A stretch of DNA of 64,000 bases from Planctomycetota bacterium (GTDB lineage: Bacteria > Planctomycetota > PLA2 > JAEUHO01): the NCBI GenBank assembly GCA_965223505.1, contig CBDCWP010000026.1, forward strand, positions 64,001 to 128,000, in the 5' to 3' direction. Below, one piece after another: positions 1 to 64,000 of this stretch (the stretch's first letter is position 1; the number at the start of each line of letters is the position of its first letter). Under the pieces are notes generated by a model that had not been told where the DNA came from, did not search any database, and worked only from the letters and a program-made list of their open reading frames with translations. The translations under genes were made by a program, and so were the position numbers.

Positions 1-369
1 TGGATCCTGCGCATCACGAGCAACCTGTGCCGCAACCGCATCGCGAGCCGCAAGGTGCGCAGCAGCCTGCTCGACCCCACCGGCGGCGACGACGAGCGGC
101 CGGAGCCCGTGGGCCGCCCGGCTGCGGCGCGTCCGAGCCTCGAGGCGCCGGAGCAGGTGCGGGTGCGTGAGGCCATCGACGCGCTGCCGGAGAAGTACCG
201 CCTCGTCGTGGTGCTGCGCTACCTGCACGACCTGCCCCTGGAGGAGATCTCGGGCATCACCGGCACGCCGGTGGCGACCGTGAAGACCCATCTCCATCGG
301 GGCCGGGCGGCGCTGCGCAAGCTGCTGGCCCCTGAAACCGACCCGCCGCCGGGCGGTACGGAGGACTGA
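1..369 (+). CDS. ECF RNA polymerase sigma factor (5' truncated by window edge)
   Basis: Frame open from base 1 (WILRITSNLCRN, region 2); region 4 LPEKYRLVVVLRY...LEEIS...TVKTHLHRGR. Confidence 0.9.
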   Translation, partial: WILRITSNLCRNRIASRKVRSSLLDPTGGDDERPEPVGRPAAARPSLEAPEQVRVREAIDALPEKYRLVVVLRYLHDLPLEEISGITGTPVATVKTHLHRGRAALRKLLAPETDPPPGGTED

Positions 370-371
370 CC

Positions 372-959
372 ATGTCGAACGACCGCCCCCCCACTGACGG
401 CGCTGCGCCCGGCGAGATCCCCTGGGTCGCGCTGGAGCAGCTGGCCGCCGGCGAGCTGAGCGCCGAGGCCGCGAAGGCCCTTCGAACCCGCATCGACGCC
501 GATCCGACGTTGCGCTCGGCCTACGCGCAGGTGGAGCACATCGAGGCGGCGCTTCGCGGCGAGCCCCTCTGGCAGGCGCCGCTCGGCTTGACGCAGCGCG
601 TTCTCGAGAGCGTCGTTCCGCGGCGAAGCAGCCGGGTGGCGACGTTCGCCCGCGTTGCGGCGGCGGTCCTCGTCTTCTTCTCGAGCTGGATCGCTCTCTC
701 GGGGACGGCGCCGGCGTGGGCGGACGTGCGGCGACCCGCGCCCGTGCTCGAGTCGGTGCCGAGCGTCACGCCCCATTTGGAGCTGACCCGGTCGCCGGCG
801 GTCCTGCTCGACGTCGCGGCGCCGGATGCGCTGTCCGAAGCGAGCATCGGCGCAGCGGTGCCGATGCTGGCCGGCGTCCTGGTGTTGGCGGTCGGCATGG
901 TCCTGTTGCTGCGCGCGCACCGGCGCGCTTCGGTTGTCTCGAAGGGTGGTGTTCGATGA
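372..959 (+). CDS. Putative membrane anti-sigma factor
   Basis: Directly after ECF sigma; N-terminal GELS...helical segment, two hydrophobic TM stretches. Confidence 0.65.
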   Translation: MSNDRPPTDGAAPGEIPWVALEQLAAGELSAEAAKALRTRIDADPTLRSAYAQVEHIEAALRGEPLWQAPLGLTQRVLESVVPRRSSRVATFARVAAAVLVFFSSWIALSGTAPAWADVRRPAPVLESVPSVTPHLELTRSPAVLLDVAAPDALSEASIGAAVPMLAGVLVLAVGMVLLLRAHRRASVVSKGGVR

Positions 960-1609
960 GTGCCCGGGTGCTTCGACGTCTCGTGATCGCGGGATGTGTG
1001 GTGCTGTGCCTGTTCGTCCTCGTACCGGCGGTGAACGCGTTCGGCGGTGAGGCGGAGGGCGGCAACGGAGACGGGGATGCGGCGAAACAGCTTGCGCAGG
1101 TTGCACTCGTCATACTGCTCGGCGTGATGGTGGCGCTGGGGATGGGCGGCGCCACCGCGCTGATCCGCGTCATCTTGCCCGGCGTCGCGAAGGCCACGGA
1201 TGCGTCGGTCCGACGGTTGAGCACGTCGCGTCTCCTGCTGTTCGGGGTGGTGCCGCTCGTCGGCTCGTGGCTGATCGCCTGGGGGGTCGGTGCGACGGGG
1301 AACGCGGTGTTGGGCGGTGTGTACGCCCTGCTCGTCGGGATCCCCGTCTTCCTCGCCGTCGTCGCCGGCATGCTGGCGGCGCTTCCGCACATCGGCGCGC
1401 ACCTGTTGAAGGACGGGAACGAGGCCGGCATGTTGAAACGCTGCCTGGTCGGTGGGCTGGTGTTGGGCCTCTCGCAGATCACGTGGATCCTGCCGCCGCT
1501 GGGGCTGCTGGTCGGCGTGCTGCTGCTCAGCTGGTTCACGGGCATCGGCGCCGGCAGCGTCGTACGTCCGCGTGAGACGGCCGTGCGCGCGGAGGAATCT
1601 CCGGTTTAG
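956..1609 (+). CDS. Multi-pass membrane protein
   Basis: ATG overlaps upstream stop (ATGA); several hydrophobic helices. Confidence 0.7.
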   Translation: MSARVLRRLVIAGCVVLCLFVLVPAVNAFGGEAEGGNGDGDAAKQLAQVALVILLGVMVALGMGGATALIRVILPGVAKATDASVRRLSTSRLLLFGVVPLVGSWLIAWGVGATGNAVLGGVYALLVGIPVFLAVVAGMLAALPHIGAHLLKDGNEAGMLKRCLVGGLVLGLSQITWILPPLGLLVGVLLLSWFTGIGAGSVVRPRETAVRAEESPV

Positions 1610-1665
1610 CGGCGCGACCACGCGAACCGAGCTTCGGGGTTGATCCGCGCTAGGCTAGTGCCGTC

Positions 1666-4230
1666 ATGGTGGACTTCGGCGACCTGGCCTTCCGCCTCTC
1701 GGAAGCTACGGATACGTCCACGGCGGCTGAGCGGCTTGCGGAGTACCTGCGCGAGCTGGCGCCCGCGGCAGCGGTGCGTGCGTATGTGTTGGGCCCAGGC
1801 GACCTCTGCGGCACGTGTCCCCGGGCCAAGGACTGCGAGGCGCGCGACCGATGCTTCCATCTCGAGGCGAGCCACGGCGAGTTCGCCCGTCCCCGCGGCC
1901 ACGATCAGCGCGTCCCGCGGGTCGGCACGCGGTGGGGAGAGGTCGAAAGCGACGTCGTCGTGCTCAACGGCGAGATGCCGCCGGAACTTCAGGCAGAAGG
2001 GGCCGAGGACGAGACGAGCCTGCTCGTGCCGATGCAGAGCGGTGGCGAGGTCGTCGGCGTGGTCGGCGTACGCGGGCCGGAAGAGGCGGTCCTTGCGCTC
2101 CAGGATCGCGCGCAAGCTGCGGCCTATCTGACAGCCGCGTCGGTGCGGTCGCTTCGAAGCCGCTTGACCGCCACGCGCCGGTTCGAGCAGTTGCTGCTCG
2201 TCAACGAGCTCGGCCGCAAGGTCAACTCGATCCTCAACGACGAGCTGTTGCTGCGTCAAGCCGCCGTGGACATTCACCGAACGTTCGGCTTCCACAACGT
2301 GATGATCTTCATGGTCGACGACACGCGCTCGAGCCTGGAGCTTCGCGCGCAGGCGTCGCGGGCGGTCAATCCCACCACAGCGGACTCGAAGGTCGCGCTC
2401 GGCGAGGGCATCGTCGGCCGCGTGTACCGCACAGGCCGTACGGAGTCGGTCGACGACGTGCGCCGCGAGAAGGACTACGTCGATTGGTATTCCGACACGC
2501 GAAGCGAGATGGCGGTGCCCATCCAGATCGGCGGCGTTGTCGAGGGCGTGCTCAACGTCGAGTCGGACCATGTCGGCGCGTTCGGGCCGAGCGACAACCT
2601 GGTGCTCGAGACCGTATCCAACCAGCTCGCCATCGCCATCGAGAACGCGCGCCTGTTCAGCATGGTGAAGGAACGCGAGGACCGCTATCGCACGCTGGTC
2701 GAGTCGAGCCCCGGCGGGGTGCTGCACCTCGACACCGAGGGGCGGATCATCTACGCGAACCCCGCCGTCACCGAGATCACCGGCTACGAGAAGAGCCACA
2801 TCCTCTCCCGCATGAGCGGGCTGAGCGACCTGGCCGTCGAAAGCGACGGCGAGCTGCTCAAGGATGCGGTGTCGAGCGCGCTGCGCGGCTTGCCGAGCCG
2901 CGATCTCGAGTTTCACGTCGTTCACGCGGACGGCGATACGAAGTGGATCAGCGCGTCGCTGCAGCCGCTCATCGGGGAACACGGCGACCCCAAGGGCGTG
3001 GTCGTGCTGGCGCGCGACAAGACGCGCGAGCGCGAGCTGCAGGAGAAGCTGACGCAGTCGGAGAAGCTCAGCGCCATCGGCACGCTGGTGAGCGGCGTCG
3101 CGCACGAGCTCAACAACCCGCTCGCCGGCATTCTCGGCTTCGCGCAGCTGCTGCTGGGACGACCACCCGCCGAGTGGACACGCCAGGACATCGAAAAGGT
3201 CGAGAAGAACGCGCGACGCTGCCAGCGCATCGTCGAGAACCTGCTCGCGTTCGCCCGCCAGAGCCGCATGACGAAGCGCCGCGCGAACATCAACGAGGTC
3301 ATCGACTCTGTGCTCAACCTGAACGAGTACCAGTTCCGGATGGACAACGTCGAGATCCTGCGCGACTTCGACTCGCGTGTCCCGTCGTTCCCGCTCGACG
3401 TGAACCGCTGGCAGCAGGTGTTCATCAATCTGGCCTCGAACGCCCACCAAGCACTGCTCAACAGCAACGCCGAGACGCGGCAGATCTCGTTCGAGACGCG
3501 GCTGCTGGACTCGACCGTCCGCATTCGGGTCCGCGACACCGGCCCGGGCATCCCCGAGCATCTGCGCCGCCGGGTCTTCGAGCCGTTCTTCACCACAAAG
3601 GACAAGGGCACCGGGCTGGGCCTGGGCATTTGCTTCGGCATCGTCCAGGAGCACGGCGGCAGCATCGAACACGAGACCGGCGCGGACGGCGGCGCGGCGT
3701 TCGTCATCGAGGTGCCCGTGAGCGACTCGCCGGAATTCGTCGCGAGCGCGTCGGTCATGCCCGCGCGCTCGTCGTCACGCGCCGGCGAAGGCCGACGGGT
3801 TCTGGTCGTCGACGACGACGCGTACGTCTGCGATGTCGTCATGCGCGCACTCCAGAACCACCACTACATCGTGACGATCGCGCGCGACGGCAGCGAGGCG
3901 CTGCACCGCCTCAAGGAAGAGGACTTCGACGTCGTCGTCTCGGACGTGCGCATGCCGGGCGACGTCGACGGCATCGAGCTCTTCGACTACTACGTGAGCC
4001 GGCATCCGGAGTTCGCGGACCGGTTCATCTTCATGACGGGCAACCTGCTCGACACGCGCACCATGGGCCGCTTGGAGAGCATGCACGTACGCTTCGTCGA
4101 GAAGCCCTTCGACATCCATCACCTCGCGAGCATCGTGAACGACATCGCGAGCGGCGCCCCCGTCGCCGGAAAGACCGGCGCGGAGGTCGAGGACGCCGAC
4201 GCGACACTGCCGCGCGCGGACGGGGCGTAG
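1666..4230 (+). CDS. Hybrid sensor histidine kinase (GAF-GAF-PAS-HisKA-HATPase-REC)
   Basis: AHELNNPL H-box, QVFINL N-box, DTGPG, FEPFFTTK, GTGLGL; C-terminal receiver VLVVDDD...DVRMPG...KPF. Confidence 0.93.
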   Translation: MVDFGDLAFRLSEATDTSTAAERLAEYLRELAPAAAVRAYVLGPGDLCGTCPRAKDCEARDRCFHLEASHGEFARPRGHDQRVPRVGTRWGEVESDVVVLNGEMPPELQAEGAEDETSLLVPMQSGGEVVGVVGVRGPEEAVLALQDRAQAAAYLTAASVRSLRSRLTATRRFEQLLLVNELGRKVNSILNDELLLRQAAVDIHRTFGFHNVMIFMVDDTRSSLELRAQASRAVNPTTADSKVALGEGIVGRVYRTGRTESVDDVRREKDYVDWYSDTRSEMAVPIQIGGVVEGVLNVESDHVGAFGPSDNLVLETVSNQLAIAIENARLFSMVKEREDRYRTLVESSPGGVLHLDTEGRIIYANPAVTEITGYEKSHILSRMSGLSDLAVESDGELLKDAVSSALRGLPSRDLEFHVVHADGDTKWISASLQPLIGEHGDPKGVVVLARDKTRERELQEKLTQSEKLSAIGTLVSGVAHELNNPLAGILGFAQLLLGRPPAEWTRQDIEKVEKNARRCQRIVENLLAFARQSRMTKRRANINEVIDSVLNLNEYQFRMDNVEILRDFDSRVPSFPLDVNRWQQVFINLASNAHQALLNSNAETRQISFETRLLDSTVRIRVRDTGPGIPEHLRRRVFEPFFTTKDKGTGLGLGICFGIVQEHGGSIEHETGADGGAAFVIEVPVSDSPEFVASASVMPARSSSRAGEGRRVLVVDDDAYVCDVVMRALQNHHYIVTIARDGSEALHRLKEEDFDVVVSDVRMPGDVDGIELFDYYVSRHPEFADRFIFMTGNLLDTRTMGRLESMHVRFVEKPFDIHHLASIVNDIASGAPVAGKTGAEVEDADATLPRADGA

Positions 4231-4293
4231 CCGAACACCCCGCGGTGGGGAATCCCTGCCGCACCCCGGCGCGCTCGCGTCAATAATGCGCGC

Positions 4294-5253
4294 ATGACGA
4301 CGTACTGGGACTACATCCGCGTCGACGATCTTCTGCGATTGCAGAACGGACTCGAAGACGACGACGCGAAGATCTCGAACCACGAGGTGCTCTTCATCAC
4401 GGTGCACCAGGTCTACGAGCTCTGGTTCAAAGTCGTACTACGAGAGCTGATCACGCTGCGCGACCTGTTCAACGAGCCGGTTCCGGAGCGGGAGATCCCG
4501 GCCGCGTGCCGTTCTATCGATCGCGTGACCACGGTCTTGCGCGTGGCGGTGTCGCACTTCGAGGTGATGGAGACGCTCAACACGCGTGACTACCTCGACT
4601 TCCGCGACAAGCTGTTCCCGGCCAGCGGCTTTCAGTCGGCGCAGATGCGGCGCATCGAGGACCTGCTCGGGATCAAGGACGAGCATCGCGACCACGAGTA
4701 CTTCAAGCAGGTCGAGGGACTCAAGGCCGCGGGCGCGTTCAAGGCGCCGCCGCCGCCCGGCGTGACGCTCAAGCAGGCGCTCGGCGAGTGGCTGCATCGC
4801 ACGCCGATCCGCGGATCGACGGCTGGCCGCGACGGCGACGACGAGGTCGTCGACGAGTTCCTGGCCTGGTACCAGCAGACGGTCGACGGCGACGACGCGT
4901 TCTTCGCGCCGGAGGATCGCCGCGAGCGCCGCATCCGCGCAGCCATCCTGTTCATCGAGGCGTACCACGAGTTGCATCTGCTCGAGTGGCCGCACCGGGT
5001 GCTGACGGGGTTCTTGAACCTGGAGCAGGCGTTCGTCATGTTCCGCCAGCGCCACGCGCGCATGGTGGAGCGCGTGATCGGCCGCCGTGTCGGTACGGGC
5101 GGCAGCTCCGGCGTCGACTACCTCGATCGAACGGCGTCGTACCGCGTGTTCAACGACCTGTGGGCCGCGCGCGGCCTGCTGCTGAAGAAGAGCGACATTC
5201 CGCCGTTGCCCGACGAGATCCGGACGCAGTACGAGTTCAGCGAATCGTTCTAG
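4294..5253 (+). CDS. kynA: Tryptophan 2,3-dioxygenase family protein
   Basis: FITVHQVYELWFK, PASGFQSAQ, RHARMVERVIG...GTGGSSGVDYL. Confidence 0.92.
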   Translation: MTTYWDYIRVDDLLRLQNGLEDDDAKISNHEVLFITVHQVYELWFKVVLRELITLRDLFNEPVPEREIPAACRSIDRVTTVLRVAVSHFEVMETLNTRDYLDFRDKLFPASGFQSAQMRRIEDLLGIKDEHRDHEYFKQVEGLKAAGAFKAPPPPGVTLKQALGEWLHRTPIRGSTAGRDGDDEVVDEFLAWYQQTVDGDDAFFAPEDRRERRIRAAILFIEAYHELHLLEWPHRVLTGFLNLEQAFVMFRQRHARMVERVIGRRVGTGGSSGVDYLDRTASYRVFNDLWAARGLLLKKSDIPPLPDEIRTQYEFSESF

Positions 5254-5262
5254 AATCAGCCG

Positions 5263-6891
5263 ATGCGACTTCGCGTCCTTGCCTGGCTCTTGCTCGTGGG
5301 ACTCTCCGCATGCGGAGGAACGTCAGGCTCGACGCCGCAGCCGCCGTCCTCGCCCCCCGGCGACGAGAGTGTCATCCTTCCGCCGCCGACGTCCGCGGCG
5401 TTGTTGGCATTCGAGCCGTTCAACTACCCTGACACGTCCTATCCGTCGGGCTTGAGCGGCCAGGAGGGCGGGTTCGGCTTCGCCCATCCGTGGAACGACG
5501 CGGACGGGGACGTTCAAGACCGCGTCATCGGCGGCGATCAGCTCGTTGTCACGAGTCCGCTGGCGCCGCCGTCCACCGGCGGACGCTCGATTCACTTCGG
5601 GACGTCGAGTACCGCGATCTTCCGCGATCTCGATACCGAGTACGGCGCGGACGACACCGAGATCTGGGTGAGCGTGCGTTGGATCTCGACGGACACCGCG
5701 GCGTCGGAGGGACTACAGGTGATCGACTTCAACCGCGCCGACGGCGGGTTCGGCACGGTCGTCGGACAGATTCGTGGTCTCGCGAACGACGACCTGCTCG
5801 ATGGGATGTACGAGGTCGGGCACCACCCCACGCGAACGAGCGCGGATCTCGGCCCCCGTGACCAGGCGGCCCACTTCCTCGTCCTACGTTTCACCTTCGG
5901 CGTCGGCGACGTAGACACCGTCGACGCATGGATCGACCCGACGGACGGTGGATTCGATCGCGTCGCGTCCGACGCGACGGTGCAGGCGACGAACGCCGCG
6001 TTCAGCCGCGTGACGCTCCGTTCCGCCGCGGCGGACAGTATCGATGAATTGCGGATCGGCACGACGAAGAACGCCGTGATCCAGCCCTCGCAGCGCATGA
6101 CCGTCTACCGGATCGGCAACAGTCTCACGTGGGACTCGCAGCCCAACGGCATCGAGGCGCTCGCCGGTCAGCGGCAGTACTTGCACGACGAGGGGTACCA
6201 CATCCGCTGCGGCCAGACGCTCGAGAACATCTGGGCCGTTCCGAACGACACGTGCGTTGCGCCGGTGCCGGAGTACGGAACGTTCACGGGCGCCCTGAGC
6301 ACGAAGACCTGGAACGCCGTCACGATGCAACCGTTTCCCGGGGGCACGTCGACGCTGCTGGACGACGAGGAAACGATCCTGAACATGATCGATCTCGCGC
6401 GGCAGCATGCCGGCAACGCGAAGACGCGCTACTACATCTACGCGGCGTGGCCACAGCGCACGAACTACGCCGCCTCTTGGGACCGTGCCGTTGCCGACGA
6501 CGACGCGGCGCCGACGGTCATGGCTCGCGAGTACTTCGAGCATCTCGTGACGCGGGTTCGCGACGCAACGGGGGCCGCGGTGTACGTCATTCCCGTGGGC
6601 GAGGTGCTCTACGAGCTGGACGGGCGCTTGCGCGCCGGACAGGTTCCCGGCCTCACGGGCATTGCCGACCTCTACCGCGACGACACGCACCTCGCGCTGG
6701 ACACGGGGCGTTTCGTCGCGGGGCTGACCGTGTTCAGCACGCTCTACGCCCAGGATCCGAGCGGGATCGTCAAGCCGGAGCAGTACTACGGCGCGAGCGA
6801 CCTGCCGTTCACGGCGGAGCTCTACGCAGCCGTGTACGGCGCGGTTTGGACGGTCGTCTCCACACACCCGGCCACCGGCGTCGCGCCCTGA
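5263..6891 (+). CDS. Lipoprotein with C-terminal SGNH-like hydrolase domain
   Basis: Lipobox LSAC; IGNSLT block and D-x-x-H (RDDTH). Confidence 0.65.
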   Translation: MRLRVLAWLLLVGLSACGGTSGSTPQPPSSPPGDESVILPPPTSAALLAFEPFNYPDTSYPSGLSGQEGGFGFAHPWNDADGDVQDRVIGGDQLVVTSPLAPPSTGGRSIHFGTSSTAIFRDLDTEYGADDTEIWVSVRWISTDTAASEGLQVIDFNRADGGFGTVVGQIRGLANDDLLDGMYEVGHHPTRTSADLGPRDQAAHFLVLRFTFGVGDVDTVDAWIDPTDGGFDRVASDATVQATNAAFSRVTLRSAAADSIDELRIGTTKNAVIQPSQRMTVYRIGNSLTWDSQPNGIEALAGQRQYLHDEGYHIRCGQTLENIWAVPNDTCVAPVPEYGTFTGALSTKTWNAVTMQPFPGGTSTLLDDEETILNMIDLARQHAGNAKTRYYIYAAWPQRTNYAASWDRAVADDDAAPTVMAREYFEHLVTRVRDATGAAVYVIPVGEVLYELDGRLRAGQVPGLTGIADLYRDDTHLALDTGRFVAGLTVFSTLYAQDPSGIVKPEQYYGASDLPFTAELYAAVYGAVWTVVSTHPATGVAP

Positions 6892-6939
6892 AGGAGCGAG
6901 CCGCCTCGCCTTGGCTCGTGCATGGGTCTGCGGGCGCCG

Positions 6940-7104
6940 TCACTCCCCATCGGGCGCGCAGGGGCAGATCATCGGGTCGTAGGAACCGCGCAGGGCGATG
7001 CCGTCTTGCAGAACGGCGTTCGAGTCCGAGGTCCACTGGGTCCCGTACCCACCCGCGGTGCACCCCGTGGCGAGCAGAACCAGGGCCGGAATCACGTAGC
7101 GCAT
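6940..7104 (-). CDS. Small 54-aa putative lipoprotein (not in ORF track)
   Basis: MRYVIPALVLLATGC...CPCAPDGE*; AGGAGG RBS upstream of ATG; lipobox-like ATGC. Confidence 0.6.
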   Translation of the reverse strand: MRYVIPALVLLATGCTAGGYGTQWTSDSNAVLQDGIALRGSYDPMICPCAPDGE

Positions 7105-7257
7105 GACACCCTCCTGCCGACAGTCCGTCCCTTGCGTGAGGCCATTGGAGGGGCGACTCTCGAGGTCGCCCGCGAGCAGCCACGTCCGGCCGCACCCCGG
7201 TCCGCGGGCGGGGTCAAGCCTCGCCCCTACGGCAACCCGGCTCGCCGGGCGCTGCGA

Positions 7258-8271
7258 TCAACCGCCGATGTAGGACATCTCCACCTTCGGCAGGTCGTCG
7301 GTGCCCTCGGTGCGCAGCTCCGAATATCGGTCCGCGCGCGCCTGCCAGATCTCGCGCAGCAGGACACCCAGCTCGTCCTCGCGCGCACCCGCGCGCAGCG
7401 GGGTCTTCAGGTCGTGGCCTTCCGCCGCAAACAAGCAGGTGTACAGCTTGCCGTCCGCCGACAGCCGCGCGCGGTGACAGCCGCGGCAGAACGGCTGCGT
7501 CACGGACGAGATGAAACCGATCTCGCCTTCGCCGTCCGCGTAGCGGTAACGGCGCGCGACCTCGCCGGGGTAGTTCGGATCCACAGGCTCGAGCGGCATC
7601 TCGGCGTGGATCCGCGTCGCCAGCTCGCCCGACGGCACGACGTCTTCGAGCCGCCAACCGTTCTTCGTACCGACGTCCATGTACTCGATGAAGCGCAAGA
7701 TCACCGGCCGGCCTCGGAAGTGCCGCGCCATCGGCACGACGTCGTGATCGTTGACGCCGCGCTTGACGACCATGTTGACCTTGACCTGAAGCCCAGCCTC
7801 GATCGCGGCATCGATGCCGGCGATGACGCGCTCGACCGGGAAGTCGACGTCGTTCATGGACCGGAACACGTCGTCACGCAACGAGTCGCAGCTCACGGTG
7901 ACGCGTCCCAACCCGGCTTCGTACAGATCGCCGGCCTTGCGCGCAAGCAGCGAGCCATTCGTCGTGACGGCGATGTCGTCGATCTCGTCGATCTCGACGA
8001 GTCCCTTGATCAACCACTCGATTTCCTTGCGCAGCAAGGGCTCACCGCCGGTGAGTCGGATCTTGCGAACGCCCAGCGGGACGGCGGCCTTCACGATGGT
8101 CTGGATCTCGCCGTACTTGAGCAGCTCGCTGCGTTCCATGAACGCGAAGTCGGCGCCGAAGGACTCCTTCGGCAGACAGTACGGACAGCGAAAGTTGCAG
8201 CGGTCCGTGACCGAGATGCGCAGGTCGCGCAGCGGCCGCTCGAATCGATCTCGAACCGTGGAGTCGCTCAC
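7258..8271 (-). CDS. moaA: GTP 3',8-cyclase (radical SAM)
   Basis: LRISVTDRCNFRCPYC, RLTGGEP, C-terminal CxxC...C and MSYIGG. Confidence 0.96.
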   Translation of the reverse strand: MSDSTVRDRFERPLRDLRISVTDRCNFRCPYCLPKESFGADFAFMERSELLKYGEIQTIVKAAVPLGVRKIRLTGGEPLLRKEIEWLIKGLVEIDEIDDIAVTTNGSLLARKAGDLYEAGLGRVTVSCDSLRDDVFRSMNDVDFPVERVIAGIDAAIEAGLQVKVNMVVKRGVNDHDVVPMARHFRGRPVILRFIEYMDVGTKNGWRLEDVVPSGELATRIHAEMPLEPVDPNYPGEVARRYRYADGEGEIGFISSVTQPFCRGCHRARLSADGKLYTCLFAAEGHDLKTPLRAGAREDELGVLLREIWQARADRYSELRTEGTDDLPKVEMSYIGG

Positions 8272-8284
8272 GTCGGGATGATAC

Positions 8285-10291
8285 CTACGGCACGAACGTG
8301 TCCGTCACTTCGCGCGCGACCGCCCCCTTCTCCGTGGCCATGACGACCAGGGGAACGTCGACGCTTCGGATCCGGCAGCTGCCCTCGTCCTTGCACACGT
8401 AGTAGAGCAGCCGCAGCGTCGCCGCCGTGACGGCCATGGTGACGGCCGGCATCTCGATCGTCGTCGTGGCGCCCTGGATCTTCGCCTCGACGGGCTCACC
8501 CCACCCCTCGACGCGAAGCGCCGACGGCGCGCCGGGCGTGAGCTTCCAACCCGCCGGCAAGTCGAGCTTGATCGTCAGCTTCGTCGTCTCGCCGGAACGG
8601 ACGGTGAGCGGCCGCGCGAACGCGAGCTCGGTCTCCGCGAGGTCCGGCCAAGCGCCGACGCCGCCGGAGCGCGCCATCTCCTGCGGGATCGGAACACCTT
8701 CGAGCTTGAGCGTTGCGACCTTGCGCGTCTGCAGGTCGATGGTGCGGATCGCGTGGTTGTTGGTGTCGGCGACGTAGATCGTGTCGCCCAGCACGTCGAG
8801 GCCGCCCGGTTCGGAGAAGGTCCCCTTTGCGTCGTCGAAGCCGGGCGCGTCCACGCCCCAAAGCGACGTGACCACTCTCGTCTTCGGATCGACGGACTTG
8901 ATCTTGTGGTTGTAGGAGTCGGCCACGTAGAGCAAGCCGCCGTGAACCGCGACGCCCAACGCGTGCTCGAAACGACGACCGGGACCGACGCCGTCCTCGT
9001 CTCCGAAGTAGAAGAGGTTGCGCGGGTTCTCCGGGATGGCGCCCGCGAGCGTCTCGACGGGGCCGCTGAGCCCCACGCGCACGATGCTGCTCGACTCGCT
9101 GTCGGCGACGTACATCCACGTCCCGTCCCACGCGAGACCCGAGGGCTGCGCGAACGCGGCGCGTGTCAGCGTGTAGTGGTCGAGCCGTTGTTCGCTGCCG
9201 TCACCGGCAAACCGTTCCACCGCGTCGGTCTTGGGGTCGTACAGCCACAGCTGATGGGTGCCGGCCATGGCGATGTAGAGCTTGTCCTCGATCCAGAGCA
9301 CGTCCCAGGGGCTGGCCAGCTTCGCTTCCTTGGCGGGATGCACGCCCTCACGCAAGCGGCCCTGCTCGCCGGTGCCGGAGACCGTGCTCACGACGCCCGT
9401 CTTCAGATCGATCTTGCGAATCGCATGGTTCTGGGTGTCGGCGACCCAGAGCGCGTCGTTGCGAAGGTCCATGCCCTGCGGCCGGAAGAAGCGCGCCTTG
9501 CCGGGCAAGCCGTCGACGAGCCCGCGGGCGCCGTCCCCCCAGGCGCGTCGGAACGCGCCGTCGAGACCGACCTCGACGATGCGGTTGTGGTTGCTGTCGG
9601 CGATGAAGAGCCGTTTGCCCGTGGCGTCCGCGAGGACCTTGCCGGGGTAGGCGAGCTGGCCGGTTGGGCGCGCGGCCTGTTCGAGGCGAACGGGGAGCGG
9701 GTCGGTGTTGAGGATCTGCTTGTCGGCAAAGTGTTCGAGGAGCGCCTGGATCAGCCCGTCGAGCTCTTCTCGACGGCCCTCGCCCCGCAGCTGCCCCAGG
9801 ATGCGGCCGTCCGGCGCGATGACGACGAACGTCGGCCAGGAGCGCGCTCCGAACGAGCGCCAGATCGCGTGATCACCGTCGTTGACGACGGGGTGCTCGA
9901 TCTCGTAGCGCCGGACCGCTTCGCGGATGTTTTCCAGGTCGCGTTCGTTGGTGAACTTGGCGCTGTGGACGCCGACGAAGGCGACGGCCTTCTCCTCGTA
10001 CTTGCGCTCGAGGAACTCGAGATCGGGAAGCACGTGGATGCAGTTGATGCAGCAGTAGCACCAGAAGTCGAGGATGACGACCTTGCCGCGGAGCTCGCGT
10101 TCGAGCGAGAGCGGGCGCGAGACGTTGAGCCAGTCGCGCCCGTCCGGAAAGTCGGGCGCCTTCGGCGCGTCGGCGAGGTTGTCCTTCACGACCTGGCGGG
10201 CCCAGTCGAGCGCGGACTCGTCCTCGTCCGCGTGCGCGAGCGGCGCGAGGAGCAGTGCCGTCAAGGTGAGTGCGAGGGGGACGTGCTTCAT
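8285..10291 (-). CDS. Secreted thioredoxin-like + NHL beta-propeller protein (NHLRC2-like)
   Basis: Signal peptide; DFWCYCCINC; repeated ADSNHNRI/ADTQNHAIR/ADSYNHKIK. Confidence 0.88.
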   Translation of the reverse strand: MKHVPLALTLTALLLAPLAHADEDESALDWARQVVKDNLADAPKAPDFPDGRDWLNVSRPLSLERELRGKVVILDFWCYCCINCIHVLPDLEFLERKYEEKAVAFVGVHSAKFTNERDLENIREAVRRYEIEHPVVNDGDHAIWRSFGARSWPTFVVIAPDGRILGQLRGEGRREELDGLIQALLEHFADKQILNTDPLPVRLEQAARPTGQLAYPGKVLADATGKRLFIADSNHNRIVEVGLDGAFRRAWGDGARGLVDGLPGKARFFRPQGMDLRNDALWVADTQNHAIRKIDLKTGVVSTVSGTGEQGRLREGVHPAKEAKLASPWDVLWIEDKLYIAMAGTHQLWLYDPKTDAVERFAGDGSEQRLDHYTLTRAAFAQPSGLAWDGTWMYVADSESSSIVRVGLSGPVETLAGAIPENPRNLFYFGDEDGVGPGRRFEHALGVAVHGGLLYVADSYNHKIKSVDPKTRVVTSLWGVDAPGFDDAKGTFSEPGGLDVLGDTIYVADTNNHAIRTIDLQTRKVATLKLEGVPIPQEMARSGGVGAWPDLAETELAFARPLTVRSGETTKLTIKLDLPAGWKLTPGAPSALRVEGWGEPVEAKIQGATTTIEMPAVTMAVTAATLRLLYYVCKDEGSCRIRSVDVPLVVMATEKGAVAREVTDTFVP

Positions 10292-10495
10292 TGACGGCTC
10301 AGGATACGGCTGCGCGAACGGCTGCTGGAACCCGGTCCGCCCCGGTGAGGCGCGAATGCTGCCGAGGCACGAGTGCGCTGCGGTCGGCGGCGCACGCAGA
10401 ACGCCGCCCAGGTCGTTCCCGGGGCCCCCCAGCAGGACATCGCGCGAAGCGCACGGGAGGATACGCCCGACCCGAAAATCGAGGGTGCCGCCCTG

Positions 10496-12682
10496 CTACT
10501 GGAGGCCGCTCTCGATGCCGAGCACCTCGAGCTCTCGAACGGAGCCCTCGATGTCGAGCTTGACGTTGTCGCCGACCTTGCTGCCCATCAGCGCCTGCCC
10601 GAGCGGCGTCATGTAGTTGATGATGCCGTGCTCCATGTCCGCGTCCGGCGGGCCGAACAGGGTGTACGTGAGCTCCTGCTCGCCGTCCTTGAGCCGCACC
10701 CGCGTGCCCACCGAGACCGAGTCCGACGAGACGTGGTCCTGCGTGATCGCCACGGCGCGCGCCAGATCCGACTTGAGCTGATCGACCTTGGCCTGCAGCA
10801 GCCCCTGCTTCTCCCGCGCGGCGTGATACTCGGCGTTCTCCTTCAAGTCGCCGAACTCGCGCGCACGCGCGATCTCGGCGCGGTTCGCCGGCATCTCTTC
10901 GTTCTCGATCCGCCGGCGCTCGGCCTTCAACGCCTCGATGCCCGCCGCCGTCATGTAGATCCGCGCGGCGTCCTCGGGCGCCTCGGGCTCGTCGTCGCGC
11001 TGCGCCTTGCCGGCCGCTCCCGGATGCGCCGCAAGCACGACGCTCTGCATCCGGCCCACGTCGACGTTGCGAAGTCCCCGCGCCGATGCCACGAGCTGCA
11101 TGAGATGACGACCGCCCTCTTCGTCCGTCGCTTCCGCCGCCTCCTTCACCAACGCGCAGCCCTTCTCAGCCAACACGTCGCCCAGTTGCACGACGGCCTT
11201 CTTGTCCTTCGTCACGCCGCCCCGGCGCTGGCGGTACTCGACCGCGTCGATCACCTTCAGCACGCGCGTGACCAGCTTGTTCGGCTCGTGCTCTCGGCCC
11301 TCCCACTTGCCGCGACGCAGGCCGCGCAGGTACCACGCGTACAACGCCGGCATCAGCGCCGGCTTCTCGTCGATCTTGTCGAGCAGCTCGTTGAGCAGGT
11401 CTTCGCGGCCCTGCTTCTTGGCGCCCACGACGAGCACGTCGGCGCAGACCGGATCGTCCTCCAATGCCAGCTCGAGGAGGTCCGGCAAACCGTCTTCCTT
11501 CGTGCGCAGATAGCCCTCGGCCGCGCTCGCCCGAATGCGATCGTCCGTGATCGACTTCACGATCTCGATCGGGTCGTTCGACAACGCGAGGATGTCGCCG
11601 AGCCGCTGGCTGGCGTCCTCGCCCTTCAGGTCCGCCGCGACGACCTCCCAGCCCATGCGCGCGCCGGGCGCCTTCACCGTGCGCTCGAGCTCGCGGTCCA
11701 CGACCTCGATCAGGGTCGCGCGCGCCTCTTCATTCGTGCCCACCGTGGCGGCGTAGTCCGACACGACCTTCTGGCGTGCCGTCACCGTCGCCGACCGCTT
11801 GAGCGCCATCTCGATCTGCGAGCGGAAGTCCGCCTGCGCGACCTCGTGCAGCTCGATGCGCGGGTCGCGCCCCGAGCCGACCTCGAAACGCGGGTCGAGC
11901 AGCGCGGCCTTCTTCGCGTTCTTCCACCACGTGCTCCAGGTCGAAGGCGCCACCGCCTCGGGCGTGAGCGCGCCGCGCACGTTGCGCAGGTTCGCCGAGT
12001 TGCCGTACCAGCCGAGCACCTGCTGGAGCACCACCAGCGGCTCTTCCTTCGCGAACGCGCGCAGGCCCCGCCGGTCCACCATGCCGCGCACGCGGATGTC
12101 GTCCTCGGGTAGGCGCTCGAGGATGCGCGCCGCCGCGTCCACGTCCATCTCGTGGCCCGGGCGGTCGTGGAAGTCGATCACGCAGCGACCACGCTCCGGG
12201 TAGTACTCGACGATCTTGCCCACGCCCCAGCCGGACTTGTGAAAGACGTACGCGTCCTTCTCGATCTGCAGGAGCCGCTGCAACGACTCGCACTGCGTGC
12301 TCAGTTCAGCCGCCGGACCGCCGCGAACGCCGCTCTGCTCGAGCAGGCCTTCGAGGTCCTCCCGATCCGGGTGCGCCTTCGTCGCGGTCTCGATGACCTT
12401 CTCGCGCAGCTGTCCGTCGTCCGGGGGCGCGAGCTCGGCCATCTTGCCGTACACGGTGATCAGCTCGCGATGGCGATCGTTGCTTTGCAGCGCGTCTTCG
12501 AGGAGGCCGAGCATGACGCCCGCCTGGCGGCGGCCACCAGGCTGGCGCGACATGAGCTGGGCCGACTCCAGAAAACGGCGCAGGTCCGTGGACCCGGATT
12601 CAATCAGTTCCAACCATGTTCGCTCGGCGCCGTCGATGTCCTTCGCGAGGATCGCGCGCCGCAGGTCTTCCCAACGAGCCAT
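10496..12682 (-). CDS. greA: GreA/GreB family elongation factor with long N-terminal extension
   Basis: C-terminal EIARAREFGDLKENAEYHAA and INYMTPLGQALMG; start placed at MARWED. Confidence 0.85.
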   Translation of the reverse strand: MARWEDLRRAILAKDIDGAERTWLELIESGSTDLRRFLESAQLMSRQPGGRRQAGVMLGLLEDALQSNDRHRELITVYGKMAELAPPDDGQLREKVIETATKAHPDREDLEGLLEQSGVRGGPAAELSTQCESLQRLLQIEKDAYVFHKSGWGVGKIVEYYPERGRCVIDFHDRPGHEMDVDAAARILERLPEDDIRVRGMVDRRGLRAFAKEEPLVVLQQVLGWYGNSANLRNVRGALTPEAVAPSTWSTWWKNAKKAALLDPRFEVGSGRDPRIELHEVAQADFRSQIEMALKRSATVTARQKVVSDYAATVGTNEEARATLIEVVDRELERTVKAPGARMGWEVVAADLKGEDASQRLGDILALSNDPIEIVKSITDDRIRASAAEGYLRTKEDGLPDLLELALEDDPVCADVLVVGAKKQGREDLLNELLDKIDEKPALMPALYAWYLRGLRRGKWEGREHEPNKLVTRVLKVIDAVEYRQRRGGVTKDKKAVVQLGDVLAEKGCALVKEAAEATDEEGGRHLMQLVASARGLRNVDVGRMQSVVLAAHPGAAGKAQRDDEPEAPEDAARIYMTAAGIEALKAERRRIENEEMPANRAEIARAREFGDLKENAEYHAAREKQGLLQAKVDQLKSDLARAVAITQDHVSSDSVSVGTRVRLKDGEQELTYTLFGPPDADMEHGIINYMTPLGQALMGSKVGDNVKLDIEGSVRELEVLGIESGLQ

Positions 12683-12758
12683 GGGCACGTCTCCGGGGGG
12701 GCCACTGTGAGGAAAGAGAGCAAGGAACTGCGCAGGGTAAGCGCGTTTCCCAAACGTC

Positions 12759-12798
12759 AAAAAAGAGACCCGGCGGCGTCCGGGGAAGCCGCCGGGTC
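12759..12798 (-). terminator. Intrinsic terminator downstream of tRNA-Arg
   Basis: GACCCGGCGGC/GCCGCCGGGTC stem followed by T-run on minus strand. Confidence 0.75.
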
Positions 12799-12806
12799 CA
12801 CGAAAC

Positions 12807-12881
12807 TGGTACGCCCATAGGGATTCGAACCCCAATCCCCGGCTCCGGAGGCCGGTGCTCTATCCATTGAGCTATGGGCGC
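12807..12881 (-). tRNA. tRNA-Arg(CCG)
   Basis: GCGCCCA acceptor, CCGGC-CTCCGGA-GCCGG anticodon arm, GGTTCGAATCC, encoded CCA. Confidence 0.96.
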
Positions 12882-12972
12882 GTGGGGCGGGCGATTGTAC
12901 GGGCCTCTCGCCGGGCCGCGACACGTGCCCGGGCGGTCGCCGCGAGCGCCGTGTTACGTCGCCTCTTCCGGG

Positions 12973-13968
12973 TCAGGAGTAGTAGCGGCGCTTGCGGCGC
13001 TGGCGCGGCGCGTCGGCCTCCTGTTGGCGTTCGGACGCCCGGCGTCCGCCCTGGCGGCCACGTCGCTGCGGTCCGCGCGAAGCGCCCTTGCTGCCGGCGG
13101 GCCGGTCGGCCTTTCCGCGCACTTGCGCGCCGTCGCTCCGCCGGCGCCGACGCTTCGGCTTGCGCTCGGGCGGCAGCTCGGCGTCCCACACCTCGCGATT
13201 GGCCTGGTACAGGCGCTCGGCCTCGTAGACGAACGCCAGTTGCTCGGGCTCGAGCTTCACGCACGCACCGGGCGGGAGCGTGCCGAGCTTGAGCGGTCCG
13301 ATCTGCGTGCGCTGTAGCCGGCGGACCTTCAGTCCAACCCGCGCCAGGACACGCCGAATCTCGCGATTGCGCCCCTCGAAGACGGTCATTTCGAGGAGGG
13401 TGGCGTCACGCCGAGGGTCGCGTCCGACGGCACGCACGCGCGCAGGCGACGACTTGCCCTCGGCCAACCACACGCCCGCCTCGATCTTCGCGATCTGCTG
13501 CCGGTCGACGCGGCCGCGCACGGCAACCTGATAGACCTTCTCGATGCGGTACCGCGGGTGGCAGATGATGTTGGCGATGCCACCGTCGTTGGTGAGCAGG
13601 ATCAGACCGCGGCTGTCCGCGTCCAACCGGCCGACCGTGTAGATGCGGTGATTGCGATCGGGGACCAGGTCGACGACGCGCTTGCGCCCACGCTCGTCGG
13701 AGTTGGTGCAGATCGTGTTGGAAGGCTTGTTGAGCAGGTAGTAGACCTTGTCCTCGGCCTTCACCTTCTCGCCGTCGAGCGTGACCTTGTCCGAGGTCGG
13801 ATCGACCTTGAGGCCCATCTTCGTGACGACCTTGCCGTTGACCGTCACTCGGCCCTGCTGAATGAAGGTCTCGCACTCGCGCCGCGAACCCGCGCCCGTC
13901 GAGGCGAGGAATTTGTGCAAGCGGTCCTTGACCCCGTTCGAGGTCTGCGTACTCGTTCCCCTGGCCAT
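12973..13968 (-). CDS. Ribosomal RNA pseudouridine synthase (RluB/RsuA family)
   Basis: S4 domain (SRRECE...GRVTVNG), VGRLDADSRGLILLTNDG, EGRNREIRR. Confidence 0.93.
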   Translation of the reverse strand: MARGTSTQTSNGVKDRLHKFLASTGAGSRRECETFIQQGRVTVNGKVVTKMGLKVDPTSDKVTLDGEKVKAEDKVYYLLNKPSNTICTNSDERGRKRVVDLVPDRNHRIYTVGRLDADSRGLILLTNDGGIANIICHPRYRIEKVYQVAVRGRVDRQQIAKIEAGVWLAEGKSSPARVRAVGRDPRRDATLLEMTVFEGRNREIRRVLARVGLKVRRLQRTQIGPLKLGTLPPGACVKLEPEQLAFVYEAERLYQANREVWDAELPPERKPKRRRRRSDGAQVRGKADRPAGSKGASRGPQRRGRQGGRRASERQQEADAPRQRRKRRYYS

Positions 13969-14131
13969 TGATTACTTCCCGGTTCCCGCGGTCCGAACCT
14001 CACGGCAGGAGCGCGTGTCTCGATACTCGACGGCGTCGCAGCGACGCGAACTTCCCATTCGCGACCCGTCAAGTCTAGCGATTGCCGGTCGAATGTCGCC
14101 CCCGTCGGCGGCGTGTCTTCACAAACGAACG

Positions 14132-15016
14132 TCACGGGGTGGCGGAATCGTCCGGCACGTCCGCCAGGAACACCCAGCCACGGCTCTCCACCGACTCGAT
14201 TTCGGAGGGCAGGACGACCGTGCGCCCGGCGGGGACCTCGAATGCGAGCGAATTCGGCCCCCAGTGGAGCAAGCCGGTATCGGTGAAGTACGCCGCGAGG
14301 CCGCTCGGAGCCTCGGTGCGCCCCGGCGGCAGGAGTCGAATCGAGATGCGCCGACCGACGAGGCCGCGCTTGTCGACGCTGTACCGGCCGCACAGGTCCG
14401 GCCCGCGGGCGAGAACGTCGCGCGCCTCGTCGCGATGGAGCGTGCGCGGGTTGCCGTCGAGCCCCTCGCGGCCGTAGTCGTCCAGCCGCCACGTGACGTC
14501 GACGGGGTTCTGCACCTCCCACAGCAACGATCCCGACAAGACGGCGTGGACGGTGCCGGGCGGGACGTGCACCAGGCTGGGCGCCAGCTCGCCCTGTCCG
14601 GCCAAGAGCTCTCGAATCTCCAGCGTATCCAGCCAGTCGTCGCCGTCGACTCGTTCTCCGTCGCGAATCCCCGCCGCGACACGCCCCCCGTCGGCAAGCG
14701 CGACCCAGGCCTCTTCCTTGGCCGGCGCCGCGTCCGCTTCGCCCGGGTGCACCTGGACGCTCAGATTCTCCTGGGCATCGAGGACCTTGATGAGCAGCGG
14801 GAAGCGCTCCCCGAAGACCTCCCGCAGCGTCTTGCCGGTGTGAATGCCGAACTCGACGACGGACTGCACCTCGTCGGTGTCGGCGACGTCCCACGACTCG
14901 CCGACGGGACCTTCGGGCAGGTCGCGGCGCCCGAGCTCCGACTCGAGCCGGCGGCCGCCCCATGGTTTCGACACGTAGTGCGGCTTCAGGAGCAGCGGGG
15001 GTCGGGGCTCGCTCAT
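14132..15016 (-). CDS. Type I phosphomannose isomerase-like cupin
   Basis: KPWGG, GESW, FPLLIKVLDA..NLSVQVHP, K.EAW, VPPGTVHA. Confidence 0.85.
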   Translation of the reverse strand: MSEPRPPLLLKPHYVSKPWGGRRLESELGRRDLPEGPVGESWDVADTDEVQSVVEFGIHTGKTLREVFGERFPLLIKVLDAQENLSVQVHPGEADAAPAKEEAWVALADGGRVAAGIRDGERVDGDDWLDTLEIRELLAGQGELAPSLVHVPPGTVHAVLSGSLLWEVQNPVDVTWRLDDYGREGLDGNPRTLHRDEARDVLARGPDLCGRYSVDKRGLVGRRISIRLLPPGRTEAPSGLAAYFTDTGLLHWGPNSLAFEVPAGRTVVLPSEIESVESRGWVFLADVPDDSATP

Positions 15017-15042
15017 CTCGCCTGACTCTACTTGATCGGGCG

Positions 15043-16170
15043 CTACTTCACCCCGACCAGGCGCGGTCGCCGCTTCGGCGGTGCGCCGGCGGCGCGCGGC
15101 AGCGGCTTCGGAGCCGGCGGGACCTTCACCGCCGGCTTCTTGACCGGCGTCTTCGGACGACCGGCCGGCGGGACGAGCGGGCCGGGCTCGGGCGCGCTCG
15201 ACTCCGCGCCCGGAAGGTCACCGCTCATGAACGGGTTGACCGGCGTGCCCGGCAGGTCGCCGGACACGAGGGGATTGGCGGGCTGGCCGCGCGGCGCCAG
15301 CGGTCCCGGCGGCGGCGGCCCGCCGAAGTCGGGAAGGTCGGGGTCGCCCCGCGACGCGATCGGCTCGTCGCTCGGCGCCGACTCCGGTGCGCCCTCGCTG
15401 CCGGGCATGTCGTCCGTCATCAACGGATTGACGCTCGGCACATCCGGCGTCGGGATGTCGCCGTCGTTCGGTTGCGCTGGCGCGTCGCCGTCGAGCGAGC
15501 CACCGCGCTCGACGAGATCCGCGTCTTCCTCGCGCCCGAGACGGCGCAGCGCCTTGGCGGCGAGCTGTCGGATGCGAATGTCGTAGCGCGGCGGCAGGTC
15601 GTCGCGCAGCGCCTGCATCAACCGGTACACGGCGAGCTCGTCGTTGCCGTTGTGGCTGTAGGCGTTGGCGTTCACCACGTCCATGACGGTGCCCTTGCCC
15701 AGGCGGTGCCCGGTGACCCGGTACGAGTCGAGCTCGATGAACGGCCGGTTCTGCACGATCGCGCGGATGCGGCCGGTGATCTCCAGGCGTGTGAACTCGC
15801 GGGTCTTCAGCAGCGCGTCGCGCTGATAGTGCGCACGTCGAACGTACAAGAACGGGAAGTCCTTCGGGTAGACGGCGCGGTCCCAGACCGCTGAACCGTC
15901 GGGCCACACGGCGATGTTGTCGTACTTCTGATGGTTGAAGGGGGTCCCGCGCTGCAGGAACACGGTGTCCTGCTTTCGGAAGATGCAGAAGAAGGTGATC
16001 TTCTTGCCGTCGTAGCGCAGCGGCGACGCGATCACGTCGCCCAGATCGACGATGGCGCCCTTGTCGAGGTCGCCCCACCAGCCGGGCCCGGCGTGCACGA
16101 CGCCGGAAAGGGCGAACAGAACGAGAAAGGCGAACAGCAGCCGACGGCCGGCGCGCGCGCGGTTCGACAT
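15043..16170 (-). CDS. Secreted hypothetical protein with Pro-rich C-terminal tail
   Basis: Signal peptide from MSNRAR; globular middle; low-complexity P/D tail. Confidence 0.7.
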   Translation of the reverse strand: MSNRARAGRRLLFAFLVLFALSGVVHAGPGWWGDLDKGAIVDLGDVIASPLRYDGKKITFFCIFRKQDTVFLQRGTPFNHQKYDNIAVWPDGSAVWDRAVYPKDFPFLYVRRAHYQRDALLKTREFTRLEITGRIRAIVQNRPFIELDSYRVTGHRLGKGTVMDVVNANAYSHNGNDELAVYRLMQALRDDLPPRYDIRIRQLAAKALRRLGREEDADLVERGGSLDGDAPAQPNDGDIPTPDVPSVNPLMTDDMPGSEGAPESAPSDEPIASRGDPDLPDFGGPPPPGPLAPRGQPANPLVSGDLPGTPVNPFMSGDLPGAESSAPEPGPLVPPAGRPKTPVKKPAVKVPPAPKPLPRAAGAPPKRRPRLVGVK

Positions 16171-16291
16171 GGCCTCAGGTCTCCGCTCCCAACCCCCCGA
16201 GCCTACCTCCGGAGTGCCGCTCGCGCGCCCCCCGAGGCGCTCGATGGAGGCTTCGCGGGCCGGGAATGCCGTATGGAGCCGCCTGGAGGCG

Positions 16292-16636
16292 TTAGTTGGT
16301 CTTCGTCCCGTCATCGGAGGGACGGAACATCCGGACCAGGCCGCCCATGACGTGCTCGTCGGCCGGGTAGGTGCCGCTCTCGATGGCCTCGCGCAGCGCC
16401 TTGAGCCGCTCCGGCCCGATCGGACGCGGAACGTCGTTCGGCTGCGCCGGGACGTGCGCCTGCTCTTCCTCGGCGACGGCTTCGGCCTGGCGCGCAAGCG
16501 CCTCGGCCCGCGCCTTCGCGTCGGCTTCGGTTTCGATGGGTCGTTGGGAGTCGAGCGGCACTGGGTAGATCCTTCGAAATCCGGGTGGCGGGCGCACCGC
16601 GCCGCCAATCCCTTGGTTCGGACGTGCCGGGCCCAT
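16292..16636 (-). CDS. FlgM-like anti-sigma factor (start uncertain)
   Basis: C-terminal ERLKALREAIESGTY resembles the FlgM sigma-binding motif. Confidence 0.55.
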   Translation of the reverse strand: MGPARPNQGIGGAVRPPPGFRRIYPVPLDSQRPIETEADAKARAEALARQAEAVAEEEQAHVPAQPNDVPRPIGPERLKALREAIESGTYPADEHVMGGLVRMFRPSDDGTKTN

Positions 16637-16645
16637 GCTTGACGC

Positions 16646-17227
16646 CTAACGCGGACTTTGAATCGGTGTCTTGTCTTGTCCTTGACGGGTTGCGTCGGGG
16701 TGCCGCAGCAGGGCGTAGGCGACCGAGCCCACGCGCGTGCGGCGCTCTACCGTCCAGGCCGCGTCCGGGGGCAGCTCGTGCCGGGCGGGCAGCTTGACGG
16801 CGAGCAGCCCCGCGGGTGTCAGCACGGCCAGGGCACGGCGCAGGAGCTTCACGCCGTCGTCCCCTTGCCAGAATGGAAACGGCGGATCGACGAGCACGAG
16901 ATCAAAGGGGCCGTCGGGCAGCGGCGGACCGAGAACGTCGCGCCGAAGCGCCGTCGCCTCGTCGGACACGCCGACGTGGTCGAGCCATGCGGACAGGGCG
17001 CGGACGGCGCCGCCATCGACGTCGAGGAGGGTCACGTGAGCGGCGCCGCGCGAGAGGGCCTCGAGCCCCATCGCGCCGACGCCGGCACACAGATCGAGCA
17101 CGTGCGCGCCGACGAGCCGCTCGGCGAGCACGCTGAAGAGGCTCGTGCGAACGCGCCCGGAGATGGGCCGTGCCGTGCGCGCGCGCGGCAGCGGGCGTCC
17201 CTTGAAGCGGCCGGCGCCGATGCGCAT
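16646..17227 (-). CDS. rsmD: 16S rRNA m2G966 methyltransferase RsmD family
   Basis: MRIGAGRFKGR, VLDLCAGVGAMGLEALSRGA, DPPF. Confidence 0.9.
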   Translation of the reverse strand: MRIGAGRFKGRPLPRARTARPISGRVRTSLFSVLAERLVGAHVLDLCAGVGAMGLEALSRGAAHVTLLDVDGGAVRALSAWLDHVGVSDEATALRRDVLGPPLPDGPFDLVLVDPPFPFWQGDDGVKLLRRALAVLTPAGLLAVKLPARHELPPDAAWTVERRTRVGSVAYALLRHPDATRQGQDKTPIQSPR

Positions 17228-17276
17228 GTGTCGTGCTTCCTCCGGGGCTTCCGGGGCCCGTTGCTATCCTCGTTCC

Positions 17277-18020
17277 ATGATCCGACTGGGTGTCAACATC
17301 GACCATGTTGCGACGGTGCGCCAGGCGCGTCGCGAACCGTTTCCGGAGGTCGTCGCCGCGGCCCACGCCGCCGTGCTGGGCGGCGCCGACCTGATCACAC
17401 TGCACCTGCGCGAAGATCGCCGTCACGTCCAGGACGGCGACGTCGAGCTGGTGCGCGACGGCATCTTCACCGACATCAACTTCGAGATGGCGTGCACCGA
17501 CGAGATGATCGCGTTCGCCAAGACGATCAAGCCGGCGCACGTGTGCCTCGTGCCCGAGAAGCGCGAGGAGATCACGACCGAGGGCGGCCTCGACGTGGCC
17601 GCGAACCAGGAGCAGATCTCCAAGGCCGTGGAGACGCTGCGCGAAGCGGACATCCCGGTGTCGCTGTTCGTGGACCCCGACGAAGAGGTGTTGCTCGCGG
17701 CGAACAGCGCGGGCGCGACGGCGGTCGAGCTGCACACGGGTCGCTACGCCAACGCCAAGGGCGAGCAGCGCGTGCTGCGTGAGTTCCTGTCGCTGAAGAA
17801 AGCGGCCGCGACGGCGAAGCAACTCGGACTTCGCGTGCACGCCGGACACGGCCTCAACTACACGAACGTACAGCGCATCGCCGGACTCCCCGAGATCGAG
17901 GAGCTCAACATCGGTTTTGCGATCGTGGCGCGTGCGTTGTTCGTCGGAATGACGCAAGCTGTGCGCGAGATGCGCGCCGAGGTCATGCGCGGGCGCGAGA
18001 TGCTCATGACGGAGGTCTGA
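17277..18020 (+). CDS. pdxJ: Pyridoxine 5'-phosphate synthase
   Basis: LGVNIDHVATVRQAR, HLREDRRH, AGHGLNY. Confidence 0.96.
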   Translation: MIRLGVNIDHVATVRQARREPFPEVVAAAHAAVLGGADLITLHLREDRRHVQDGDVELVRDGIFTDINFEMACTDEMIAFAKTIKPAHVCLVPEKREEITTEGGLDVAANQEQISKAVETLREADIPVSLFVDPDEEVLLAANSAGATAVELHTGRYANAKGEQRVLREFLSLKKAAATAKQLGLRVHAGHGLNYTNVQRIAGLPEIEELNIGFAIVARALFVGMTQAVREMRAEVMRGREMLMTEV

Positions 18021-18032
18021 CGGGAACGCACG

Positions 18033-18926
18033 ATGGCGAGCGAGACGAAACCGATTCACGGATGCGGCACCGCGCTGGTGACGCCGTTCAAGGACGGCGC
18101 GGTGGATCTCGACGCGTTCGGCGCGTTGTGCGAGTCGCAGCTCCAGGCCGGCGTGGACTTCCTCGTGCCGTGCGGCACGACCGGCGAGGCGCCGACGCTC
18201 ACCGACGCCGAGCGCGTGGCCGTGATCGAGCGCTGCGTTGACGTGACGAACGGCCGCGTGCCGGTCGTCGCGGGAACCGGCACGAACGACACGCCCCACT
18301 CGGTGGCGATGACGAAGGCGGCGCGCCAGGCGGGCGCGGACGCCTGTCTGGCGGTGGCGCCGTACTACAACAAGCCCAACCAGGAGGGCGTGTACCGGCA
18401 CTTCCGCGCCATGATCGACGAAGGCGGGCTGCCGGCGGTGCTGTACCACATCCCGGGCCGCTGCGGCATCGGGATCGGCATCGACTGCGTGGCGCGAACG
18501 GCGAACGCGGGCGGTGTGGCCGGCCTGAAGGAGACGGAGACCGTTGCCCGCGTCACGCAGCTGCGCGAGGCCTGCGACGTGTCGATCCTGAGCGGCGACG
18601 ACGGGCTGACGTACCCGATGATCGCGTTGGGCGCGGTGGGCGTGATCAGCGTGGCGAGCAACGTGGTCCCCGCCGAGGTCGTGCAGCTGGTGCGGCTGGC
18701 CGCGAACGGCGATCCCAAGGACGCGCTCGCGATGCACGAGAGGTTGGCGCCGCTGTTCCGGACGCTCTTCGTCGAGCCGAACCCGATTCCGGTCAAGGCC
18801 GCGATGGTCCTGCAGGGCCTGCTCGAGTGCGACGACCTGCGGCTGCCGATGGTGGCGGCAAGCGACGACGTGCGCGGGCAGCTGCGCGCGGCGCTGGCCC
18901 CGTTCGCGGGGGCCAAGACTCCGTAG
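18033..18926 (+). CDS. dapA: 4-hydroxy-tetrahydrodipicolinate synthase
   Basis: TALVTPF, GTTGE, PYYNKP, LSGDD, NPIPVK. Confidence 0.95.
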   Translation: MASETKPIHGCGTALVTPFKDGAVDLDAFGALCESQLQAGVDFLVPCGTTGEAPTLTDAERVAVIERCVDVTNGRVPVVAGTGTNDTPHSVAMTKAARQAGADACLAVAPYYNKPNQEGVYRHFRAMIDEGGLPAVLYHIPGRCGIGIGIDCVARTANAGGVAGLKETETVARVTQLREACDVSILSGDDGLTYPMIALGAVGVISVASNVVPAEVVQLVRLAANGDPKDALAMHERLAPLFRTLFVEPNPIPVKAAMVLQGLLECDDLRLPMVAASDDVRGQLRAALAPFAGAKTP

Positions 18927-19032
18927 GGGCAGCCCTTGTGGCTGCCCAATCCCCTGTAGGGGCAGCCCTTGTGGCTGCCCAAGGAACGACCCCCACGTGC
19001 CCGACTTGGGCGACCACGAGGGTCGCCCGTAC
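18923..19032. repeat. REP cluster (GTAG-type; two direct units plus one inverted unit)
   Basis: GTAGGGGCAGCCCTTGTGGCTGCCC at 18923 and 18956; inverted variant 19008-19032. Confidence 0.85.
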
Positions 19033-19162
19033 AGGCGCCCATGCGCGTCGGCATGTCGGAATGCCACGCCGTTTCGGCATGTGGCACGCCGCGCCCCATG
19101 CGGCCCCGCACGCACCGCCCCGCCGAAGCCTGATTCTTCGGCCCCGCTCTTCCGCCTCGTGT

Positions 19163-19177
19163 TGGTACGGCCGTTGC
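19163..19177 (+). promoter_or_regulatory. Putative sigma-54 (-24/-12) promoter of hsp20-clpB
   Basis: TGGTAC-N5-TTGC; TGCCAC...GTGGCA inverted repeat upstream near 19062-19086. Confidence 0.5.
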
Positions 19178-19247
19178 GATTGAACGACCGAAACCAGTTT
19201 CGTCCTCTCACCGCTGCGTGCGGCGACCGGGAGGCGAGGAGGAACCC

Positions 19248-19679
19248 ATGAACCAGCTCAGCAAGAAAACGGCCCCTCGAGGCTCTCTCTTTTCGTTCGC
19301 CCCCCTTTGGGACGACTTCTTCGGCCGCGAGTTCGGCAACATGAAGACGCCCATGCAGGTGCGGGTCGCCATGGACGTGTCGGAGAGCGACGAAGCGCTG
19401 ACGATCAGCGCCGAGCTCCCCGGGATGGCCAAGGACGACGTCCACGTGACGATCGAGGACGGCGTCCTCTCGATCTCCGGCGAGAAGAAGTCGAGCATCG
19501 AGAAGAAGGACAAGGACTACCACCTGGTCGAACGCAGCTTCGGCTCGTTCCACCGTTCGATGACGCTCCCGCGCGAGGTCGATGCCGACAGCGCGAAGGC
19601 GAGCTTCGAGAACGGTGTCTTGACCATCGAGCTCCCGAAGAGCGAGCAGGTCAAGCCGAAGCGGCTCACGATCAACTAA
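19248..19679 (+). CDS. Hsp20/alpha-crystallin small heat shock protein
   Basis: ELPG, LSISGEK, ERSFGSFHRS, ASFENGVLTI. Confidence 0.94.
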   Translation: MNQLSKKTAPRGSLFSFAPLWDDFFGREFGNMKTPMQVRVAMDVSESDEALTISAELPGMAKDDVHVTIEDGVLSISGEKKSSIEKKDKDYHLVERSFGSFHRSMTLPREVDADSAKASFENGVLTIELPKSEQVKPKRLTIN

Positions 19680-19806
19680 GCACTCGAAGCAGTGGCCACT
19701 CTTCGGCCGGGCCTGCACCCTCCCTCCCCCTGGAGCGCAACTCTTCCTGCGAGTGCCTCCACGCAGGCCCGGTCGATTCTCTGTCGATCGAATTGAAGGA
19801 ATACGA

Positions 19807-22407
19807 ATGAACCTCGACAAGCTGACCATCAAGAGCCAGGAGGCGTTGCGAGACGCCGTCGAGAAGGCGCGCGCGAACGGCAACCCCGAGCTCACCCCCG
19901 AACACCTGCTCTTCGCGTTGCTGACGCAGAGCGACGGTGTCGTGCCGAGCGTGCTCTCGAAGACCGGCACGCCCGTCCAGGACCTGACGACGTTGGTCGA
20001 GCGCGATCTTGCGAGCCTGCCCCGCGTGCAAGGCGGGTCGGAGCCGACGATCGGCAATCGCGTTCGCGACGCGATCCAGAAGGCGACCAAGATCGCCGCG
20101 AAGGGCGGCGAGGAATACGTGTCGACCGAGCATCTGTTGCTCGGCATCTTCGCCGAGGGCAAGGGCTCGGCGTTCGACATGCTGCGCACGCACGGCGCGG
20201 ACGAAGCGGCGATCCGAACGGCGCTCGAGGCGGTCAAGGGCACGCAGAAGGCCGACGACCCCACGCCCGAGGGGCGCTACGGCGCGCTCGACAAGTACAC
20301 GAACGACCTCACGCAGATGGCGCGGGACGGCAAGATCGACCCGGTCATCGGGCGCAACGACGAGATCCGGCGCGTGATGCAGGTGCTCTCGCGCCGCACG
20401 AAGAACAACCCGGTGCTCATCGGTCCACCCGGCGTCGGCAAGACGGCGATCGCGGAGGGCTTGGCGCGGCGCATCGTCGCGGGCGACGTGCCCGAAGCGC
20501 TGAAGTCGTGCCGGCTGCTGGCCATGGACCTCGGCCAGCTGGTCGCGGGCGCCAAGTTCCGCGGCGAGTTCGAGGAGCGCTTGAAGGCGCTGCTCAAGGA
20601 GGTCGAGAGCGCCGGCGGCGACATCGTGCTGTTCATCGACGAGCTGCACACGATCGTCGGCGCGGGCCAGGCCGAAGGGTCGGGCGATGCGGCCAACATG
20701 CTCAAGCCGGCGCTGGCGCGCGGCGATCTTCGCTGCGTCGGCGCGACGACACTGGACGAGTACCGCAAGCACGTGGAGAAGGACAAGGCGCTCGAGCGTC
20801 GGTTCCAGCCCGTGTACGTGGGCGAGCCGAACTTCGAGGAGAGCGTCGCGATCCTGCGCGGCTTGAAGGAGCGCTACGAGGCGCACCACGGCGTGCGCAT
20901 CCAGGACGCGGCGATCGTGGCGGCGGTGCGCCTGTCGACGCGCTACCTGCCGGACCGCAAGCTACCCGACAAGGCGATCGATCTGATCGACGAGGCCGGG
21001 AGCGGGCTGCGGCTGGAGATCGACTCGGTGCCGAAGGCGCTGGACAAGGTCCAGCGCAGCGCCGCGCAGCTCGAGATGGAGCGCTACGCGCTGGTCAAGG
21101 AGCGTGACAAGGCGAGCAAGGAGCGGCTCAAGACACTGGAGAAGGAGCTGGCGGACCTCAAGGAAGAGGAAAAGCGGCTCAAGACCCAGTGGGAGAACGA
21201 ACGCGAGCAGCTCAACGCGGTGCAGAACCTCAAGCAGTCCCTGGAAGACGCGCGCGAGAAGCAGCAGCTCTTGCAGCGCCAGGGTCAGCTCGAGGAGGCG
21301 GCGCGATTGCGGTTCGACGTGATTCCCGGACTCGAGCAGAAGATCGAAGACGCGCAGGAGCGGTTGGCCGAGGAAGGCGACCGCCGGATGCTGCACGAAG
21401 AGGTCAACGAGGAAGCCGTGGCGGAGGTCGTGGCTCGCTGGACCGGAATTCCGGTCACGAAACTCCTGCAGTCCGAGGGCGAGCGGCTCTTGCACATGGA
21501 AGAGCGGCTGCGTGCGCGGGTCGTGGGACAGGACAAGGCACTCGACGCCGTTGCGAACGCGATTCGCCGCAGCCGCACCGGGCTGACCGAAGGCACGCGG
21601 CCGCAGGGCTCGTTCCTGTTCGTAGGTCCGACCGGTGTGGGCAAGACGGAGTTGGCGCGCGCGCTGGCGGAGTTCTTGTTCGACGACGAGCGCGCGATGA
21701 TCCGCATCGACATGTCGGAGTATCAGGAGCGGCACGCCGTCGCGCGTTTGATCGGCGCCCCTCCGGGCTACGTCGGATACGACGAGGGTGGACAGCTCAC
21801 CGAAGCGGTACGCCGGCGTCCCTACAGCGTGGTGCTGCTCGACGAGGTCGAGAAGGCGCACCCCGACGTCTTCAACAGCTTGCTGCAGGTGCTCGACGAC
21901 GGACGGTTGACGGACGGCCAGGGCCGAACGGTCAACTTCACGAACACGGTCATCATCATGACGAGCAACCTGGGCAGCCAGGCGGTTGCCGAGGCCGACC
22001 TGAACGACGAGGCGATCGCGAATCGCATCCACCAGGCGCTGCGCGCGCACTTCCGTCCGGAGTTCCTCAACCGTGTGGACGACACGATCGTGTTCCACCG
22101 GTTGAACAAGGAGCACCTGCGGCAGATCGTGGACATTCAGATCGACCGCCTGACGGTGATGTTGGGCGAGCGCGGGATCTCGCTGACGTTGTCGGACGCG
22201 GCGAAGATGCAGCTGGCGGAAGAAGGGTTCGACCCGATCTTCGGTGCGCGTCCGTTGCGGCGCTTGATTCAGCGGGTCATCCAGGACGGCTTGGCGAAGC
22301 GCATGCTGGAAGGCGACGTGTTGCCGGGCAGCACGGTGCGGGTGGACTTCGCGAACGACGAGTACACGTTCGAGAGCCACAGCGCCGCGCAGCCGGTCGC
22401 GGGCTGA
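19807..22407 (+). CDS. clpB: ATP-dependent disaggregase ClpB
   Basis: Two AAA+ modules ([16 protein letters not shown]), coiled-coil M domain, GARPLRR. Confidence 0.97.
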
Positions 22408-22412
22408 TCCGA

Positions 22413-22498
22413 GTAGGGGCGACCCTTGTGGTCGCCCAAACCTCGTAGGGGCGACCCTCGTGGTCGCCCAATTGGGCAGCCACAAGGGCTGCCCCTAC
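22413..22498. repeat. REP cluster (three units)
   Basis: GTAGGGGCGACCC(T/C)GTGGTCGCCC-type units at 22413 and 22445, inverted unit 22474-22498. Confidence 0.85.
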
Positions 22499-22499
22499 G

Positions 22500-23536
22500 T
22501 GTCATTGCTGAGCAGGTTGTAGACATCCCGGGAATCCCGGAACTTGGGGGTTGCGAAACCCAACCCAAGTCACCGGGAGGCTCCCAGGATGAACCTGCAC
22601 TCTAACGCTCGAACGACGCCGCGAACTCGACTGCTGCTTGTGCAGCGGGTTTTGGAGGAAGGATGGCGCGTTTCGGACGCTGCCGAGGCGATGGGAATCA
22701 GCCGAGGCACGGCCTACAAGTGGCTTGGGCGCTACGAGGCAGAGGGCGAAGGGGGTCTGTCGGATCGCAGTTCGGCGCCGAGTCGAGTGTGGAACCGAAC
22801 GCCGGCGCGATTGGTACGGCGAATCGAGCAGCTACGCCGCAGGAAGCTGATCGGCTGGGCGATCGCAACGCGGCTGCGGATGGCGCTTTCCACCGTGGGT
22901 GGCATCTTGCGGCGGCTGGGACTAGGGCGGCTGAGCGCACTGGAGCCCAAGGAGCCTGTGGTGCGCTATGAGCGCGAGCGTCCGGGCGAGCTGATCCACC
23001 TGGACGTGAAGAAACTGGGGCGCTTCAAGCATCCGGGCAGGCGTGTGGACCCGGATCCGCGTTGCCGCAACCGAGGCCTGGGCTGGGAGTACCTGCACGT
23101 TTGCGTGGACGATCACACGCGCCTGGCATACGCAGAGATCTTGCCCAACGAGCGCGCGGAGTCGGCGGTGGGTTTCCTACAGCGAGTTGCGCACTGGCTA
23201 CACGTTCACGGCGTGCGCGTGGAGCGCGTCATGACGGACAACGCCGCGTCGTACCGCGGCTTCGCCTTCCAGGCCGCGCTCAAGGAGCTGGGAGCTCGCC
23301 ACGTACGCACACGGCCGTATCGGCCCCAGACGAATGGCAAGGCCGAGCGGTTCATCCAAACGACGCTGCGCAAGTGGGCCCACGTGAAGCCCTACCGCAG
23401 CAGCCGCGCTCGAGCCAAGGCCCTCGGGCCTTGGCTCGAGCACTACAACCGACGCAAGCCTCACGCTAGCCTTGGAGGCAAGACCCCCTTCGAGCGGCTT
23501 CAGGCTGCGGTGTAAACAACGTGCTCAGCACTGAGA
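22500..23536 (+). mobile_element. IS481-family insertion sequence with 6-bp target duplication CCTACG
   Basis: Imperfect terminal IRs TGTCATTGCTGAGCAGGTTGT / ACAACGTGCTCAGCACTGAGA; CCTACG at 22494-22499 and 23537-23542. Confidence 0.9.
22589..23515 (+). CDS. IS481 family transposase
   Basis: MNLHSNART, IHLDVKKLG, VMTDN, PQTNGKAERF. Confidence 0.95.
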   Translation: MNLHSNARTTPRTRLLLVQRVLEEGWRVSDAAEAMGISRGTAYKWLGRYEAEGEGGLSDRSSAPSRVWNRTPARLVRRIEQLRRRKLIGWAIATRLRMALSTVGGILRRLGLGRLSALEPKEPVVRYERERPGELIHLDVKKLGRFKHPGRRVDPDPRCRNRGLGWEYLHVCVDDHTRLAYAEILPNERAESAVGFLQRVAHWLHVHGVRVERVMTDNAASYRGFAFQAALKELGARHVRTRPYRPQTNGKAERFIQTTLRKWAHVKPYRSSRARAKALGPWLEHYNRRKPHASLGGKTPFERLQAAV

Positions 23537-23564
23537 CCTACGGGGCTCAATTCGACGCGTCCCT

Positions 23565-23619
23565 GTTGGGGCGACCCTCGTGGTCGCCCAATTTGGGCAG
23601 CCACAAGGGCTGCCCCTAC
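23565..23619. repeat. REP inverted pair
   Basis: Same palindromic unit as the other clusters, ending in CCCCTAC. Confidence 0.8.
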
Positions 23620-23635
23620 CTACCGCGGGTCGTCG

Positions 23636-25585
23636 CTAGCGTCCGAGGGTCAGCGTGACCGTGGAACCGCGGGCAATGCGGGTGCCGGCGGTGACGGACT
23701 GCCGTATGACACGCAGCCCGACTCCACGGACCGCGCGTCCCACGAGACGCACGGACAACCCGAGATTGGTGAGCTGCCGAACCGATGCATCGCGCGACTG
23801 CCCGATGGTGTTCGGCATGGTGACGAAGCGCCCGCTCGCCGGCGGTCCGAAGGTCACGCGGACTTTCGATCCGCGCGCGAGGCGCGAGCCGGCGACGGGG
23901 GTCTGCGTCGCGACGACGTAGCCGACGCGAAGCGGCGACGTCGTGACGTAGGTGAGCGTGAGTCCCTTCTGCGCAAGCGCTTGGCGCGCCGCGCCGAGTC
24001 CCTTGCCGCGCACGTCCGGCACGACGACGAACGCCGCCGCCGCGGGCTCGAACGCGTACCGAAACTCGACGGCGCTGCCGCGCGCGATGCTCGCGCCAGC
24101 GGGTACGGCCTGCGACACGACGCGCGAGGTGCCGGCGCCCAGAGCCGGACCGCGACCTCTGCCGCGAAGGCCGGCGTCGGTCAACAGGTCTTCGGCCTCT
24201 TCGACCGTTCGGCTCATCAAGTTCGGCATGATCGTGGTCTTCGGGATGAACAACTTCACGCGCTCCCCGCCTGCGACGGACGAGCCGGGTGCGGGATCCT
24301 GGGCATAGATCAGTCCGACGGGCCGGTTGGGCGCGAAGCGGCCGACGAGGCGCGCCCTGAGCCCACGCCGAACGATGACCGCGCGCGCCTGAACGAGGTC
24401 CATCCCGCGAACGTCGGGGACCTCGACCTCCACGTTCGCGCCGTCGGGCAGGACCGACGCCACGCTGATCCTGACGATGCTGTCGACGTCGACGTGGACC
24501 CCGAAGTCCGGCGACTGCTCGACGACCGTGCCTTCGGCGAGTGCCGACGCCACGCGTTGGATCTCGACCCGCAGGCCGATGTTCTCGATCATCGCTGCGG
24601 CTTCGGTGGCGTCGATGCCGAACAGGCTCGGCACCTGGATGCGGTCGGCGGGCAGGTCGCGTTTCCAGACGGAGAAGTGCAGGTGCGCGCCGTAGGGGTG
24701 ACGGCTGCCGGGTTGCTCCTGTTGGCTGGCGACGACCATTTCCGGGCGGGTCGCGCCGGGAACGAAGCCGATGTGCGGGACGAAGCCGGCTCGAATCGCA
24801 TCGGCCTGTGCTTCGTACAAGCTCATGCCGACGACGTCGGGCGCGACGATGTAGTCGCTGTCGTCGTCGGGCACGCCGAGATCGCGGGGACCGGCGACGT
24901 CGATGCGAATGCGCTCGCGCGGCATCAGGCTGCTACCGGCGCGAGGCGTTTGCGACAGGACGAGACCGCGCTGTGCCCTGCTCTCGCGAACGAAGCGCAC
25001 GTCGAGAGCAAGCTCGCTGTCGGCCATGAGCGACTCGACCTCGCGCAGGAACTTGCCGACGAGATTGGGAACGCGCACCGGTCTGCGTACGACTTCGATG
25101 CGGAAGCGGCCGCGGTACGGCAGACGCGCGTCCGGACGCGGCGACTGGCGAACGACCTTGCCTTCGAAAGCGGCCATGCCGGTTACGTACTCGACGTCGA
25201 GGACGTACGCCTCGTCGAGCAGCGGTCCGATGTCCTGTTCGTCGCGGCCGCGCACGTCCGGCACGATGGTCTGGATGAGGGGGGCGATCCCGACGTAGAC
25301 GACGACCTCGTCGCCGGCATCGAGTGGTGTGCCGGCCTGCGGGTCTTGGCTGTTGATGACGCCGGGCCGCGGACCGGCGATGGTCAGGACCAGGACGTCG
25401 AGGCCCTGTTGCTCGAGCTGTTCGATGCCGCGGTCGGCGTCTTTGCCCTTGACGTCCGGCATGACGAGGCGAAGCGGTGAGGGTTTGCCCTGGTCGTCGG
25501 CGAGTGCCGGCGCAGCGAACCACGCCGCGCCTGCGAGGAGGAGGACGAAGTACGCGGACGTGCGTGCGACGAGCTTGGAAGGCAT
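23636..25585 (-). CDS. Secreted multi-PASTA domain protein (about 9 repeats)
   Basis: Signal peptide; nine (V/M/A)P(D/N/S)xxG-type starts with V..Q.P..G motifs. Confidence 0.88.
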   Translation of the reverse strand: MPSKLVARTSAYFVLLLAGAAWFAAPALADDQGKPSPLRLVMPDVKGKDADRGIEQLEQQGLDVLVLTIAGPRPGVINSQDPQAGTPLDAGDEVVVYVGIAPLIQTIVPDVRGRDEQDIGPLLDEAYVLDVEYVTGMAAFEGKVVRQSPRPDARLPYRGRFRIEVVRRPVRVPNLVGKFLREVESLMADSELALDVRFVRESRAQRGLVLSQTPRAGSSLMPRERIRIDVAGPRDLGVPDDDSDYIVAPDVVGMSLYEAQADAIRAGFVPHIGFVPGATRPEMVVASQQEQPGSRHPYGAHLHFSVWKRDLPADRIQVPSLFGIDATEAAAMIENIGLRVEIQRVASALAEGTVVEQSPDFGVHVDVDSIVRISVASVLPDGANVEVEVPDVRGMDLVQARAVIVRRGLRARLVGRFAPNRPVGLIYAQDPAPGSSVAGGERVKLFIPKTTIMPNLMSRTVEEAEDLLTDAGLRGRGRGPALGAGTSRVVSQAVPAGASIARGSAVEFRYAFEPAAAAFVVVPDVRGKGLGAARQALAQKGLTLTYVTTSPLRVGYVVATQTPVAGSRLARGSKVRVTFGPPASGRFVTMPNTIGQSRDASVRQLTNLGLSVRLVGRAVRGVGLRVIRQSVTAGTRIARGSTVTLTLGR

Positions 25586-25633
25586 GGTGCGGCTCCTTGG
25601 GAACGAGGGGGCGGATTGAATACACGCCGCAGC

Positions 25634-25648
25634 GCAAAGCGCAGGCCA
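25634..25648 (-). promoter_or_regulatory. Putative sigma-54 promoter of the PASTA gene
   Basis: TGGCCT-N5-TTGC on minus strand about 50 bp upstream of ATG; TGCA-containing repeats near 25722-25741. Confidence 0.4.
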
Positions 25649-25903
25649 TATGGCGCGGGTCTTCTCGTCGCCTGCGAGGCGGGCCGGTCGGGAACCGCAG
25701 CGAATGGGGGTCGCCGGGAGGGTGCAAAAGCGGTGCAATTGCGGCGCTTCCGCAGGCTGCGTCCCCGTCCGGAGACGCCGTTCTGGGACGCCGGGACGCT
25801 GCGAGCCGGACGCCGGAGCGGCCACCAGCGCAGACGGCAGACCGCTCCCCAGGCCTCTCCCCTGGGGCCCCCCAAGTTGACATCGCGCGAAGCCGGCCGG
25901 TGG

Positions 25904-26695
25904 TTACGCGAGGCGAAGAAGAAGATCCTCGCCGTCGTAGCAAACCGCCTCGTAGCCAAGCGCCCTCCGAAGATCGACGTCACGCACGCCCACGTGCCCG
26001 ATGTGGGTGAACGCGACGTGCCGCGCCCCCAGATCGGCAGCGATCCGAGCCACGCGATCCGTCCCGGGATGCCCGTAGCCGCCCGCCCCCACGTAGGTCC
26101 CGTCGCCGACGAACCAGTCGACGCCGAGCAACAGCTCCGTCGGTGCGACGGCACGCTCCCCCATGTCCGTCGCGTAGGCAATGCGCCCCTCGTCCGTCGT
26201 GATCAGCACGCCGGTCGTGTCGAAGGCGTCCCGATGCCCACACTCGAACCCCTCGAGGCGCATCGACGGATACGCGAGGTGAACGCCCGTTCCCCAGCGC
26301 TCGAAACGGATCTTCGGCTCCTTGCGCGAGAGATGCGGGAACGCCTCGCAAATGCGCGCGGCGTGCACATCGTCCGCGTGCACCACCAACGGCTCGCTCC
26401 GCTGGACGACCCTCACGAGGTCATCCAGGCCCAGAAAGTGATCCGGATGCGTGTGTGTGATCAGGACGCGATCCACGCGCGGTGCGAGCTGCTCGCGCTC
26501 GAGCTGATGCAGGATGTCGGGCCCCACGTCGACGAGCACGATCTCTTCGCCGGTATCGATCCGCAACGAGCTGCGCGTTCGACGAAGCGCCGGAGCGTCG
26601 CGCGCCTCCGTGCACTGCTCGCAACGGCAGCCGGGGCGCGGAATCGGCCACGCCGCGGAGGTGCCGAGCAGTCGCGCTTCCATCCGGTTTCCCAT
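25904..26695 (-). CDS. MBL-fold metallo-hydrolase (PhnP-like)
   Basis: LGTS..WPIP..GCRCEQC, THTHPDHFLG, YATD, THIGH. Confidence 0.88.
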   Translation of the reverse strand: MGNRMEARLLGTSAAWPIPRPGCRCEQCTEARDAPALRRTRSSLRIDTGEEIVLVDVGPDILHQLEREQLAPRVDRVLITHTHPDHFLGLDDLVRVVQRSEPLVVHADDVHAARICEAFPHLSRKEPKIRFERWGTGVHLAYPSMRLEGFECGHRDAFDTTGVLITTDEGRIAYATDMGERAVAPTELLLGVDWFVGDGTYVGAGGYGHPGTDRVARIAADLGARHVAFTHIGHVGVRDVDLRRALGYEAVCYDGEDLLLRLA

Positions 26696-26782
26696 TGTCG
26701 CCCTTGACGCAACGACGCGCTCTCACGTACATCGGCGTTAGGGAGGGGCGCGGGCAGCGTATCCGACGGCGGCCGTGCCGCG

Positions 26783-27553
26783 ATGATGCGTTGGTCCTCG
26801 CTATCGGGGGCCACGGAGACCCTCGTGGCGCCCCCCACCGCACATCGATCCGCCGGGCGGTTGATCCGCTCCCCCTTCTCGCTCCTCGTCGGCGACAACG
26901 TCGACGATCGGCGCGGCCTCGACGCCCTCGTCGAGTGCGCCCGTCAAGGCAGCGCCGACGCCTTCCGCACCGTCACCGAGCGCATGGGCCCCATGCTCAT
27001 GCGGTACGTGCGCGGCTATCTCAACGGCGACCTCGACACCGCCGACGACGTCGTCCAGGACACCTTCGTCGCCGCCTGGAACAACCTCGACCACATCAAC
27101 GACGGCAACCACCTGCGTCCGTGGCTCTTTCGCGTGGCCAGGAACAAAGCCATCACCTGGCTGCGACGCCGCGGCCCAGGCCGGCGCCCGATGGCGTCGA
27201 TCGACGGCGTACGCGCCCGCCGCGGCTTCGAGATCGCCGACGCTGCCCAGCCGGACCCGGCCGAGCCCGACGACGCGGACTGGGTGCCCGAGTTCGCGCT
27301 CGCCGCCCTTCGACGAGCGCTCGACGACCTGCCGGACAACTACGCGCCCGTCGTACGGCTCCACTACCTGCGCGGCCACAGCTCGCGCGAGGTCGCCGAC
27401 CTGCTCGACCTCCCCCACACGACCGTGAAGATGCGCCTTCACCGCGCGCGCAACTTCCTGCGCCATCGCATGCTCGCGCACGCCGAAGCACTCTGCCGGG
27501 AGGAGTCGAACGCGCTGATCGAGAAACTCTCCCAGGGGAGGCAAACGGAGTGA
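26783..27553 (+). CDS. ECF sigma factor (start uncertain)
   Basis: DDVVQDTF, WLFRVARN, region 4 EVADLL...TVKMRLHRAR. Confidence 0.9.
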   Translation: MMRWSSLSGATETLVAPPTAHRSAGRLIRSPFSLLVGDNVDDRRGLDALVECARQGSADAFRTVTERMGPMLMRYVRGYLNGDLDTADDVVQDTFVAAWNNLDHINDGNHLRPWLFRVARNKAITWLRRRGPGRRPMASIDGVRARRGFEIADAAQPDPAEPDDADWVPEFALAALRRALDDLPDNYAPVVRLHYLRGHSSREVADLLDLPHTTVKMRLHRARNFLRHRMLAHAEALCREESNALIEKLSQGRQTE

Positions 27554-28464
27554 AACGACGCCTGCCGACACACGCCGATCTGGAGCGGTGGCTCGCAATG
27601 CTCCGCGAAGAACGCGAGGCGCTGCGAAGGCAAGCCCGCGGCGTCGCCGATCGCGTGCATCGACGAATCACGTCGAAGGGATCCGACGGTTCGCGCGACC
27701 GGGTCCGCGAGCGGCGCACGACGTTCAGCACAGCGGCGATCCTGTTGTTCGCCCTGTGCGCCAACATGATGGCCCCCCGCTCGACGGTGCCGACATCCAC
27801 GCTCTCCGACGCGTCCGCCGGCCCGGTCGAGGCCAAAGAGCGACTCGAGCACGCGAAGGCGTTCTCGATCGGGAAACACTGGCTGGTGCAGGCCGATGCG
27901 TACCAAGACGTCGCGCGCATGACGAACCGCTCGGACCCCACACGCCAAGGCGCTCTGAAGGCAATGGCGCGTTCGTATCGGAAGGGCGGACGCGCGCACG
28001 GAGCGCTCGCTGCCTTGCGCCACGTGGCGTCGTACGGCCCCAAGCGTGACGCCTCGCGACTGCGCGCGCTCCTTGCGTACGCGAGCGCGCTGCGCGCCGA
28101 GCACGACCTCGACGCGGCGCGGGCGGTCGCGGAGGCGGTCGCTTCGTTGTCGGGCTCGGTGGAGCCCGCCATCACGGCCAAGGCGCTGGCGCTGCTGGCC
28201 GACGACGCGCACGAGCGGGGTGCCGCGCAGCGGCTCGAGGCGTTGCTTCGCGCCATGGACGAAGTCGACGCGCCTGCCGACACACGCATCCGCCTATTGG
28301 GCCGGCTGGGTGAGCTGTATCTTGGGCGCGAGGACGTCAGTGCCGCGCGCAAGGCGCTGCTTCGCGCGAAGACGCTGTATCAGGAGATTGCGAAGCAAGA
28401 CAATCAGGCCGCGCGCAAGGCGACGAAGGTCTGGATGGACCTGCCGCTTCGCAAGCAGCTGTGA
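27550..28464 (+). CDS. Membrane-anchored helical-repeat protein, possible anti-sigma factor
   Basis: GTG overlaps sigma stop; one hydrophobic segment then Ala-rich TPR-like helices. Confidence 0.55.
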   Translation: MKRRLPTHADLERWLAMLREEREALRRQARGVADRVHRRITSKGSDGSRDRVRERRTTFSTAAILLFALCANMMAPRSTVPTSTLSDASAGPVEAKERLEHAKAFSIGKHWLVQADAYQDVARMTNRSDPTRQGALKAMARSYRKGGRAHGALAALRHVASYGPKRDASRLRALLAYASALRAEHDLDAARAVAEAVASLSGSVEPAITAKALALLADDAHERGAAQRLEALLRAMDEVDAPADTRIRLLGRLGELYLGREDVSAARKALLRAKTLYQEIAKQDNQAARKATKVWMDLPLRKQL

Positions 28465-28475
28465 GCGGGCAACGG

Positions 28476-28508
28476 AAAAGGGCGCGGCCCCTTCCGAGGC
28501 CGCGCCCT
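28476..28508 (-). terminator. Intrinsic terminator between convergent genes
   Basis: AGGGCGCGGCC/GGCCGCGCCCT stem with T-run on minus strand. Confidence 0.7.
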
Positions 28509-28525
28509 CGAGCCCAGCGGTCCAC

Positions 28526-30151
28526 CTACCGCGAACGAAGCGTCTCAATCATTTCTTCGAACCCCTCTTCCGTGATGGGCTCCATCTGTTTCGAGGCGAG
28601 CATCTCCGCCTGCTCCTCGGCGGGCGCGGCCATGAAGTCGCTGACGGCGAAGCCGTACGCCGTGATGTACGACCACTTCGCGTCGACGAGCCCCGCGCCG
28701 GTTGCCTTGTCCGGTCCCGGCCCGGCAGGATCGCCCATGGCGCTTTGGCCGGTCGTGACATCCCGTGCCCACTTCATGAGGATGTCCTTCACCTTCTTCG
28801 GCGCGAGCTTCTTCTTCTGCAACAGCAGCGCCACGACGCCCGCGATCTGCGGGCAGGAAGCGGACGTGCCGCTGAACAGCCCCCAGCCGTCGGTCGAGGA
28901 GCCCGTGTTCGGGAAGTCGAGCGACGCACCGGACTCCACAGGCAGCATGATGCTCGGCGCGCCGCTGGGCGGCGTGTTGCCGACCAGGCCGCAGACGTCG
29001 GGCACGTGCCGGCCGGGGTACAGGTTGCTGTCGAAGCTGCTGGCGTAGTTGGACGCCTCGAAGGTCAGACTCGGGTAGTTGACGTGCACACCGCCTACGG
29101 CGATCACGTCCGGGTGGCACGCGGGGAACGCGCGGTGGCCGTTGCCACCGGAGAAGCACACGACGATGCCCTTGCTCACGGCATTGGCGACGGCCGCCTC
29201 GAGCGCCTTGAGATACGGGCTCAGCGTCACGCCGGGGAAATCGATGTGATAGCCCCAGCTGTTCGTGATCACGTGCGGCTTGAGTGCGACCGCTGCGTTG
29301 AACGCGCCGACGGTATCCCCGGCCATCTTCACGGGCAGCAGGCTGGCATCCGGCGCCGAGCTGAACACGTTTGCCGACTCGCCGGTGCCGTGGCCGTTGC
29401 TGTCGCTCTTGGGATTCGACGCGCCGGGGCCGAGCACGGTGGGTGCGACGCGGTATCCGTGCTCGATGAAGAACGGATGGCGATAGTGCCCCGAGTCGAT
29501 CATGGCGACGCGAATGCCGCGCCCCGTGGTGCCCAGGCGATGGACGCGCGCGGCGCGAAGCAGTACGGCGATCTCATCGGGCGCGAACAGGTAGCGGTAG
29601 CCACCCGAGGGGATGGGCGCCAGCGGCGGGAGGAACGCTTCGACGCCGCCCGCCAGGGTGGCGGCGCCGTTACCGGCCTCGGCCTCGAGGTGGTCGGGCA
29701 CGGTCACCTCGGCCGGGGGCTCGCCTGTGGAGACGGCGGTCCCGAACAGGATGGCCGGTTCGGCGAGCGCAACGCCTTCGATCAGTCCTTGAAGCCGGGA
29801 CGGCGGTTCGACCAGCTGGTCGGGGCCCTTCCCGGGCAGCGCAAAGTACGACTCCTTGCGTTCGGCGGAGATTTCCTTCTTCTTGCGCTTGAGCTTCTTG
29901 TTGAACGTGTCTTCGAAGAGCTTGCGTGACCCCCGAATGGAGATCGTGGTGTCGTCCTCGGCCGGCTCGAACACCTCGAATCCGATCGAGCGCAGCTCAC
30001 GAACGGCGTTGTTCATCACATCGCACTCGGAGCGGAAGGCATCGACGTTGCCTTCGTTGATGGTTCCTTCGTGTCGGAACAGTGACGTTCCGCCGATGGA
30101 GCGCGGCGACACGGTCGCCTGCACGACGTTCTTGTTGTTGGGAGGGCTCAT
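28526..30151 (-). CDS. S8 (subtilisin-like) serine peptidase with N-terminal prodomain
   Basis: IDSG (Asp), HGT (His), SGTSAS.P..AG (Ser), SGGN oxyanion. Confidence 0.9.
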   Translation of the reverse strand: MSPPNNKNVVQATVSPRSIGGTSLFRHEGTINEGNVDAFRSECDVMNNAVRELRSIGFEVFEPAEDDTTISIRGSRKLFEDTFNKKLKRKKKEISAERKESYFALPGKGPDQLVEPPSRLQGLIEGVALAEPAILFGTAVSTGEPPAEVTVPDHLEAEAGNGAATLAGGVEAFLPPLAPIPSGGYRYLFAPDEIAVLLRAARVHRLGTTGRGIRVAMIDSGHYRHPFFIEHGYRVAPTVLGPGASNPKSDSNGHGTGESANVFSSAPDASLLPVKMAGDTVGAFNAAVALKPHVITNSWGYHIDFPGVTLSPYLKALEAAVANAVSKGIVVCFSGGNGHRAFPACHPDVIAVGGVHVNYPSLTFEASNYASSFDSNLYPGRHVPDVCGLVGNTPPSGAPSIMLPVESGASLDFPNTGSSTDGWGLFSGTSASCPQIAGVVALLLQKKKLAPKKVKDILMKWARDVTTGQSAMGDPAGPGPDKATGAGLVDAKWSYITAYGFAVSDFMAAPAEEQAEMLASKQMEPITEEGFEEMIETLRSR

Positions 30152-30194
30152 CTGTGTTTTCTCCTAGGTTTCACTTTCATTTGTGTAGTGGGGA

Positions 30195-30560
30195 TCATGG
30201 GAAGAGCTCCGGGACCTCAGGCAGGACGACCTGTTCGACGAAGGGCCTGAGAGGCTCCGGGACTCTGATCGTTCCGGCGGCGGTGAACGTGATCACGTCG
30301 CCGGCGTGGTGTTCGTGAAGCTGCGTCTCGAAGATGCGTTCGAAGAGGTCCTTGGAGCATTCGATCGAGATGCTGGTCGGACCTGTCTGGGCGACACGGA
30401 TGCCGAGACGCGTGAGCTCCGTGGTCGCGCGTTCGACGACCGCCTCATCGACGGTGTGCGCATCGACGTTCTCGGAGGTGACGGGCTCGGATGCAGCGGG
30501 ACGGTCGGCGTCGCCGGTCTTGCGACGCAGGATGACACTTGCGGCGACGCGCTCACTCAC
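30195..30560 (-). CDS. Stand-alone homolog of the adjacent peptidase prodomain
   Basis: NVDA...EL..LG..V....T.ISI..SK.LFE..F aligns by eye with the peptidase N-terminus. Confidence 0.7.
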   Translation of the reverse strand: MSERVAASVILRRKTGDADRPAASEPVTSENVDAHTVDEAVVERATTELTRLGIRVAQTGPTSISIECSKDLFERIFETQLHEHHAGDVITFTAAGTIRVPEPLRPFVEQVVLPEVPELFP

Positions 30561-30804
30561 GTGAGCACACGTCGCGCGAAGTAGGCGGCACCTGCTCGGC
30601 GCGTCCACACTGCGACGACCCCTTCGTCGTGCGTAACAACACCGAAACCCTAGCGATTTGCTGGCATTTTGTAAATGCGAAGAAGGGCCTAAGCAGGGCG
30701 CCGAGAGGCCCCGGAGTTGCGGCCCTGTGCCCACGGTGCCGCAAGTGCATGGTGCAGCCCGAAATACGCCGGCGGGTGCCGCTCGCTCGTAGCCGGGCCG
30801 GCTG

Positions 30805-30877
30805 CTAGGGCGACCCTCGGGGTCGCCCAACCAGGCGCGTGCATCCTCCGTCGGGCAGCCACGAGGGCTGCCCCTAC
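30805..30877. repeat. REP inverted pair
   Basis: CTAGGGCGACCCTCGGGGTCGCCC and inverted GGGCAGCCACGAGGGCTGCCCCTAC. Confidence 0.8.
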
Positions 30878-32205
30878 AGGGTCTCGGCGCCCCGTCCGGT
30901 CTTGCGCCCCAACCCAATGCCCTCGTACTCGAACCCGGCCTCGCGGGCCTTGTCGGCATCCAGCACGTTGCGGCCGTCGAAGACGACCTTCTGCTTCATG
31001 ACGCCGCTGAGGCGTTCGAAGTCGGCGGCGCGGAATTCGAGCCACTCGGTCGCCAGGATGAGCGCGTCGGCGTCCTTGGCGGCGGCATAGGGGTCGGTCG
31101 AGTACTCCATGCGCTCACCGAACGCCTTGCGGAAGTTGTCAAGTGCTTCCGGGTCGGTCCCGACGACGGTGGCGCCTCTGGAGGCGAGCATGTCGGCGAT
31201 GACGAGCGCCGGTGCTTCGCGGATGTCGTCGGTCTGGGGCTTGAAGGCCAGGCCCCAGAGGGCGAAGCGCTTGCCGGAGAGATCCTCGCCGAAGCGTTCG
31301 ATGACGCGGCGTGCGATGAGCTCCTTCTGGGTGTCGTTGACGGCTTCGACGGCGGTGACGATGGTCATGTCGACGCCGGCGGCCTTGGCGATGTGCATGA
31401 GGCCCTGGGTGTCCTTGGGGAAGCAGGAGCCGCCGTAGCCGACGCCGGCGTAGAGGAACGGCTTTCCGATGCGGCTGTCGGTGCCGATGCCCGAGGCGAT
31501 GTCCTTGACGTTGGCGCCGACGGTGTCGCAGAGCCGGGCGATCTCGTTCATGAAGGAGATGCGGGTGGCGAGCATGGCGTTGGCGGCGTACTTGGTGACC
31601 TCGGCGGAGACGTTGGACATGCGCAGGATGGGCTTGCCGGAGACGACGTAGGGCGCGTAGAGGGTGCGCATGGTCTCGAAGGCTTCGTCGGAGTCGGTGC
31701 CGATGACGACGCGGTCGGGCTTGAGGAAGTCGTCGACGGAGCGGCCTTCGGCGAGGAACTCGGGGTTGGAGACGACGTGGACGGTGTGGTCGGTGTAGGT
31801 GGCACAGATCTCCTTCATGCGGGCGGCGGTGCCGACGGGCACGGTGCTCTTCATGACCAGGACGAGGGGGCCGGTGGCGGGTTCGACGGACTGCCTCACG
31901 GCGGCGTCGACGTAGGAGAGGTCGGGGGCGCCGTCGGGGCCTTCGGGGGTGCCGACGGCGATGAAGACGACGTCGCAGCCGGGGATGGCGTCGGCGTGGG
32001 AGGTGGTGAAGGAGATGCGGCCTTCGCGTAGGACGCGGTCGAGGATGCGACCGAGGCCGGGCTCGTAGATGGGGACCTCGCCGCCTCGGAGGGCGTCGAT
32101 CTTGGCGGGGTCGGTGTCGACGCAGACGACGTCGTGGCCTGTGTCGGCGAAGCAGACGCCGGCGACGAGGCCGACGTACCCGGTGCCGATGACGGCGATC
32201 TTCAT
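30874..32205 (-). CDS. ugd: UDP-glucose 6-dehydrogenase
   Basis: GTGYVG, KSTVPVG, SNPEFL.EG, GYGGSCFPKD, AFKPQTDD.RE. Confidence 0.95.
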   Translation of the reverse strand: MKIAVIGTGYVGLVAGVCFADTGHDVVCVDTDPAKIDALRGGEVPIYEPGLGRILDRVLREGRISFTTSHADAIPGCDVVFIAVGTPEGPDGAPDLSYVDAAVRQSVEPATGPLVLVMKSTVPVGTAARMKEICATYTDHTVHVVSNPEFLAEGRSVDDFLKPDRVVIGTDSDEAFETMRTLYAPYVVSGKPILRMSNVSAEVTKYAANAMLATRISFMNEIARLCDTVGANVKDIASGIGTDSRIGKPFLYAGVGYGGSCFPKDTQGLMHIAKAAGVDMTIVTAVEAVNDTQKELIARRVIERFGEDLSGKRFALWGLAFKPQTDDIREAPALVIADMLASRGATVVGTDPEALDNFRKAFGERMEYSTDPYAAAKDADALILATEWLEFRAADFERLSGVMKQKVVFDGRNVLDADKAREAGFEYEGIGLGRKTGRGAETL

Positions 32206-32286
32206 GGTGGGAGGCTCCCTTTGGTGCCGTGTTGGAGGCGCGAGGTGGAAGCGGAAAATGTTACCCGCGGATGGCCGAGGCGCTGA

Positions 32287-32314
32287 TTGACGGGGGGCGA
32301 GGTGTCCCTAGAAT
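32287..32314 (+). promoter_or_regulatory. Sigma-70-type promoter of tRNA-Asp
   Basis: TTGACG-N16-TAGAAT upstream of the tRNA. Confidence 0.65.
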
Positions 32315-32338
32315 CCGGCCGCTGCCCTAACAAATCGC

Positions 32339-32417
32339 GGGGGTGTAGCTCAGTTCGGTTTAGAGCGCCGGCCTGTCAAGCCGGAGGTCGCGGGTTCGAG
32401 TCCCGTCACTCCCGCCA
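32339..32417 (+). tRNA. tRNA-Asp(GTC), integration site
   Basis: GGGGGTG/CACTCCC acceptor, CCGGC-CTGTCAA-GCCGG anticodon arm, GGTTCGAGTCC, CCA. Confidence 0.96.
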
Positions 32418-32566
32418 TTCTCCCTGCGCGTCCCTGCCCTAACTCGCGCGACGTTGCACGCTTGGGGCCGCTCCCCTACCCGGGCGCCCGACCCCTTACA
32501 TCTCGCAGCAATGTGCGAGGACGTGCGAGGTCGTGGCAGAAGAACAGCAAAGAAGTGGTCATAGTC
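32366..32566 (+). repeat. attL-like junction: 52-bp tRNA core plus downstream arm
   Basis: Core 32366-32417 identical to 53344-53395 and 58120-58171; 40-bp arm motif at 32527-32566. Confidence 0.88.
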
Positions 32567-32652
32567 GCTTGGCGGCGCTTGCTTCGCGTGGCGCCGATGC
32601 CAGTGGCGCGAGGTTCGCGGGACTGCCCGCCTCTGTCGGTAGCGTGAATACG

Positions 32653-34050
32653 ATGCGGGGTTCCCCTGGAGCATCCGTGACACAGGCCGGACACGAAGCC
32701 GAGAGGCTGCTGAACGAGCTACTGGGCTCGTCGTTGTGCTTGGACTTCGTCCTGTGGTCGCCCCAGTTCGACGATCGCGGAACGACCAAGGAGGTGTGCG
32801 ACCACGTTCTGGAGCAGTCCGGTCAAGCGATTCCGATCCAGCTGAAGACGCAAGATCCCGCAGCAGAGCGCGACGGTGCCCGCGAACGGAAGTGGCTTCG
32901 GAAGCATGGCGGGAAGGCCGTCCGGCAGCTCTCCGGCTCGATCTCGACGCTCGCTCGCCGTGACATCGACGTTTCGCACTTGCGTCGCGGCAGCTTCACG
33001 ATCAAGGCGGCGTCACTGGAAGTGATCCACGCCGTAGCCCTCGTGGACTCCCAGCAGGTCGCGGCCCTTGGGCTTCCCACGACTACGTCGCAAGGGGTCC
33101 CCGCTCACACTCTCACCGTCGCCGACTTCGTCTGGCTCGCGAACGAGCTGATGACGGTCCCGGACATGTTCATGTACCTGGACCGCCGGAGCGAGACTCT
33201 GGGTCGCCTCGAGCTGCCCGTGGGTGCGGAGAAGGCCCTGTACGCCTGGTATATCACCCACAAGAACTCCTTCGCCGAGCTCCAGGATCTCCCGTCCGCG
33301 GAATCCGCGGCCGTGGACCTCTACGTCGGCGACAACCAAGCGTTCTACGAGATGAAGCGCCAGGACGACCGGTTGGCGAAGCACTACCAGGACCTCATTG
33401 ACGGCACGCACAACGTCAACCCGGAGCTAAATACGGAGATGCCCGCGGAACTGGCAGCGGGCTGGACCTGGGAGCAGGCAGAGCGCGACTACATCAGGAT
33501 CGCCTACGAGTTGAATGCCGTTCCACGTGCGTTTCGGCGCGAGACGATGCGCAAGTTCCTTCACAAGTGCGAACTGGCTGAGGGGTCGTGGCGCCCGAGG
33601 TTCTACAGCGAGTACTTCTCGCCTCGAGAGACCGTATTTGTCTTTGCATCGTTCGACGGAGAGCCACAGAAGGCTTGGACGTGGCTCAACGGTCTTGCGC
33701 GGGGCGCCTGGGCCGCGATCGCTGAAAGGGGCTACCCGGTTGCCCGCGTCGTCGTTGCGATGGTGCCGAGCCGCGCCGGCGGAGACGGTGCGTTCCGTTA
33801 CCTGCACCTGGAACCTGAAGGCGAACCGGGTCCCAGGGATCGCGAAGCAGCAGCCCACCTGTTCGGCGCGACCTTCTCGCAGGAGGTGAACGAATTTCCG
33901 CACTTGCAGGCCCGGCCGGGTGAACTCCGTACGTTCGGGCCCGTGCCCGGCGAAGAGGTGAGGGCCGCTGCCCAGCAAATGAAGATCGGACGCAACGCAC
34001 CATGTCCATGCGGAAGCGGACGGAAGTACAAGAAGTGCCACGGGGCGTAA
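32653..34050 (+). CDS. SEC-C motif protein with putative N-terminal NERD/PD-(D/E)XK-like domain
   Basis: C-terminal GRNAPCPCGSGRKYKKCH; N-terminal EVCD...IQLK. Confidence 0.7.
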   Translation: MRGSPGASVTQAGHEAERLLNELLGSSLCLDFVLWSPQFDDRGTTKEVCDHVLEQSGQAIPIQLKTQDPAAERDGARERKWLRKHGGKAVRQLSGSISTLARRDIDVSHLRRGSFTIKAASLEVIHAVALVDSQQVAALGLPTTTSQGVPAHTLTVADFVWLANELMTVPDMFMYLDRRSETLGRLELPVGAEKALYAWYITHKNSFAELQDLPSAESAAVDLYVGDNQAFYEMKRQDDRLAKHYQDLIDGTHNVNPELNTEMPAELAAGWTWEQAERDYIRIAYELNAVPRAFRRETMRKFLHKCELAEGSWRPRFYSEYFSPRETVFVFASFDGEPQKAWTWLNGLARGAWAAIAERGYPVARVVVAMVPSRAGGDGAFRYLHLEPEGEPGPRDREAAAHLFGATFSQEVNEFPHLQARPGELRTFGPVPGEEVRAAAQQMKIGRNAPCPCGSGRKYKKCHGA

Positions 34051-34155
34051 CGTACCGCCACACACACTGCCCCGCGATCGGCTCGCCGTCTCGGCGCCTC
34101 GTAGGAGGCCGCTACGGATCCGGCTGCGTCAGCTGTTTCCACTACGCTGAGTACC

Positions 34156-35004
34156 ATGTCCGACGTCACGACTGCCTGGATTCGCGCGACCGACGAAGAG
34201 CTGGCGCGTAGGGAGATCCCTGCGCGACGGCGCCCCTGGTCTGCCTGGAGCGAGTGGTCCAAGAAGAACGGACCATCCAGCCTGAGCGGCCCGGCCGCTC
34301 AGTTGATCTTCAAGTGGTACGAGGAGAACTACACGCGCGACGCATTCATCGTCGGGAGCCTGTTCACCGGCGCCCTCTACTTTGATCAGGGCATCTGGCC
34401 CGTCGAGGTCCCACTGGTTTACGGTAGGTGCCGTCTGGATGTGAACGGAATGGTTGCCAGCATGCCGTCCATCGTTTTCGAGCGCATGGCGAAAGACCAA
34501 AGCGCTTTCCGCACTTTCGCCGCCCTCGCAGCTGACTGCATCGACTATGGCCTGGGATTCGACGATCTGGCGAACATCAGTCTGGCGTCTTCGCTGGCAA
34601 CTAACATGTTGGTCAGCGCCGACAAGGAGCTTCGCTCAGCGGTTGTCTTGTTGCTGTCAAATCGTCCCAATCAGAAGGTTGCTGAGTCTGCGCGCTTGGC
34701 AACAGAGATGTTCCTGAAGGGCTTTCTCGCTCACTACACGGGGCTTGACGAGAGAGGTGCCAGGAACATCGGCCACAATCTGCACAAGGCCCTCGATGAG
34801 TCCCTTGCTCACGACCCGAGTTCGGATCTTCGAGTCCTTAGCGGTCTGCTGGGCCGGCTCCCGGCCATCGCCGAGCGGTACAGGGTGGCGAAACGCTCGA
34901 TCGGTGAGTTGTGGAGCGCCTACTCACTAGCCCAGATCGCCGGGACTGCCCTTGTCCGATCCCTCTCTGATCGAGACTGTCGGCCGAGCATGATGGTGTC
35001 CTAG
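34156..35004 (+). CDS. Hypothetical protein with C-terminal HEPN-like domain
   Basis: ATEMFLKGFL...GHNL..L...RY pattern typical of HEPN helical bundles. Confidence 0.6.
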   Translation: MSDVTTAWIRATDEELARREIPARRRPWSAWSEWSKKNGPSSLSGPAAQLIFKWYEENYTRDAFIVGSLFTGALYFDQGIWPVEVPLVYGRCRLDVNGMVASMPSIVFERMAKDQSAFRTFAALAADCIDYGLGFDDLANISLASSLATNMLVSADKELRSAVVLLLSNRPNQKVAESARLATEMFLKGFLAHYTGLDERGARNIGHNLHKALDESLAHDPSSDLRVLSGLLGRLPAIAERYRVAKRSIGELWSAYSLAQIAGTALVRSLSDRDCRPSMMVS

Positions 35005-35373
35005 CCACCGTTTTGGACTCGCCGCCCAAAGGGGTCTTCATCTTCAGCGTGGGTTGCTCTAGGTAGTTGCACGTCAGCGCCGTCTCTTATCGTCACTTCA
35101 AGCTCGCTGGCGCCTGAGCCGGCCGAGAATGGGATCGGGCCGCATCCACGACCGTGCGCCCGACGCTATTCCCGCATGTCATCTACTGCGATGAGCCCTC
35201 CGGCACCTGAATGCGCATTGTCTTCTCAACTGTCACTCGCGCGCAGTCAAGTTCCACGTGGCTAGTGGGGGCACGGAACGATCGGCAGAGCGGGGAATGG
35301 TCTGCAAGCGGTATTCCCTTGGTCACACTGGAAGCAGCCTTGACTCTGAGTCTTGGCTGGAATCAACCCGTCG

Positions 35374-35841
35374 CTACTTCTTGCCGTTGGAGCCTTCGTC
35401 GGTGTCCGCCTTCTCGGCTTGGGCGTCGGTGAGCACGACTTCGGCCTTCCTCAGATTCATGATGGGCAAGAGTAGCGGCGGCTGACCAGCACGGACGGTG
35501 AGGCTCCAGACAATTTCCCTCAGGTAAGGCCAGAGAAACGCAGGTGCGTTGGTGCGTGCGAACTCCTCGGGGGGCATTGAAGGCTCGCCGGACCAGTTGA
35601 ACAGCGCCCTCATCACAATGGTAGCGTCGATCGCTGCCGTTTCTCCGTCCGCAGACTCAGACCGCAGCCCCGCAGTCACGACAATACTGCGGGCCTCTTT
35701 GTCGACGACGCTCCTGATGGCGTAGTCCCACTCGGGAGCACTGAGCTCGCTCTCGGCGCTCTCTTCGACACGGAAAGATGCAGACCGGAGCTTGATCTCC
35801 TTGGCTCGATAGCCCGACGGAGAACTCTTCGTGCGCGTCAT
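35374..35841 (-). CDS. SecB-like chaperone
   Basis: NAPAFLWPYLREIVWSLTVRAGQPPLLLPIMNL SecB signature. Confidence 0.88.
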   Translation of the reverse strand: MTRTKSSPSGYRAKEIKLRSASFRVEESAESELSAPEWDYAIRSVVDKEARSIVVTAGLRSESADGETAAIDATIVMRALFNWSGEPSMPPEEFARTNAPAFLWPYLREIVWSLTVRAGQPPLLLPIMNLRKAEVVLTDAQAEKADTDEGSNGKK

Positions 35842-36272
35842 CAGGCGGCCAAACTGAAGCCCTGCATATCTTCGTCACTCAAATCGTCGTCAGTGGATCG
35901 GGGGCTCCACGCATTGCAGGACCAGAACCACTCGGTGTCGTGGACCACGATCGGATCACCGTGCGCATGATCGAGAAAGAACTCTCGAATTAGGACTTGC
36001 TCATGTTGGTCGGGATAGTGACGCTTCGTCGCCGAACGGTAGTGCGGAATGACGGACACGTCACAAAGCCTAGACGACTCGACGTCGGCGTAAACCTCAA
36101 GCATGAAGCGAACGAACTCCTCGCCGACGCCATCAGGCAGGCCGAACACGTCGAGCACTGGTCCTCCCTCATCGACAGGGAGGCTGTGGTCGAGTTGCGT
36201 GACCACTTGGGGCCACCGACTTCGCAGCACCCGCGTGTAGTGGTTCAGGATTTCGTCGTCGCTGTTCGCCAA
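35841..36272 (-). CDS. Putative antitoxin (degenerate MNT-like fold) with aromatic/acidic tail ending in LAA
   Basis: Between HEPN and SecB genes with tight coupling; ends DEDMQGFSLAA. Confidence 0.55.
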   Translation of the reverse strand: MANSDDEILNHYTRVLRSRWPQVVTQLDHSLPVDEGGPVLDVFGLPDGVGEEFVRFMLEVYADVESSRLCDVSVIPHYRSATKRHYPDQHEQVLIREFFLDHAHGDPIVVHDTEWFWSCNAWSPRSTDDDLSDEDMQGFSLAA

Positions 36273-36274
36273 GG

Positions 36275-36703
36275 CTATGTACTCACGTTCATGCTACCGA
36301 GATACTCGGGGATTCGCTCCCAAAGGGGAGCCAATTCGCCGGCTTCCACATCGTCCGGCTTGTAGTCCGACTTGATCCTCAAATCCCTGAGGCTCCTCGC
36401 GAAGGGCCCAGGCGGAGTGCCACCGAGGAGCGACCCGGCGAGTGGTGCGCAACCGCAGACAACGTCATGCGGCCATTGGCCACTTGCGTCCCCAGCACCC
36501 TGTTTGAAATCGCCAGGGACGCTTCCTCTGCTGGTCATGGCACCGACTATCGCCTGGTAGATGGCGTAGTAGGCTCGGCTGGCAGCACCGTTCATTTGAC
36601 GCGCCCTGTGTAGGGCCCTAGCTTCGCGCCATGTTGCCGCAGCCTTGCGCTTCACCGGTCCACCATCTCCCCACACGGTCGGCCCCCCGCGGGACCGATC
36701 CAC
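36275..36703 (-). CDS. HEPN domain protein (UPF0332-like), putative toxin; start uncertain
   Basis: AASRAYYAIYQA...H..V...LRDLRIKSDY. Confidence 0.8.
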   Translation of the reverse strand: MDRSRGGPTVWGDGGPVKRKAAATWREARALHRARQMNGAASRAYYAIYQAIVGAMTSRGSVPGDFKQGAGDASGQWPHDVVCGCAPLAGSLLGGTPPGPFARSLRDLRIKSDYKPDDVEAGELAPLWERIPEYLGSMNVST

Positions 36704-36860
36704 AATGCTACACGGCCGTCAGGTCTTGAGACAAGCGGTTGACACCGAGCGCTCTCGCCCACGCTCCGTGGGCCCGTGAGGGCGATCTTCATCTCGGTGC
36801 GGCTCGCGAGGCGACGAAACCTGAGCAGGCAGCGTCCCGTTCCAGGACACCTAGCCTGAA

Positions 36861-37027
36861 CTCCGCCTCGGCCGTACGCAGGTCCAACAGCGCTACGTCT
36901 GTGTACGTCTTCATCGTCAATCCGCGAGTGCCACGCCAGCGCGTGTGCGGTTCGCGGATGCTCGCCGGGGGAGGACAGCCGCGTGATGTACGTCACACGG
37001 AAGGAAGTCCAGCACGCAACCGTCATC
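36861..37027 (-). pseudogene. Frameshifted relic of a tyrosine integrase C-terminus
   Basis: DDGCVLDF/SFRVTYITRLSSPGEHPRTAHALAWHSR/LTMKTYTDVALLDL matches the C-terminus of the 38220-39452 integrase. Confidence 0.8.
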
Positions 37028-37051
37028 GGCTTACTCGCGCCTAGAACGTCA

Positions 37052-37447
37052 TCACTTGGCCTTGCTGATACTCCCGTCACGTATGCGCATGCACCATCGA
37101 CCCTCTCCGTCCGACACGGATCTCGACCACTTTCGGATCTTGTCCCAGTACCGCAGCAAGGTGAGAGCCTGCTGGCGAGCACGGAAGTTGGCGAACCCCT
37201 TCCCCAAGAAGAGAATTGGGCGAGAGCAGTCCGCCCATGCTCTCCTCTCGCGCTTCCCACGATCAAGTGTGACCACTACCCAGCCCGTTCTCGAATTGAG
37301 CTTGAGGATCCACTCAGCGTCAGGCGTCGGGGGATCAAAACTCTCCGTAAGGTGCTCGTACTCTTCTAACTCACCCTCAAGTTGGGCCAGCCTCGCGAGG
37401 AACTCGACAATGGGTCGCGGGACGCAGTTGTCGAAGAAGAACTTCAC
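37052..37447 (-). CDS. PIN-like domain toxin (VapC45/DUF5615-like)
   Basis: KFFFDNC, D.EWI, WVVVTLD; GTG start overlapping upstream stop. Confidence 0.8.
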   Translation of the reverse strand: MKFFFDNCVPRPIVEFLARLAQLEGELEEYEHLTESFDPPTPDAEWILKLNSRTGWVVVTLDRGKRERRAWADCSRPILFLGKGFANFRARQQALTLLRYWDKIRKWSRSVSDGEGRWCMRIRDGSISKAK

Positions 37448-38130
37448 GCAGCCGATCGATCGTCCAGGAACTGCTCGAATCGAACAGCGGCGCGGACCTC
37501 CGCGCCGGATGCACCGTACCAAGATGCCGTCGCCTCCACACCAGCCCCAGAGAGTGCGTGTGCCGCAAGAACCTGAGTTTCGACTCCCGCGATCGAAGTA
37601 ACGGGACGTCCAAACCGGTACTCAGGAGAGACCATCACAAGATCACGGACGTCGTGTAGCCCCCTACCGGGGTTCCACTTCGCCACCAGCCCGTCATCGC
37701 CAAACGTCACATCTTGAAGGTAGGGGTCCAGAATCGCGTGCCAGGCTTGCTGATTCTTGAGTAGCTCAACGAGGAGCGGCTCCTCCTCTTCCTGCGTGAT
37801 CTCGAGGAAGATGGTCCGGCCGAGTGTCCGAATGCGTTGACTCGCAAACGGATAGTCCAACGCCCAGGTCGTCCGGGCGCGATGAAGTGCCCGCCGAATG
37901 GCCTGAAGACTGACGCCCCGACTCCGAAGAATGTGAACCAATCTAAGTTGCTGAAGATCCAGAAACCCGAGAACAAGATCATCGTCGTAGCGGGGGCGCC
38001 ACAGGGGGCCGTAGCAGCGTCCCTTGGTCTGGTATCCATGCGTCCAATCGCGGACTCGGCGACGCGGAACACCGGTTAAGCGGCTCGCCGCCGGGACGTC
38101 GTACAGGCCATGACCGAGGACGGCGCTCAT
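37444..38130 (-). CDS. DUF433-containing HTH antitoxin (VapB45-like)
   Basis: GLY.VPAASRL HTH, FLDL, P..RFGRPV...GV.T, EVRAAVRFE. Confidence 0.82.
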   Translation of the reverse strand: MSAVLGHGLYDVPAASRLTGVPRRRVRDWTHGYQTKGRCYGPLWRPRYDDDLVLGFLDLQQLRLVHILRSRGVSLQAIRRALHRARTTWALDYPFASQRIRTLGRTIFLEITQEEEEPLLVELLKNQQAWHAILDPYLQDVTFGDDGLVAKWNPGRGLHDVRDLVMVSPEYRFGRPVTSIAGVETQVLAAHALSGAGVEATASWYGASGAEVRAAVRFEQFLDDRSAA

Positions 38131-38219
38131 ACAACAACCACCTCTTTCTCCTTGCTCATATCGTACGTCGGTGCATCGCGCTTGTGTCCAAAGCGCGGGT
38201 GAAGGCAATTGTAAGACGC

Positions 38220-39452
38220 TCAATCGACATGAGCGGAGAGGGTCGGGCCGCAAGTCAGGCGTTTCATACCCGAGGACGCCGATGCGGCGCCTGCCTCGAC
38301 GGCGGAATGGAGGTCTAGAAGCCGCACGTCGGTGTAGGTCCTCATAGTCAACTCAAGCCGCGAATGACGAGCCAGCGCCTGCGCTGTCCTGGGATGAACG
38401 CCAGCAGCCGATAGGCGGCTGATCATCGTGACACGCAGGCTGTGGAAATCGACGATGCGCCCCTGGTCGTCCTCGCCGTCGAGCCTGGCGTGCTTGAGAT
38501 CGGCGTTGACGGTGCCGTGGGTCGGGAACAGGCGGCCCGGGAACAGGGCGTCGTGCGGCGCGGTCCCGAGCCCGGCTCCATCAACGCGAGCGCGATGCTC
38601 TGCCAGCCCGTCGGCCACGTCGCTGCGAAGGGGCAGTTCCGTCTGCTTCTTGGACTTCGTGATCGAGGCCCGCACGGTCAGCGTGCGCCGCTCCTCGTCC
38701 ACGTCGGCCCAGGTCAGGCCCCGCAGCTCGCCCTTGCGAAGCCCGGTGCCAAGCGCGAATAGATACAGGTACGCCCGCGTCTCCCCCAGCCGTCGCAGCT
38801 TCGCTTCCTGCGGGGGCGTCACGCCAGTCCGTGTGCGCTTGACGCGTGCCCGTTCCAAAGGACGCCGTCGGGCGGCGTCGAGCAGCCGCTCGACCTCCTC
38901 GTCGGTCAGGGCGCGGCGCACACGACGTCGATCCGTTTCCTCGTTGCGGGGCGAGAGGCCCTCAAATGGGTTGTGCGACCAGCGGCGTGTACGAACGAGC
39001 CAGTTGCCGAACTGCCGCAAGGATGCGAGTCGCTTGTTCACGGTTCGCGCCGAGAGCCGTTCCGCGAGCTCGGCCAGCCAATGCTGCGCCTCCACCAGGT
39101 CGATCTGAGGCAGCGTGCGCGCCTTGGTCATCTCGAGGTACGTGCGGAGCGAATGAACGCGATCGCGATGGTGCTCCTTGCTCACACCGCGGCTCTTGAG
39201 GAACGCACAGAACTCGTCGATGTGCTCCTTCAGCGGTCGCTCGGCGTTTTCCTCGAACGGGTTCGCCAGCCCCACCGCCTTGCGTTCCTCGCGCTCGATC
39301 ATTTGCAACGCCCGCATTTCGGCCACACGCTTGTCGCGGGTACCGAGCGACTTGCGGATGAGCTTGCGGTTGACGTTGGCCTGGACCCAGTAGACGCGAC
39401 CGGTCTGCATCTCGCCCTGGCGGTTCTTGAACTTGGGGCGGTAGATCCTCAT
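38220..39452 (-). CDS. Tyrosine recombinase/integrase
   Basis: TGLRKGEL (R), KSKK (K), DFHSLR (HxxR), ARHS (H), YT (Y). Confidence 0.95.
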   Translation of the reverse strand: MRIYRPKFKNRQGEMQTGRVYWVQANVNRKLIRKSLGTRDKRVAEMRALQMIEREERKAVGLANPFEENAERPLKEHIDEFCAFLKSRGVSKEHHRDRVHSLRTYLEMTKARTLPQIDLVEAQHWLAELAERLSARTVNKRLASLRQFGNWLVRTRRWSHNPFEGLSPRNEETDRRRVRRALTDEEVERLLDAARRRPLERARVKRTRTGVTPPQEAKLRRLGETRAYLYLFALGTGLRKGELRGLTWADVDEERRTLTVRASITKSKKQTELPLRSDVADGLAEHRARVDGAGLGTAPHDALFPGRLFPTHGTVNADLKHARLDGEDDQGRIVDFHSLRVTMISRLSAAGVHPRTAQALARHSRLELTMRTYTDVRLLDLHSAVEAGAASASSGMKRLTCGPTLSAHVD

Positions 39453-39967
39453 TTGCCCGACTCCCGGACGGTCCCGAGGGGCCAGCCGTCGGGTCCGGGG
39501 GAACGGGACAGGCGTACGTGGCCGCACTCACACTGGAAGGGACCGAGGTCGCCCTCCGCGTCCCAGACCTCGACGTCGTTGAGCGTCGCGCGATGAAGCG
39601 CCATGCCCGAGAGGTCCTTGCCGGTGTAGAGCGCGGTGGCGCCGGCGCAGGCCCTGCACATGCGCCGCTCGTTGTCGCCGTAGTACACGGCGTGGTCGAT
39701 GAGAACGGCTCTCGGCTCGGTCACCTCGTCCGTAGCGACATCGCGCGCCGCCATCAGCAGCGCGTTGGCGGCCACACAGGCGTTGGAGAGGCCGTCGAGC
39801 TGATGCCGGTACGCCGAAGCAATGCCAAGTGCCTGCAGCGGCGCTGCGTTACTCAGAGCATCCAGAGCCTGCGCCAGTTCGTCTGCAAGCGTCTCAGCCT
39901 TGTCCCGGCCGTCGTCGAGCATCTCCGCCGCGGCGGCAAGCAGAGAGGCCCTGGGCGCGGCGCTCAC
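39449..39967 (-). CDS. Hypothetical protein with Cys pairs (CRAC, CECG), possible Zn-binding
   Basis: Overlaps neighbours by 4 bp in the same operon. Confidence 0.6.
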   Translation of the reverse strand: MSAAPRASLLAAAAEMLDDGRDKAETLADELAQALDALSNAAPLQALGIASAYRHQLDGLSNACVAANALLMAARDVATDEVTEPRAVLIDHAVYYGDNERRMCRACAGATALYTGKDLSGMALHRATLNDVEVWDAEGDLGPFQCECGHVRLSRSPGPDGWPLGTVRESGK

Positions 39968-40224
39968 TTCGCACCGCCCTTCTTGCTGGCCTCATCGATG
40001 CCGAAGAAACGAGGACCCGAGACGCTCGCGTAACCGGTAATCGCCTTCGCGACGGCGGTCAACGAGCGGTACGACGCGCCCTTGTAGGTGAAACCATCGG
40101 CCGAGACCGTCACGACGTGCTTCTTGCCCTTGTAGAGACGCTCGATCGTCTCGGCCTTCTTGCGCTTCGGTGCGCGCTTCTTCGCGGCCTTGCGCTTCGT
40201 CGCAGTCTTCTTCTTCGCGGCCAT
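39964..40224 (-). CDS. DUF2924-like small basic protein
   Basis: R.YKG..HVVTV..DGFTY.G..Y.SLTAVAKAITG...SGPRFFG. Confidence 0.8.
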   Translation of the reverse strand: MAAKKKTATKRKAAKKRAPKRKKAETIERLYKGKKHVVTVSADGFTYKGASYRSLTAVAKAITGYASVSGPRFFGIDEASKKGGAK

Positions 40225-40409
40225 CACGCACCGCCTTCCTTCTCCAGGCGGCCTTTGAGCTCGCGCAGCAGGTCTTCGGCTTCCTCGCGCGTGTCGCACG
40301 CGCACATCAGTCCCTCGCCCAGGACGTACAGCCCGTCCTTTCGGCGCTCGATGCGAAGCGGCCCCGACGTGTCGAACGTCTCGCCGTCGCTGAAGGTCAA
40401 CTTGGTCAT
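40224..40409 (-). CDS. Small hypothetical protein
   Basis: MTKLTFSDG...; GAGGAG RBS; coupled to the next gene. Confidence 0.6.
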   Translation of the reverse strand: MTKLTFSDGETFDTSGPLRIERRKDGLYVLGEGLMCACDTREEAEDLLRELKGRLEKEGGA

Positions 40410-40630
40410 CTCGGTCTCCTCGCGGCGGGCCGATTCCCGCCGTCGGGAGACACAAGGGCTCCGTATCGCGCACACATCCAGGGCTTCTCGGGGTTGAATC
40501 TGCGTCGGCCACACAGAACCAGAGATCGCCCTATCGGCGCCGCTAGGGAGATGTGAGGGGCGCGATGCGGGCGGCGCAGGAAGGGCCGGGGCGGGTCATG
40601 CGACGACCCCCGCCACGGCGGCGTGCAACG

Positions 40631-40868
40631 TGTCCAGCACGGACCTGGATCAATGGGCCCGACCCGCGATCCAACCCGCATCAAGTTCAGCCGGAATCGA
40701 TCCAGCCGGACCTGGACCACTACCTGGCCACGTTGCGGCAGGGCCCTACGGGACAACGGCGGCTGGGGGCGGGTGGTGGCAAAGCCACCCACCCCCACCG
40801 GCCGTCTTGGACCCTTGATCGACCTGTCCAGCCAGGACACTTCTCTAGGGGAGCTGGCTGGCTGGACA
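40631..40868. repeat. TGTCCAGC iteron-like repeats, putative replication origin
   Basis: Related units at 40631, 40701, 40825; perfect 11-bp IR 40825-40835/40858-40868, downstream of prim-pol gene. Confidence 0.5.
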
Positions 40869-40881
40869 CATCGGTACAATA

Positions 40882-43152
40882 TCACCGCTCGCCTTCCGTG
40901 GACGGATCGCAGCCGCCTCCGAGCGGCTTGGGTAGGTACATGCGCAGCCCGTACCCGCCGGCCCGTCTCGCGCCCGGGTACTCGCCCTGCGCGACGTGTT
41001 CGACGCCTGGCAACTTCTCCAAAACGGCTTCGACGAGATCACGTCCAGGCGGCCGTCCCTGCCTGCCGTCGGAATCCGCCCAGACAGACTGGACCTCGGG
41101 TGTCAGCTTCTTCGGTGTCACGACTCGCGGCTTCCCCGCACGAGCGAGCCGATGTATGGCGCCAACGAGGGCCTCATTGATAGCGGCCTGGACATCGCCG
41201 TGCTCGTGGCGTGGCGTTGCGTTGGATCCGGCCTTGGAAGGAACGAGATCCGCTTCGGCGGCGCGGTACACCATGCGCCCTCGGTCGTTGTCCCAACCGA
41301 GCCGCAGCCACCAGCTGCGACTGGCCACTCCAGGTGGCTCGGGTGGTCGACACCCCTGCGCCAGTGCCTCCGCGCGCTGCGCGAGCCACCGAAGATGCCC
41401 AGGGTCTCGCGCCTCAACTTCGGCCTTCATGACCGTCGATTGCTCATCGACAACCCGAATCCCAAGGTTGGCGCTGGACGCGGCGCGGATCGCCGTGGAG
41501 CCGAGCATGTGGACATGCGACGACGAACCCTCGCCGGCCTTGCGGTCGTGGTGGCAGCACCAGACTGTCGCGGGAATCGCGAGTAGGGCGTTCACCATTG
41601 CGACAGCGTCGCCGGCCTCACTGATGCTCTGCCCCGAGCCCATGGCGGAGAAGGCCGTGTAGGTGTCGATCAAGACCAGATCAACACCTGACTTCTCGAC
41701 GACTCGTGCGACGCCATCGCGCAGTGCCTCAGGAGAAACGAGGAGACTCTTGAACTCGCGAGACGCGATGAGCAACCGGCCCGATCCGCGCAACTCGTAG
41801 TCCGGGTCGTAGAGATCGAAGAAGCTGTGTGCCATCGCCTCCGGCATCTCTGTGAGCACGAGCACGCGCTTCGGTGGCCGTTGACCGAGTTCAATGACGC
41901 CGGCGATCGGGTCGTTGCAACGAAGTGCCTCGCAGAGGCAGTAGAAGGCGAAGTTCGACTTCGAGGACTTGGGCGGGGCATGAACGAAGTTGAGCGCACC
42001 CGCAAGCACGGCCGGCCTCAACACGAATACCTGCTGCGGCGCAGGATTCTCCTTCGTGAAGATGGTCGCGAAGCCGCCGGAGGTGATGAGTTCGTCGAGT
42101 CGATCGATCTCGCTCTGAGCATCCACCATGACATCCCTCCATCGGCTTGGCATGGAGATCCAGCCGGGGATTCCTGCCGCGCGGGCGTCGCGAGCCATCC
42201 TGTTCAGAGTGCCGAGCGTGATTCGATCCTGACCAACGCTGCGCTTGAACGACGCAAGCTTGTTCTTGACGTCTTCGCGCCCGCGGTACTTGTCACGGGA
42301 CTGCTTCGACCAGTCGTCGGCCAGGTCAACAACGACCTCGCGTGCGTCGTCACCCCACGCGTCAATCACGCTCTGCAGGCCAGCAAGGACGCGAATCCAC
42401 GTTTCGTAGTCCGCTGCGACGGGAGCGCCAAGACCCGACAGAGCCCTCACCGCGTCCGAGATGGCGCGACGCGATGACGATCCGCTGCACTGTGCTGGAC
42501 TGCTTCGCGCGCCAGAAGTCTCGGACACGAGCAACACATCAAGGAGCCAGGACGGACCATTGGGGATGTCCTCGGGATATGGCAGATCGTCTTCCCACGC
42601 GTATTCGCCCTCGGCACCCTTCTCACGCACGACGCTCGGTTCGAGCATCAGATAGAACGAGTTCGCCCATCCGCACTCAACACCGGTCCCAATGCCGAGA
42701 GGCTTGCGCGACGGCGTACGTCCGCTCGGATAGCGCATGAGGAAGTGCCAGCCGCCGCTCCATGACCGCTGCGTCGGGAAGCGGCCCCGAAGCCAACCGA
42801 CCGGATCCGTAAGGAACTCCCCCGGCACTTCGGCACGTTCCCCAACCGCCACGGCAAGGTCGCGCGGCCCGTCCTTCTCGTCCTTCGTGTCGACGTCGAG
42901 GTAGAGCACGCCCGGCGGCGGAAGCCCTGCGAGATTAGCTTGCCCTCCGAAGTCTCTGTCGAGAACTGCCTCGAGCTCGTGAATGTCCGCGGTCGCGTCG
43001 TTCTTCCCTGCGGACCCCTTGGTCGGCTTCTTCGAGAAGCGCGGGACCCAGAACTGGGTCCACCCCCTAGCACTGTTCTGTGCAGCGGCTTCGACAAGTT
43101 CGTCGCGCGGTGGCATCGCACGCACGACTTCTGACCTGGCAAGTGTCGGCAC
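40882..43152 (-). CDS. Bifunctional primase-polymerase + PriCT-2-like + AAA/RepA-type helicase
   Basis: LDVD.K, SGGWH prim-pol motifs; DYETWIRV...WS..S.KY; APPKSSKS P-loop, LVLIDT, HHDRK. Confidence 0.85.
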   Translation of the reverse strand: MPTLARSEVVRAMPPRDELVEAAAQNSARGWTQFWVPRFSKKPTKGSAGKNDATADIHELEAVLDRDFGGQANLAGLPPPGVLYLDVDTKDEKDGPRDLAVAVGERAEVPGEFLTDPVGWLRGRFPTQRSWSGGWHFLMRYPSGRTPSRKPLGIGTGVECGWANSFYLMLEPSVVREKGAEGEYAWEDDLPYPEDIPNGPSWLLDVLLVSETSGARSSPAQCSGSSSRRAISDAVRALSGLGAPVAADYETWIRVLAGLQSVIDAWGDDAREVVVDLADDWSKQSRDKYRGREDVKNKLASFKRSVGQDRITLGTLNRMARDARAAGIPGWISMPSRWRDVMVDAQSEIDRLDELITSGGFATIFTKENPAPQQVFVLRPAVLAGALNFVHAPPKSSKSNFAFYCLCEALRCNDPIAGVIELGQRPPKRVLVLTEMPEAMAHSFFDLYDPDYELRGSGRLLIASREFKSLLVSPEALRDGVARVVEKSGVDLVLIDTYTAFSAMGSGQSISEAGDAVAMVNALLAIPATVWCCHHDRKAGEGSSSHVHMLGSTAIRAASSANLGIRVVDEQSTVMKAEVEARDPGHLRWLAQRAEALAQGCRPPEPPGVASRSWWLRLGWDNDRGRMVYRAAEADLVPSKAGSNATPRHEHGDVQAAINEALVGAIHRLARAGKPRVVTPKKLTPEVQSVWADSDGRQGRPPGRDLVEAVLEKLPGVEHVAQGEYPGARRAGGYGLRMYLPKPLGGGCDPSTEGER

Positions 43153-43178
43153 GGCTAAGCCCTGAGCCCTGCCGGCTC

Positions 43179-43370
43179 TTAGGCCCTACGCCGTTGTTCG
43201 ATGTACGACGCGATGTCGCCCGGGTGGAACGCGATGCGGCGGGCGGAGACTCGTACGGTGGTCAGCGCCCCTGATGCGACCAGGGATCTCAGGGTGCGCA
43301 AGCTCACTGTGAGCTGTCGCGCCGCCTCCTGCGCAGAGACGAGTTGAACGGCGGGAATCGACTGGCGCAT
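43179..43370 (-). CDS. Excisionase-like HTH protein
   Basis: EAARQL.VS.RTLR.LV.SG.L...RV..RRI. Confidence 0.85.
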   Translation of the reverse strand: MRQSIPAVQLVSAQEAARQLTVSLRTLRSLVASGALTTVRVSARRIAFHPGDIASYIEQRRRA

Positions 43371-43463
43371 GTGCTTGCTCCATTGCGACGGTGTTGTCGT
43401 GCAATGGGGTGTAGCAGTCTCCGACAGCGGTCCGTAAGCCGCCCGCCGTAAAACAAATCACCG

Positions 43464-44234
43464 CTACGGCGATTGTCTTACGCGGCCTTCCCACCTTCCC
43501 GTCTGCGGGTGCTTCCTGGCCTCGACATCAGAGACCTCGGGATCATCACGGTGGCATCGAAGTTCGCCTGCCGCCGAACGTACGCTCGAGAATAGGCCCT
43601 CATGCTCGAAGCGAACGAGCGCGATCCACTGGTGCTTCTGCGCCACGCCATTCTCGCGAATGAGTTGCGCGAGGCGCTTCCATGCCGGATTCTCCTTCGG
43701 TGGCGCTCCCCGGCGTTTGGGGTGCGCCGGAGGCCGTGGAACTTCGAGCGCATCCAGAAAAGTCCACTTGGTTCTGAAGACCTTGGCAGCGGTTTCCGCG
43801 CCGCTAGCGAGGCGCCCGCCAAGTCGCCGCGAACGTGCGTAGAACCCTGTCTTTCGGGTCTCCCAATCCTCGGAGAGTCCTTCCTTAAAGAGCCCGAGAA
43901 TCTCCCGTGCGAGAACCCCCGCCCGGTGCAATGAGGCTCGCGTCGTCGGGTTCTCCCCGAGACGGTAGAAGCGTTCGAGCTGCTGGTGCGTCACGTAGGT
44001 GCGGATGAGCGGCTCAACCGGAGCGCCGTCCTTCTCGGGCCAGCCACGCCCCGCCGCCGCATACTCGTACATCATCCTCTGCAACTCGATGATCCGAGAG
44101 ACGACATCGCGCGGATCCTCGATGTATGCGCTCGCCCCCGTCCACCTACACCCTAGCGCCATCAACTCCGTCAACTCACCATGAAGGTCATGGAATGTCG
44201 GGTGCGGAATGTGATCAACTCGCAACTCTTCCAT
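43464..44234 (-). CDS. Hypothetical protein
   Basis: Open frame from MEELRV upstream of xis; no motif recognised. Confidence 0.55.
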   Translation of the reverse strand: MEELRVDHIPHPTFHDLHGELTELMALGCRWTGASAYIEDPRDVVSRIIELQRMMYEYAAAGRGWPEKDGAPVEPLIRTYVTHQQLERFYRLGENPTTRASLHRAGVLAREILGLFKEGLSEDWETRKTGFYARSRRLGGRLASGAETAAKVFRTKWTFLDALEVPRPPAHPKRRGAPPKENPAWKRLAQLIRENGVAQKHQWIALVRFEHEGLFSSVRSAAGELRCHRDDPEVSDVEARKHPQTGRWEGRVRQSP

Positions 44235-44371
44235 TCTGCGAGTGTATCTAGCGGAAGGGACGTGCAGGGAGTCCAGCCCTGTGCAGTGCTCATTGCGATA
44301 GCTGCGGACGGGGCTATTTCTGGGGGCGGGACAACCGCGGCGCCAACCGCCAGCTGCTTCGTTCGGAGCCA

Positions 44372-45706
44372 ATGCAAATGCGGATCAGTGTCCAGTATCT
44401 GCCGGCCGACAAGTTGCTCCCGGACCCGGCGAACCCGCGGGTGATCTCGGACTCCGAGATGGCGGCGCTCGTCCGCTCGATCGAAACGTGGGGCCTCGTT
44501 GACCCCATCATCGTGCGCAAGGCCGACAGAACGGTGATTGGCGGCCATCAGCGCCTGCAAGCAGCGCGACGGCTTGGCTACAACTCGGTCCCCGTTGTCG
44601 AGGTCGATCTCTCGGAGGATCAGGCGCGGGCTCTCAACGTGGCGTTGAATCGAATCGGCGGCGAGTGGGACGTGCCCAAGCTGGCCGAACTTCTTCGCGG
44701 TCTCCCCGAGGACCTCGCCACGCTGACCGGCTTCGACCAGGACGCCATCGGGCGTGTGATGCACGAAGCCGAGCAAGCGATCCGCGCCATCCAGGGCGAG
44801 CAGGATCTCGACGCCGTGCCCGAACCGCCCGACGAGGCGGTCACGCAACGGGGCGATCTGATCCTGCTGGGTGAGCACCGCCTCTTGTGTGGTGACGCCG
44901 GAAGTACCGAGGATCTGGACCGACTACTCGACGGAGCGCCGATCCACTTGGCGAATTGTGACCCTCCCTACAACGTCAAGGTCGAGCCCAGGTCGAACAA
45001 TGCCATCGCAGCCGGCCTGACGACGAAGAACGACACGCGCGCCAAGACGCACCATCAGCAACTCGACGTGGCGCGCCATCCGGGCAAGGCCAAGGCGACG
45101 CACGATCGGCTGCGCGCGAAGGACCGTCCGTTAGAGAACGACTTCGTTTCCGACGAGGAGTTCGACCAACTCCTCCATGCGTGGTTCGGCAACCTGTCGC
45201 GTGTGCTACTCCCCGGTCGTGCAGCATACATCTGGGCCGGCTACGCCAACGTCGTGAACTTTCCGCAGGCGCTCAAGGAGGCGGGGCTCTACTTCTCACA
45301 GTGGATCATCTGGGACAAACAGTGGCCGGTGCTGACGCGCAAGGACTTCATGGGCGCCCACGAGGTCTGCTACTACACCTGGAAGGAAGGCGCGGCACAT
45401 CAGTTCTTCGGCCCGCCTAACGTGCCCGACGTATGGGCGGTGAAGAAGGTCAACCCGCAGTCCATGGTTCACCTCACGGAGAAGCCCGTCGAGTTGGCGA
45501 TCCGCGCGATTGAGTACAGCAGCGTTCCCGGTGAGAACGTGCTGGATCTGTTCGGCGGATCCGGTTCGACGCTGATTGCCTGTGAGCAAACGCAGCGCAA
45601 CGGCTACCTGATGGAGCTGGATGGTCTGTATTGCGACATCATCGTCGCTCGGTACGAGCATCTCACCGGGAAGAAGGCGGAACGCGTCCGTTCCGAACCG
45701 TCGTGA
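44372..45706 (+). CDS. ParB-N domain + N6/N4 DNA methyltransferase
   Basis: NPR, IGGHQR ParB motifs; DPPY; H.TEKPVEL; VLDLFGGSGST. Confidence 0.92.
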   Translation: MQMRISVQYLPADKLLPDPANPRVISDSEMAALVRSIETWGLVDPIIVRKADRTVIGGHQRLQAARRLGYNSVPVVEVDLSEDQARALNVALNRIGGEWDVPKLAELLRGLPEDLATLTGFDQDAIGRVMHEAEQAIRAIQGEQDLDAVPEPPDEAVTQRGDLILLGEHRLLCGDAGSTEDLDRLLDGAPIHLANCDPPYNVKVEPRSNNAIAAGLTTKNDTRAKTHHQQLDVARHPGKAKATHDRLRAKDRPLENDFVSDEEFDQLLHAWFGNLSRVLLPGRAAYIWAGYANVVNFPQALKEAGLYFSQWIIWDKQWPVLTRKDFMGAHEVCYYTWKEGAAHQFFGPPNVPDVWAVKKVNPQSMVHLTEKPVELAIRAIEYSSVPGENVLDLFGGSGSTLIACEQTQRNGYLMELDGLYCDIIVARYEHLTGKKAERVRSEPS

Positions 45707-45874
45707 CCGAGGACCCGGCCAGCGCCCTGGACCCCGCCGACCTCGAAGAACAGGCCAAGGCCACGATCGAGTCGTTGTCTCCCTCGACGAATAGGTGACC
45801 TGCGAAGGGCAGGAAACCGGTGTTGATAAGGCTCTCTCCTTTGGCTGGCCTATGTGCCAGGGAAAGGAAGAGAG

Positions 45875-47236
45875 ATGAACGACGATACGAAGGCGCCCGA
45901 GAGGTTGGACGGCCCGCTTCCGAAGGGAGGCGGAGGCGACGAAGTCGCCGGAGCCGAGCGGAGGAAGCGGGCCGTGAGCGGCTACGTGCCCCGCGGCACA
46001 CGCAGCCGTCGTGCTCGAACGGTGCGAAGCGACGCATCGCGTAGCGCGGAGTTCACGGGCGAGCAGCGCCTGTTGGCGCTTGACTGTTGGTTTCGCAGCG
46101 AGCTTGCGGCCACGGAGTTCGCGCCGCTGATCGGCGTGAGCACGGCGTCGCTGTACGCGTGGCGTCGCAAGTTCGAGGAGGAGGGCCCCGCCGGTTTGCT
46201 CGGGCACAAGCGCGGCATGAAGGGCAGCGGGCTGCCCGAGCCGGCGCGCCGTGCGATCCTGATGATGAAGGACGCGCATCCGGACTGGGGCCAGGATCGG
46301 ATCCACGACATGCTGATCCGAACGGAGGGTATCTCGGTTTCAGGCGGCGCGGTTCAGCGCGTGCTGAAGGAAGCGGGCTACGAGGTGGAGGCGGTTGCGC
46401 CGGCGCGCAACCCGCCCAAGGTGAAGCGATTCGAGCGCAAGCGACCGAACGAGCTTTGGCAAACGGATCTATTCACGTTTCTCCTGAAGCGCGAGCGTCG
46501 GCGCGTGCACCTGGTTTGCTACCTGGACGACTTCTCGCGTTTCATCGTGGGCTTCGGGCTTCACGCATCGGCGTCGGGTGCGATGGTTCGGGAGACGTTC
46601 GAGCAGGCGATCGCGAACTTCGGCGCGCCCGAGGAGATTTTGACCGACAACGGCGCGCAGTATCAGACCTGGCGCGGGAAGAGCTCGTTTCGCAAGCTTT
46701 GCGAGAAGCGCGGCATCAAGCAGATCGTGGCCAGGCCGAGGCGGCCGCAGACGCTTGGCAAGATCGAGCGTTTCTGGGGCACGCTGTTTCGCGAGCTGAT
46801 CGACGGAGCGATCTTCCGCGGCATGGAGGACGCCAAGACGCGCATTGCCCACTTCATCGGCTTCTACAACTTCCAGCGCACCCACCAGGGCATTGGCGGC
46901 CTGGTTCCAGCGGACCGATTCTTCGAAGCCTCGCAGAGCGTGCGCAGCGCCCTGCAGGAGGCGGTTGCAACGAACGCCAAGGAGTTGGCGCTTCACGGTG
47001 AGCCGCGCAAGCCCTTGTACCTGGCGGGTCGAATCGGCGACGAGCCGGTGTCGCTTCACGCCGAGGGCGACAAGGTGCTGTTGACGGACAAGGACGGCGT
47101 TCGCGAAGAGGTCGACTTGCGGGCATCGGGCAAGCGCAAGGATGCGGCCAAGGAGGGGCCGGGCGAGAGCGTGCTCGACGACGTGCTCGAGGAGCTCAAG
47201 GCCCTTGACGAGGCGCCCACGAAGGAGCAGGAGTAA
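45875..47236 (+). CDS. DDE transposase (HTH + rve integrase core, IS481-like)
   Basis: WQTD, LTDNG, PQTLGKIERF. Confidence 0.9.
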   Translation: MNDDTKAPERLDGPLPKGGGGDEVAGAERRKRAVSGYVPRGTRSRRARTVRSDASRSAEFTGEQRLLALDCWFRSELAATEFAPLIGVSTASLYAWRRKFEEEGPAGLLGHKRGMKGSGLPEPARRAILMMKDAHPDWGQDRIHDMLIRTEGISVSGGAVQRVLKEAGYEVEAVAPARNPPKVKRFERKRPNELWQTDLFTFLLKRERRRVHLVCYLDDFSRFIVGFGLHASASGAMVRETFEQAIANFGAPEEILTDNGAQYQTWRGKSSFRKLCEKRGIKQIVARPRRPQTLGKIERFWGTLFRELIDGAIFRGMEDAKTRIAHFIGFYNFQRTHQGIGGLVPADRFFEASQSVRSALQEAVATNAKELALHGEPRKPLYLAGRIGDEPVSLHAEGDKVLLTDKDGVREEVDLRASGKRKDAAKEGPGESVLDDVLEELKALDEAPTKEQE

Positions 47237-47742
47237 TGCCTACGAAGAAGAAGAACGTGACGACGATCACGGCGAGCAAGACGTCGCGCAAGCACGTGGC
47301 AGTGATATTGGAAGCGCTCTCAGGCGAGATCGGCACGAGCGAGGCGGCTGAGCAGATGGGCGTGTCGCTCTCGCGCTACTACCAGCTCGAAGGCCGTGCT
47401 TTGAAGGGCATGCTGCGGGCGATGGAGCCGAAGAAGCGCGGCATCCAGAAGACGCCGCAGCGCGAGATATTGGCGCTGAAGGCCGAGAAACAGCACCTGG
47501 AGAAGGAGCTTCGGCGGCACCAGTCCCTGCTTCGTGCGGCCAATCGAAGCCTGGGGCTGGCGCGCGGCGGGCGCAAGCAGGCATCCTCGAAGAAGGGCCG
47601 CAGCGCCAAGCGCGGCCACCGCGGCAAGACGGTGCTGAAGACGCTGCGCACGGGCCTTGAAGAGAAAGGAAACGGCGATGGGACGGCGAAGCGAGATGCC
47701 GACGCTGGTGGCGCGCACGTCGGCGAGCGAGACGGCGCGTGA
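47236..47742 (+). CDS. HTH/coiled-coil accessory protein of the element
   Basis: EAAEQMGVSLSRYYQLE; identical protein at 63129-63635. Confidence 0.8.
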   Translation: MPTKKKNVTTITASKTSRKHVAVILEALSGEIGTSEAAEQMGVSLSRYYQLEGRALKGMLRAMEPKKRGIQKTPQREILALKAEKQHLEKELRRHQSLLRAANRSLGLARGGRKQASSKKGRSAKRGHRGKTVLKTLRTGLEEKGNGDGTAKRDADAGGAHVGERDGA

Positions 47743-48073
47743 GCGCGTGAAGGTGATTCTGCTCACGCTTGGCCGGCAGTGGAGCGTTGGCGATGCGTGC
47801 GAGCGTTTGGGCATCGGCCGAACGCGCTTCCAGGATCTTCGACGTAGGTTCTTGCAGGCCGGCGTTGAGGCGCTTGAAGGCGGCGCTTGTGGCCGGCCGC
47901 GCGCCGTGCTGCCTGACGACGATCATGAGCTTGAGCGCGAGGTGTCGAAGCTACGGCACCGAGTGCGCGTGGTGCGCACGCAGGTGGACATCTTCGATTG
48001 CGGGCTTGGCGAGGCGCCGCGGGTTCGGCACGCGCTGCATGTGGCGCACCAGGAAGGTTGGAGGCAGCGATGA
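47678..48073 (+). CDS. Second HTH accessory protein of the element
   Basis: DACERLGIGRTRFQDLR...GRP; AAAGGA RBS. Confidence 0.75.
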   Translation: MGRRSEMPTLVARTSASETARERVKVILLTLGRQWSVGDACERLGIGRTRFQDLRRRFLQAGVEALEGGACGRPRAVLPDDDHELEREVSKLRHRVRVVRTQVDIFDCGLGEAPRVRHALHVAHQEGWRQR

Positions 48074-49176
48074 GCGAGAAGATGTCGTACGAGGAGCAGG
48101 TGAAGTTCCGGCTTCAGGCCGTGGAGGTGATGCGGCGAAGTGGCTGGGACAAGGAAACACGCGCCTACCTGGCGCGAGTCCTTGGCGTGGCCGAGCGAAC
48201 GATCAGGCGTTGGGAGCTTCGCGTTCGCCAGGGCAAGCCGGTGTACGAGAAGCGTGGCCGCAAGGCCGATGACGTACCACGAGCGAAGCGGCAGAAGGTG
48301 CTGCATGCGATGTTCAAGCTGGGGCCGTTCTCGGGTGTGGCCGTACTTCGGGGCATGTTCAGCGACGTACCGTATCGCGTGCTTTCAGAGATGAAGAGGC
48401 GCCTGCTACGGGTGGCGCTGCGTCGATGGCGCTGGTATCGCAAGCGGCTAGAGTGGGTTCGTTCCGGGGCGGTGTGGGCGGCGGACTTCACCAGGCCCAA
48501 GGCTGGCCTCTGGCAGGGCAAGGATCGACTGTTCCTGGTTCGCGATCTCGGAAGCGGAGCGCAGCTGGCGGCCGTAGCCTGCCGGGGCGAGAAGACGAAG
48601 ACTGTGTGCGCGGCGCTGCTCGCTTTGATCACGCTGTTCGGAGCGCCGCTGATTCTGAAGAAGGACAACGCGGGCGCGTTTCGCTCGGAACAGACGGCCG
48701 CGTTGCTCGAGGAGCACGGCATCACGCCACTCACGTCGCCGCCGTACACGCCCGCCTACAACGGCGCGTGCGAGCGCAGCGGCGGGAACTTCAAGCGACG
48801 TGTACAGCACATCGCGCAGATGGAAGGACATCCCCGCATCTGGCTACCTCAAAACCTCGACGACGCCTTGCTCGTTGCGAATACGACGGCGAGGCCATGG
48901 GGTGCGACTGGGCCGACGCCGGCGGAGGCTCTTGAAGACCGCCGGCCGATCACGAGGCAAGAGAGAACGGCATTTGAGCACGATCTGAAGTTCGAGACCG
49001 ATGCCGCGCTCAAGACATTCAAGGAAAGAAACGCTAGAATGCCGACGTGCATCGAGCGCGCGTCAATCGACCGCAGCGCGACGCAGAGAACGCTCTGCAA
49101 GCACGGCTATCTACAGTTCCGGAGAGGGCGCTTATCAACACTAGTTTCCGCTTGGCGGACGCGGCCTAACGCGTAG
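48070..49176 (+). CDS. Second DDE transposase (HTH + rve core), reads into the right end
   Basis: WAADF, KDNAGAF, PAYNGACER. Confidence 0.88.
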   Translation: MSEKMSYEEQVKFRLQAVEVMRRSGWDKETRAYLARVLGVAERTIRRWELRVRQGKPVYEKRGRKADDVPRAKRQKVLHAMFKLGPFSGVAVLRGMFSDVPYRVLSEMKRRLLRVALRRWRWYRKRLEWVRSGAVWAADFTRPKAGLWQGKDRLFLVRDLGSGAQLAAVACRGEKTKTVCAALLALITLFGAPLILKKDNAGAFRSEQTAALLEEHGITPLTSPPYTPAYNGACERSGGNFKRRVQHIAQMEGHPRIWLPQNLDDALLVANTTARPWGATGPTPAEALEDRRPITRQERTAFEHDLKFETDAALKTFKERNARMPTCIERASIDRSATQRTLCKHGYLQFRRGRLSTLVSAWRTRPNA

Positions 49177-49184
49177 GGGACACA

Positions 49185-50388
49185 GTACACGGACGTCGGT
49201 GGGACTACGCAGGTCTCAGATTCAAACGGGAATCTGACGGACAACGGAACGTATCTGTTCGAATACGACTACAGGAACCAGATCGTTCGCGTGAAACTGA
49301 AGTCAGATAGCTCGACTGTGGCGGAGTACCTCTACGACGCGCTGGGGCGGCGGGTCGAGAAGGAGGTAGGCGGCGACGTCTGGCGGTTCATCTACTCGGA
49401 CCTAGAGACAGTCGCCGTCTACGATGGGAGCAATAGCTGGCTGCAAGACTTCGTGTTCGGTCAACGAATCGATGAGGTCTTGATGCTCGAGCAGGCGGAC
49501 GTGCTCGACTTCGATGGGGATTCGAATACGACCGAGACGACGCGATCCTTCTACCATCTAAATGCCCTGGGGTCGGTGACTGAGATCACCGAGATGGACG
49601 AGGACGTTGCCGCCAGCTACCGCTACGACCCCTACGGCGCCGTGACGATTATTCGGAACAGCACCGAAGAGTCCGAGGACCCACTTGGGCAACCCTGGAT
49701 GTTCACAGGCAGGTTTGCCGATGAAGAGACGGGGATGTACTACTACCGCTCAAGGGCGTACGATCCGGAAGTTGGGAGATTCACTCAGCGAGACGGACTC
49801 AGCTACGCATCGGGTCCCAATCTATACGAGTACGTCGGGAGCCATCCTCCTTCCGGAAGAGATCCTCTCGGGCTTGAGGAAGAAGACACCGACGAGAAGA
49901 GCGCCGAAGACAAGCCGGACCAAGGTCCGGACACAGAGAAACTCATGAAGCCCAGGTGGCGGCCACCCGGCCGCGCAGGCTGGACCGCCGCATTTACGAA
50001 GGCACACCTCGAGTGGTGGGAGGTTATTATCCGCGAGTACGAGCTGCACGGGCATCCGGCGGAGCGCCGCCGTCCCGCTCCCGCGAAGCCCGAGAAAACC
50101 GCGTTCGACAAGGACGGCACGTCCCCACCGCCCTGGATGGTGATCCCCCATGTACCTGCAGGTGGGGGGGGGACGACCGTCTGCCCTGGGTCTGGGCCGA
50201 AGTCTCTGCGTGATTGGCTGGGTGATAAGGATCTGCCTCCGTGGCTGGTCGCGCCCCATCTTCTTGACGAACCGCTCGACGGCGAGAGTAACGCTGACGG
50301 CTCGGACGACGCGGGAAGTGACGGCGCGGGCAAGGGTGAGACAGAAGGCGACAAGAAGACCGGCGAGAGCGGGAAGCCCGCCAAGTAG
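49185..50388 (+). pseudogene. 5'-truncated Rhs-core protein with unknown C-terminal tip
   Basis: DSNGNL, YDALGRR, YDPYG, FTGR..D.ETG.YYY..R.YDP..GRF, P....DPLGL; frame open right up to the element end. Confidence 0.88.
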
Positions 50389-50501
50389 CGCCCCCCCGGG
50401 GGAGCTTGGCGGCCGCCCAATCACTTGAACCTGAAGCAGCGATTCGCGGTTCCGGTACGATAGCGATGTGGTGCCGTACGCACTCTCGGAGTTTCGCCCC
50501 G

Positions 50502-52010
50502 ATGGCCCTTCGTATGACTCTAGCGGTCACTCTTCTATTGGCAGCGCCTTCAATTTGGGCTGACGAGTCGCCAGAGATGGGACGCATGACGGAGGCAACA
50601 AGTGTTGTCGAGCGCAACCTTAGGATGCTGGTCCAGGGCCAAGAAGTTGGCGGTACGCGCGTCCGTGTCGGAAGGACGAAAGATGGGAACCGGCTGGCCG
50701 AGACCGAATCGCTTATCCGCATGACACTCGGGGACGGCGATCGCGACGACAGAGTGATCGAGTCGCGAGCATACTCGCTTGAGTGCTTCGACAGCGACGG
50801 CAGGATGCGTTGGATACGCACCCGAGCGACCGAAGGCGAAGCCGCGACGACGATGAGTGTCCGGTTCAGCGTCACCCACGCACGAATCAAGTGGGACTCG
50901 CCCGACGGCGATGGAGAGGAGCGCATCGAACTGCCCGCAGACTTTAGTTCGGACTACCAGGTCTTTCAGTCACTCGTGAGAGACTTCCGTCGGAACGAAT
51001 CAAGTGCGGCGTCGTACTCGAGATGGGTGGGGGGAGACATCCCGTTCGAAGCAGCTCAAATGACCGTCATTGAGAAGACGTCAGTCACGCATCGGGGCAA
51101 GAAGCACGACGGCTTTCTCATTCAGATGGAAGGGGGCCGAATCGTCGTGGACGCGGATTTCGTTCCCATGCGCGCTACTAGGTTCGGGATATACGAAATT
51201 AAGTGGATCGACGCCCCCCCCTTCGATTTCTCGCCTAGTGGCTGGAACGTAAGCAGTTCCATCCCGGTCGAAGGGCTGGCTCCGACCTCAAAGCACCTCG
51301 AATCGCTAGAGATGATCGCGACCCTCGTTGAAGATGATCCGGCGCCAGTGTTCTCGAGCAATCGATATCAGGACGTGAAAAGGGATGGAAAGACCTACTC
51401 TCTCACCCTAGGTTCGACGCGGCCCAAGTTAGCCGCCCGCCTTGAGTTTCCTCTTGAAGTCACAGATGAAAGGGCCAAGCACTATCTCTCGCCGACTCTC
51501 CTGAGCCAGTCCGACCACCCGCTGATCGTCGAACGGGCGAAGAAGATCGTAGACGGGTCGGGCGACGCGATTGAAGCCGCAACGCGCATCGTGCAATGGG
51601 TCTACACAAACCTTGAGAAGTCGAGCGGTACGATCAGTTCTGCGTCCTCCATTCAAGCCCTCAGGGCGAGAATCGGCGACTGCACCGAGCACGCGGCGCT
51701 TGTTGTGGCGCTTTGTCGTGCCGTTGGAATCCCCGCTCGCAACGTTCGTGGGATCATGTACTTCGTGGCACGCGGCGCGCCCAGAGCTGGATATCACGCG
51801 TGGGCGGAGATATGGCTGGGAGTGTGGACTGGTGTTGATGCGACTATTCCTGAGGTAGGGACTGCGGCCCGCTACATCCTACTCTACGTCGATGAGCCAG
51901 GGGAAAGCGTGAGTCTCGCTGAGCGCTCTCGAGCATTGCTCGGAAAAGTCCGCCTGCGCGTCACCGCATATAGGCCCCAAGGCGGAAAGCGAACGGTCGT
52001 AGAGCGCTGA
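50502..52010 (+). CDS. Secreted transglutaminase-like protein
   Basis: Signal peptide; GDCTEHA, YHAWAE, VDAT (Cys-His-Asp). Confidence 0.87.
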   Translation: MALRMTLAVTLLLAAPSIWADESPEMGRMTEATSVVERNLRMLVQGQEVGGTRVRVGRTKDGNRLAETESLIRMTLGDGDRDDRVIESRAYSLECFDSDGRMRWIRTRATEGEAATTMSVRFSVTHARIKWDSPDGDGEERIELPADFSSDYQVFQSLVRDFRRNESSAASYSRWVGGDIPFEAAQMTVIEKTSVTHRGKKHDGFLIQMEGGRIVVDADFVPMRATRFGIYEIKWIDAPPFDFSPSGWNVSSSIPVEGLAPTSKHLESLEMIATLVEDDPAPVFSSNRYQDVKRDGKTYSLTLGSTRPKLAARLEFPLEVTDERAKHYLSPTLLSQSDHPLIVERAKKIVDGSGDAIEAATRIVQWVYTNLEKSSGTISSASSIQALRARIGDCTEHAALVVALCRAVGIPARNVRGIMYFVARGAPRAGYHAWAEIWLGVWTGVDATIPEVGTAARYILLYVDEPGESVSLAERSRALLGKVRLRVTAYRPQGGKRTVVER

Positions 52011-52047
52011 GTTCACTCGCGTTCAGTCGCCAACTCGCTGAGCGATC

Positions 52048-53121
52048 CTACTTGTTGGAGAGAGCGCGCAAGATGCCGGAGTTCGAGTCGGCGACAGCGG
52101 CAATCGAGTCTCCGTCGCCCAAACCTAGCTGGCTGCGAGTCATGACTCTCACACTTCCGTTGGCGAAACCAACGATAGCCACGTCGCGAAAGTGAAGGTC
52201 GGCTACTAGCGGCTCCGAGCCGCTGCCGTCTTCGGACGCTAGCCTGTAGGCAGCTTCCGCGTTGCGCCGGCCGGCGTACGACGTCAGGTCGCTGAAGTCG
52301 TCGACGCGTGAGAACTCACCGCTCGCGATCGCGTCATAGCGACTTCGCCCCACTGACGCAAGTGAGCGGTGCCTGTCCGCCGGACTGAAGAGGATCTCTA
52401 GATGGGCCTCACCGCGAACATCCAGTCGGCCATCCGCCACGAGCGCGACAATGAACGCCTTCCCGGAATAGGGCGGATACCCTCCCGTGTTCGGCTTGTT
52501 GAGTGCAGTCAGGATCTTTCGGATGTTGTCGATAGAGCGAGCCTGGTCAGCTGCGACCCGCTGCCCCGCCAGCAAGCCCTTCATGTAGCGTCCAGGTGAC
52601 TTCGCGGACTCCGCCCACTGACGCTTCAGAAACGTAGTCATCATGCCATGAGCACCCGTACCGGTATCCACGAGCATCGGCCGCCCCGTGTTCGACGAAG
52701 TAGCCCAATCGAGATGGACGCGCCGAGAGCCAACTGTGTACGTCACCCTCCGCGACCCAGTCGAGAGTTCGCTTGAGACCAGCTCAGTTTCAGCCGGATT
52801 GTCTGGTCTGGGGGCCCTATCGATCAGACTGACCACGAGAAATCGCGCAAGATCGCGCATTAGTGAGTCGCTCTCGGCGGCCAGACTCGCGACGGCACGA
52901 ACGCCAAAGACCCGTCGCGCGATCTCAGGCACGTCAACATAGCGCGCCAGAACATCGAGGCTATCGGGCTCACCCAAATTCGCCGGAACCCGTAGGAGAT
53001 TGCGGGTTGCCGCGGTGACTGCCTCCTCGCTCGGTGCACGTACTCCGTCGTTTTCCTTCGCGGACACGTGCACTACGCCCCAGAGACCAAGAACAACAGC
53101 TATGCAAAGCGCGCGACGCAT
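52048..53121 (-). CDS. Secreted protein: possible MlaC-like N-domain + C-domain paralogous to 57301-57873
   Basis: GGAGG RBS; signal peptide; HLEILFSP.D, LTSYAG, GFANGSVR. Confidence 0.7.
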   Translation of the reverse strand: MRRALCIAVVLGLWGVVHVSAKENDGVRAPSEEAVTAATRNLLRVPANLGEPDSLDVLARYVDVPEIARRVFGVRAVASLAAESDSLMRDLARFLVVSLIDRAPRPDNPAETELVSSELSTGSRRVTYTVGSRRVHLDWATSSNTGRPMLVDTGTGAHGMMTTFLKRQWAESAKSPGRYMKGLLAGQRVAADQARSIDNIRKILTALNKPNTGGYPPYSGKAFIVALVADGRLDVRGEAHLEILFSPADRHRSLASVGRSRYDAIASGEFSRVDDFSDLTSYAGRRNAEAAYRLASEDGSGSEPLVADLHFRDVAIVGFANGSVRVMTRSQLGLGDGDSIAAVADSNSGILRALSNK

Positions 53122-53260
53122 GTGAATCCTCCGTGCCACTTCCGCCAGAACACGGCGAAGGGCAGCCGCGCTCATCCCCGGTCTCGACGGCCCGCCACAG
53201 GATACCGTAGGTTGTCGCTCCCACGCCGACGGCGATCGTGCAGAGTCGTGCACGGACGTG

Positions 53261-53543
53261 CGCACAGTCATGCCGATTTGTGGCAAAGACACCCGAGGCT
53301 GAATCTGCAACTTACGCCGTTGCAAACAGTTACGACTTGGGCTCGCCGGCCTGTCAAGCCGGAGGTCGCGGGTTCGAGTCCCGTCACTCCCGCCATTCTT
53401 GTTGCGCCCAGTTGCACTATCTCGCGCCCCGGTGCGCACTTCGGGCGATCTCGCGCCACGGCCGCCGATTCCTTACATCTCGCAACGATGTGCGAGGAAG
53501 TGCGAGGTCGTGGCAGAAGAACAGCAAAGAAGTGGTCATAGTC
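53261..53543 (+). repeat. attP-like junction: upstream arm + 52-bp tRNA-Asp core + downstream arm
   Basis: Core 53344-53395; arms 53261-53290 and 53504-53543 shared with the 58037-58320 junction. Confidence 0.88.
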
Positions 53544-53574
53544 ACTTTGCGGCGCGGGTTCTTCGTGGACCCAC

Positions 53575-54509
53575 TCACACCTTCCAGAGGAGCTGACTTC
53601 CCTCTCGGCGCACGCGGCCTCGCTGTACCAGCACATCCAGCCCCAGGCTCATGCGGGCCTTCAGTTGCTTGCCCATTCGGTTGAACCCTAGGACACGGCC
53701 GGCCTCGCGAGACAAGTCGTCCGCGTCCATGCTGACTTGGTCGCGCAGCACCGCTGCAGCGGCGTTGGCAACCTCTTCGGGGGGGATTTCGTTCGCGTTG
53801 CGGCGGTCCCGATCTTCACGGCCCTGGACTCTCACGACGTCGTACGTGCGGGGGTCCTGGTGCGAGGCCCATAGGAACGTCGACGGTCCGGCCTTCGTCT
53901 CGATCAATGCGAGAGGTCGCAGTGCCTGCGCCATGCGACCAAGGACACGGTCTGTTGCTTTCTGGAGCCCGAATGCCTCCACAACCCGGCGGCAGAGCAA
54001 GCGGTACTCGATCGGTGCCTCTTGGTCGAGCACGCGCTGGGCGAGTTCCTGTATTGCTGCGGTTCGGGAGCTTGAATAGAAGGCATCCGGTCCGCCACGG
54101 GCCTTGAGCACCGGGGTTGCTCGGTACGTCCGGCCCGCCGGCGCGAACACCTGTTTCGCTGGCGCGGGTGAAGGTGAAGCTACGGCCGCCATGTGTGCAC
54201 TGGACGCGAAGAGGCCGGAGCTAGTCGCCATGACGTCATCAGCTCCGCCGCCTTCGGCATTGGTTGAGGTGGGACGTCCGAGTTCCTCAAAACGTTGAAC
54301 GACACGCTCAATCTCGCGATCCGGATCCAGCCACCAGTCCGTCGACCAGATGCGGTGCAATGACCAACCGAGACTTTCCAACACGGCTTGTCGTAGGCGG
54401 TCTCGGTCACGAGCCGTCTTGCCGCTGTGGTACATGGCTCCGTCGCACTCAATCCCCAATCGGAACCGGCCCGGCACGTCGGGGTCCTTGATGCCAAGAT
54501 CGACACGGT
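53575..54509 (-). pseudogene. 3' fragment of a large helicase/Vsr-like nuclease/DUF3320-type protein
   Basis: VDLGI.DP..PGRF.LGIECDGAMYHS..TARDRDRLRQAVLE.LGW..HRIWSTDW; 5' part replaced by transposon DNA. Confidence 0.82.
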
Positions 54510-55298
54510 GAGGCGCCTGCTACGGGTGGCGCTGCGTCGATGGCGCTGGTATCGGAGGCGGCTAAAGTGGGTTCGTGCCGGGGCGGTGTGGGCGGCGGAC
54601 TTCACCAGGCCCAAGGCTGGCCTGTGGCAGGGCAAGGATCGACTGTTCCTGGTTCGCGATCTCGGAAGCGGAGCGCAGCTGGCGGCCGTAGCCTGCCGGG
54701 GCGAGAAGACGAAGACTGTGTGCTCGGTGCTGCTCGCTTTGATCACGCTGTTCGGAGCGCCGCTCGTTCTGAAGAAGGACAACGCCGGCGCGTTTCGCTC
54801 GGAGCAAACGAAGGCGTTGCTCGAGGAGCACGGCATCACGCCACTCACGTCGCCGCCGTACACGCCCGCCTACAACGGCGCGTGCGAACGAAGCGGCGGC
54901 AACTTCAAGCGACGTGTGGAGCACATCGCGCAGATGGAAGAACATCCCCGCATCTGGCTCCCTCAAAACCTCGACGACGCCTTGCTCGTTGCGAATACGA
55001 CGGCGAGGCCATGGGGTGCGACCGGGCCCACGCCGGCGGAGGCCCTCGAAGACCGCCGGCCCATCACGAGGCAAGAGAGAACAGCATTCGAGCACGATCT
55101 GAAGTTCGAGACCGATGCCGCGCTCAAGACATTCAAGGAAAGAAACGCTAGAATGCCGATGTGCATCGAGCGCGCGTCAATCGACCGCAGCGCGACGCAG
55201 AGAACGCTCTGCAAGCACGGCTATCTACAGTTCCGGAGAGGGCGCTTATCAACACTAGTTTCCGCTTGGCGGACGCGGCCTAACGCGTAGGGGACACA
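54510..55298 (+). mobile_element. Truncated copy of the dual-DDE element (3' part of ORF4 + right end)
   Basis: Near-identical to about 48396-49184; ends GGGACACA. Confidence 0.92.
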
Positions 55299-55299
55299 G

Positions 55300-55801
55300 A
55301 AGCACCATGCCGAGAAAGAATGGACCTGGACTATGGTCTGTGATCCACAGGACAGCCTTTACTACGTGACGTCGCACTACACAACGTCAGCGCAAAGCTA
55401 CATGTTCACAGAGGTTGACGATATCCTGGACTGTGATTACGCCAACGCGATTAACTACATTCGGATCAAGAACAGAGGTTGACGATATCCTGGACTGTGA
55501 TTACGCCAACGCGATTAACTACATTCGGATCAAGAACGACAATCTGGGCGAAGCATACCGCACCTACAAGGACGAGATTGAATCTGAGAACACCAATTCC
55601 AGTTCAGAAAATGTCAGAAGCAAGCAAAGCGGCACCGGAACAACGGCCGCAGTCGGGGATGGGTCGTTGTTCAGCGCGAGCACGAAGATAGAGTGTCACA
55701 CGTACGCAAAGAGCGAAGCACACGCACACGGCAACTTGGTCGAGTACACCTGTGGCCCGAATTTCCTTCCGATTCCAGCACCTCCGGATGACGACGACTA
55801 G
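55300..55801 (+). pseudogene. 5'-truncated ORF frameshifted by a 64-bp tandem duplication
   Basis: Removing one repeat unit gives a single open frame from the element end to the stop at 55801. Confidence 0.65.
55408..55535 (+). repeat. Perfect 64-bp tandem duplication
   Basis: ACAGAGGTTGACGATATCC...CGGATCAAGA at 55408-55471 and 55472-55535. Confidence 0.95.
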
Positions 55802-55807
55802 GCTCCT

Positions 55808-57295
55808 TTGCGATTCCGTACCGTCGTTTTCCTTCTGGTCTTGGCAGTGGCGGGCGCCTTCTCATGGGTCGCGATACGAGACCGGCCGCACGCCAACAGT
55901 ACTCAGCAGACTGGCGCATGGCCCATTCCCGCTACTGAATCACCATCGCTTTCGGGCGCGGCAGCTCAGACGCGGCCAGACGATGAGGCCCCATCGCGTC
56001 ATGATCCGCTATCGCGGCGCATGCGAGCGCTAAGTGATGCGATCTTGAACGCGGGTCCGATGGAAGTCAGGGCGACCCTGATGTCTCTCGCAGAGCTTGT
56101 ATGCCGTGACCCGAGACTTGCAGGTCGGCTTGCGTCCGAGGCCCTGAGTGCTAGCGAGCGCGGGAACCAACGCCTCGCGGCCGACATTCTCTATGCGATG
56201 GGGCGATGCAAGAACAGCGAGGTCTTGGAACACTTGATCCGAGTGCTCCGGGACGAAGACGCGCCCGCGCCGCTACGCGGAGCCGCAGCGATCGGCCTGG
56301 CGCAGCGTCGAGTTATCGACCTGCGCTACAGGGCCGGGCGAGTGGGAATTGCATTCGGCGATACGCATCTTGACGGGCCAATCGAAGAGGCGTTTGTACG
56401 AGAGGCCATACTCGAAACACTTGTCACCATGTTTCGTGATCGGAACATCTCCAAGGAACACAGCGGCCATACCCTTTACCAGTTAATTCATGCGCTTGGA
56501 GGCAGCGCCACAGTGGACCATGGCGTGTTTTCGACACTGGAAGAGATCGGAGATGCGGCTCCTAGCTACACACCCTGGGTTCTGTCTGCGTTCCAACTCT
56601 CCCTTGGCAGCAGCCAGGCGGCGTATGCCAGGGCGATATTGTTTCGCCCCGATGCAGACGACGCCACCCTTCAAGCTGCGATGTCGCTATTGATCCGTTC
56701 GGACCTAAAGGGGGCGGCTGCTATCGCGGCGTCTCTCCTCGCCGCACGTTCCGGCTCCGATGCCGTCGCGCTCCTAACCGCAATGGGCACCATAGGCGTT
56801 GTCGAGGAGGGCGAAATGCATGCAGTTGAAGCGCTGTGTCAAGCGGCGGTTGAGTGGGCGCGGCAGCATCCGACAGTTCGGCTAGAGGACCAAACCGAGG
56901 TGAGTACTGGAAGCGCATTGCAAGGGGTGCTCAGCGTGGCTCTCGCTCGAGGCGCATCCGAGTCGAGAGTCATAGTAGGGTACTGCGCGAACGCCTTACT
57001 CGAACGCCTCGAGTCAGACAATTTGTCATCCGATCGGGAGCTGGCAATCGCTGTCCAAACATGCGTGTCGCTCGGTCGGTCACAGTTCATTGACGAGTTC
57101 GTCTCGCGGCTAAGGGGAAGCACCCTGAACTCTGAACGTTTGGCGCATACGATACTCTCCATTCGCCAAGGGACATCGCGCAAGAGATGGGAGAAGTTTG
57201 AGGCGAGAATACTCAGCCTCCTGGACCGTCTTCCACCAGAACTGATGAAGCGCACCGAGAAGGCCCTAGGAGAGTTCCCAGACCCACGGAAGTAG
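55808..57295 (+). CDS. Exported HEAT-like helical repeat protein
   Basis: N-terminal hydrophobic segment; LIRVLRDED...LRGAAAIGLA. Confidence 0.65.
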   Translation: MRFRTVVFLLVLAVAGAFSWVAIRDRPHANSTQQTGAWPIPATESPSLSGAAAQTRPDDEAPSRHDPLSRRMRALSDAILNAGPMEVRATLMSLAELVCRDPRLAGRLASEALSASERGNQRLAADILYAMGRCKNSEVLEHLIRVLRDEDAPAPLRGAAAIGLAQRRVIDLRYRAGRVGIAFGDTHLDGPIEEAFVREAILETLVTMFRDRNISKEHSGHTLYQLIHALGGSATVDHGVFSTLEEIGDAAPSYTPWVLSAFQLSLGSSQAAYARAILFRPDADDATLQAAMSLLIRSDLKGAAAIAASLLAARSGSDAVALLTAMGTIGVVEEGEMHAVEALCQAAVEWARQHPTVRLEDQTEVSTGSALQGVLSVALARGASESRVIVGYCANALLERLESDNLSSDRELAIAVQTCVSLGRSQFIDEFVSRLRGSTLNSERLAHTILSIRQGTSRKRWEKFEARILSLLDRLPPELMKRTEKALGEFPDPRK

Positions 57296-57300
57296 CGCCT

Positions 57301-57873
57301 CTACTCGGAGAGGAGTCTCAGCAATGGTGACAATGAGTCAGGCCCGGCGCGAATCGGGTCGTCCCCAGAAATTCCAAGCTCCTCGCGGCTGAGAACTCTC
57401 ACGGAGCCGTCAAAGAACGCAATGACCGCGAAGTCCTCGAAGCACAGCTCAGCGATCAGCGGGGGAGGAAGACTAGACTGCCTTGGTTCGTTTGCGCGAT
57501 CGGTGCTGCGCCCGACCGGACCTACGAAGCTCGTCAGATTCGGGAACCGCTCGCTTCTGAGCGCCTCTCCGGTGACCATCGCGTAGGCGCCTGCCGCCGG
57601 TCGCCGGCGACTGTCGTTCGGCGAGAAGAGGAGTTCAAGGTGATCCGGGTTTCTGAGCGGGTCGAGAGTGCCGTCCGCAACCAGCGAAAGGACGTAGCTC
57701 TTCCCGACTTCGATCCGGTTGGCGCTCGATCGCATCAGCAGGGCTGAAAGCGTCTTCAGCCTGTCAACGGAGACACTCAGATCGCGGTCCAAACTCGAGT
57801 GTGCAGGCGTGAGCAGCCACGCGCCGAGCGCTGCGGCGGCCACAAACAGCAGAAGAGCTACGTATCTTGACAC
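57301..57873 (-). CDS. Exported protein, paralog of the C-domain of 52048-53121 (H-X9-DG-like tail)
   Basis: GKSYVLSLVADG.LD, HLELLFSP.D, LTSFVG, AFFDGSVRV. Confidence 0.72.
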   Translation of the reverse strand: MSRYVALLLFVAAAALGAWLLTPAHSSLDRDLSVSVDRLKTLSALLMRSSANRIEVGKSYVLSLVADGTLDPLRNPDHLELLFSPNDSRRRPAAGAYAMVTGEALRSERFPNLTSFVGPVGRSTDRANEPRQSSLPPPLIAELCFEDFAVIAFFDGSVRVLSREELGISGDDPIRAGPDSLSPLLRLLSE

Positions 57874-58036
57874 ACCTCTTTCATTTTACTCCAGTGGAGC
57901 AACTTCGCCACTGTATCGAGCGTGTCGACCCCATCGCGCGCGGGCAAGGTGGCCCGGTCGGTCGAGACGGACCTCGCGCGCCAACGATCGTCGGAGCCAT
58001 CGCCGCTCGCTCAACGCGAGGTCGTGCAACGACGCG

Positions 58037-58320
58037 CGCACAGTCATGCAGATTTGTGGCAAAGACGCTCGCGGCCGGTCTTGCAACTGACGCCGTTGCA
58101 AGCAGTTACGACTTGGCCTCGCCGGCCTGTCAAGCCGGAGGTCGCGGGTTCGAGTCCCGTCACTCCCGCCAGTCTTCTTGCACGACGTCGCCCCAACTTG
58201 CGCGACGTTGCACGCTTGCGGCGATCTCCCTAGCGGAGCGCCCGATCCCTTACTTCTCGCAGCAATGTGCAAGGACGTGCGAGGTCGTGGCAGAAGAACA
58301 GCAAAGAAGTGGTCATAGTC
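58037..58320 (+). repeat. Second attP-like junction
   Basis: Core 58120-58171; arms 58037-58066 and 58281-58320. Confidence 0.88.
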
Positions 58321-58432
58321 ACTTGGCGCTTCTCAGTCAGCCGGCCGAGTGTGGCGTTCCGACCGATCGGCAGGGACGGAGTGGTGACCCGGGTCCCAAC
58401 TTCCGGTTACCGAGCGGGGTGAAGCTACTCGC

Positions 58433-59957
58433 GTGAGGCGTTGTCTTCCCCATCTGCTCTTGCTCGGCGCCATCACACTGGTAACAGCCTTCACGGCCTC
58501 GACGGTCGGAGAAACGTCTGCAGCACCTGAGGCCGACGCTGGCGGGCCGTGCGGCCTACCCGACAGCGGTGCCGTCTGCGAACGGCCGCTTCTCGGCGCG
58601 AAGCCATCAGACGGAATCGATGAAAGTCCTTGGACGCAATCGCCGCCAGTCGAGCTTCCGACGAAGGCCCGCGGGCTCGGCGCGAGACCGTTTGGCGGCA
58701 TGGATTTCGATCCTTGGACGCAATCATCGCCCACCGATCCTCGGACGCAGTTGCCACCGGCCGTTCCGCGGAAGCGATCGCCGCCCGCCGTTGTTCCGTC
58801 GCGAGCCGGACGGCGCGACAAGAGCAAAGAGAAGTGGCGAGTTCAACGCGCACTACCGGGTACGAACGGCGAACTGATCGTCGCTGAGGAGTATCTCGAA
58901 GAAGCGAGCGCGACCAAAGCGGCCCTCGTCGCCTATGACCTGTCCTCGCTTGCACCTAGTTTCCGTGGGCATAGCGCCTCCGCGCCGCTCAAAGGCCACG
59001 AGCCACTTGCTGCATGGCCCCCCCGCGACCATGACTGGTGGACCCGGCTCGCTACGGCCATCGTGGACAGGGTCGGCGAATCCGGCTGGGCGAAAGACAG
59101 TACGCTCCTCGCCTGGGACAAGGAACGGGCGCTGCTCTTCGCGGCTAGGGGACATCGACCTCGAGGTGTCGTGGTGCACGCACGCACCTCGCTTCGGGAC
59201 GTTCTCGACGAGTCTCGTTGGATCCCACGTCAACGTCACGATCGAGATCCCAGACACAGACCCGTTGAGCTGGCGAGGCCGCCTGCCCGCAGTGCCGGGC
59301 ACCAGCTCGGTGATCCCCCTGGGCGAGGGCCTCTCGTGTGAAATCGAAGTAGGCGAGCCGAAGCGCGCCGACCGACCCCTGAAGCGCACCTGGCGCCGCG
59401 CCTCACCGTCGTTAGGTCCCCCACCCCCAGCGGGCGAGGGCTCGGTACTCGTGTTCGATCTCTCAGGCTCCGAGAGCGGGAAACTCGGCGAGGGGCAAGT
59501 CACCCTGCGTGGCCCACATCAGGTCGTCCAAAGTGATGTCCGACGCTGTTCTCCTGCGTGGCTTGCGGCGGCGTACGACCGAGACCCTCTCCGACCGCCA
59601 GGAGTCGGCACCGGACCCGTTGCCTGTGGGCAGATTCGCGTGCAGGCATCGTCGTTCGACGCCACCCGCGAGCCCTCTCGTATCGATCTTGTGCTCGTGG
59701 TCAGCGAGTGGACCGGGGACACACGGCTAGTTCAACTGCGACCTGGCGGCACGCCGGAGTTTGACCGCAGCCGCTTAGTGGAACTTCCGTCGGATCATGC
59801 CGTGGTCACGAGCCGCCACGTTTTCATTTCGCCGGAAGGCGAAGGCTCCGTCTCCTTTGCCGGCGACATCGGCCGCGGTCCCGAGCTCTTCACCCTTGCC
59901 TTACAGCGACGTCAGGTGCCGCAAGATACGGATGCAGGCTCGCGTCGCGGGCAGTGA
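58433..59957 (+). pseudogene. Secreted hypothetical protein, probably frameshifted near 59150
   Basis: Signal peptide in 58433 frame; protein-like sequence continues in the 58935 frame after about 59150. Confidence 0.5.
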
Positions 59958-59972
59958 CCAGTCAGGAAGCAC

Positions 59973-60012
59973 GAGGTCGTGGCAGAAGAACAGCAAAGAA
60001 GTGGTCATAGTC
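59973..60012 (+). repeat. Orphan copy of the 40-bp downstream arm motif (no tRNA core)
   Basis: GAGGTCGTGGCAGAAGAACAGCAAAGAAGTGGTCATAGTC exact match. Confidence 0.92.
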
Positions 60013-60106
60013 ACTTGGCGGCGCGGGTCTCGGGTGCGCTCACGAGCGTCAAGCGCTACTCTCGTCGGTAGCTCCCCCTCGATGGGCGTGTCCTCAGGGC
60101 CTGGCC

Positions 60107-60550
60107 ATGACCGAGCTCATGATCATCCAAGACAGCCTCTGTCGTCCCACGGCGTTCTTCTGGAACGGTGCGATCGACGCAGCTCGCCTGCGAGCGTGGC
60201 TTCACCGCAACGGTCTAGAAGCCAAGTGCCCGAACGACCTTGTCCGACTGTGGCAAGTCACAGGCGGCGGAAACTTCTTCGAGTCGGAGACCATCCTTGG
60301 GCCGTACGGAGATGCCCAAATGGGGGACGACTTCTTGGGAGCGAACGAGCACCTGAGGGCTCGGGGGCTGCCGCCCCGGTTCCTGGCGTTCTCTACGGGA
60401 ATGTCCATCGGTGCCGTGGATGTTTCCACAGGTGAGTTCGTGGAGCTGGGCAATGAAGGACTTGACGTGCGCTGTCGCTACGTGTCGCTGGACCATTGGT
60501 ACTCAAGTACGGTCAGAGACGAACTCGGCGCGAGGTATGGCTTGGCCTGA
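60107..60550 (+). CDS. SMI1/KNR4 (SUKH)-like immunity protein
   Basis: P.DLV.LW..TGGG.F, ..SL..W pattern; typical size. Confidence 0.7.
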   Translation: MTELMIIQDSLCRPTAFFWNGAIDAARLRAWLHRNGLEAKCPNDLVRLWQVTGGGNFFESETILGPYGDAQMGDDFLGANEHLRARGLPPRFLAFSTGMSIGAVDVSTGEFVELGNEGLDVRCRYVSLDHWYSSTVRDELGARYGLA

Positions 60551-60823
60551 GCGTCCCCAGCGCCGCGACGACGGCGCGGGCCAGCGTCGCCGTCGTCAGG
60601 GCAACTGCGAAACTCCATCCGTTCACCGGCGTATGACTCCAATCGGCACAATGATGGATCATACTGGACCGAATCGCCGCCGCCCCTGCGGAAGTGCAGC
60701 GGGGGCCAATAGGGCGGAGTATGGCCCGGAGAGCACTCGGGTATGAGACGTCGCTTCCGTCTAAGCTAGCCGGCCGTCCGGGAAGAGCACTTCGATGCGG
60801 ATCGAACGGAAGTACGTCGGCGA

Positions 60824-61686
60824 GTGAGCACAGCTAGAGCACATCTTCAGCAGGCTACAGTCGTGTTCGCACTCGTGGCCGCTTGCGGCCTGCGAACACC
60901 CACGACAGTTCATGGGGAACCAACTCCGGCGGACTCCACACTTGATGTTCACATAGTCGGCGCGACAGATGCCGGCGACAAGTGGATGCGAGTTGTGGTT
61001 CGCGAGTTGATTCCGTCCTCAACGAGACGACATCACTCGATTGGACAACTGCTTTGGGTTGCTAGAGTCAAGTCTAAGGGTGGTAGAGCGCGGACTTCTC
61101 TTCCTCATAGCGCAGTTCGCGAGTTTCTGGCGGTCTCTGCGTCAACTTCGCAGTCCTGCGAGTACTGGAACGCCGCGGGCCCGCTGCAAGTGGACAAACC
61201 GAATGTGGTAAGGATCCCTGTAGAACTGACGCTGGCACGAACCGCCACTGGTAAAGTCCGTCACTCCAATGAGTGCCGCTGCGAGAAGTCAGTCGTCTGG
61301 TTTCGCAGAGCCAAAGCTCCCTGGGCACCACGCGGTTCAGCGGCCTCCGCGATGCGCCTTTTCCCACTTGATTTGGGCGGTGAGCCCAAAGCAGTAGTCT
61401 CCAGGCTGTGGGTATCCCGGTCTGTGCAGGTGCAGCCGTCTGGCCGATATGTACTTAGAGGGATCGAAGCCGGCGCTGACTACGATCTTGACGTGGTCTC
61501 CTCTACCTGTGGAGAGTCTCAGACCGTTACCTGGAAGGCCGAAGATGGAGAAAGGGCGCCCGAGCTTGTGGTTCAAGAGCCGGGCGACCTTGTCGTACGC
61601 ATCGATTGGCGCGTCGAGCAATCGAAGTCCCGCTATTCGCTCGATTTGGGACCCGCTCCCTTCAGACGCCGACGGTTCAGCGCGAC
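60824..61686 (+). pseudogene. Exported beta-rich protein, 3'-truncated by the dual-DDE element
   Basis: Frame runs into the element end at 61687 and stops inside it. Confidence 0.6.
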
Positions 61687-61694
61687 TGTGTCCC

Positions 61695-62801
61695 CTACGC
61701 GTTAGGCCGCCTCCGCCAAGCGGAAACTAGTGTTGATAAACGCCCTCTCCGGAACTGTAGATAGCCGTGCTTGCAGAGCGTTCTCTGCGTCGCGCTGCGG
61801 TCGATTGACGCGCGCTCGATGCACGTCGGCATTCTAGCGTTTCTTTCCTTGAATGTCTTGAGCGCGGCATCGGTCTCGATCTTCAGATCGTGCGCGAATG
61901 CCGTTCTCTCTTGCCTCGTGATGGGCCGGCGGTCTTCGAGGGCCTCCGCCGGCGTGGGCCCGGTCGCACCCCATGGCCTCGCCGTCGTATTCGCAACGAG
62001 CAAGGCGTCGTCGAGGTTTTGAGGTAGCCAGATGCGGGGATGTCCTTCCATCTGCGCGATGTGCTGTACACGTCGCTTGAAGTTCCCGCCGCTGCGCTCG
62101 CACGCGCCGTTGTAGGCGGGCGTGTACGGCGGCGACGTGAGTGGCGTGATGCCGTGCTCCTCGAGCAACGCGGCCGTCTGTTCCGAGCGAAATGCGCCGG
62201 CGTTGTCCTTCTTCAGAATGAGCGGCGCTCCGAACAGCGTGATCAATGCGAGCAGCGCCGCGCACACAGTCTTCGTCTTCTCGCCCCGGCAGGCTACGGC
62301 CGCCAGCTGCGCTCCGCTTCCGAGATCGCGAACCAGGAACAGTCGATCCTTGCCCTGCCACAGGCCAGCCTTGGGCCTGGTGAAGTCCGCCGCCCACACC
62401 GCCCCGGCACGAACCCACTTTAGCCGCCTCCGATACCAGCGCCATCGACGCAGCGCCACCCGTAGCAGGCGCCTCTTCATCTCTGAGAGCACTCGATACG
62501 GCACGTCGCTGAACATTCCCCGAAGTACGGTCACACCCGAGAACGGCCCGAGCTCGAACATCGCACGCAGCACCTTCTGCCGCTTCGCTCGTGGTACGTC
62601 ATCGGCCTTGCGGCCACGCTTCTCGTACACCGGCTTGCCCTGGCGAACGCGAAGCTCCCACCGCCTGATCGTTCGCTCGGCCACGCCAAGGACTCGCGCC
62701 AGGTAGGCGCGTGTTTCCTTGTCCCAGCCACTTCGCCGCATCACCTCCACGGCCTGAAGCCGGAACTTCACCTGCTCCTCGTACGACATCCTCTCGCTCA
62801 T
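61695..62801 (-). CDS. Second DDE transposase (ORF4 copy)
   Basis: Near-identical to 48070-49176. Confidence 0.88.
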   Translation of the reverse strand: MSERMSYEEQVKFRLQAVEVMRRSGWDKETRAYLARVLGVAERTIRRWELRVRQGKPVYEKRGRKADDVPRAKRQKVLRAMFELGPFSGVTVLRGMFSDVPYRVLSEMKRRLLRVALRRWRWYRRRLKWVRAGAVWAADFTRPKAGLWQGKDRLFLVRDLGSGAQLAAVACRGEKTKTVCAALLALITLFGAPLILKKDNAGAFRSEQTAALLEEHGITPLTSPPYTPAYNGACERSGGNFKRRVQHIAQMEGHPRIWLPQNLDDALLVANTTARPWGATGPTPAEALEDRRPITRQERTAFAHDLKIETDAALKTFKERNARMPTCIERASIDRSATQRTLCKHGYLQFRRGRLSTLVSAWRRRPNA

Positions 62802-63193
62802 CCCTGCCTCCATCCTCCCTGGTGCGCCACATGCAGCGCGTGCCGAACCCGCGGCGCCTCGCCAAGCCCGCAATCGAAGATGTCCACCTGCGTTCGCACC
62901 ACGCGCACTCGGTGCCGTAGCTTCGACACCTCGCGCTCAAGCTCATGATCGTCGTCAGGCAGCACGGCGCGCGGCCGGCCACAAGCGCCGCCTTCAAGCG
63001 CCTCAACGCCGGCCTGCAAGAACCTACGTCGAAGATCCTGGAAGCGCGTTCGGCCGATGCCCAAACGCTCGCACGCATCGCCAACGCTCCACTGCCGGCC
63101 AAGCGTGAGCAGAATCACCTTCACGCGCTCACGCGCCGTCTCGCTCGCCGACGTGCGCGCCACCAGCGTCGGCATCTCGCTTCGCCGTCCCAT
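62798..63193 (-). CDS. HTH accessory protein (ORF3 copy)
   Basis: Near-identical to 47678-48073. Confidence 0.75.
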   Translation of the reverse strand: MGRRSEMPTLVARTSASETARERVKVILLTLGRQWSVGDACERLGIGRTRFQDLRRRFLQAGVEALEGGACGRPRAVLPDDDHELEREVSKLRHRVRVVRTQVDIFDCGLGEAPRVRHALHVAHQGGWRQG

Positions 63194-63635
63194 CGCCGTT
63201 TCCTTTCTCTTCAAGGCCCGTGCGCAGCGTCTTCAGCACCGTCTTGCCGCGGTGGCCGCGCTTGGCGCTGCGGCCCTTCTTCGAGGATGCCTGCTTGCGC
63301 CCGCCGCGCGCCAGCCCCAGGCTTCGATTGGCCGCACGAAGCAGGGACTGGTGCCGCCGAAGCTCCTTCTCCAGGTGCTGTTTCTCGGCCTTCAGCGCCA
63401 ATATCTCGCGCTGCGGCGTCTTCTGGATGCCGCGCTTCTTCGGCTCCATCGCCCGCAGCATGCCCTTCAAAGCACGGCCTTCGAGCTGGTAGTAGCGCGA
63501 GAGCGACACGCCCATCTGCTCAGCCGCCTCGCTCGTGCCGATCTCGCCTGAGAGCGCTTCCAATATCACTGCCACGTGCTTGCGCGACGTCTTGCTCGCC
63601 GTGATCGTCGTCACGTTCTTCTTCTTCGTAGGCAT
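63129..63635 (-). CDS. HTH accessory protein (ORF2 copy)
   Basis: Identical translation to 47236-47742. Confidence 0.8.
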   Translation of the reverse strand: MPTKKKNVTTITASKTSRKHVAVILEALSGEIGTSEAAEQMGVSLSRYYQLEGRALKGMLRAMEPKKRGIQKTPQREILALKAEKQHLEKELRRHQSLLRAANRSLGLARGGRKQASSKKGRSAKRGHRGKTVLKTLRTGLEEKGNGDGTAKRDADAGGAHVGERDGA

Positions 63636-64000
63636 TACTCCTGCTCCTTCGTGGGCGCCTCGTCAAGGGCCTTGAGCTCCTCGAGCACGTCGTCGAGCAC
63701 GCTCTCGCCCGGCCCCTCCTTGGCCGCATCCTTGCGCTTGCCCGATGCCCGCAAGTCGACCTCTTCGCGAACGCCGTCCTTGTCCGTCAACAGCACCTTG
63801 TCGCCCTCGGCGTGAAGCGACACCGGCTCGTCGCCGATTCGACCCGCCAGGTACAAGGGCTTGCGCGGCTCACCGTGAAGCGCCAACTCCTTGGCGTTCG
63901 TTGCAACCGCCTCCTGCAGGGCGCTGCGCACGCTCTGCGAGGCTTCGAAGAATCGGTCCGCTGGAACCAGGCCGCCAATGCCCTGGTGGGTGCGCTGGAA
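63635..64000 (-). CDS. DDE transposase ORF1 copy (C-terminal part; 5' beyond window)
   Basis: Matches the C-terminus of 45875-47236. Confidence 0.85.
   Translation of the reverse strand, partial: FQRTHQGIGGLVPADRFFEASQSVRSALQEAVATNAKELALHGEPRKPLYLAGRIGDEPVSLHAEGDKVLLTDKDGVREEVDLRASGKRKDAAKEGPGESVLDDVLEELKALDEAPTKEQE

Follow-up and report, generated by a model that had tools for sequence, protein, structure and literature searches.

The region downstream of the tRNA-Asp gene in this uncultured planctomycete (a Planctomycetota MAG) raises the question of how the 3′ end of a tRNA came to be present in two further copies on the same contig, and of what the DNA between the copies represents. Throughout, the window is the whole 64 000-nt stretch that was analysed; it ends at base 64000, and the right end of the array lies beyond it, as would any further integrase. 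We argue that the locus is very probably a tandem accretion array, in which sibling elements of a tyrosine integrase family have inserted serially at tRNA-Asp. The initial annotation had described a head-to-tail stack of related units at this gene, separated by attP-like junctions (left arm, core, right arm), and this description of the layout holds.

Cores, arms and the 41-nt block

The target is an intact tRNA-Asp(GTC) gene (32339–32417, plus strand; ARAGORN; Rfam tRNA, 72 bits). Its last 52 nt, from the anticodon stem to CCA, form core copy 1 (32366–32417, the attL core) and are found again, as first reported, at 53344–53395 (copy 2) and 58120–58171 (copy 3). Direct reading of the sequence gives identity over all 52 nt, and a repeat search recovers the last 47 nt as exact matches at 53349–53395 and 58125–58171, with 0 matches in 100 shuffles. 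All three cores are in direct orientation, where the chance expectation is 0. No tRNA is called by ARAGORN at the two internal copies, which are therefore partial. The G+C content is ~0.68–0.71 in the host flank, compared with 0.59–0.66 within the array.

Repeat searches, alignments and pairwise identities define four right (P′) arms and two left (P) arms in the window, all on the plus strand. At junction 1, a P′ arm directly follows the tRNA (32418–32591). Junction 2 (53245–53568) and junction 3 (58021–58345) are attP-like: a 99-nt P arm (53245–53343 and 58021–58119; 86% identical) precedes the core, and a P′ arm (53396–53568 and 58172–58345) follows it. The second motif that had been noticed ahead of both internal cores lies within this P arm, starting 83 nt 5′ of each (53261 and 58037; 53261–53290 in junction 2).

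Each P′ arm contains a block that was first described as an invariant 40-bp motif and measures 41 nt (32526–32566, 53503–53543, 58280–58320 and a copy starting at 59972). It is 100% identical in all six pairs, and its 32-nt centre occurs at four sites without a mismatch (32533, 53510, 58287 and 59979; 0 expected). The block begins 108–109 nt 3′ of each of the three cores. The intervening spacers do diverge, as had been claimed (72–82% identical), and the 60 nt 3′ of the block are merely 51–63% identical. The lone fourth copy, also recorded earlier, belongs to a partial P′ arm found by motif search (59971–60027, plus strand), which has just 49–57 nt in common with the junctions; neither core nor left arm is present within about 700 nt of it. 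We read this arm as the probable scar of a junction that has lost its core and left part through deletion.

The short arm repeats of the initial annotation are a more delicate case. GTGGCAAAGA, allowing at most one mismatch, has four matches where 2.6 are expected, so short 10-mers of this kind are not significant alone. They appear to gain weight from the comparison with relatives described below and from an excess of repeated 9-mers in the arms, amounting to 17 against 6.3 in one set (4 of 300 shuffles reach 17) and 31 against 8.4 in the other (0 of 300 reach 31).

Related loci and the reading of the block

We fetched 79 loci as family context and scanned 46 of them for tRNAs; one or more tRNA genes are present in 34 of these 46 integrase-relative loci. 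Where the layout was inspected, the integrase is convergent with the 3′ end of the tRNA, and the targets include tRNAs for Val, Gly, Met, Asp, Lys, Arg, Ser, Cys, Tyr and Gln. The loci with the closest integrase relatives, L005, L022 and L018 (73, 66 and 55% identity), have the same tRNA-Asp end as target, and a homologous P′ arm lies at equal distance in L005, L022 and L079. An exact search for the 24-nt centre of the block gives 0 matches across 185,579 species genomes, so conservation of the block elsewhere is architectural, not literal.

This architecture is evident in the spacing of short repeats. Across 31 P′ regions, self-matches of 4-mers are most frequent at lags 10, 11 and 12 (0.026, 0.019 and 0.044, compared with 0.009, 0.007 and 0.012 in host-side controls), and the phased direct repeats of 10–12 nt occupy the position equivalent to the 41-nt block. 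Compact-layout relatives have homologous repeats in the 150–400 nt between the tRNA end and the integrase stop codon. In each of the three single elements with both ends visible (L015, L026 and L029), the P arm contains a tandem pair of the P′ word specific to that element; words related to the 41-nt block likewise occur in the P arm here. The core and arm-site layout suggested at the outset is supported by this correspondence. On these comparisons, the best reading of the block is as a distal P′ arm, a putative cluster of phased arm-type sites, and it would most likely be bound by the integrase N-terminal domain.

Internal P–core–P′ junctions are also present in at least three other MAGs, on chromosome-sized contigs. 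JACKGW010000005.1 has a tRNA-Gly gene with two internal junctions, their P and P′ arms conserved, and three integrase copies in one orientation. In four further loci (L006, L016, L017 and L038) a 49–51-nt partial tRNA follows P-arm-like sequence beside the integrase.

Gene content and the history of the units

Unit 1 (32418–53343, 21 kb) encodes the only intact tyrosine integrase in the window (P0001, 38223–39452, minus strand, 410 aa; Pfam PF00589/PF02899), which reads towards the tRNA. Its catalytic residues R239, K266, H337, R340, H363 and Y373 are invariant across 25 relatives. The structure model has a small N-terminal domain of strands and a helix; fold matches include full-length lambda integrase over 388–399 columns, with low TM-scores (0.36–0.38) for the lambda N-domain and 16–21% identity to solved integrases. 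The gene lies 5.8 kb from tRNA-Asp, beyond a cargo slot that also contains the remnant of a second integrase (36870–37020, minus strand; tblastn); both the offset and the remnant were missed in the initial annotation. The remnant covers the C-terminal residues 333–384 at 57–76% identity in two overlapping pieces, implying a frameshift, and a similar one is found in a relative's locus (L007). Judged from this remnant, unit 1 is composite, the likely course being an earlier accretion and then deletion of the inner junction. The tRNA-adjacent P′ arm may derive from the element that carried the dead integrase and not from that of the live one.

The variable slot that separates the integrase from the P′ arm (32533–38130, both strands; Pfam, NCBIfam, PADLOC) encodes a 505-aa SEC-C-motif protein (32533–34050) and a 282-aa ORF (34156–35004) on the plus strand and, on the minus strand, a SecB-like/PD-T4-9_C protein (35374–35841), a 143-aa ORF (35841–36272), a weak HEPN-like ORF (36275–36703), and PIN_10 toxin-like (37052–37447) and HTH antitoxin-like (37444–38130) proteins. 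Next to the integrase are two minus-strand backbone genes, for a small protein (39449–39967) and a DUF2924 protein (39964–40512; Pfam), with tblastn matches in 5 and 7 related loci. They are followed by a 756-aa Prim-Pol + PriCT_2 + AAA_25 primase-helicase (40882–43152, minus strand; Pfam; PHROGs DNA primase) and a 63-aa HTH_17 protein (43179–43370, minus strand; Pfam 30.9 bits, cut-off 27; PHROG match 'excisionase and transcriptional regulator'), a candidate excisionase or AlpA-type directionality factor. A backbone ParB-N + N6/N4 DNA methyltransferase fusion (44372–45706, plus strand; Pfam) is 65–66% identical in L005, L022 and L018. The primase-helicase and the left-slot cargo have no homologue in the fetched related loci, so the backbone is shared in part only. 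Right-end cargo comprises an RHS core tip with a variable C-terminus (49291–50388, plus strand; TIGR03696; relatives) and a transglutaminase-like protein (50406–52010, plus strand; Pfam; relatives). The right-end gene of the unit (52048–53100, minus strand) has an uncertain true start.

Unit 2 (53396–58119, 4.8 kb) begins with the C-terminal 300 aa of a ProA/Hhe-type anti-phage protein of ~1900 aa (53575–54477, minus strand; Pfam; PADLOC PDC-S37/Hhe), matching positions 1642–1903 of the 1903-position NCBIfam profile NF058533. The gene has lost its 5′ side and is joined to a transposon fragment. Beyond are plus-strand ORFs at 55415–55801 and 55808–57295 (495 aa, no family) and a minus-strand ORF (57301–57873) homologous to the C-terminal part of the unit 1 right-end gene (BLASTP, 39% over 127 aa, E 5e-23). 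The ORFs of unit 3 (58433–59957, both strands; that at 58433–59341 on the plus strand has a hydrophobic stretch at its N-terminal start) and two plus-strand ORFs further on (60107–60550 and 60824–61705) have no family matches. The early claim that the units are differently loaded, some without an integrase, is thus correct: cargo differs between units, and from unit 2 to the window end neither ORF profile searches nor tblastn find an integrase. We considered these units as cassettes and rejected this, as they look decayed (truncated defence gene, transposon fragments, core-less arm). Unit 3 and the core-less arm are further decayed remains.

A transposon of ~3.4 kb, overlooked earlier, occurs three times and has altered the structure of the array. 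Copy A (45773–49186, plus strand, left end approximate) has two rve transposases (IS481-like 45854–47236; 47998–49176) and HTH ORFs; copy B (61685–64000, minus strand, 99% identical) is inverted relative to copy A and runs off the window end; copy C (54510–55299, plus strand) is a 790-nt 3′ fragment. The inverted copies flanking 49187–61684 could have rearranged the array.

Serial accretion would proceed as follows. The attP of an incoming element (P arm, 52-nt core, P′ arm) would recombine with a core already in the chromosome and, because the attP core is identical to the 3′ part of the tRNA, tRNA-Asp would stay intact after each insertion and each boundary between units would become an attP-like P–core–P′ junction. 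New units would enter at the tRNA-proximal site. Unit 1 appears to retain the machinery (integrase, HTH_17 excisionase-like protein, primase-helicase and ParB-methylase), and we infer that the resident integrase and HTH_17 protein could, also in trans, excise unit 1, unit 2 or both as circles with predicted sizes of 20,978, 4,776 and 25,754 bp.

It is possible, if rather doubtful, that serial integration was real but that units 2 and 3, together with the scar, have since become fixed in the chromosome; any activity of the resident integrase would then be confined to its own element, and the invariance of the block would be due to constraint that acted prior to integration and not to a present function. 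Decay is plain in units 2 and 3, as described above, and the dead integrase separates the live one from the tRNA-proximal arm. The arms (72–86% identity) can also have diverged before they were integrated, and selection within the array is then not required to explain why the block is identical. Against this, the three 52-nt cores have kept full identity, unit 2 has both of its arms in complete form, the integrase and HTH_17 genes are intact and the sequence holds nothing that precludes recombination.

That the block is instead a regulatory element of the first cargo gene (promoter/operator or small RNA), with the junction repeats spread via segmental duplication, seems improbable. Plus-strand ORFs do lie within ~150 nt of three of the four copies (32533–34050, 58433–59341 and 60107–60550), and the lone copy stands without a core, but a convergent gene follows copy 2, the repeats of compact-layout relatives face the convergent integrase stop with no gene to drive, P′ words are found again in the P arm, at the opposite end of the element, and Rfam yields no RNA family in the window besides the tRNA. 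It is very improbable that the array is an artefact, created by an assembler that used the shared 52-nt core and arms to string together different strains' versions of a single tRNA-Asp island. The contig (172,781 nt) is metagenomic, and assemblers are prone to error at repeats such as those here (52 nt to 2.3 kb). Apart from the arms, however, the units have in common only the transposon and a right-end gene (39% identical), and with neither gene order nor other cargo shared they are not versions of a single island; between junctions the arms differ by 14–28%, and the equal architecture on contigs of 229, 925 and 609 kb in other MAGs also argues against this.

Comparison with known systems

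In the arm-site layout of lambda attP, as here, P and P′ arms with directly repeated short sites, spaced by about one helical turn, flank the core. The catalytic residues and the predicted small N-terminal strand–helix domain resemble those of heterobivalent tyrosine integrases. The arm words differ from those of lambda, the core is a 52-nt tRNA segment and arm binding is putative. A tyrosine recombinase with a one-directional stack of units bearing unrelated cargo recalls integrons, and the stack had been called integron-like. This label does not fit: the array lacks attC-type sites as well as an attI with cassette promoter beside the integrase, the integrase lies inside unit 1 and not beside the primary site, and the units are multi-gene blocks of 4.8–21 kb with full arms and partial tRNAs. 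In staphylococcal composite SCC, several elements are stacked at one site, orfX, with direct repeats between them; some lack recombinase genes, and the recombinases of one element can excise them one at a time or jointly. SCC differs in its serine recombinases, its target in a protein gene and its short repeats, which have no long arms.

Dehalococcoides ssrA islands, as described in one account (PMC3146451), are multiple and tandem downstream of a small RNA gene and bounded by direct repeats of its 3′ end, with conserved sequence beside each repeat and an integration module adjoining attL on the reverse strand; islands without the module are proposed there to be cis-mobilizable. The arrangement here is similar, but the target is a tRNA instead of tmRNA, the recombinase is a tyrosine integrase instead of a CcrB-like serine recombinase, and the repeat is a core of 52 nt with long arms instead of 20 bp. 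Tycheposons in Prochlorococcus tRNA islands are presented as tyrosine-recombinase elements at tRNA genes with partial-tRNA flanks, many having primase/helicase genes and cargo; a partial tRNA alone divides neighbours, newcomers are said to push older ones inward, and remnants include fragmented integrases and extra partial tRNAs (10.1101/2020.12.28.424599). The likeness drawn here is one of layout. Phylum and base composition differ, and no capsid-related (PICI-like) genes were found among the window ORFs with PHROGs.

In the account of streptococcal ICESt1/ICESt3-type accretion (PMC5704250), an element integrates at the 3′ end of a target gene, a decayed element that has lost its integrase but has attL and attR is a CIME, and integration of a further element into an att site gives tandems with complex excision patterns. 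These steps match the present array. No relaxase, coupling protein or T4SS genes are found among the ORFs scanned, so the elements are not classifiable as ICE or IME; unit 2, which keeps both att ends without an integrase, fits the CIME definition by its sequence. The present array differs from the streptococcal ones in its host phylum, Planctomycetota, and in the integrase remnants left inside the cargo slot, and clearly illustrates a process that has been described before in other bacteria.

Cores and arms of the tRNA-Asp array

An intact tRNA-Asp(GTC) gene (32339–32417, + strand; ARAGORN; Rfam tRNA, 72 bits) stands whole at the left end of the array. Its final 47 nt are matched without mismatch at 53349–53395 and 58125–58171, where 0 such matches are expected (100 shuffles), and reading of the sequence widens the exact identity to 52 nt (32366–32417, 53344–53395 and 58120–58171; repeat family D3). 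This core begins 5 bases ahead of the anticodon stem and ends at CCA, and all three copies are direct and on the + strand. The G+C content is 0.68–0.71 in the host flank, which encodes a UDP-glucose dehydrogenase and a subtilase, and 0.59–0.66 from tRNA-Asp onward.

The right (P′) arms of the three junctions carry a 41-nt block, starting at 32526, 53503 and 58280, and a lone fourth copy starts at 59972; identity is 100% in 6/6 pairs. The spacers between core and block are 72–82% identical in pairwise comparisons and the 60 nt 3′ of the block 51–63% identical. Ahead of cores 2 and 3 lies a 99-nt left (P) arm, 86% identical between the two. Junctions 2 and 3 are hybrid in composition: their P arms are homologous, and their P′ arms are homologous to each other and to that of junction 1. 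The lone block copy has only 49–57 nt in common with the others. Neither a core nor a left arm was found near it, and a degenerate-match search there gave only chance matches of 8–13 nt. The initial annotation had described the repeated tRNA ends, an invariant motif following them (its 32-nt centre has four exact copies in the window) and a second motif that falls within the P arm; exact matches and pairwise identities bear out this description in every particular.

Its further proposal, that the arms share short repeats, holds for the set but not for its members. Repeated 9-mers in the window's arms exceed their shuffled counterparts (17 versus 6.3, reached in 4/300 shuffles, and 31 versus 8.4, reached in 0/300), and the words GTGGCA(A/G)A and GTCAT are present in both P and P′ arms, but the individual 10-mers that had been listed are not significant alone. 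Two other readings of the arms were considered. An RNA was rejected, as Rfam finds only the tRNA, and a small minus-strand peptide starting from an ATG within the block was dropped because the copies are unrelated in sequence immediately past it. The 24-nt centre of the block, sought as an exact match in 185,579 species genomes, gave 0 hits; these representatives therefore do not include the window's own genome, and in its literal form the motif is confined to that genome. A distant search of plasmids with the P′ arm of junction 2 likewise gave no match.

The integrase family and its attachment sites

Only one site-specific recombinase in the window is intact, a tyrosine integrase of 410 aa (P0001; 38223–39452, − strand), which lies in unit 1 and reads toward the tRNA. 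Residues R239, K266, H337, R340, H363 and Y373, corresponding to the catalytic R-K-H-R-H/W-Y set, are invariant in an alignment of 25 sequences (A2). The predicted structure (mean pLDDT 85.4) has a small N-terminal strand-plus-helix domain (strands at residues 2–35, helix 41–59, pLDDT about 90) before the core-binding and catalytic domains. In fold comparison it comes nearest to the integrases of phage Brujita, lambda (full-length) and Tn1549, the lambda alignment covering 388–399 columns at TM-scores of just 0.36–0.38. In Pfam the N-terminus matches DUF6538 alone, below its cut-off. The nearest relatives in a large protein collection, P0002 and P0003, are 89 and 74% identical, and wherever relatives there are named they are Planctomycetota/Planctomycetes MAG proteins; phages yield only matches below 32% identity. 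Within the window, tblastn (E ≤ 10) finds no further integrase copy in units 2 or 3, and its only additional match is a remnant at 36870–37020.

With the integrase alignment as query, 79 loci were retrieved from the 185,579 species genomes, mostly from Planctomycetota MAGs; the loci were fetched with their flanks and are designated by L numbers. At least one tRNA gene is present in 34 of the 46 loci scanned for tRNAs, and in the layouts inspected the integrase is convergent on the tRNA 3′ end, usually from 150–400 nt away. The tRNA targets include Val, Gly, Met, Asp, Lys, Arg, Ser, Cys, Tyr and Gln. The nearest fetched loci, L005 (73%), L022 (66%) and L018 (55%), occupy this same tRNA-Asp end and were viewed with 10-kb flanks, which end short of the elements' far ends. 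At least one unit of the array thus encodes a putative cognate recombinase, an intact tyrosine integrase with relatives at tRNA 3′ ends, the nearest at tRNA-Asp. Two loci (L004, 296–2861; L010, 8579–11143) each have a same-strand, head-to-tail pair of full-length integrase homologues, ∼280 nt apart, beside one tRNA; a third locus (L030, 234–3808) has a similar pair at one tRNA, with the second homologue partial and ∼1.5 kb off.

The right arm is homologous and equally far from the core in L005, L022 and L079. Self-matches of 4-mers in 31 right-arm regions peak at lags of 10, 11 and 12 nt (0.026, 0.019 and 0.044, versus 0.009, 0.007 and 0.012 in host-side controls). By eye, these phased repeats consist of an element-specific word of 10–12 nt in two to three tandem copies, with TGC-type repeats ahead. 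In 3/3 single elements with reachable ends (L015, L026 and L029), the left arm contains two tandem copies of the right-arm word. Judged on sequence alone, the family therefore has arm-type sites that are repeated in both arms and distinct from the core. Given the phased right-arm repeats, their recurrence in left arms, and the 9-mer excess and common words of the window, the invariant block is best read as a putative distal arm-site cluster of the P′ arm. Closer to the core, a short ACTTACGAC-type motif occurs ∼10–20 nt ahead of it in left arms (window 53320–53343 and 58096–58119; junctions of L006, L016, L038 and L041). It is found across elements with different targets (Asp, Gly-CCC and Gly-TCC), and may be a near-core site common to the whole family.

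Stacking is recurrent in this planctomycete integrase family. In contig JACKGW010000005.1, a tRNA-Gly(CCC) gene is followed by two more copies of its final 45–52 nt; right arms are kept in 3/3 junctions and left arms in both internal junctions, and three integrase homologues share one orientation. In L016 (925-kb contig), L038 (609 kb) and L017 (77 kb), the first two from one MAG, the integrase-adjacent core is a 49–50-nt partial tRNA preceded not by the tRNA 5′ half but by left-arm-like sequence with the ACTTACGAC-type motif. The same partial-tRNA core and left arm occur in L006, on a 6.7-kb contig that is possibly a free circle. The presence of stacks in other genomes counts against the view that the window's repeats are an assembly artefact.

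Contents of the three units

Unit 1 (32418–53343) has its P′ arm first and its P arm last. The P′ arm is followed by a 5.6-kb cargo slot encoding a SEC-C-motif protein, a SecB-like protein matching PD-T4-9_C, a weak HEPN-like ORF and a PIN_10/HTH pair. The SecB-like protein adjoins the HEPN-like ORF (35374–36703, − strand) and the PIN_10 protein overlaps the upstream HTH protein (37052–38130, − strand), each combination being a candidate toxin–antitoxin-type module. Also in the slot is the integrase remnant (36870–37020, − strand), two overlapping pieces of the C-terminus of a second integrase (residues 333–384, 57–76% identical). A similar remnant lies between the integrase and tRNA-Asp in L007 (13329–13457). 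The occurrence of such remnants in the slots of both the window and L007 suggests that slots grow when accretion is followed by loss of the inner junction.

The integrase is followed by two small genes common to relatives, one of them a DUF2924 gene, and then by a Prim-Pol/PriCT_2/AAA_25 primase-helicase. Next comes an HTH_17 excisionase-like protein of 63 aa (43179–43370, − strand), a candidate directionality factor, and the ParB-methyltransferase after it is 65–66% identical in L005, L022 and L018. The right part of unit 1 comprises, in order, a ∼3.4-kb transposon, an RHS core tip (TIGR03696), a transglutaminase-like protein, a minus-strand gene and the P arm. The RHS-associated core tip (49291–50388, + strand) has a variable C-terminus and directly follows the transposon. 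Relatives have full-length RHS open frames of 1,318–2,142 aa near the same element end, several per locus (L041, 15577–20658 and 2428–6381; L021, 299–6724). The last genes of unit 1 (52048–53100, − strand) and unit 2 (57301–57873, − strand) encode homologous products, with 39% identity over 127 aa (E = 5e-23). Both products terminate in a (D/N)GSVRV stretch and have no match in the family libraries; this ending presumably resembles the C-terminus of planctomycete DUF1559-type proteins.

Slots between integrase and tRNA in relatives, the tRNA being tRNA-Asp in the first four named here, hold unrelated, partly defence-like cargo: a HATPase_c protein in L005 (8994–11000), a MauJ-domain protein and a SIR2_2 protein in L007 (11254–15224), an AAA_13/AAA_21 ATPase in L018 (11389–13977), pentapeptide repeats in L011 (5193–5846) and transposases in L020 and L079. 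The window's slot genes have no counterpart in any fetched locus. From this varied slot cargo and the RHS frames of relatives, the planctomycete integrase family appears to be a vehicle for defence and toxin genes.

Unit 2 (53396–58119) retains P′ and P arms and is bounded by both cores, and neither Pfam nor tblastn (E ≤ 10) finds an integrase in it, as expected of a CIME, that is, a unit keeping attL and attR after loss of its recombinase. Its first gene is a fragment of a ProA/Hhe/PDC-S37-type anti-phage protein gene (53575–54477, − strand; the final ∼270–300 of ∼1900 residues), broken where a 790-nt transposon 3′ fragment starts. A perfect 64-nt tandem duplication (55408–55535; repeat family D5) lies nearly all within an ORF (55415–55801) and shifts its frame, 64 not being divisible by 3. 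In unit 3 (from 58172), ORFs that match no family precede the core-less arm fragment at 59972, behind which lie a further two ORFs and an inverted transposon copy. One of its ORFs (58433–59341), with a hydrophobic N-terminal stretch, contains two 75-nt copies, 84 nt apart and 71% identical (58592–58750), which probably encode a repeating peptide module in a secreted protein.

The transposon encodes two transposases of the rve family and bears imperfect inverted repeats in subterminal position. Besides the full copy in unit 1 (∼45773–49186, + strand) and the 3′ fragment in unit 2 (54510–55299, + strand), an inverted copy runs past the window end (61685–64000, − strand); the copies are 97–99% identical.

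Formation of the array and comparison with known systems

Several features bear on how this layout arose: serial partial tRNA repeats in one orientation, homologous arms, a live integrase and a dead one, and decay that grows with distance from tRNA-Asp. The inverted transposon pair flanks a segment (49187–61684) with cores 2 and 3 inside, and an inversion between these copies was considered as the source of the layout; it was rejected because cores 2 and 3 would then oppose the tRNA, yet all cores are direct. By sequence-level criteria, the array fits an accretion array with a CIME-type unit. The dead integrase would be the trace of an earlier accretion, after which the inner junction was deleted and two cargo slots were fused. 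Strand exchange probably takes place in or near the anticodon loop, since one internal tRNA-Gly junction is identical only from the loop onward; we take this exchange point to be linked to known sublocation classes. Acting with the HTH_17 protein, the integrase could release circles of 20,978 bp (unit 1), 4,776 bp (unit 2) or 25,754 bp (the two together).

A more far-reaching version of accretion would make it, with inner-junction deletion, a regular means of cargo capture. Each cycle would deposit the newcomer's genes between the P′ arm and the integrase, leaving dead integrase ends as scars, and the perfect arm sites on integrase-less units may persist through ongoing mobilization in trans. 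On this view one integrase would run the array as a cassette platform on a large scale, with defence and toxin genes as its load, an extension that we regard as improbable. Read simply as accretion and decay, the array is biologically one more case of these processes and introduces no new principle. It matters in that the mobile elements of Planctomycetota are little described. The family combines (i) a modular attP, in which conserved arms are joined to cores matching many different tRNAs, (ii) recognisable arm-site repeats, (iii) a variable slot, often with defence-like or toxin–antitoxin genes, and (iv) RHS toxins at the opposite end. From these features of the window and its relatives come rules by which islands in planctomycete MAGs can be delimited, and the candidate integrase/att pairs could serve as genetic tools in a phylum that is hard to manipulate.

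By the same sequence-level criteria, the array fits neither an ICE or IME nor a prophage. Searches of the ORFs of 32.5–61.7 kb with Pfam, NCBIfam and PHROGs found no relaxase, coupling protein or T4SS genes, as would mark an ICE or IME. With respect to a prophage or satellite, no capsid, terminase, tail or packaging-hijack genes were found among 22 ORFs searched with PHROGs, whose matches were limited to the primase, the ParB/methylase, the excisionase-like protein and unknowns. The titles and abstract openings returned by a literature search contained no planctomycete tRNA-targeting integrative elements, arrays of them or this integrase family.

Tandem islands at tRNA genes are themselves widely reported in the literature. 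As outlined in one account, an incoming element integrates into a resident element's att site to give a tandem, tandems excise in several patterns, and decayed units that retain attL and attR are cis-mobilizable (PMC5704250). Tandem ssrA islands of Dehalococcoides are described as including some units without an integration module (PMC3146451). In Prochlorococcus, newcomers are thought to displace older elements from the tRNA, with integrase fragments and partial tRNAs remaining behind (10.1101/2020.12.28.424599); in architecture, the window array resembles such tycheposons. The initial annotation had called the stack integron-like, a label that does not suit it. Integrons have intI by attI and a cassette promoter, with cassettes ended by attC, whereas here the integrase lies not at the primary site but 5.8 kb from it, the units hold several genes on both strands, and the repeated sites are partial tRNAs with arms of 100–170 nt.

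Follow-up and report, generated by a model that had tools for sequence, protein, structure and literature searches.

The window analysed here, a stretch of 64,000 nucleotides of contig CBDCWP010000026.1 from a Planctomycetota bacterium, carries three minus-strand genes that probably make up a toxin-antitoxin-chaperone (TAC) operon built on a new pair of HEPN toxin and antitoxin. The genes are designated here T (HEPN-domain protein, the putative toxin), A (the putative antitoxin) and C (the SecB-like chaperone). By analogy with described TAC systems, we infer that T is toxic, that C binds the tail of A and that control depends on ClpXP.

Organization of the operon and its surroundings

The features of the operon and the surrounding region are:

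36275..36655, minus strand: T, putative toxin, HEPN-domain protein of 126 aa read from the GTG at 36655
36275..36703, minus strand: longest ORF of T, 142 aa, open up to the GTG at 36703
35841..36272, minus strand: whole ORF of A, 143 aa from a TTG start 2 bp past the T stop
35958..36272, minus strand: N-terminal domain of A (residues 1–105), alpha/beta and globular, putative toxin-binding antitoxin core
35844..35957, minus strand: C-terminal tail of A (residues 106–143), a low-confidence extension, putative chaperone-addiction element and ClpXP degron
35374..35841, minus strand: C, SecB-like chaperone of TAC type, 155 aa, its ATG sharing one base with the TGA of A
32339..32417, plus strand: tRNA-Asp (ARAGORN)
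32366..32421, plus strand: left copy of a 56-bp direct repeat, probable left island border (blastn, 100 % repeat)
53344..53399, plus strand: right copy of the 56-bp tRNA-Asp 3′ repeat, probable island border (blastn)

T and A are separated by a 2-bp gap and A and C share a 1-bp ATGA overlap, and both coordinates and junctions agree with the tightly coupled gene trio described in the original prediction. The stop codon of T (TAG) occupies 36277–36275. The three ORFs are all intact and free of frameshifts and internal stops. For T, alignment with relatives makes the GTG at 36655 the probable start, in place of 36703. For A, the alignments identify the TTG as the right start because 26 relatives align from residues 5–14, and a start at the GTG at residue 39 or at residue 15 was ruled out on the same ground. 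The public protein set includes A only as a 105-aa form that begins at an internal GTG and is 38 residues short, and T is absent from it. The GC content of T at the three codon positions (0.62/0.56/0.67) shows a weaker pattern than that of A or C. A scan around the operon, in which promoters were sought only as the sigma-70-type consensus, found no promoter-like and no terminator-like site, and a search of the window's six-frame ORFs with A-family and T-family HMMs turned up no paralogue. The gene beyond C is convergent. A protein with a SEC-C motif is encoded 1.3 kb away.

The module sits on a probable integrated genomic island at the tRNA-Asp gene, flanked by the two repeat copies, and the GC content drops from ~0.68 to ~0.61 across 33–38 kb. 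Directly upstream of the operon lie a decayed integrase fragment (36916–37020) and a degenerate copy of the 5′ end of the neighbouring gene (36757–36792).

Assignment of T to HEPN proteins of AF0298/UPF0332 type

HEPN domains are among the most abundant prokaryotic toxin folds. The T ORF contains the motifs SRAYYAIYQA and RIKSDY, on which T had originally been called a HEPN protein, and the structural and profile searches bear this out. An Atlas feature search returned HEPN clusters in 30 of 30 matches (top score 0.96). The AF2 model of T (pLDDT 82.4, pTM 0.81) was compared to the PDB with Foldseek and the top seven rows were all HEPN structures, with TM scores of 0.70/0.73 for 2q00 and 0.67/0.67 for the second-best, 2hsb. 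Six of these chains, from 2q00/2jpu, 2hsb and 4nqf, had a TMq of 0.58–0.71 at a probability of 0.99–1.00 and 1ufb had a TMq of 0.59 at 0.94, while the E-values of the top rows were only 0.15–0.77 and none reached E≤0.001. When a profile of the T family was searched against the PDB, it found 9xbd, a ‘HEPN domain-containing protein’, at E 1.3e-7 and 2hsb at E 0.012. The related entry 9xbc differs from 9xbd by a Tyr to Phe change in an R-x-R-x-D-Y motif homologous to that of T, which suggests that the depositors probed that Tyr; a literature search for a paper on 9xbd returned nothing relevant. The Pfam HEPN model PF05168 scores T at 18.6–19.0 bits, under its cut-off of 22.

No close relative of T was found. 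A word-index homology search with the 142-aa form yielded no relative from 149 candidates and tblastn against plasmids gave no match. Three relatives (P0029, P0030 and P0031) were available, of which P0030 carries a precomputed PF05168 assignment. The four sequences share 34–37 % identity and the invariant residues are R27-A-Y-Y-A together with a polar cluster, H63, R93, K95, D97, Y98 and D101, that is fully kept. The canonical Rx4-6H motif is absent from T; the corresponding sequence is R93-I-K-S-D-Y98, in which Tyr occupies +5 and positions +5 to +7 include no His. However, the conserved D97 adjoins the position expected for the canonical His, and the invariant H63 lies upstream. In the available text of Anantharaman 2013, an AF0298/2hsb variant with a ‘conserved D in place of H’ and a conserved His elsewhere is described as a possible alternative active site, and on the pattern of conserved residues we equate the motif of T with this variant.

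The N-terminal domain of A represents a new family

An exhaustive phmmer search with A recovered 26 relatives with 28–43 % identity, aligned over query residues ~5–110. Two records were left out before aligning, P0002 (1698 aa, E 1.8e-11, with no matched stretch) and P0001, which is the window's own truncated A, and the A-family alignment comprises 27 sequences. Ten of the relatives were looked up in clusters and all are singletons on short contigs of 719–11,483 bp (ENA, Logan and NCBI). The conserved motifs are RFP, LDVFxIPD and IPHxxSxTxxYP; M1, P46 and T82 are invariant, and P21, F43 and D47 nearly so. None of the 26 relatives includes a Pfam family. The PDB profile search with the family gave one unrelated match at E 0.28, the word-index search found only the truncated record of A itself, tblastn against plasmids and phages found no match and an Atlas feature search with the N-terminal domain returned no usable match. 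No recognisable DNA-binding domain was found in the core. Hence, the core of A, about 90–105 residues, is a previously undescribed family without a Pfam model or a solved relative.

The AF2 model of A is confident over residues 1–100 (pLDDT block means 84–98). Foldseek found no PDB match at E≤0.001, the best being the BolA-like 2mcq (E 0.066, TM 0.36/0.59). Weak matches included the MntA chains 6m6u_F, 6m6w_F and 6m6v_A (E 0.74–1.8, TMq 0.32–0.33), the minimal nucleotidyltransferase 1wot, TUT7 and URT1. A had been expected to resemble an MNT antitoxin, and this part of the original prediction did not survive: the best MntA match, 6m6u_F, reached only E 0.74 and TM 0.32/0.36, the MNT motifs G[SG] ... 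DxD are missing, and none of the 27 family members matches a nucleotidyltransferase Pfam model at E≤10.

The C-terminal tail of A

All of the tail features originally pointed out in the 143-aa protein are in the sequence. They are an aromatic patch, EWFWSCNAW (residues 114–122, 35907–35933), an acidic run, TDDDLSDED (residues 127–135, 35868–35894), and a C-terminal FSLAA, with LAA at 35844–35852. The 56 residues that follow the YP motif (88–143) include 7 aromatic, 13 acidic and 2 basic residues, and the pLDDT block means fall to 47–53 from residue 111. The tail thus has the sequence features of a ChAD element, a low-confidence extension with aromatics, and of a C-terminal ClpXP degron (LAA). 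Such tails are published hallmarks of TAC antitoxins: Bordes 2016 describes the ChAD element, the Mets preprint treats aromatic recognition as well as Ala-Ala and Val-Ala degrons, and Vassallo et al. 2024 note that TAC antitoxins, CmdA among them, terminate in LAA. On this last account, the LAA tail is a hallmark of TAC membership and not a new twist.

An Ala-Ala end is found in 6 of the 27 A-family members (A and P0004, P0006, P0013, P0019 and P0023), which on sequence statistics is more than chance (binomial P ~6e-8 at the family Ala frequency of 0.089, tails treated as independent). All six have tails with 4–21 aromatic residues and a net charge ≤0. One further relative, P0022, has AYA at its end. 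About 11 other members have strongly basic tails with a net charge of +6 to +12, and as judged from these sequences the tails are modular within the family.

C is a SecB-like chaperone of the TAC type

The third gene had been predicted to be SecB-like and this holds. C scores 29.6 bits with Pfam SecB (PF02556), above the gathering cut-off of 26, and matches the PADLOC PD-T4-9_C (CmdC) model PDLC04072 at E 3.5e-11 (41.4 bits). The NCBIfam equivalogs for housekeeping SecB score far under their cut-offs (26.7 versus 143 bits), and the best PDB sequence match is 5mtw, the ‘SecB-like chaperone Rv1957’, at E 0.0013, with the SecB 1fx3 behind at E 0.076. By these comparisons, C is a specialised TAC-type SecB that is closer to the TAC chaperones than to housekeeping SecB.

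Relatives of C were found on only two plasmids, pBDT201-1 of Acinetobacter indicus and pTs417 of Ca. Thiodictyon syntrophicum, and share 38–43 % identity with C over 52 % and 41 % of its length, respectively; tblastn against phages found no match. In both plasmids, the SecB gene is the third of an unannotated hypothetical-hypothetical-SecB triad. As in the operon examined here, SecB is last and the middle protein has an acidic/aromatic tail, which ends in ...NDDEYLLAA in the first plasmid and ...EEPFPLAAS in the second. However, the first two proteins of these triads are unrelated to T and A, and Pfam and PADLOC found nothing above noise in them.

Pairing of T and A

A search for related loci, made with a pattern from an 8-sequence subset of the A alignment, gave 95 pattern matches of which one encodes a relative. 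At this locus, in a Planctomycetota MAG, a homologue of T with 36 % identity and the same invariant residues is immediately upstream of an A homologue, and this A homologue has a basic tail. No SecB gene follows the pair, the best tblastn match to C being E 0.15 over 15 residues. The full T-A-C triad was seen once, with conservation examined in this one extra locus.

The T-A complex was predicted at ipSAE 0.85, 0.84 and 0.87, against 0.01 for the highest-scoring of three controls. Among complexes with a solved structure, 116 of 157 attain this mark, against 2 of 215 pairs that were mismatched; these counts are rough because our own alignments were used. The runs agree on at least 91 % of contacts, with a partner pLDDT of 83 or more. 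The predicted interface comprises H63, K95, Y98 and D101 of T, and residues 41, 73–78, 81 and 84–85 of A. In this high-confidence prediction, A caps the helix of T that includes the conserved R-x-K-x-D-Y motif. HEPN-MNT complexes have already been solved and the score could owe something to likeness with them, although A itself has no significant likeness to MNT.

Proposed mechanism and alternative explanations

In the mechanism we propose, T would be a HEPN toxin, probably a metal-independent RNase in which R93 and the upstream H63 replace the canonical Rx4-6H pair. A would be a non-enzymatic antitoxin of the type II style, and not an MNT, that neutralises T by direct binding, with its N-terminal domain predicted to lie over the R-x-K-x-D-Y helix and H63. 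On the model of HigBAC and CmdTAC, a tetramer of the SecB-like C would hold the aromatic patch of A, and this would keep A soluble and the terminal LAA hidden from ClpXP. Titration of C by unfolded clients or a structural protein of a phage would expose A to degradation and release T, which would arrest the cell. As the T-A pair is found elsewhere as a two-gene unit with a basic-tailed A, the locus looks like a TA pair with a swapped tail, and a plain two-gene pair may have acquired SecB/ClpXP control in this way. The reverse assignment, with A as the toxin and T as the antitoxin, was ruled out, as in all TACs described so far the antitoxin is the partner that has the degron tail and is coupled to the chaperone. 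More tentatively, A may be the founder of an antitoxin family that binds classical HEPN toxins directly, toxins that otherwise pair with MNT enzymes. The family would have exchanged its C-terminal control module more than once: most tails are basic, and about a quarter are aromatic/acidic with Ala-Ala and would come under SecB-like/ClpXP control.

Of the original proposal of a TAC with a HEPN toxin and an MNT-like partner, the first part is supported by the gene order, the coupling, the TAC-type SecB, the tail, the T-A pair at the second locus and the complex model, and the MNT-like partner is not supported. Set against a TAC are the missing Rx4-6H, the Pfam HEPN score under its cut-off, the lack of a Foldseek match to T at E≤0.001, the triad seen only once, the failure to detect a promoter-like or terminator-like site, the state of the public protein set (no T, a truncated A), the weaker codon-position GC pattern of T and the adjoining decayed integrase. 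The first two of these would also suit a T that binds A under SecB control but is a non-catalytic HEPN protein, an RNA- or nucleotide-binding or regulatory subunit in a chaperone-controlled regulatory complex. Anantharaman 2013, in the text available, allows that HEPN domains without the motif may be non-catalytic, and T has a Tyr where the His is expected. However, a genome-scale screen reported in the same source still found effective toxins among HEPN proteins that lack the motif, and the polar cluster kept in all four T sequences is the one equated with the AF0298 alternative site. In the published TAC accounts, as far as they were accessible, a degron-tailed partner together with a TAC-type chaperone is known only from the control of toxins, and we regard a non-catalytic T as unlikely. 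The module could also be a relic, because a decayed integrase fragment lies beside the operon; the three genes would then still be readable in an old island yet no longer expressed or functional. The degenerate 5′-end copy directly upstream, the outcome of the promoter scan, the absence of T from the public protein set and the lack of a close relative for T, A or C all fit such decay, which nevertheless seems quite unlikely when the three ORFs are intact, T and A have kept every family-invariant residue, both short junctions are preserved and the scan covered only the sigma-70-type consensus.

An enzymatic role for A and a chance placement of C are less probable still. MntA neutralises HepT by modifying a Tyr, and A could in principle be a highly degenerate MNT nucleotidyltransferase that modifies Y98 of T in the type VII style. 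The predicted interface sets D41 and H77 of A beside Y98–D101 of T, the Tyr to Phe difference between 9xbc and 9xbd falls in the homologous motif and the weak Foldseek matches include MntA, 1wot, TUT7 and URT1. According to the accessible text of Anantharaman 2013, moreover, the HEPN proteins of the clade of T usually partner MNTs. Yet A has neither G[SG] nor DxD, the sole near-invariant acidic column among the 27 sequences is D47 and D41 is not conserved, no sequence match was found in the PDB, no family member matches the nucleotidyltransferase models, and the best fold match, itself not significant, is BolA-like. The nucleotidyltransferase fold places the GS helix between the first two strands, where the model of A has a 10-residue loop, and we consider modification of T by A very unlikely. 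That C merely adjoins an ordinary two-gene T-A module without belonging to it, acting perhaps as a general chaperone (export or holdase) for the island, might be argued from the pair without SecB at the second locus and from the SEC-C-motif protein nearby. This too is very unlikely, as the ATGA overlap couples C to A, the gene past C is convergent, C has more in common with TAC chaperones than with housekeeping SecB, and A, unlike its homologue at the second locus, bears the type of tail that TAC chaperones recognise.

Comparison with known systems

A TAC is defined in the Introduction of the Mets preprint as a three-gene operon of toxin, antitoxin and SecB-like chaperone with the chaperone last. 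Among the closest described systems is CmdTAC (PD-T4-9, Escherichia coli ECOR22), which has the same T-A-C order and whose chaperone provides the closest model match for C. In its antitoxin, as in A, a small folded N-terminal part precedes a long C-terminal part (unstructured in CmdA) and a terminal LAA, and according to Vassallo et al. 2024 ClpP brings about the loss of CmdA in cells without the chaperone. However, the CmdTAC toxin is an mRNA ADP-ribosyltransferase whereas T is a HEPN protein, and the folded part of CmdA is a pair of helices whereas that of A is a 105-residue alpha/beta domain. Among T, A and C, only C was matched by a PADLOC model, and T and A matched none.

HigBAC (Rv1955–1957, Mycobacterium tuberculosis) and the HicAB and MqsRA TACs are likewise tripartite operons with a SecB-like chaperone. 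Their antitoxins are described, in the parts of the accounts available, as having a C-terminal ChAD with essential aromatics and a C-terminal ClpX degron, and their toxins as RNases. These toxins have RelE/HigB, HicA or MqsR folds, in contrast to the HEPN fold of T, and, unlike the core of A, the antitoxins bind DNA and are of the HTH, RHH or zinc-HTH kind. The TAC units in the published accounts, so far as these were accessible, are HigBA, HicAB, MqsRA and CmdTA, and HEPN is, as originally proposed, a toxin class absent from the TAC literature examined.

With HEPN-MNT systems (HepT-MntA), the operon shares a toxin whose HEPN fold is of the classical, MNT-associated clade, a two-gene T-A unit and a partner that contacts the R...Y motif helix, a contact that is predicted here. 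The differences are that the HEPN gene is first in this operon, that A has no nucleotidyltransferase motifs, that HepT has the motif RX4HXY where T has R-x-K-x-D-Y and an upstream His, and that this operon has, in addition, a SecB-like gene in third place and a putative degron tail.

Implications

To our knowledge, the established routes to neutralisation of HEPN proteins are MNT-mediated AMPylation or dedicated partners, and the predicted capping of the motif helix by A, if true, would silence a HEPN domain in a new way. With a HEPN-based TAC, chaperone/ClpXP control would reach HEPN toxins as well, and HEPN RNases would join the toxins of TAC defence systems. TACs, a known class of modules for bacterial stress and phage defence, would thereby gain a new toxin-antitoxin pair. 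As automated annotation missed this module, with T uncalled and A 38 residues short, such systems are likely to be undercounted. Bordes 2016, in the text available, showed ChAD grafting experimentally, and the core of A, with and without an addiction tail, would provide a clean natural test of such modular grafting. If the interpretation is correct, the family may hold a natural record of a plain TA pair turning into a chaperone-addicted and potentially phage-sensing HEPN-TAC.

Locus organization

Three minus-strand ORFs, encoding a putative HEPN toxin (T), a putative antitoxin (A) and a SecB-like chaperone (C), are arranged in tandem:

36275..36703, minus strand, open reading frame of T
35841..36272, minus strand, open reading frame of A (143 aa, TTG start)
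35374..35841, minus strand, open reading frame of C (155 aa)

Two bases separate the T stop codon (TAG) from the A start codon (TTG), one base (A) is common to the A stop (TGA) and the C start (ATG), and the C-terminus of A reads ...HDTEWFWSCNAWSPRSTDDDLSDEDMQGFSLAA. The three-gene packing (2 bp gap, 1 bp overlap), the tail features and all other details given in the original prediction were found in the sequence. The T start is most likely the GTG at 36655, giving 126 aa, because the T homologue in L001, a related locus in a Planctomycetota MAG, starts at the equivalent position, and TTG is the correct start of A, since the alignments with the 26 distant relatives all begin at query residues 5–14. 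A (0.66/0.38/0.71) and C (0.58/0.50/0.75) show the codon-position GC pattern of genes, which is weaker in T (0.62/0.56/0.67). T is absent from the public protein set and A is present there only as a 105 aa form (internal GTG) instead of 143 aa; therefore, automated annotation would miss the module. A scan around the operon detected no sigma-70-like promoter or intrinsic terminator.

The chaperone

C passes the Pfam SecB gathering cut-off (29.6 vs 26 bits) and scores only 16–27 bits with the NCBIfam housekeeping SecB equivalogs, for which the cut-offs are 103–223 bits. Among the defence models, it is matched best by the CmdC model PD-T4-9_C (E 3.5e-11, 41.4 bits), and in the PDB sequence search the M. 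tuberculosis toxin–antitoxin–chaperone (TAC) chaperone Rv1957 (5mtw, E 0.0013) ranks above SecB of H. influenzae (E 0.076) and is the best match. When C was used in a tblastn search of 72,556 plasmids, only two matches were found, both annotated SecB genes and both the third gene of a hypothetical–hypothetical–SecB triad. Based on the Pfam, NCBIfam, CmdC-model, Rv1957 and plasmid-triad results, C is assigned to the TAC type of SecB.

The plasmid triads, L002 (1423–2791 in A. indicus pBDT201-1) and L003 (1407–2749 in Ca. Thiodictyon pTs417), encode hypothetical proteins of 208 and 191 aa, respectively, followed in each by a hypothetical protein of 97 aa and SecB. The ends of the middle proteins are strikingly ssrA-like (...SANDDEYLLAA in L002 and ...NEEPFPLAAS in L003), and the first two proteins of each triad gave no Pfam or PADLOC match above noise. 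These triads are likely to be unannotated TACs of yet another kind.

A 505 aa protein of an otherwise unknown family (32533–34050, plus strand), 1.3 kb away from the SecB-like gene, has a C-terminal SEC-C motif (E 3.8e-10), the zinc-binding tail by which SecA binds SecB. The proximity could be fortuitous; alternatively, this protein may compete with the chaperone or be one of its clients.

The toxin candidate

The Pfam HEPN score of T is sub-threshold (18.6–19.0 bits vs a cut-off of 22). A profile of T and its L001 homologue retrieved two further proteins, P0030, which carries PF05168, and P0031, and R27-A-Y-Y-A, H63, R93, K95, D97, Y98 and D101 are common to four sequences sharing 34–37 % identity. 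Against the PDB, the T-family profile matched 9xbd ('HEPN domain-containing protein', E 1.3e-7) and AF0298 (2hsb, E 0.012), and in a language-model atlas 30/30 matches of T fall in HEPN clusters (top score 0.96). For the AF2 model (pLDDT 82.4, pTM 0.81), no PDB fold match was at E≤0.001; the leading ones are all HEPN (2q00, TM 0.70/0.73; 2hsb, TM 0.67/0.67), followed by further HEPN matches (4nqf, 1ufb, 1wol and sacsin 3o10). Hence, T is predicted to adopt a HEPN fold.

The canonical Rx4-6H motif is not found in T, which has Tyr at +5 from R93; the invariant D97 adjoins the position expected for His and an invariant H63 lies upstream. Proteins related to AF0298 that typically lack this His are described by Anantharaman et al. 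2013 (PMC3710099). We equate the D97 and H63 pattern with this variant, and RNase activity of T is therefore plausible. In the proposed module, T would be toxic.

The HEPN chains of PDB 9xbd and 9xbc carry the sRAYYA and R-x-R-x-D-Y motifs of T and differ by a Tyr to Phe change in the latter, suggesting that the depositors probed the motif tyrosine. A search of the accessible literature found no paper on these entries.

The middle protein

A word-index search with A returned only its own record. An exhaustive phmmer search of 1.84 billion representatives gave 28 proteins at E≤0.001, namely A's own truncated record, a 1698 aa row, dropped as it came without a matched stretch, and 26 small proteins sharing 28–43 % identity over query residues about 5–110. 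The conserved core of approximately 90 residues includes the motifs RFP, LDVFxIPD and IPHxxSxTxxYP. In the AF2 model, pLDDT block means are 84–98 over residues 1–100 and 47–53 from residue 111, and the predicted topology is helix, two strands, helix, strand, two helices.

HEPN toxins are usually partnered by a minimal nucleotidyltransferase (MNT) antitoxin, and the middle protein had been proposed to be MNT-like. This identification was rejected. The family alignment includes no GS or DxD column, with D47 the single near-invariant acidic residue, and no Pfam family was found on any relative, even at E≤10. Foldseek against the PDB gave nothing at E≤0.001, the best match being a BolA-like protein (E 0.066), and MntA chains and other nucleotidyltransferases were listed only at E 0.7–1.8 (TMq 0.29–0.36). 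A is therefore very probably not an MNT, and it is probably not an enzyme. Judged from sequence, the A core represents a new, non-MNT family of putative antitoxins.

The A tail

As described in Bordes 2016 (PMC5105189) and the Mets preprint, an antitoxin with the chaperone-addiction element (ChAD), an extension at its C-terminus in which aromatic residues are essential, is prone to aggregate and depends on SecB. Published TAC antitoxins also terminate in a degron for ClpXP, which is Val-Ala in HigA1 and Ala-Ala in CmdA. At the sequence level, the A tail carries all of the published ChAD and degron hallmarks. Of the 27 aligned family members, 6 (the query, P0004, P0006, P0013, P0019 and P0023) end in Ala-Ala (binomial P about 6e-8 at the family Ala frequency, with tails taken as independent), and one more, P0022, has AYA at its end. 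The six Ala-Ala tails include 4–21 aromatic residues and have a net charge of −11 to 0, and about 11 other tails are basic (net +6 to +12) with 0–2 aromatic residues. The Ala-Ala-tailed relatives are singletons on short contigs. C would bind the A tail, and A would be degraded by ClpXP.

Pairing of T and A

A genome scan yielded one relative among 95 pattern matches, L001, in which a 137 aa T homologue (36 % identity) stops 9 bases before a 128 aa ORF containing the A homologue, P0015 (125 aa), which has a basic C-terminal tail. A tblastn search for a SecB-like gene within 4 kb gave nothing better than E 0.15 over 15 residues, so none is present there, and a PQQ-propeller gene comes next. Of the conserved HEPN-X-SecB triad sought, this single related locus has the T–A pair only, and the A family thus also exists elsewhere as a plain two-gene T–A module.

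Complex prediction, using family alignments of T and of A residues 1–106, gave ipSAE values of 0.85, 0.84 and 0.87 vs 0.01 for the best control. This level was attained by 116/157 solved complexes and 2/215 mismatched pairs, counts that apply only approximately here because our own alignments were used. The runs agreed in at least 91 % of contacts, with partner pLDDT of at least 83. The predicted interface includes T residues 60, 62–64 and 80–111, among them H63, K95, Y98 and D101, and A residues 31–41, 48–65, 71–78, 81 and 84–85, so that the conserved motifs of each family face those of the other. The model supports the prediction that T binds A. HEPN–MNT likeness may contribute to the score, such complexes having been solved; the likeness of A to MNT is not significant.

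Genomic context

The module lies in a stretch of lower GC content (0.61 vs about 0.68), near the following features:

32339–32417, tRNA-Asp, just upstream of the low-GC module stretch
36757–36792, remnant directly upstream of T, 75 % identical to bases 1–36 of the UDP-glucose dehydrogenase gene (30874–32205)
36916–37020, remnant directly upstream of T, 35 residues 57 % identical to residues 358–392 of the integrase 38220–39527

The last 56 bases of the tRNA-Asp region (32366–32421) recur at 53344–53399 (100 % identity) and 176 bases recur at 58120–58294 (88.6 % identity). Because the 3′ part of tRNA-Asp recurs as direct repeats, two or more elements are suggested to have integrated in tandem at this site, the triad being in the first (about 21 kb). 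Between the 56 bp repeats lie the SEC-C-motif protein, the triad, an integrase fragment, a PIN_10 and HTH gene pair, a full tyrosine integrase, a Prim-Pol/AAA_25 protein, a ParB-methylase and rve transposases. Both remnants upstream of T have the appearance of scars left by an earlier integration event.

The PIN_10 protein (E 1.8e-16) follows a MerR/HTH_66-like HTH ORF with a 79-base overlap (37052–37522 and 37444–38253, both minus strand), and the two are probably a second toxin–antitoxin pair beside the triad. The Prim-Pol/PriCT_2/AAA_25 protein (40882–43152, minus strand) and the ParB_N-N6_N4 DNA methylase fusion (44372–45706, plus strand) are typical integrative-element cargo. The ORF pairs at 47236–49176 (plus strand) and 61695–63635 (minus strand) are equal in length (168 and 392 aa) and codon-position GC, the plus-strand 392 aa ORF has an rve integrase core, and these are probably inverted copies of one insertion sequence.

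Comparison with known TAC systems

In the available text of the literature, the named TAC toxin–antitoxin units are HigBA, HicAB and MqsRA, with CmdTA the fourth, and further groups comprise unclassified 'MqsA-like' and 'HTH-like' units and some toxins of unknown function (Sala 2012, PMC3581621). Within the accessible open literature on TACs, HEPN with SecB and chaperone addiction, a HEPN-based TAC is not described, and where a paper examined mentions both HEPN and SecB, it does so merely in its bibliography or in sentences that do not connect the two; supplements to the TAC surveys may list such loci. Unlike the toxins HigB, HicA, MqsR and CmdT, T is a HEPN protein and, in contrast to HEPN–MNT systems, the core of A is of a non-MNT family without GS or DxD. 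At the sequence level the locus has every feature of a TAC, and the putative toxin of this TAC-like locus is a HEPN protein. The module may act in the response to stress or in defence against phages.

Follow-up and report, generated by a model that had tools for sequence, protein, structure and literature searches.

A four-gene element with bipartite inverted repeats

Within the window, the whole 64,000-nucleotide stretch of DNA that was analysed, we delineated a full-length element of 3409 bp, termed copy A (45776–49184), that begins with TGTCTCCC and finishes with GGGGACACA. Alignment of its left end with the reverse complement of its right end revealed TGT...ACA termini and bipartite inverted repeats of about 65 bp. 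The left repeat (IRL; 45776–45841, plus strand) comprises a terminal part, TGTCTCCC..., and a subterminal part, GGAAACCGGTGTTGATAAGGCTCTCTCC, at 45812–45839, and the right repeat (IRR; 49119–49184, minus strand) reads TGTGTCCCC...GGAAACTAGTGTTGATAAGCGCCCTCTCC on the minus strand. The terminal parts compare as TGTcTCCC versus TGTgTCCC, and the 19-nt subterminal arm, GGAAACCGGTGTTGATAAG, exhibits 89% complementarity between the two ends.

Four overlapping genes on the plus strand follow each other in the order DDE-1, ORF2, ORF3 and DDE-2. DDE-1 (45854–47236) encodes 460 aa with an N-terminal HTH, an rve/rve_3 core and a conserved C-terminal region, and its stop overlaps the start of ORF2 in a TAATG junction. 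ORF2 (47236–47742) encodes 168 aa, in which an HTH is followed by a predicted coiled coil and a basic tail. It overlaps by 65–86 nt with ORF3 (ATG at 47678, end at 48073, frame open from 47657), which encodes a 131-aa HTH protein and whose stop overlaps the start of DDE-2 in an ATGA junction. DDE-2 (ATG at 48070, end at 49176, frame open from 47998; 368 aa) stops 8 bp short of the element end, its final codons and stop lying within the IRR. A Pfam/NCBIfam profile search of the four encoded proteins did not detect any ATPase domain, and the overlapping genes leave no space for a fifth gene. Our data thus agree with the initial annotation, which had described a 3409-bp unit at the same coordinates with imperfect repeats, four overlapping ORFs bearing the motifs WQTD/TDNG/KIER (DDE-1) and AADF/KDNA/ACER (DDE-2), all of which are present, no ATPase, and a DDE-2 stop 8 bp from the end.

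Both DDE enzymes retain an intact triad

Pfam analysis assigned DDE-1 to rve (E 3.4e-21), HTH_32 (E 8.5e-11) and rve_3, and DDE-2 to rve (E 3.9e-11). The DDE-1 triad D205, D265 and E305 is invariant in 39/39 sequences, and the DDE-2 triad D139, D199 and E235 in the 26/26 and 38/38 sequences of two alignments, the larger of which has a mean column identity of 35%. Both proteins combine the RNase-H-like core with the D, D, E triad characteristic of the rve superfamily and, with the triad kept throughout the family, both look catalytic. DDE-2 is organized into an N-terminal helical/HTH region, the RNase-H-like core and a helical C-terminal region. Its AF2 model (pLDDT 88) found its best fold matches in the PDB among retroviral integrases, including the PFV intasome 3l2q (E 1.3e-10) and RSV integrase 4fw1 (target-normalised TM 0.65). 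PDB sequence searches with both enzymes likewise returned retroviral integrase cores only, with no bacterial transposase structure ranked higher.

Aligned by hhalign with a probability of 97.3% and an E of 2e-11, the two enzymes are homologous along 261 columns, the HTH included, at an identity of only about 22%. DDE-2 evolves faster, with a mean pairwise distance of 0.62 versus 0.40 for DDE-1. A complex prediction of DDE-1 with DDE-2, using an alignment for each, yielded a score of 0.00 with no control runs and speaks neither for nor against binding. Compared with the NCBIfam models, DDE-1 and DDE-2 reached 207.2 and 65.1 bits for IS481 (NF033577; cut-off 224), 146.9 and 68.9 bits for IS3 (NF033516; cut-off 160), and 43 and 31 bits for IS21 (cut-off 160). 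By these profile models the element fits no named family, in line with the initial annotation, which could not place it in one. Among more distant DDE-1 homologues, some nevertheless carry the NCBI name 'IS481 family transposase'.

Two small HTH proteins complete a pair of modules

ORF2 gave a weak HTH_28 match (19.5 bits against a cut-off of 25) as well as a weak HTH_Tnp_1 match, with L25, G30, Y48, Y49 and E52 invariant in a 36-sequence alignment, and its relatives in the Atlas fall into 'hypothetical protein' or HTH_28 clusters. ORF3, aligned across 33 sequences, matched HTH_28 and HTH_23 with 35.4 and 31.1 bits. The two proteins are paralogous (hhalign probability 99.4%, E 9e-22), and both combine an HTH with a coiled coil. 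Among their Atlas neighbours, some are labelled HTH/leucine-zipper proteins of insertion elements. Profile comparison thus shows the element to consist of two paralogous modules, the first made up of DDE-1 and then ORF2, the second of ORF3 and then DDE-2.

The DDE-1 stop and the ORF2 start overlap by 4 nt at 50/66 loci. The corresponding ORF3/DDE-2 overlap occurs at 22/58 loci, and two further loci (L044 and L049) carry a natural fusion of both genes in a single ORF. In the window, ORF3 and DDE-2 stand in a −1 frame relation with a 76-nt overlap, in which inspection by eye did not reveal a slippery A6G-type heptamer for a frameshift.

These properties bear on the possibility that a single DDE enzyme acts as transposase, the IS481-like DDE-1 being the likeliest candidate, and that DDE-2 and the HTH proteins are regulators, which could serve as inhibitors, end-binding competitors or assembly factors. 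The proximity of DDE-1 to the IS481 model, the IS481 naming of some homologues, its stronger conservation compared to DDE-2, and the HTH plus coiled-coil plan of ORF2 and ORF3 with their leucine-zipper-labelled neighbours are all consistent with such an arrangement, for which the regulation of IS3-family elements by OrfA provides a parallel. A regulator would, however, need no triad, yet that of DDE-2 is invariant in 38/38 sequences despite a mean column identity of 35%, its predicted fold contains a complete integrase-like core, and the changes in DDE-2 between the window copies are mostly synonymous. We consider a sole transposase accompanied by regulators unlikely.

The four genes are conserved together across distant relatives

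We fetched 80 loci with DDE-2 relatives, 60 of which were evaluable, with 2.6 kb or more of upstream sequence and at least 70% of DDE-2 covered by the match. DDE-1, ORF2 and ORF3 were all located upstream of DDE-2 on the same strand at 50/60 of these loci, the remainder having DDE-1 and ORF2 (four), DDE-1 and ORF3 (one), ORF3 only (one) or none (four). The five evaluable loci lacking an upstream DDE-1, with host genes in its place at L032 and L039, could be remnants or reflect DDE-2 existing alone. The four-gene order persists down to about 30% DDE-2 identity and is also found on long contigs whose titles name Sandaracinaceae, Terriglobia and Planctomycetota. Carriers belong to Planctomycetota, Acidobacteriota, Myxococcota and other phyla, but as the relatives are nearly all metagenome-assembled genomes, taxonomy and flanks may carry binning or assembly errors. 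Across 37 elements, the pairwise distances of DDE-1 and DDE-2 correlate with a Pearson r of 0.70, a value reached by 0/2000 Mantel permutations. Together, gene order and distances show joint inheritance of the four genes across very distant relatives.

A DDE-2 profile matched 1100 representative clusters (50% identity) at E ≤ 1e-30. Relatives of the element span 3.4–4.2 kb and many homologues reside on contigs of 3.3–4.2 kb, the size of one unit, two of which (L045, 3830 bp; L054, 3811 bp) consist of precisely one element, starting with TGTG and finishing with CACA. No DDE-2 match was obtained by tblastn against 72,556 plasmid records at E ≤ 1e-10. Judged by these homology searches, the family is real and abundant.

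For the analysis of the ends we used 25 elements, obtained from 27 candidate end pairs scoring at least 65 by removing L019 and L071, for which the best TGT pair lies inside the repeat. Both ends of these elements have in common a terminal block, TGT(G/C)CCCC..CGAAAT..TTGCC, and, about 40 nt in, a second block, AA..GGT.GAGGAAT..CCTCCTCC. By our own reading, the spacing between the DDE-2 stop and the element end is exactly 8 bp in 15/25 elements. Co-conservation of the genes and the ends of homologous units had both been put forward as checks by the initial annotation, and the gene order as well as the bipartite plan of the ends proved to be conserved.

The same annotation had raised the idea of one enzyme per end, with DDE-1 acting at the IRL and DDE-2 at the IRR. 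Each enzyme gene indeed adjoins one end, position 4 is G in 23/25 IRR and C in about half of the IRL, and CCGAAAT in the IRL corresponds to ACGTAAT in the IRR. These differences fall where the IRR encodes the C-terminus and stop of DDE-2, so that coding constraint can explain them. In the window as well as in the 25 elements the terminal and subterminal blocks are alike at both ends, which argues that the same protein set binds both, and leaves the assignment of one enzyme to each end very improbable.

The element is a single unit

The subterminal 12-mer, allowing at most two mismatches, yielded 7 matches compared with 1.38 expected by chance, a number reached in 0/100 shuffles, and the best four matches coincided exactly with the four element ends. 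Terminal and subterminal end motifs were absent from the inside of the element and, in all three copies, lay at the outer ends only, nor could we find an internal inverted-repeat pair bracketing either half. The overlap of neighbouring genes leaves no room for internal ends. The element is therefore a single four-gene unit and not two nested insertion sequences, in agreement with the initial annotation, for which internal ends would have spoken against a single unit.

A chance nesting or fusion of two independent insertion sequences, an IS481-type beside an IS3-like one, would account for the low identity of about 22% between the DDE enzymes and for the presence of an HTH partner gene for each. 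It is hardly compatible with the absence of internal ends, the overlap of adjacent genes, the identical order at 50/60 evaluable loci across phyla, the co-varying distances of the two enzymes and the restriction of end conservation to the outer ends, and we regard it as exceedingly unlikely.

Copies in the window and their flanks

Besides copy A, the window contains copy B (61685–64000, minus strand), which is inverted and cut by the window end, with DDE-2, ORF3 and ORF2 intact and DDE-1 partial. It matches copy A over 2316 nt (46871–49186) with 99% identity, all 33 differences lying between 47977 and 49160, and those in DDE-2 comprising 19 synonymous and 10 non-synonymous changes. Copy C (54510–55299, plus strand) is a 5'-truncated remnant of 790 nt that retains the last ~260 codons of DDE-2 and the IRR, with an identity of 97% against copy B and 96% against copy A. 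Upstream of 54510 it is preceded by an unrelated REase_MTES_1575/DUF3320 ORF on the opposite strand. The right end ...GGGGACACAG is common to all three copies and the sequences diverge beyond it, confirming the exact right end noted initially. The window copies sit amid RHS toxin cassettes and have discontiguous flanks. The element probably drives rearrangement around these cassettes.

The initial annotation had also proposed to look for target duplications. None of the 18 elements with both flanks present exhibited an abutting direct repeat of at least 3 bp, and repeats at offsets of up to 4 nt were no longer than the background of mismatched flank pairs. This absence is not predicted by a simple DDE insertion model, and rearranged flanks could hide such duplications. 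ORF tests and a Pfam scan did not reveal any consistent frame relation between left and right flanks. At L043, a GH77 gene breaks off at the left end (profile position 329 of 465) with no continuation on the right, indicating that the flanks of this element are not contiguous, as for copy A.

A putative hetero-oligomeric transposase

The explanation we favour and consider reasonably likely is an autonomous four-gene insertion sequence of the IS481/IS3 branch of the rve DDE superfamily, its transposase probably being a hetero-oligomer that contains both DDE enzymes. One transcript would give rise to all four proteins together via translational coupling, the HTH parts would recognise the two sequence blocks at each end, and a hetero-oligomeric transpososome with both DDE enzymes would pair the ends. 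Each enzyme would perform a catalytic step not shared by its partner. One enzyme might, for example, carry out 3'-end cleavage and strand transfer and the second cut the other strand, a division of labour as between TnsB and TnsA of Tn7 that would here involve a pair of DDE enzymes and do without an ATPase. Several observations weigh against this proposal. Canonical IS481 and IS3 transposases act with a single DDE protein, so DDE-1 might suffice, the faster evolution of DDE-2 fits an accessory as well as a catalytic role, and 5/60 evaluable loci lack an upstream DDE-1. A further observation of this kind is the 0/18 elements with target-site duplications.

Alternatively, the two enzymes could divide the reaction in time, one excising or copying out the element, for instance as a circle in a copy-out-paste-in pathway, and the other integrating it. 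Both triads are conserved, homology links both enzymes to the IS3/IS481 group, members of which use circular intermediates, and the motifs are identical at both ends, as a junction of abutted ends requires. In the known copy-out-paste-in insertion sequences a single enzyme does both steps, however, and we deem such a temporal division rather improbable. Returning to the hetero-oligomer, a more far-reaching version of it would be an obligate assembly that arose by duplication of an HTH+DDE module, with split chemistry, as an ATPase-free counterpart of TnsA/TnsB joining its ends to targets without duplication, in a family that is abundant in many phyla and was overlooked via generic annotation. 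We put this forward tentatively and consider it possible but doubtful as a whole.

To our knowledge, textbook insertion sequences have one DDE transposase, and what multi-protein bacterial transposons add to it is an ATPase or a nuclease other than a DDE enzyme. A large and ancient family whose two different DDE enzymes are always co-inherited would represent a natural case of a transposase turned heteromeric by duplication. Such a family would offer a direct route to how strand cleavage and strand transfer are split between active sites and show how transpososome asymmetry arises. Annotation presently treats the genes of these units as unrelated 'transposase' and 'hypothetical' entries, rendering insertion sequence counts and boundaries wrong in Planctomycetota and other phyla.

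Comparison with known transposition systems

Full-text literature searches did not yield any paper on an insertion sequence with two DDE transposases or this four-gene set, which may thus be undescribed as far as the full-text literature is concerned. IS481 members, of about 1–1.3 kb with one transposase gene, share the TGT...ACA termini with terminal inverted repeats and a transposase with N-terminal HTH and rve/rve_3 core, and DDE-1 spans the IS481 model end to end (positions 2–284 of 284). In contrast, the present elements measure 3.4–4.2 kb, comprise four genes and encode an additional DDE enzyme, and DDE-1 stays below the curated cut-off (207 versus 224 bits). According to PMC10045372, IS481 target duplications are 2–15 bp, mostly 6 bp, whereas none was found in the 18 elements of this family.

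Resemblance to IS3 includes the small HTH plus coiled-coil gene just upstream of and overlapping an rve-type DDE gene, ends that finish in CA, and the −1 frame relation of ORF3 to DDE-2, with fusions in L044 and L049. The IS3 family joins orfA and orfB through programmed −1 frameshifting at a slippery sequence. Here, two HTH/DDE modules are present instead of the one of OrfA/OrfAB, and the ORF3/DDE-2 junction in the window is an ATGA stop/start overlap, with no slippery heptamer seen by eye. Tn7, which generates 5-bp duplications, serves as a working analogy only: it likewise encodes two different catalytic proteins side by side and has TGT...ACA ends with more than one sequence block per end, but TnsA is a restriction-enzyme-like nuclease, the second enzyme here is an rve-type DDE protein, and neither the AAA+ protein TnsC nor the target selectors that Tn7 needs are present. 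The element also shares a multi-gene module, an rve-type DDE enzyme and CA-3' ends with IS21, Mu, Tn552 and Tn5053, in which the helper is an ATPase. No AAA+/P-loop partner of the TnsC, IstB, MuB or TniB type is encoded here, the extra proteins being another DDE enzyme and the HTH pair. Finally, retroviral integrases provide the top fold matches of the DDE-2 model and are, for both enzymes, the best-matching PDB entries by sequence. An intasome assembles from a single protein, and the integrases have different N- and C-terminal domains and an identity of about 20%. The inner, catalytic, and outer, structural, subunits of intasomes offer a possible model for two specialised paralogues.

Organization and ends of the element

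The full-length element (copy A) occupies 45776–49184 on the plus strand (3409 bp), running from TGTCTCCC at its 5′ end to GGGGACACA at its 3′ end, and its plus strand is filled by four ORFs. The first enzyme gene, DDE-1 (45854–47236; 460 aa), matches the Pfam families rve, rve_3 and HTH_32 and is followed, all on the same strand, by ORF2 (47236–47742; 168 aa), with a sub-threshold match to Pfam HTH_28/HTH_Tnp_1, ORF3 (47678–48073; 131 aa counted from ATG), matching Pfam HTH_28/HTH_23, and the second enzyme gene, DDE-2 (48070–49176; 368 aa counted from ATG), matching Pfam rve. DDE-1 and ORF2 meet in TAATG, ORF2 and ORF3 overlap by 65–86 nt, ORF3 and DDE-2 are joined through ATGA, and the DDE-2 stop codon lies 8 bp from the element end. 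Pfam and NCBIfam searches detected no ATPase domain among the four proteins. DDE-1 aligned to the whole NCBIfam IS481 model with 207 bits, below the cut-off of 224, while DDE-2 reached only 65–69 bits with the IS481 and IS3 models.

Alignment of the two ends of copy A with each other yielded a bipartite inverted repeat of ~65 bp. Its terminal block reads TGTcTCCC at the left and TGTgTCCC at the right end, and a subterminal block, GGAAAC.GGTGTTGATAAG..CTCTCC, follows ~37 nt inward, with a 19-nt arm that is 89% complementary between the ends. Two further copies are present in the window: copy B (61685–64000), in inverted orientation, shares 2316 nt with copy A at 99% and continues past the window edge, and of copy C (54510–55299) a 790-nt remnant with the right end is left. 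The right end ...GGGGACACAG is common to the three copies, and beyond it their sequences part. The description in the initial annotation, with its ORFs, ends, three copies and lack of an ATPase, was thus borne out in every detail.

Comparing 46871–49186 of copy A with 61685–64000 of copy B revealed no differences across 46871–47976 and 33 across 47977–49160, and many of the copy B variants in DDE-2 also occur in copy C. This mosaic pattern suggests that two variants of the element have recombined, or undergone gene conversion, within one genome.

The initial annotation had named internal ends, indicative of two nested independent insertion sequences, as the finding that would speak against a single unit. 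Within the window, the subterminal 12-mer (at most two mismatches) occurred at the four known ends and at three two-mismatch sites outside the element, with no occurrence inside it, and the terminal motif was confined to the four ends. No inverted-repeat pair bracketing either half of the element was found, and the overlapping genes leave no space for internal ends. Together, these observations argue against two nested elements and support a single four-gene unit.

Conservation of the gene set and of the ends

A word-indexed protein search returned 89 DDE-2 homologues, many on contigs of 3.3–3.9 kb, the size of one unit, and a profile built from 38 sequences matched 1100 representative clusters at E ≤ 1e-30. 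A plasmid collection gave no DDE-2 match at E ≤ 1e-10. Scanning one genome per species, we confirmed 121 places and kept 80 as loci, at which the gene neighbourhood was determined by tblastn with the four window proteins. Sixty were evaluable, with no less than 2.6 kb of upstream sequence and 70% or more of DDE-2; 11 were set aside for too little upstream sequence and 9 for a partial DDE-2. The co-conservation that had been proposed as a check was evident, with DDE-1, ORF2 and ORF3 all located upstream of DDE-2 on the same strand at 50 of the 60 evaluable loci, listed by tblastn in the order DDE-1, ORF2, ORF3, DDE-2. The upstream set was incomplete at a few others (DDE-1 and ORF2 in four, DDE-1 and ORF3 in one, ORF3 only in one, L024) and none of the three genes was present at four (L032, L039, L048 and L055).

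Two of these solitary DDE-2 homologues lie beside host genes in one Pirellulaceae MAG, downstream of amidohydrolase and ceramidase-like genes (L032, 5531–6766) and of a HipA-like kinase with an HTH partner (L039, 4980–6446); they could be leftovers of complete units, or copies that stand alone or have been domesticated.

By record title, most loci belong to Planctomycetota, and the remainder to Acidobacteriota, Myxococcota (Sandaracinaceae), Gemmatimonadota, NC10, Thermodesulfobacteriota, Verrucomicrobiota and Proteobacteria, an assignment in which short contigs in bins could be misplaced; several non-planctomycete loci are on long contigs (L029, 286 kb; L047, 187 kb; L062, 48 kb).

A well-scoring TGT...ACA inverted-repeat pair was obtained for 27 elements, of which L019 and L071 were left out of the end alignment because their best pair fell inside the repeat. 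The remaining 25 show both ends built on one plan, TGT(G/C)CCCC..CGAAAT..TTGCC followed ~40 nt inward by AA..GGT.GAGGAAT..CCTCCTCC, and family members span 3.4–4.2 kb. Two contigs (L045, 3830 bp; L054, 3811 bp) each consist of precisely one element, with TGTG at one end and CACA at the other, which is what an assembly interrupted at repeat boundaries should give. Element ends read together with tblastn coordinates placed the DDE-2 stop exactly 8 bp from the element end in 15 of the 25, so that the right inverted repeat doubles as coding sequence for the DDE-2 carboxy-terminus. The consistent differences between left and right ends are located where this repeat is also coding. With the same two blocks at the left and the right end, the earlier proposal of one enzyme per end is unlikely.

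Flanks and genomic neighbourhood

The initial annotation had also called for a check of target duplications in homologous units. None of the 18 elements with both flanks (17 loci and copy A) has an abutting direct repeat of at least 3 bp, and at offsets of up to 4 nt no direct repeats rose above the background of mismatched pairs. For IS481 relatives, PMC10045372 gives target duplications of 2–15 bp, mostly 6 bp. Duplications could be masked by rearrangement between copies or by replicative intramolecular events; a bolder alternative is a joining geometry without stagger, which would leave no target duplication. Non-contiguous flanks were seen in at least two cases. Copy A is flanked on the left by the end of a gene (44372–45706) encoding a ParB N-terminal domain fused to an N6/N4 DNA methylase domain and on the right by a 5′-truncated RHS gene (49186–50388; Rhs_assc_core, 69 bits) whose ORF is open to the very element end, and at L043 a GH77 gene halts at the left end without resuming on the right. 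At L005, the 9-base sequences outside the two ends are related as an inverted rather than a direct repeat (TATCGACGG / TGGTCGATA).

A 126–209-nt segment recurs four times downstream at 63–89% identity (32366–32591, 53245–53568, 58021–58345 and 59912–60037), a pattern resembling a series of RHS C-terminal/orphan cassettes with IS copies in between. The ORF at the truncation point of copy C (53575–54477, minus strand) carries REase_MTES_1575 and DUF3320 domains, a combination that large helicase-nuclease proteins typically have at their C-terminus, and a perfect 64-bp tandem duplication (55408–55535) lies ~110 bp downstream of the copy C right end. Elsewhere in the window, GC-rich palindromic repeats of ~32 nt (GTAGGGGCGACCCTCGTGGTCGCCC and its complement) are clustered at 18908–19040, 22413–22507, 23562–23619 and 30796–30892, resembling REP-like intergenic repeats.

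Paralogous modules and two conserved active sites

Profile–profile comparison aligned DDE-1 with DDE-2 across 261 columns, the HTH among them (probability 97.3%, E 2e-11), and related ORF2 to ORF3 (probability 99.4%, E 9e-22). The two small proteins have a common layout comprising an HTH, the conserved motif LEP.P.GR, a heptad-like helix and a basic tail. In the Atlas, the neighbours of ORF2 fall into clusters named 'hypothetical protein' or HTH_28/HTH_Tnp_1, and one of these carries the label leucine zipper of insertion element. The DDE-1 stop and ORF2 start overlap by 4 nt at 50 of 66 loci, as do ORF3 and DDE-2 at 22 of 58, and at two loci ORF3 and DDE-2 form one ORF (L044, 3104–4888, 594 aa; L049, 2580–4508, 642 aa); here the small HTH protein and the second enzyme are naturally fused. 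From this paralogy and the junctions, the element seems to have arisen by an ancient duplication of a module that paired an HTH protein with a DDE enzyme, its genes now standing in the order enzyme, HTH, HTH, enzyme.

Both catalytic triads are invariant, D205/D265/E305 of DDE-1 in 39 of 39 sequences and D139/D199/E235 of DDE-2 in 38 of 38 at a mean column identity of 35%, as well as in 26 of 26 database homologues. A triad that stays invariant across such divergence is difficult to reconcile with a non-catalytic partner. The two enzymes have correlated pairwise distances over 37 elements (Pearson r 0.70, reached by 0 of 2000 permutations), with means of 0.62 for DDE-2 and 0.40 for DDE-1, indicating that DDE-2 evolves faster; between copies A and B it carries 19 synonymous and 10 non-synonymous changes. 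In an AlphaFold2 model of DDE-2 (pLDDT 88), an RNase-H-like core is preceded by helical, HTH-like N-terminal domains and followed by a C-terminal part that is also helical. In the PDB, the folds closest to this model are those of retroviral integrases and intasomes, and the sequence matches of both enzymes fall in the same group.

Proposed mechanism and relation to known systems

With conserved outer ends, four co-inherited and tightly linked genes and two intact triads, the element is a single mobile unit. The four proteins would be co-expressed, their HTH parts may recognise the two blocks at each end, and a hetero-oligomeric transpososome would then use both active sites, each for different steps. 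The chemistry might be divided between the strands, in the manner of TnsA/TnsB, or between the stages of excision and integration. We moderately favour this reading as a whole, single unit and two-enzyme transposition combined; its single-unit part, taken alone, is much more certain.

Full-text literature searches yielded no description of an insertion sequence with two DDE transposases. Neither the ATPase of IS21, Mu, Tn552 and Tn7 nor the TnsA-type nuclease of Tn7 is present in the element. It resembles IS3 in having a small HTH protein gene that precedes and overlaps a DDE gene, and the closest known family is IS481, judged by DDE-1, the termini and how homologues have been named; from both it is set apart by scores that fail the curated cut-offs, by their single enzyme, by size and by the duplication.
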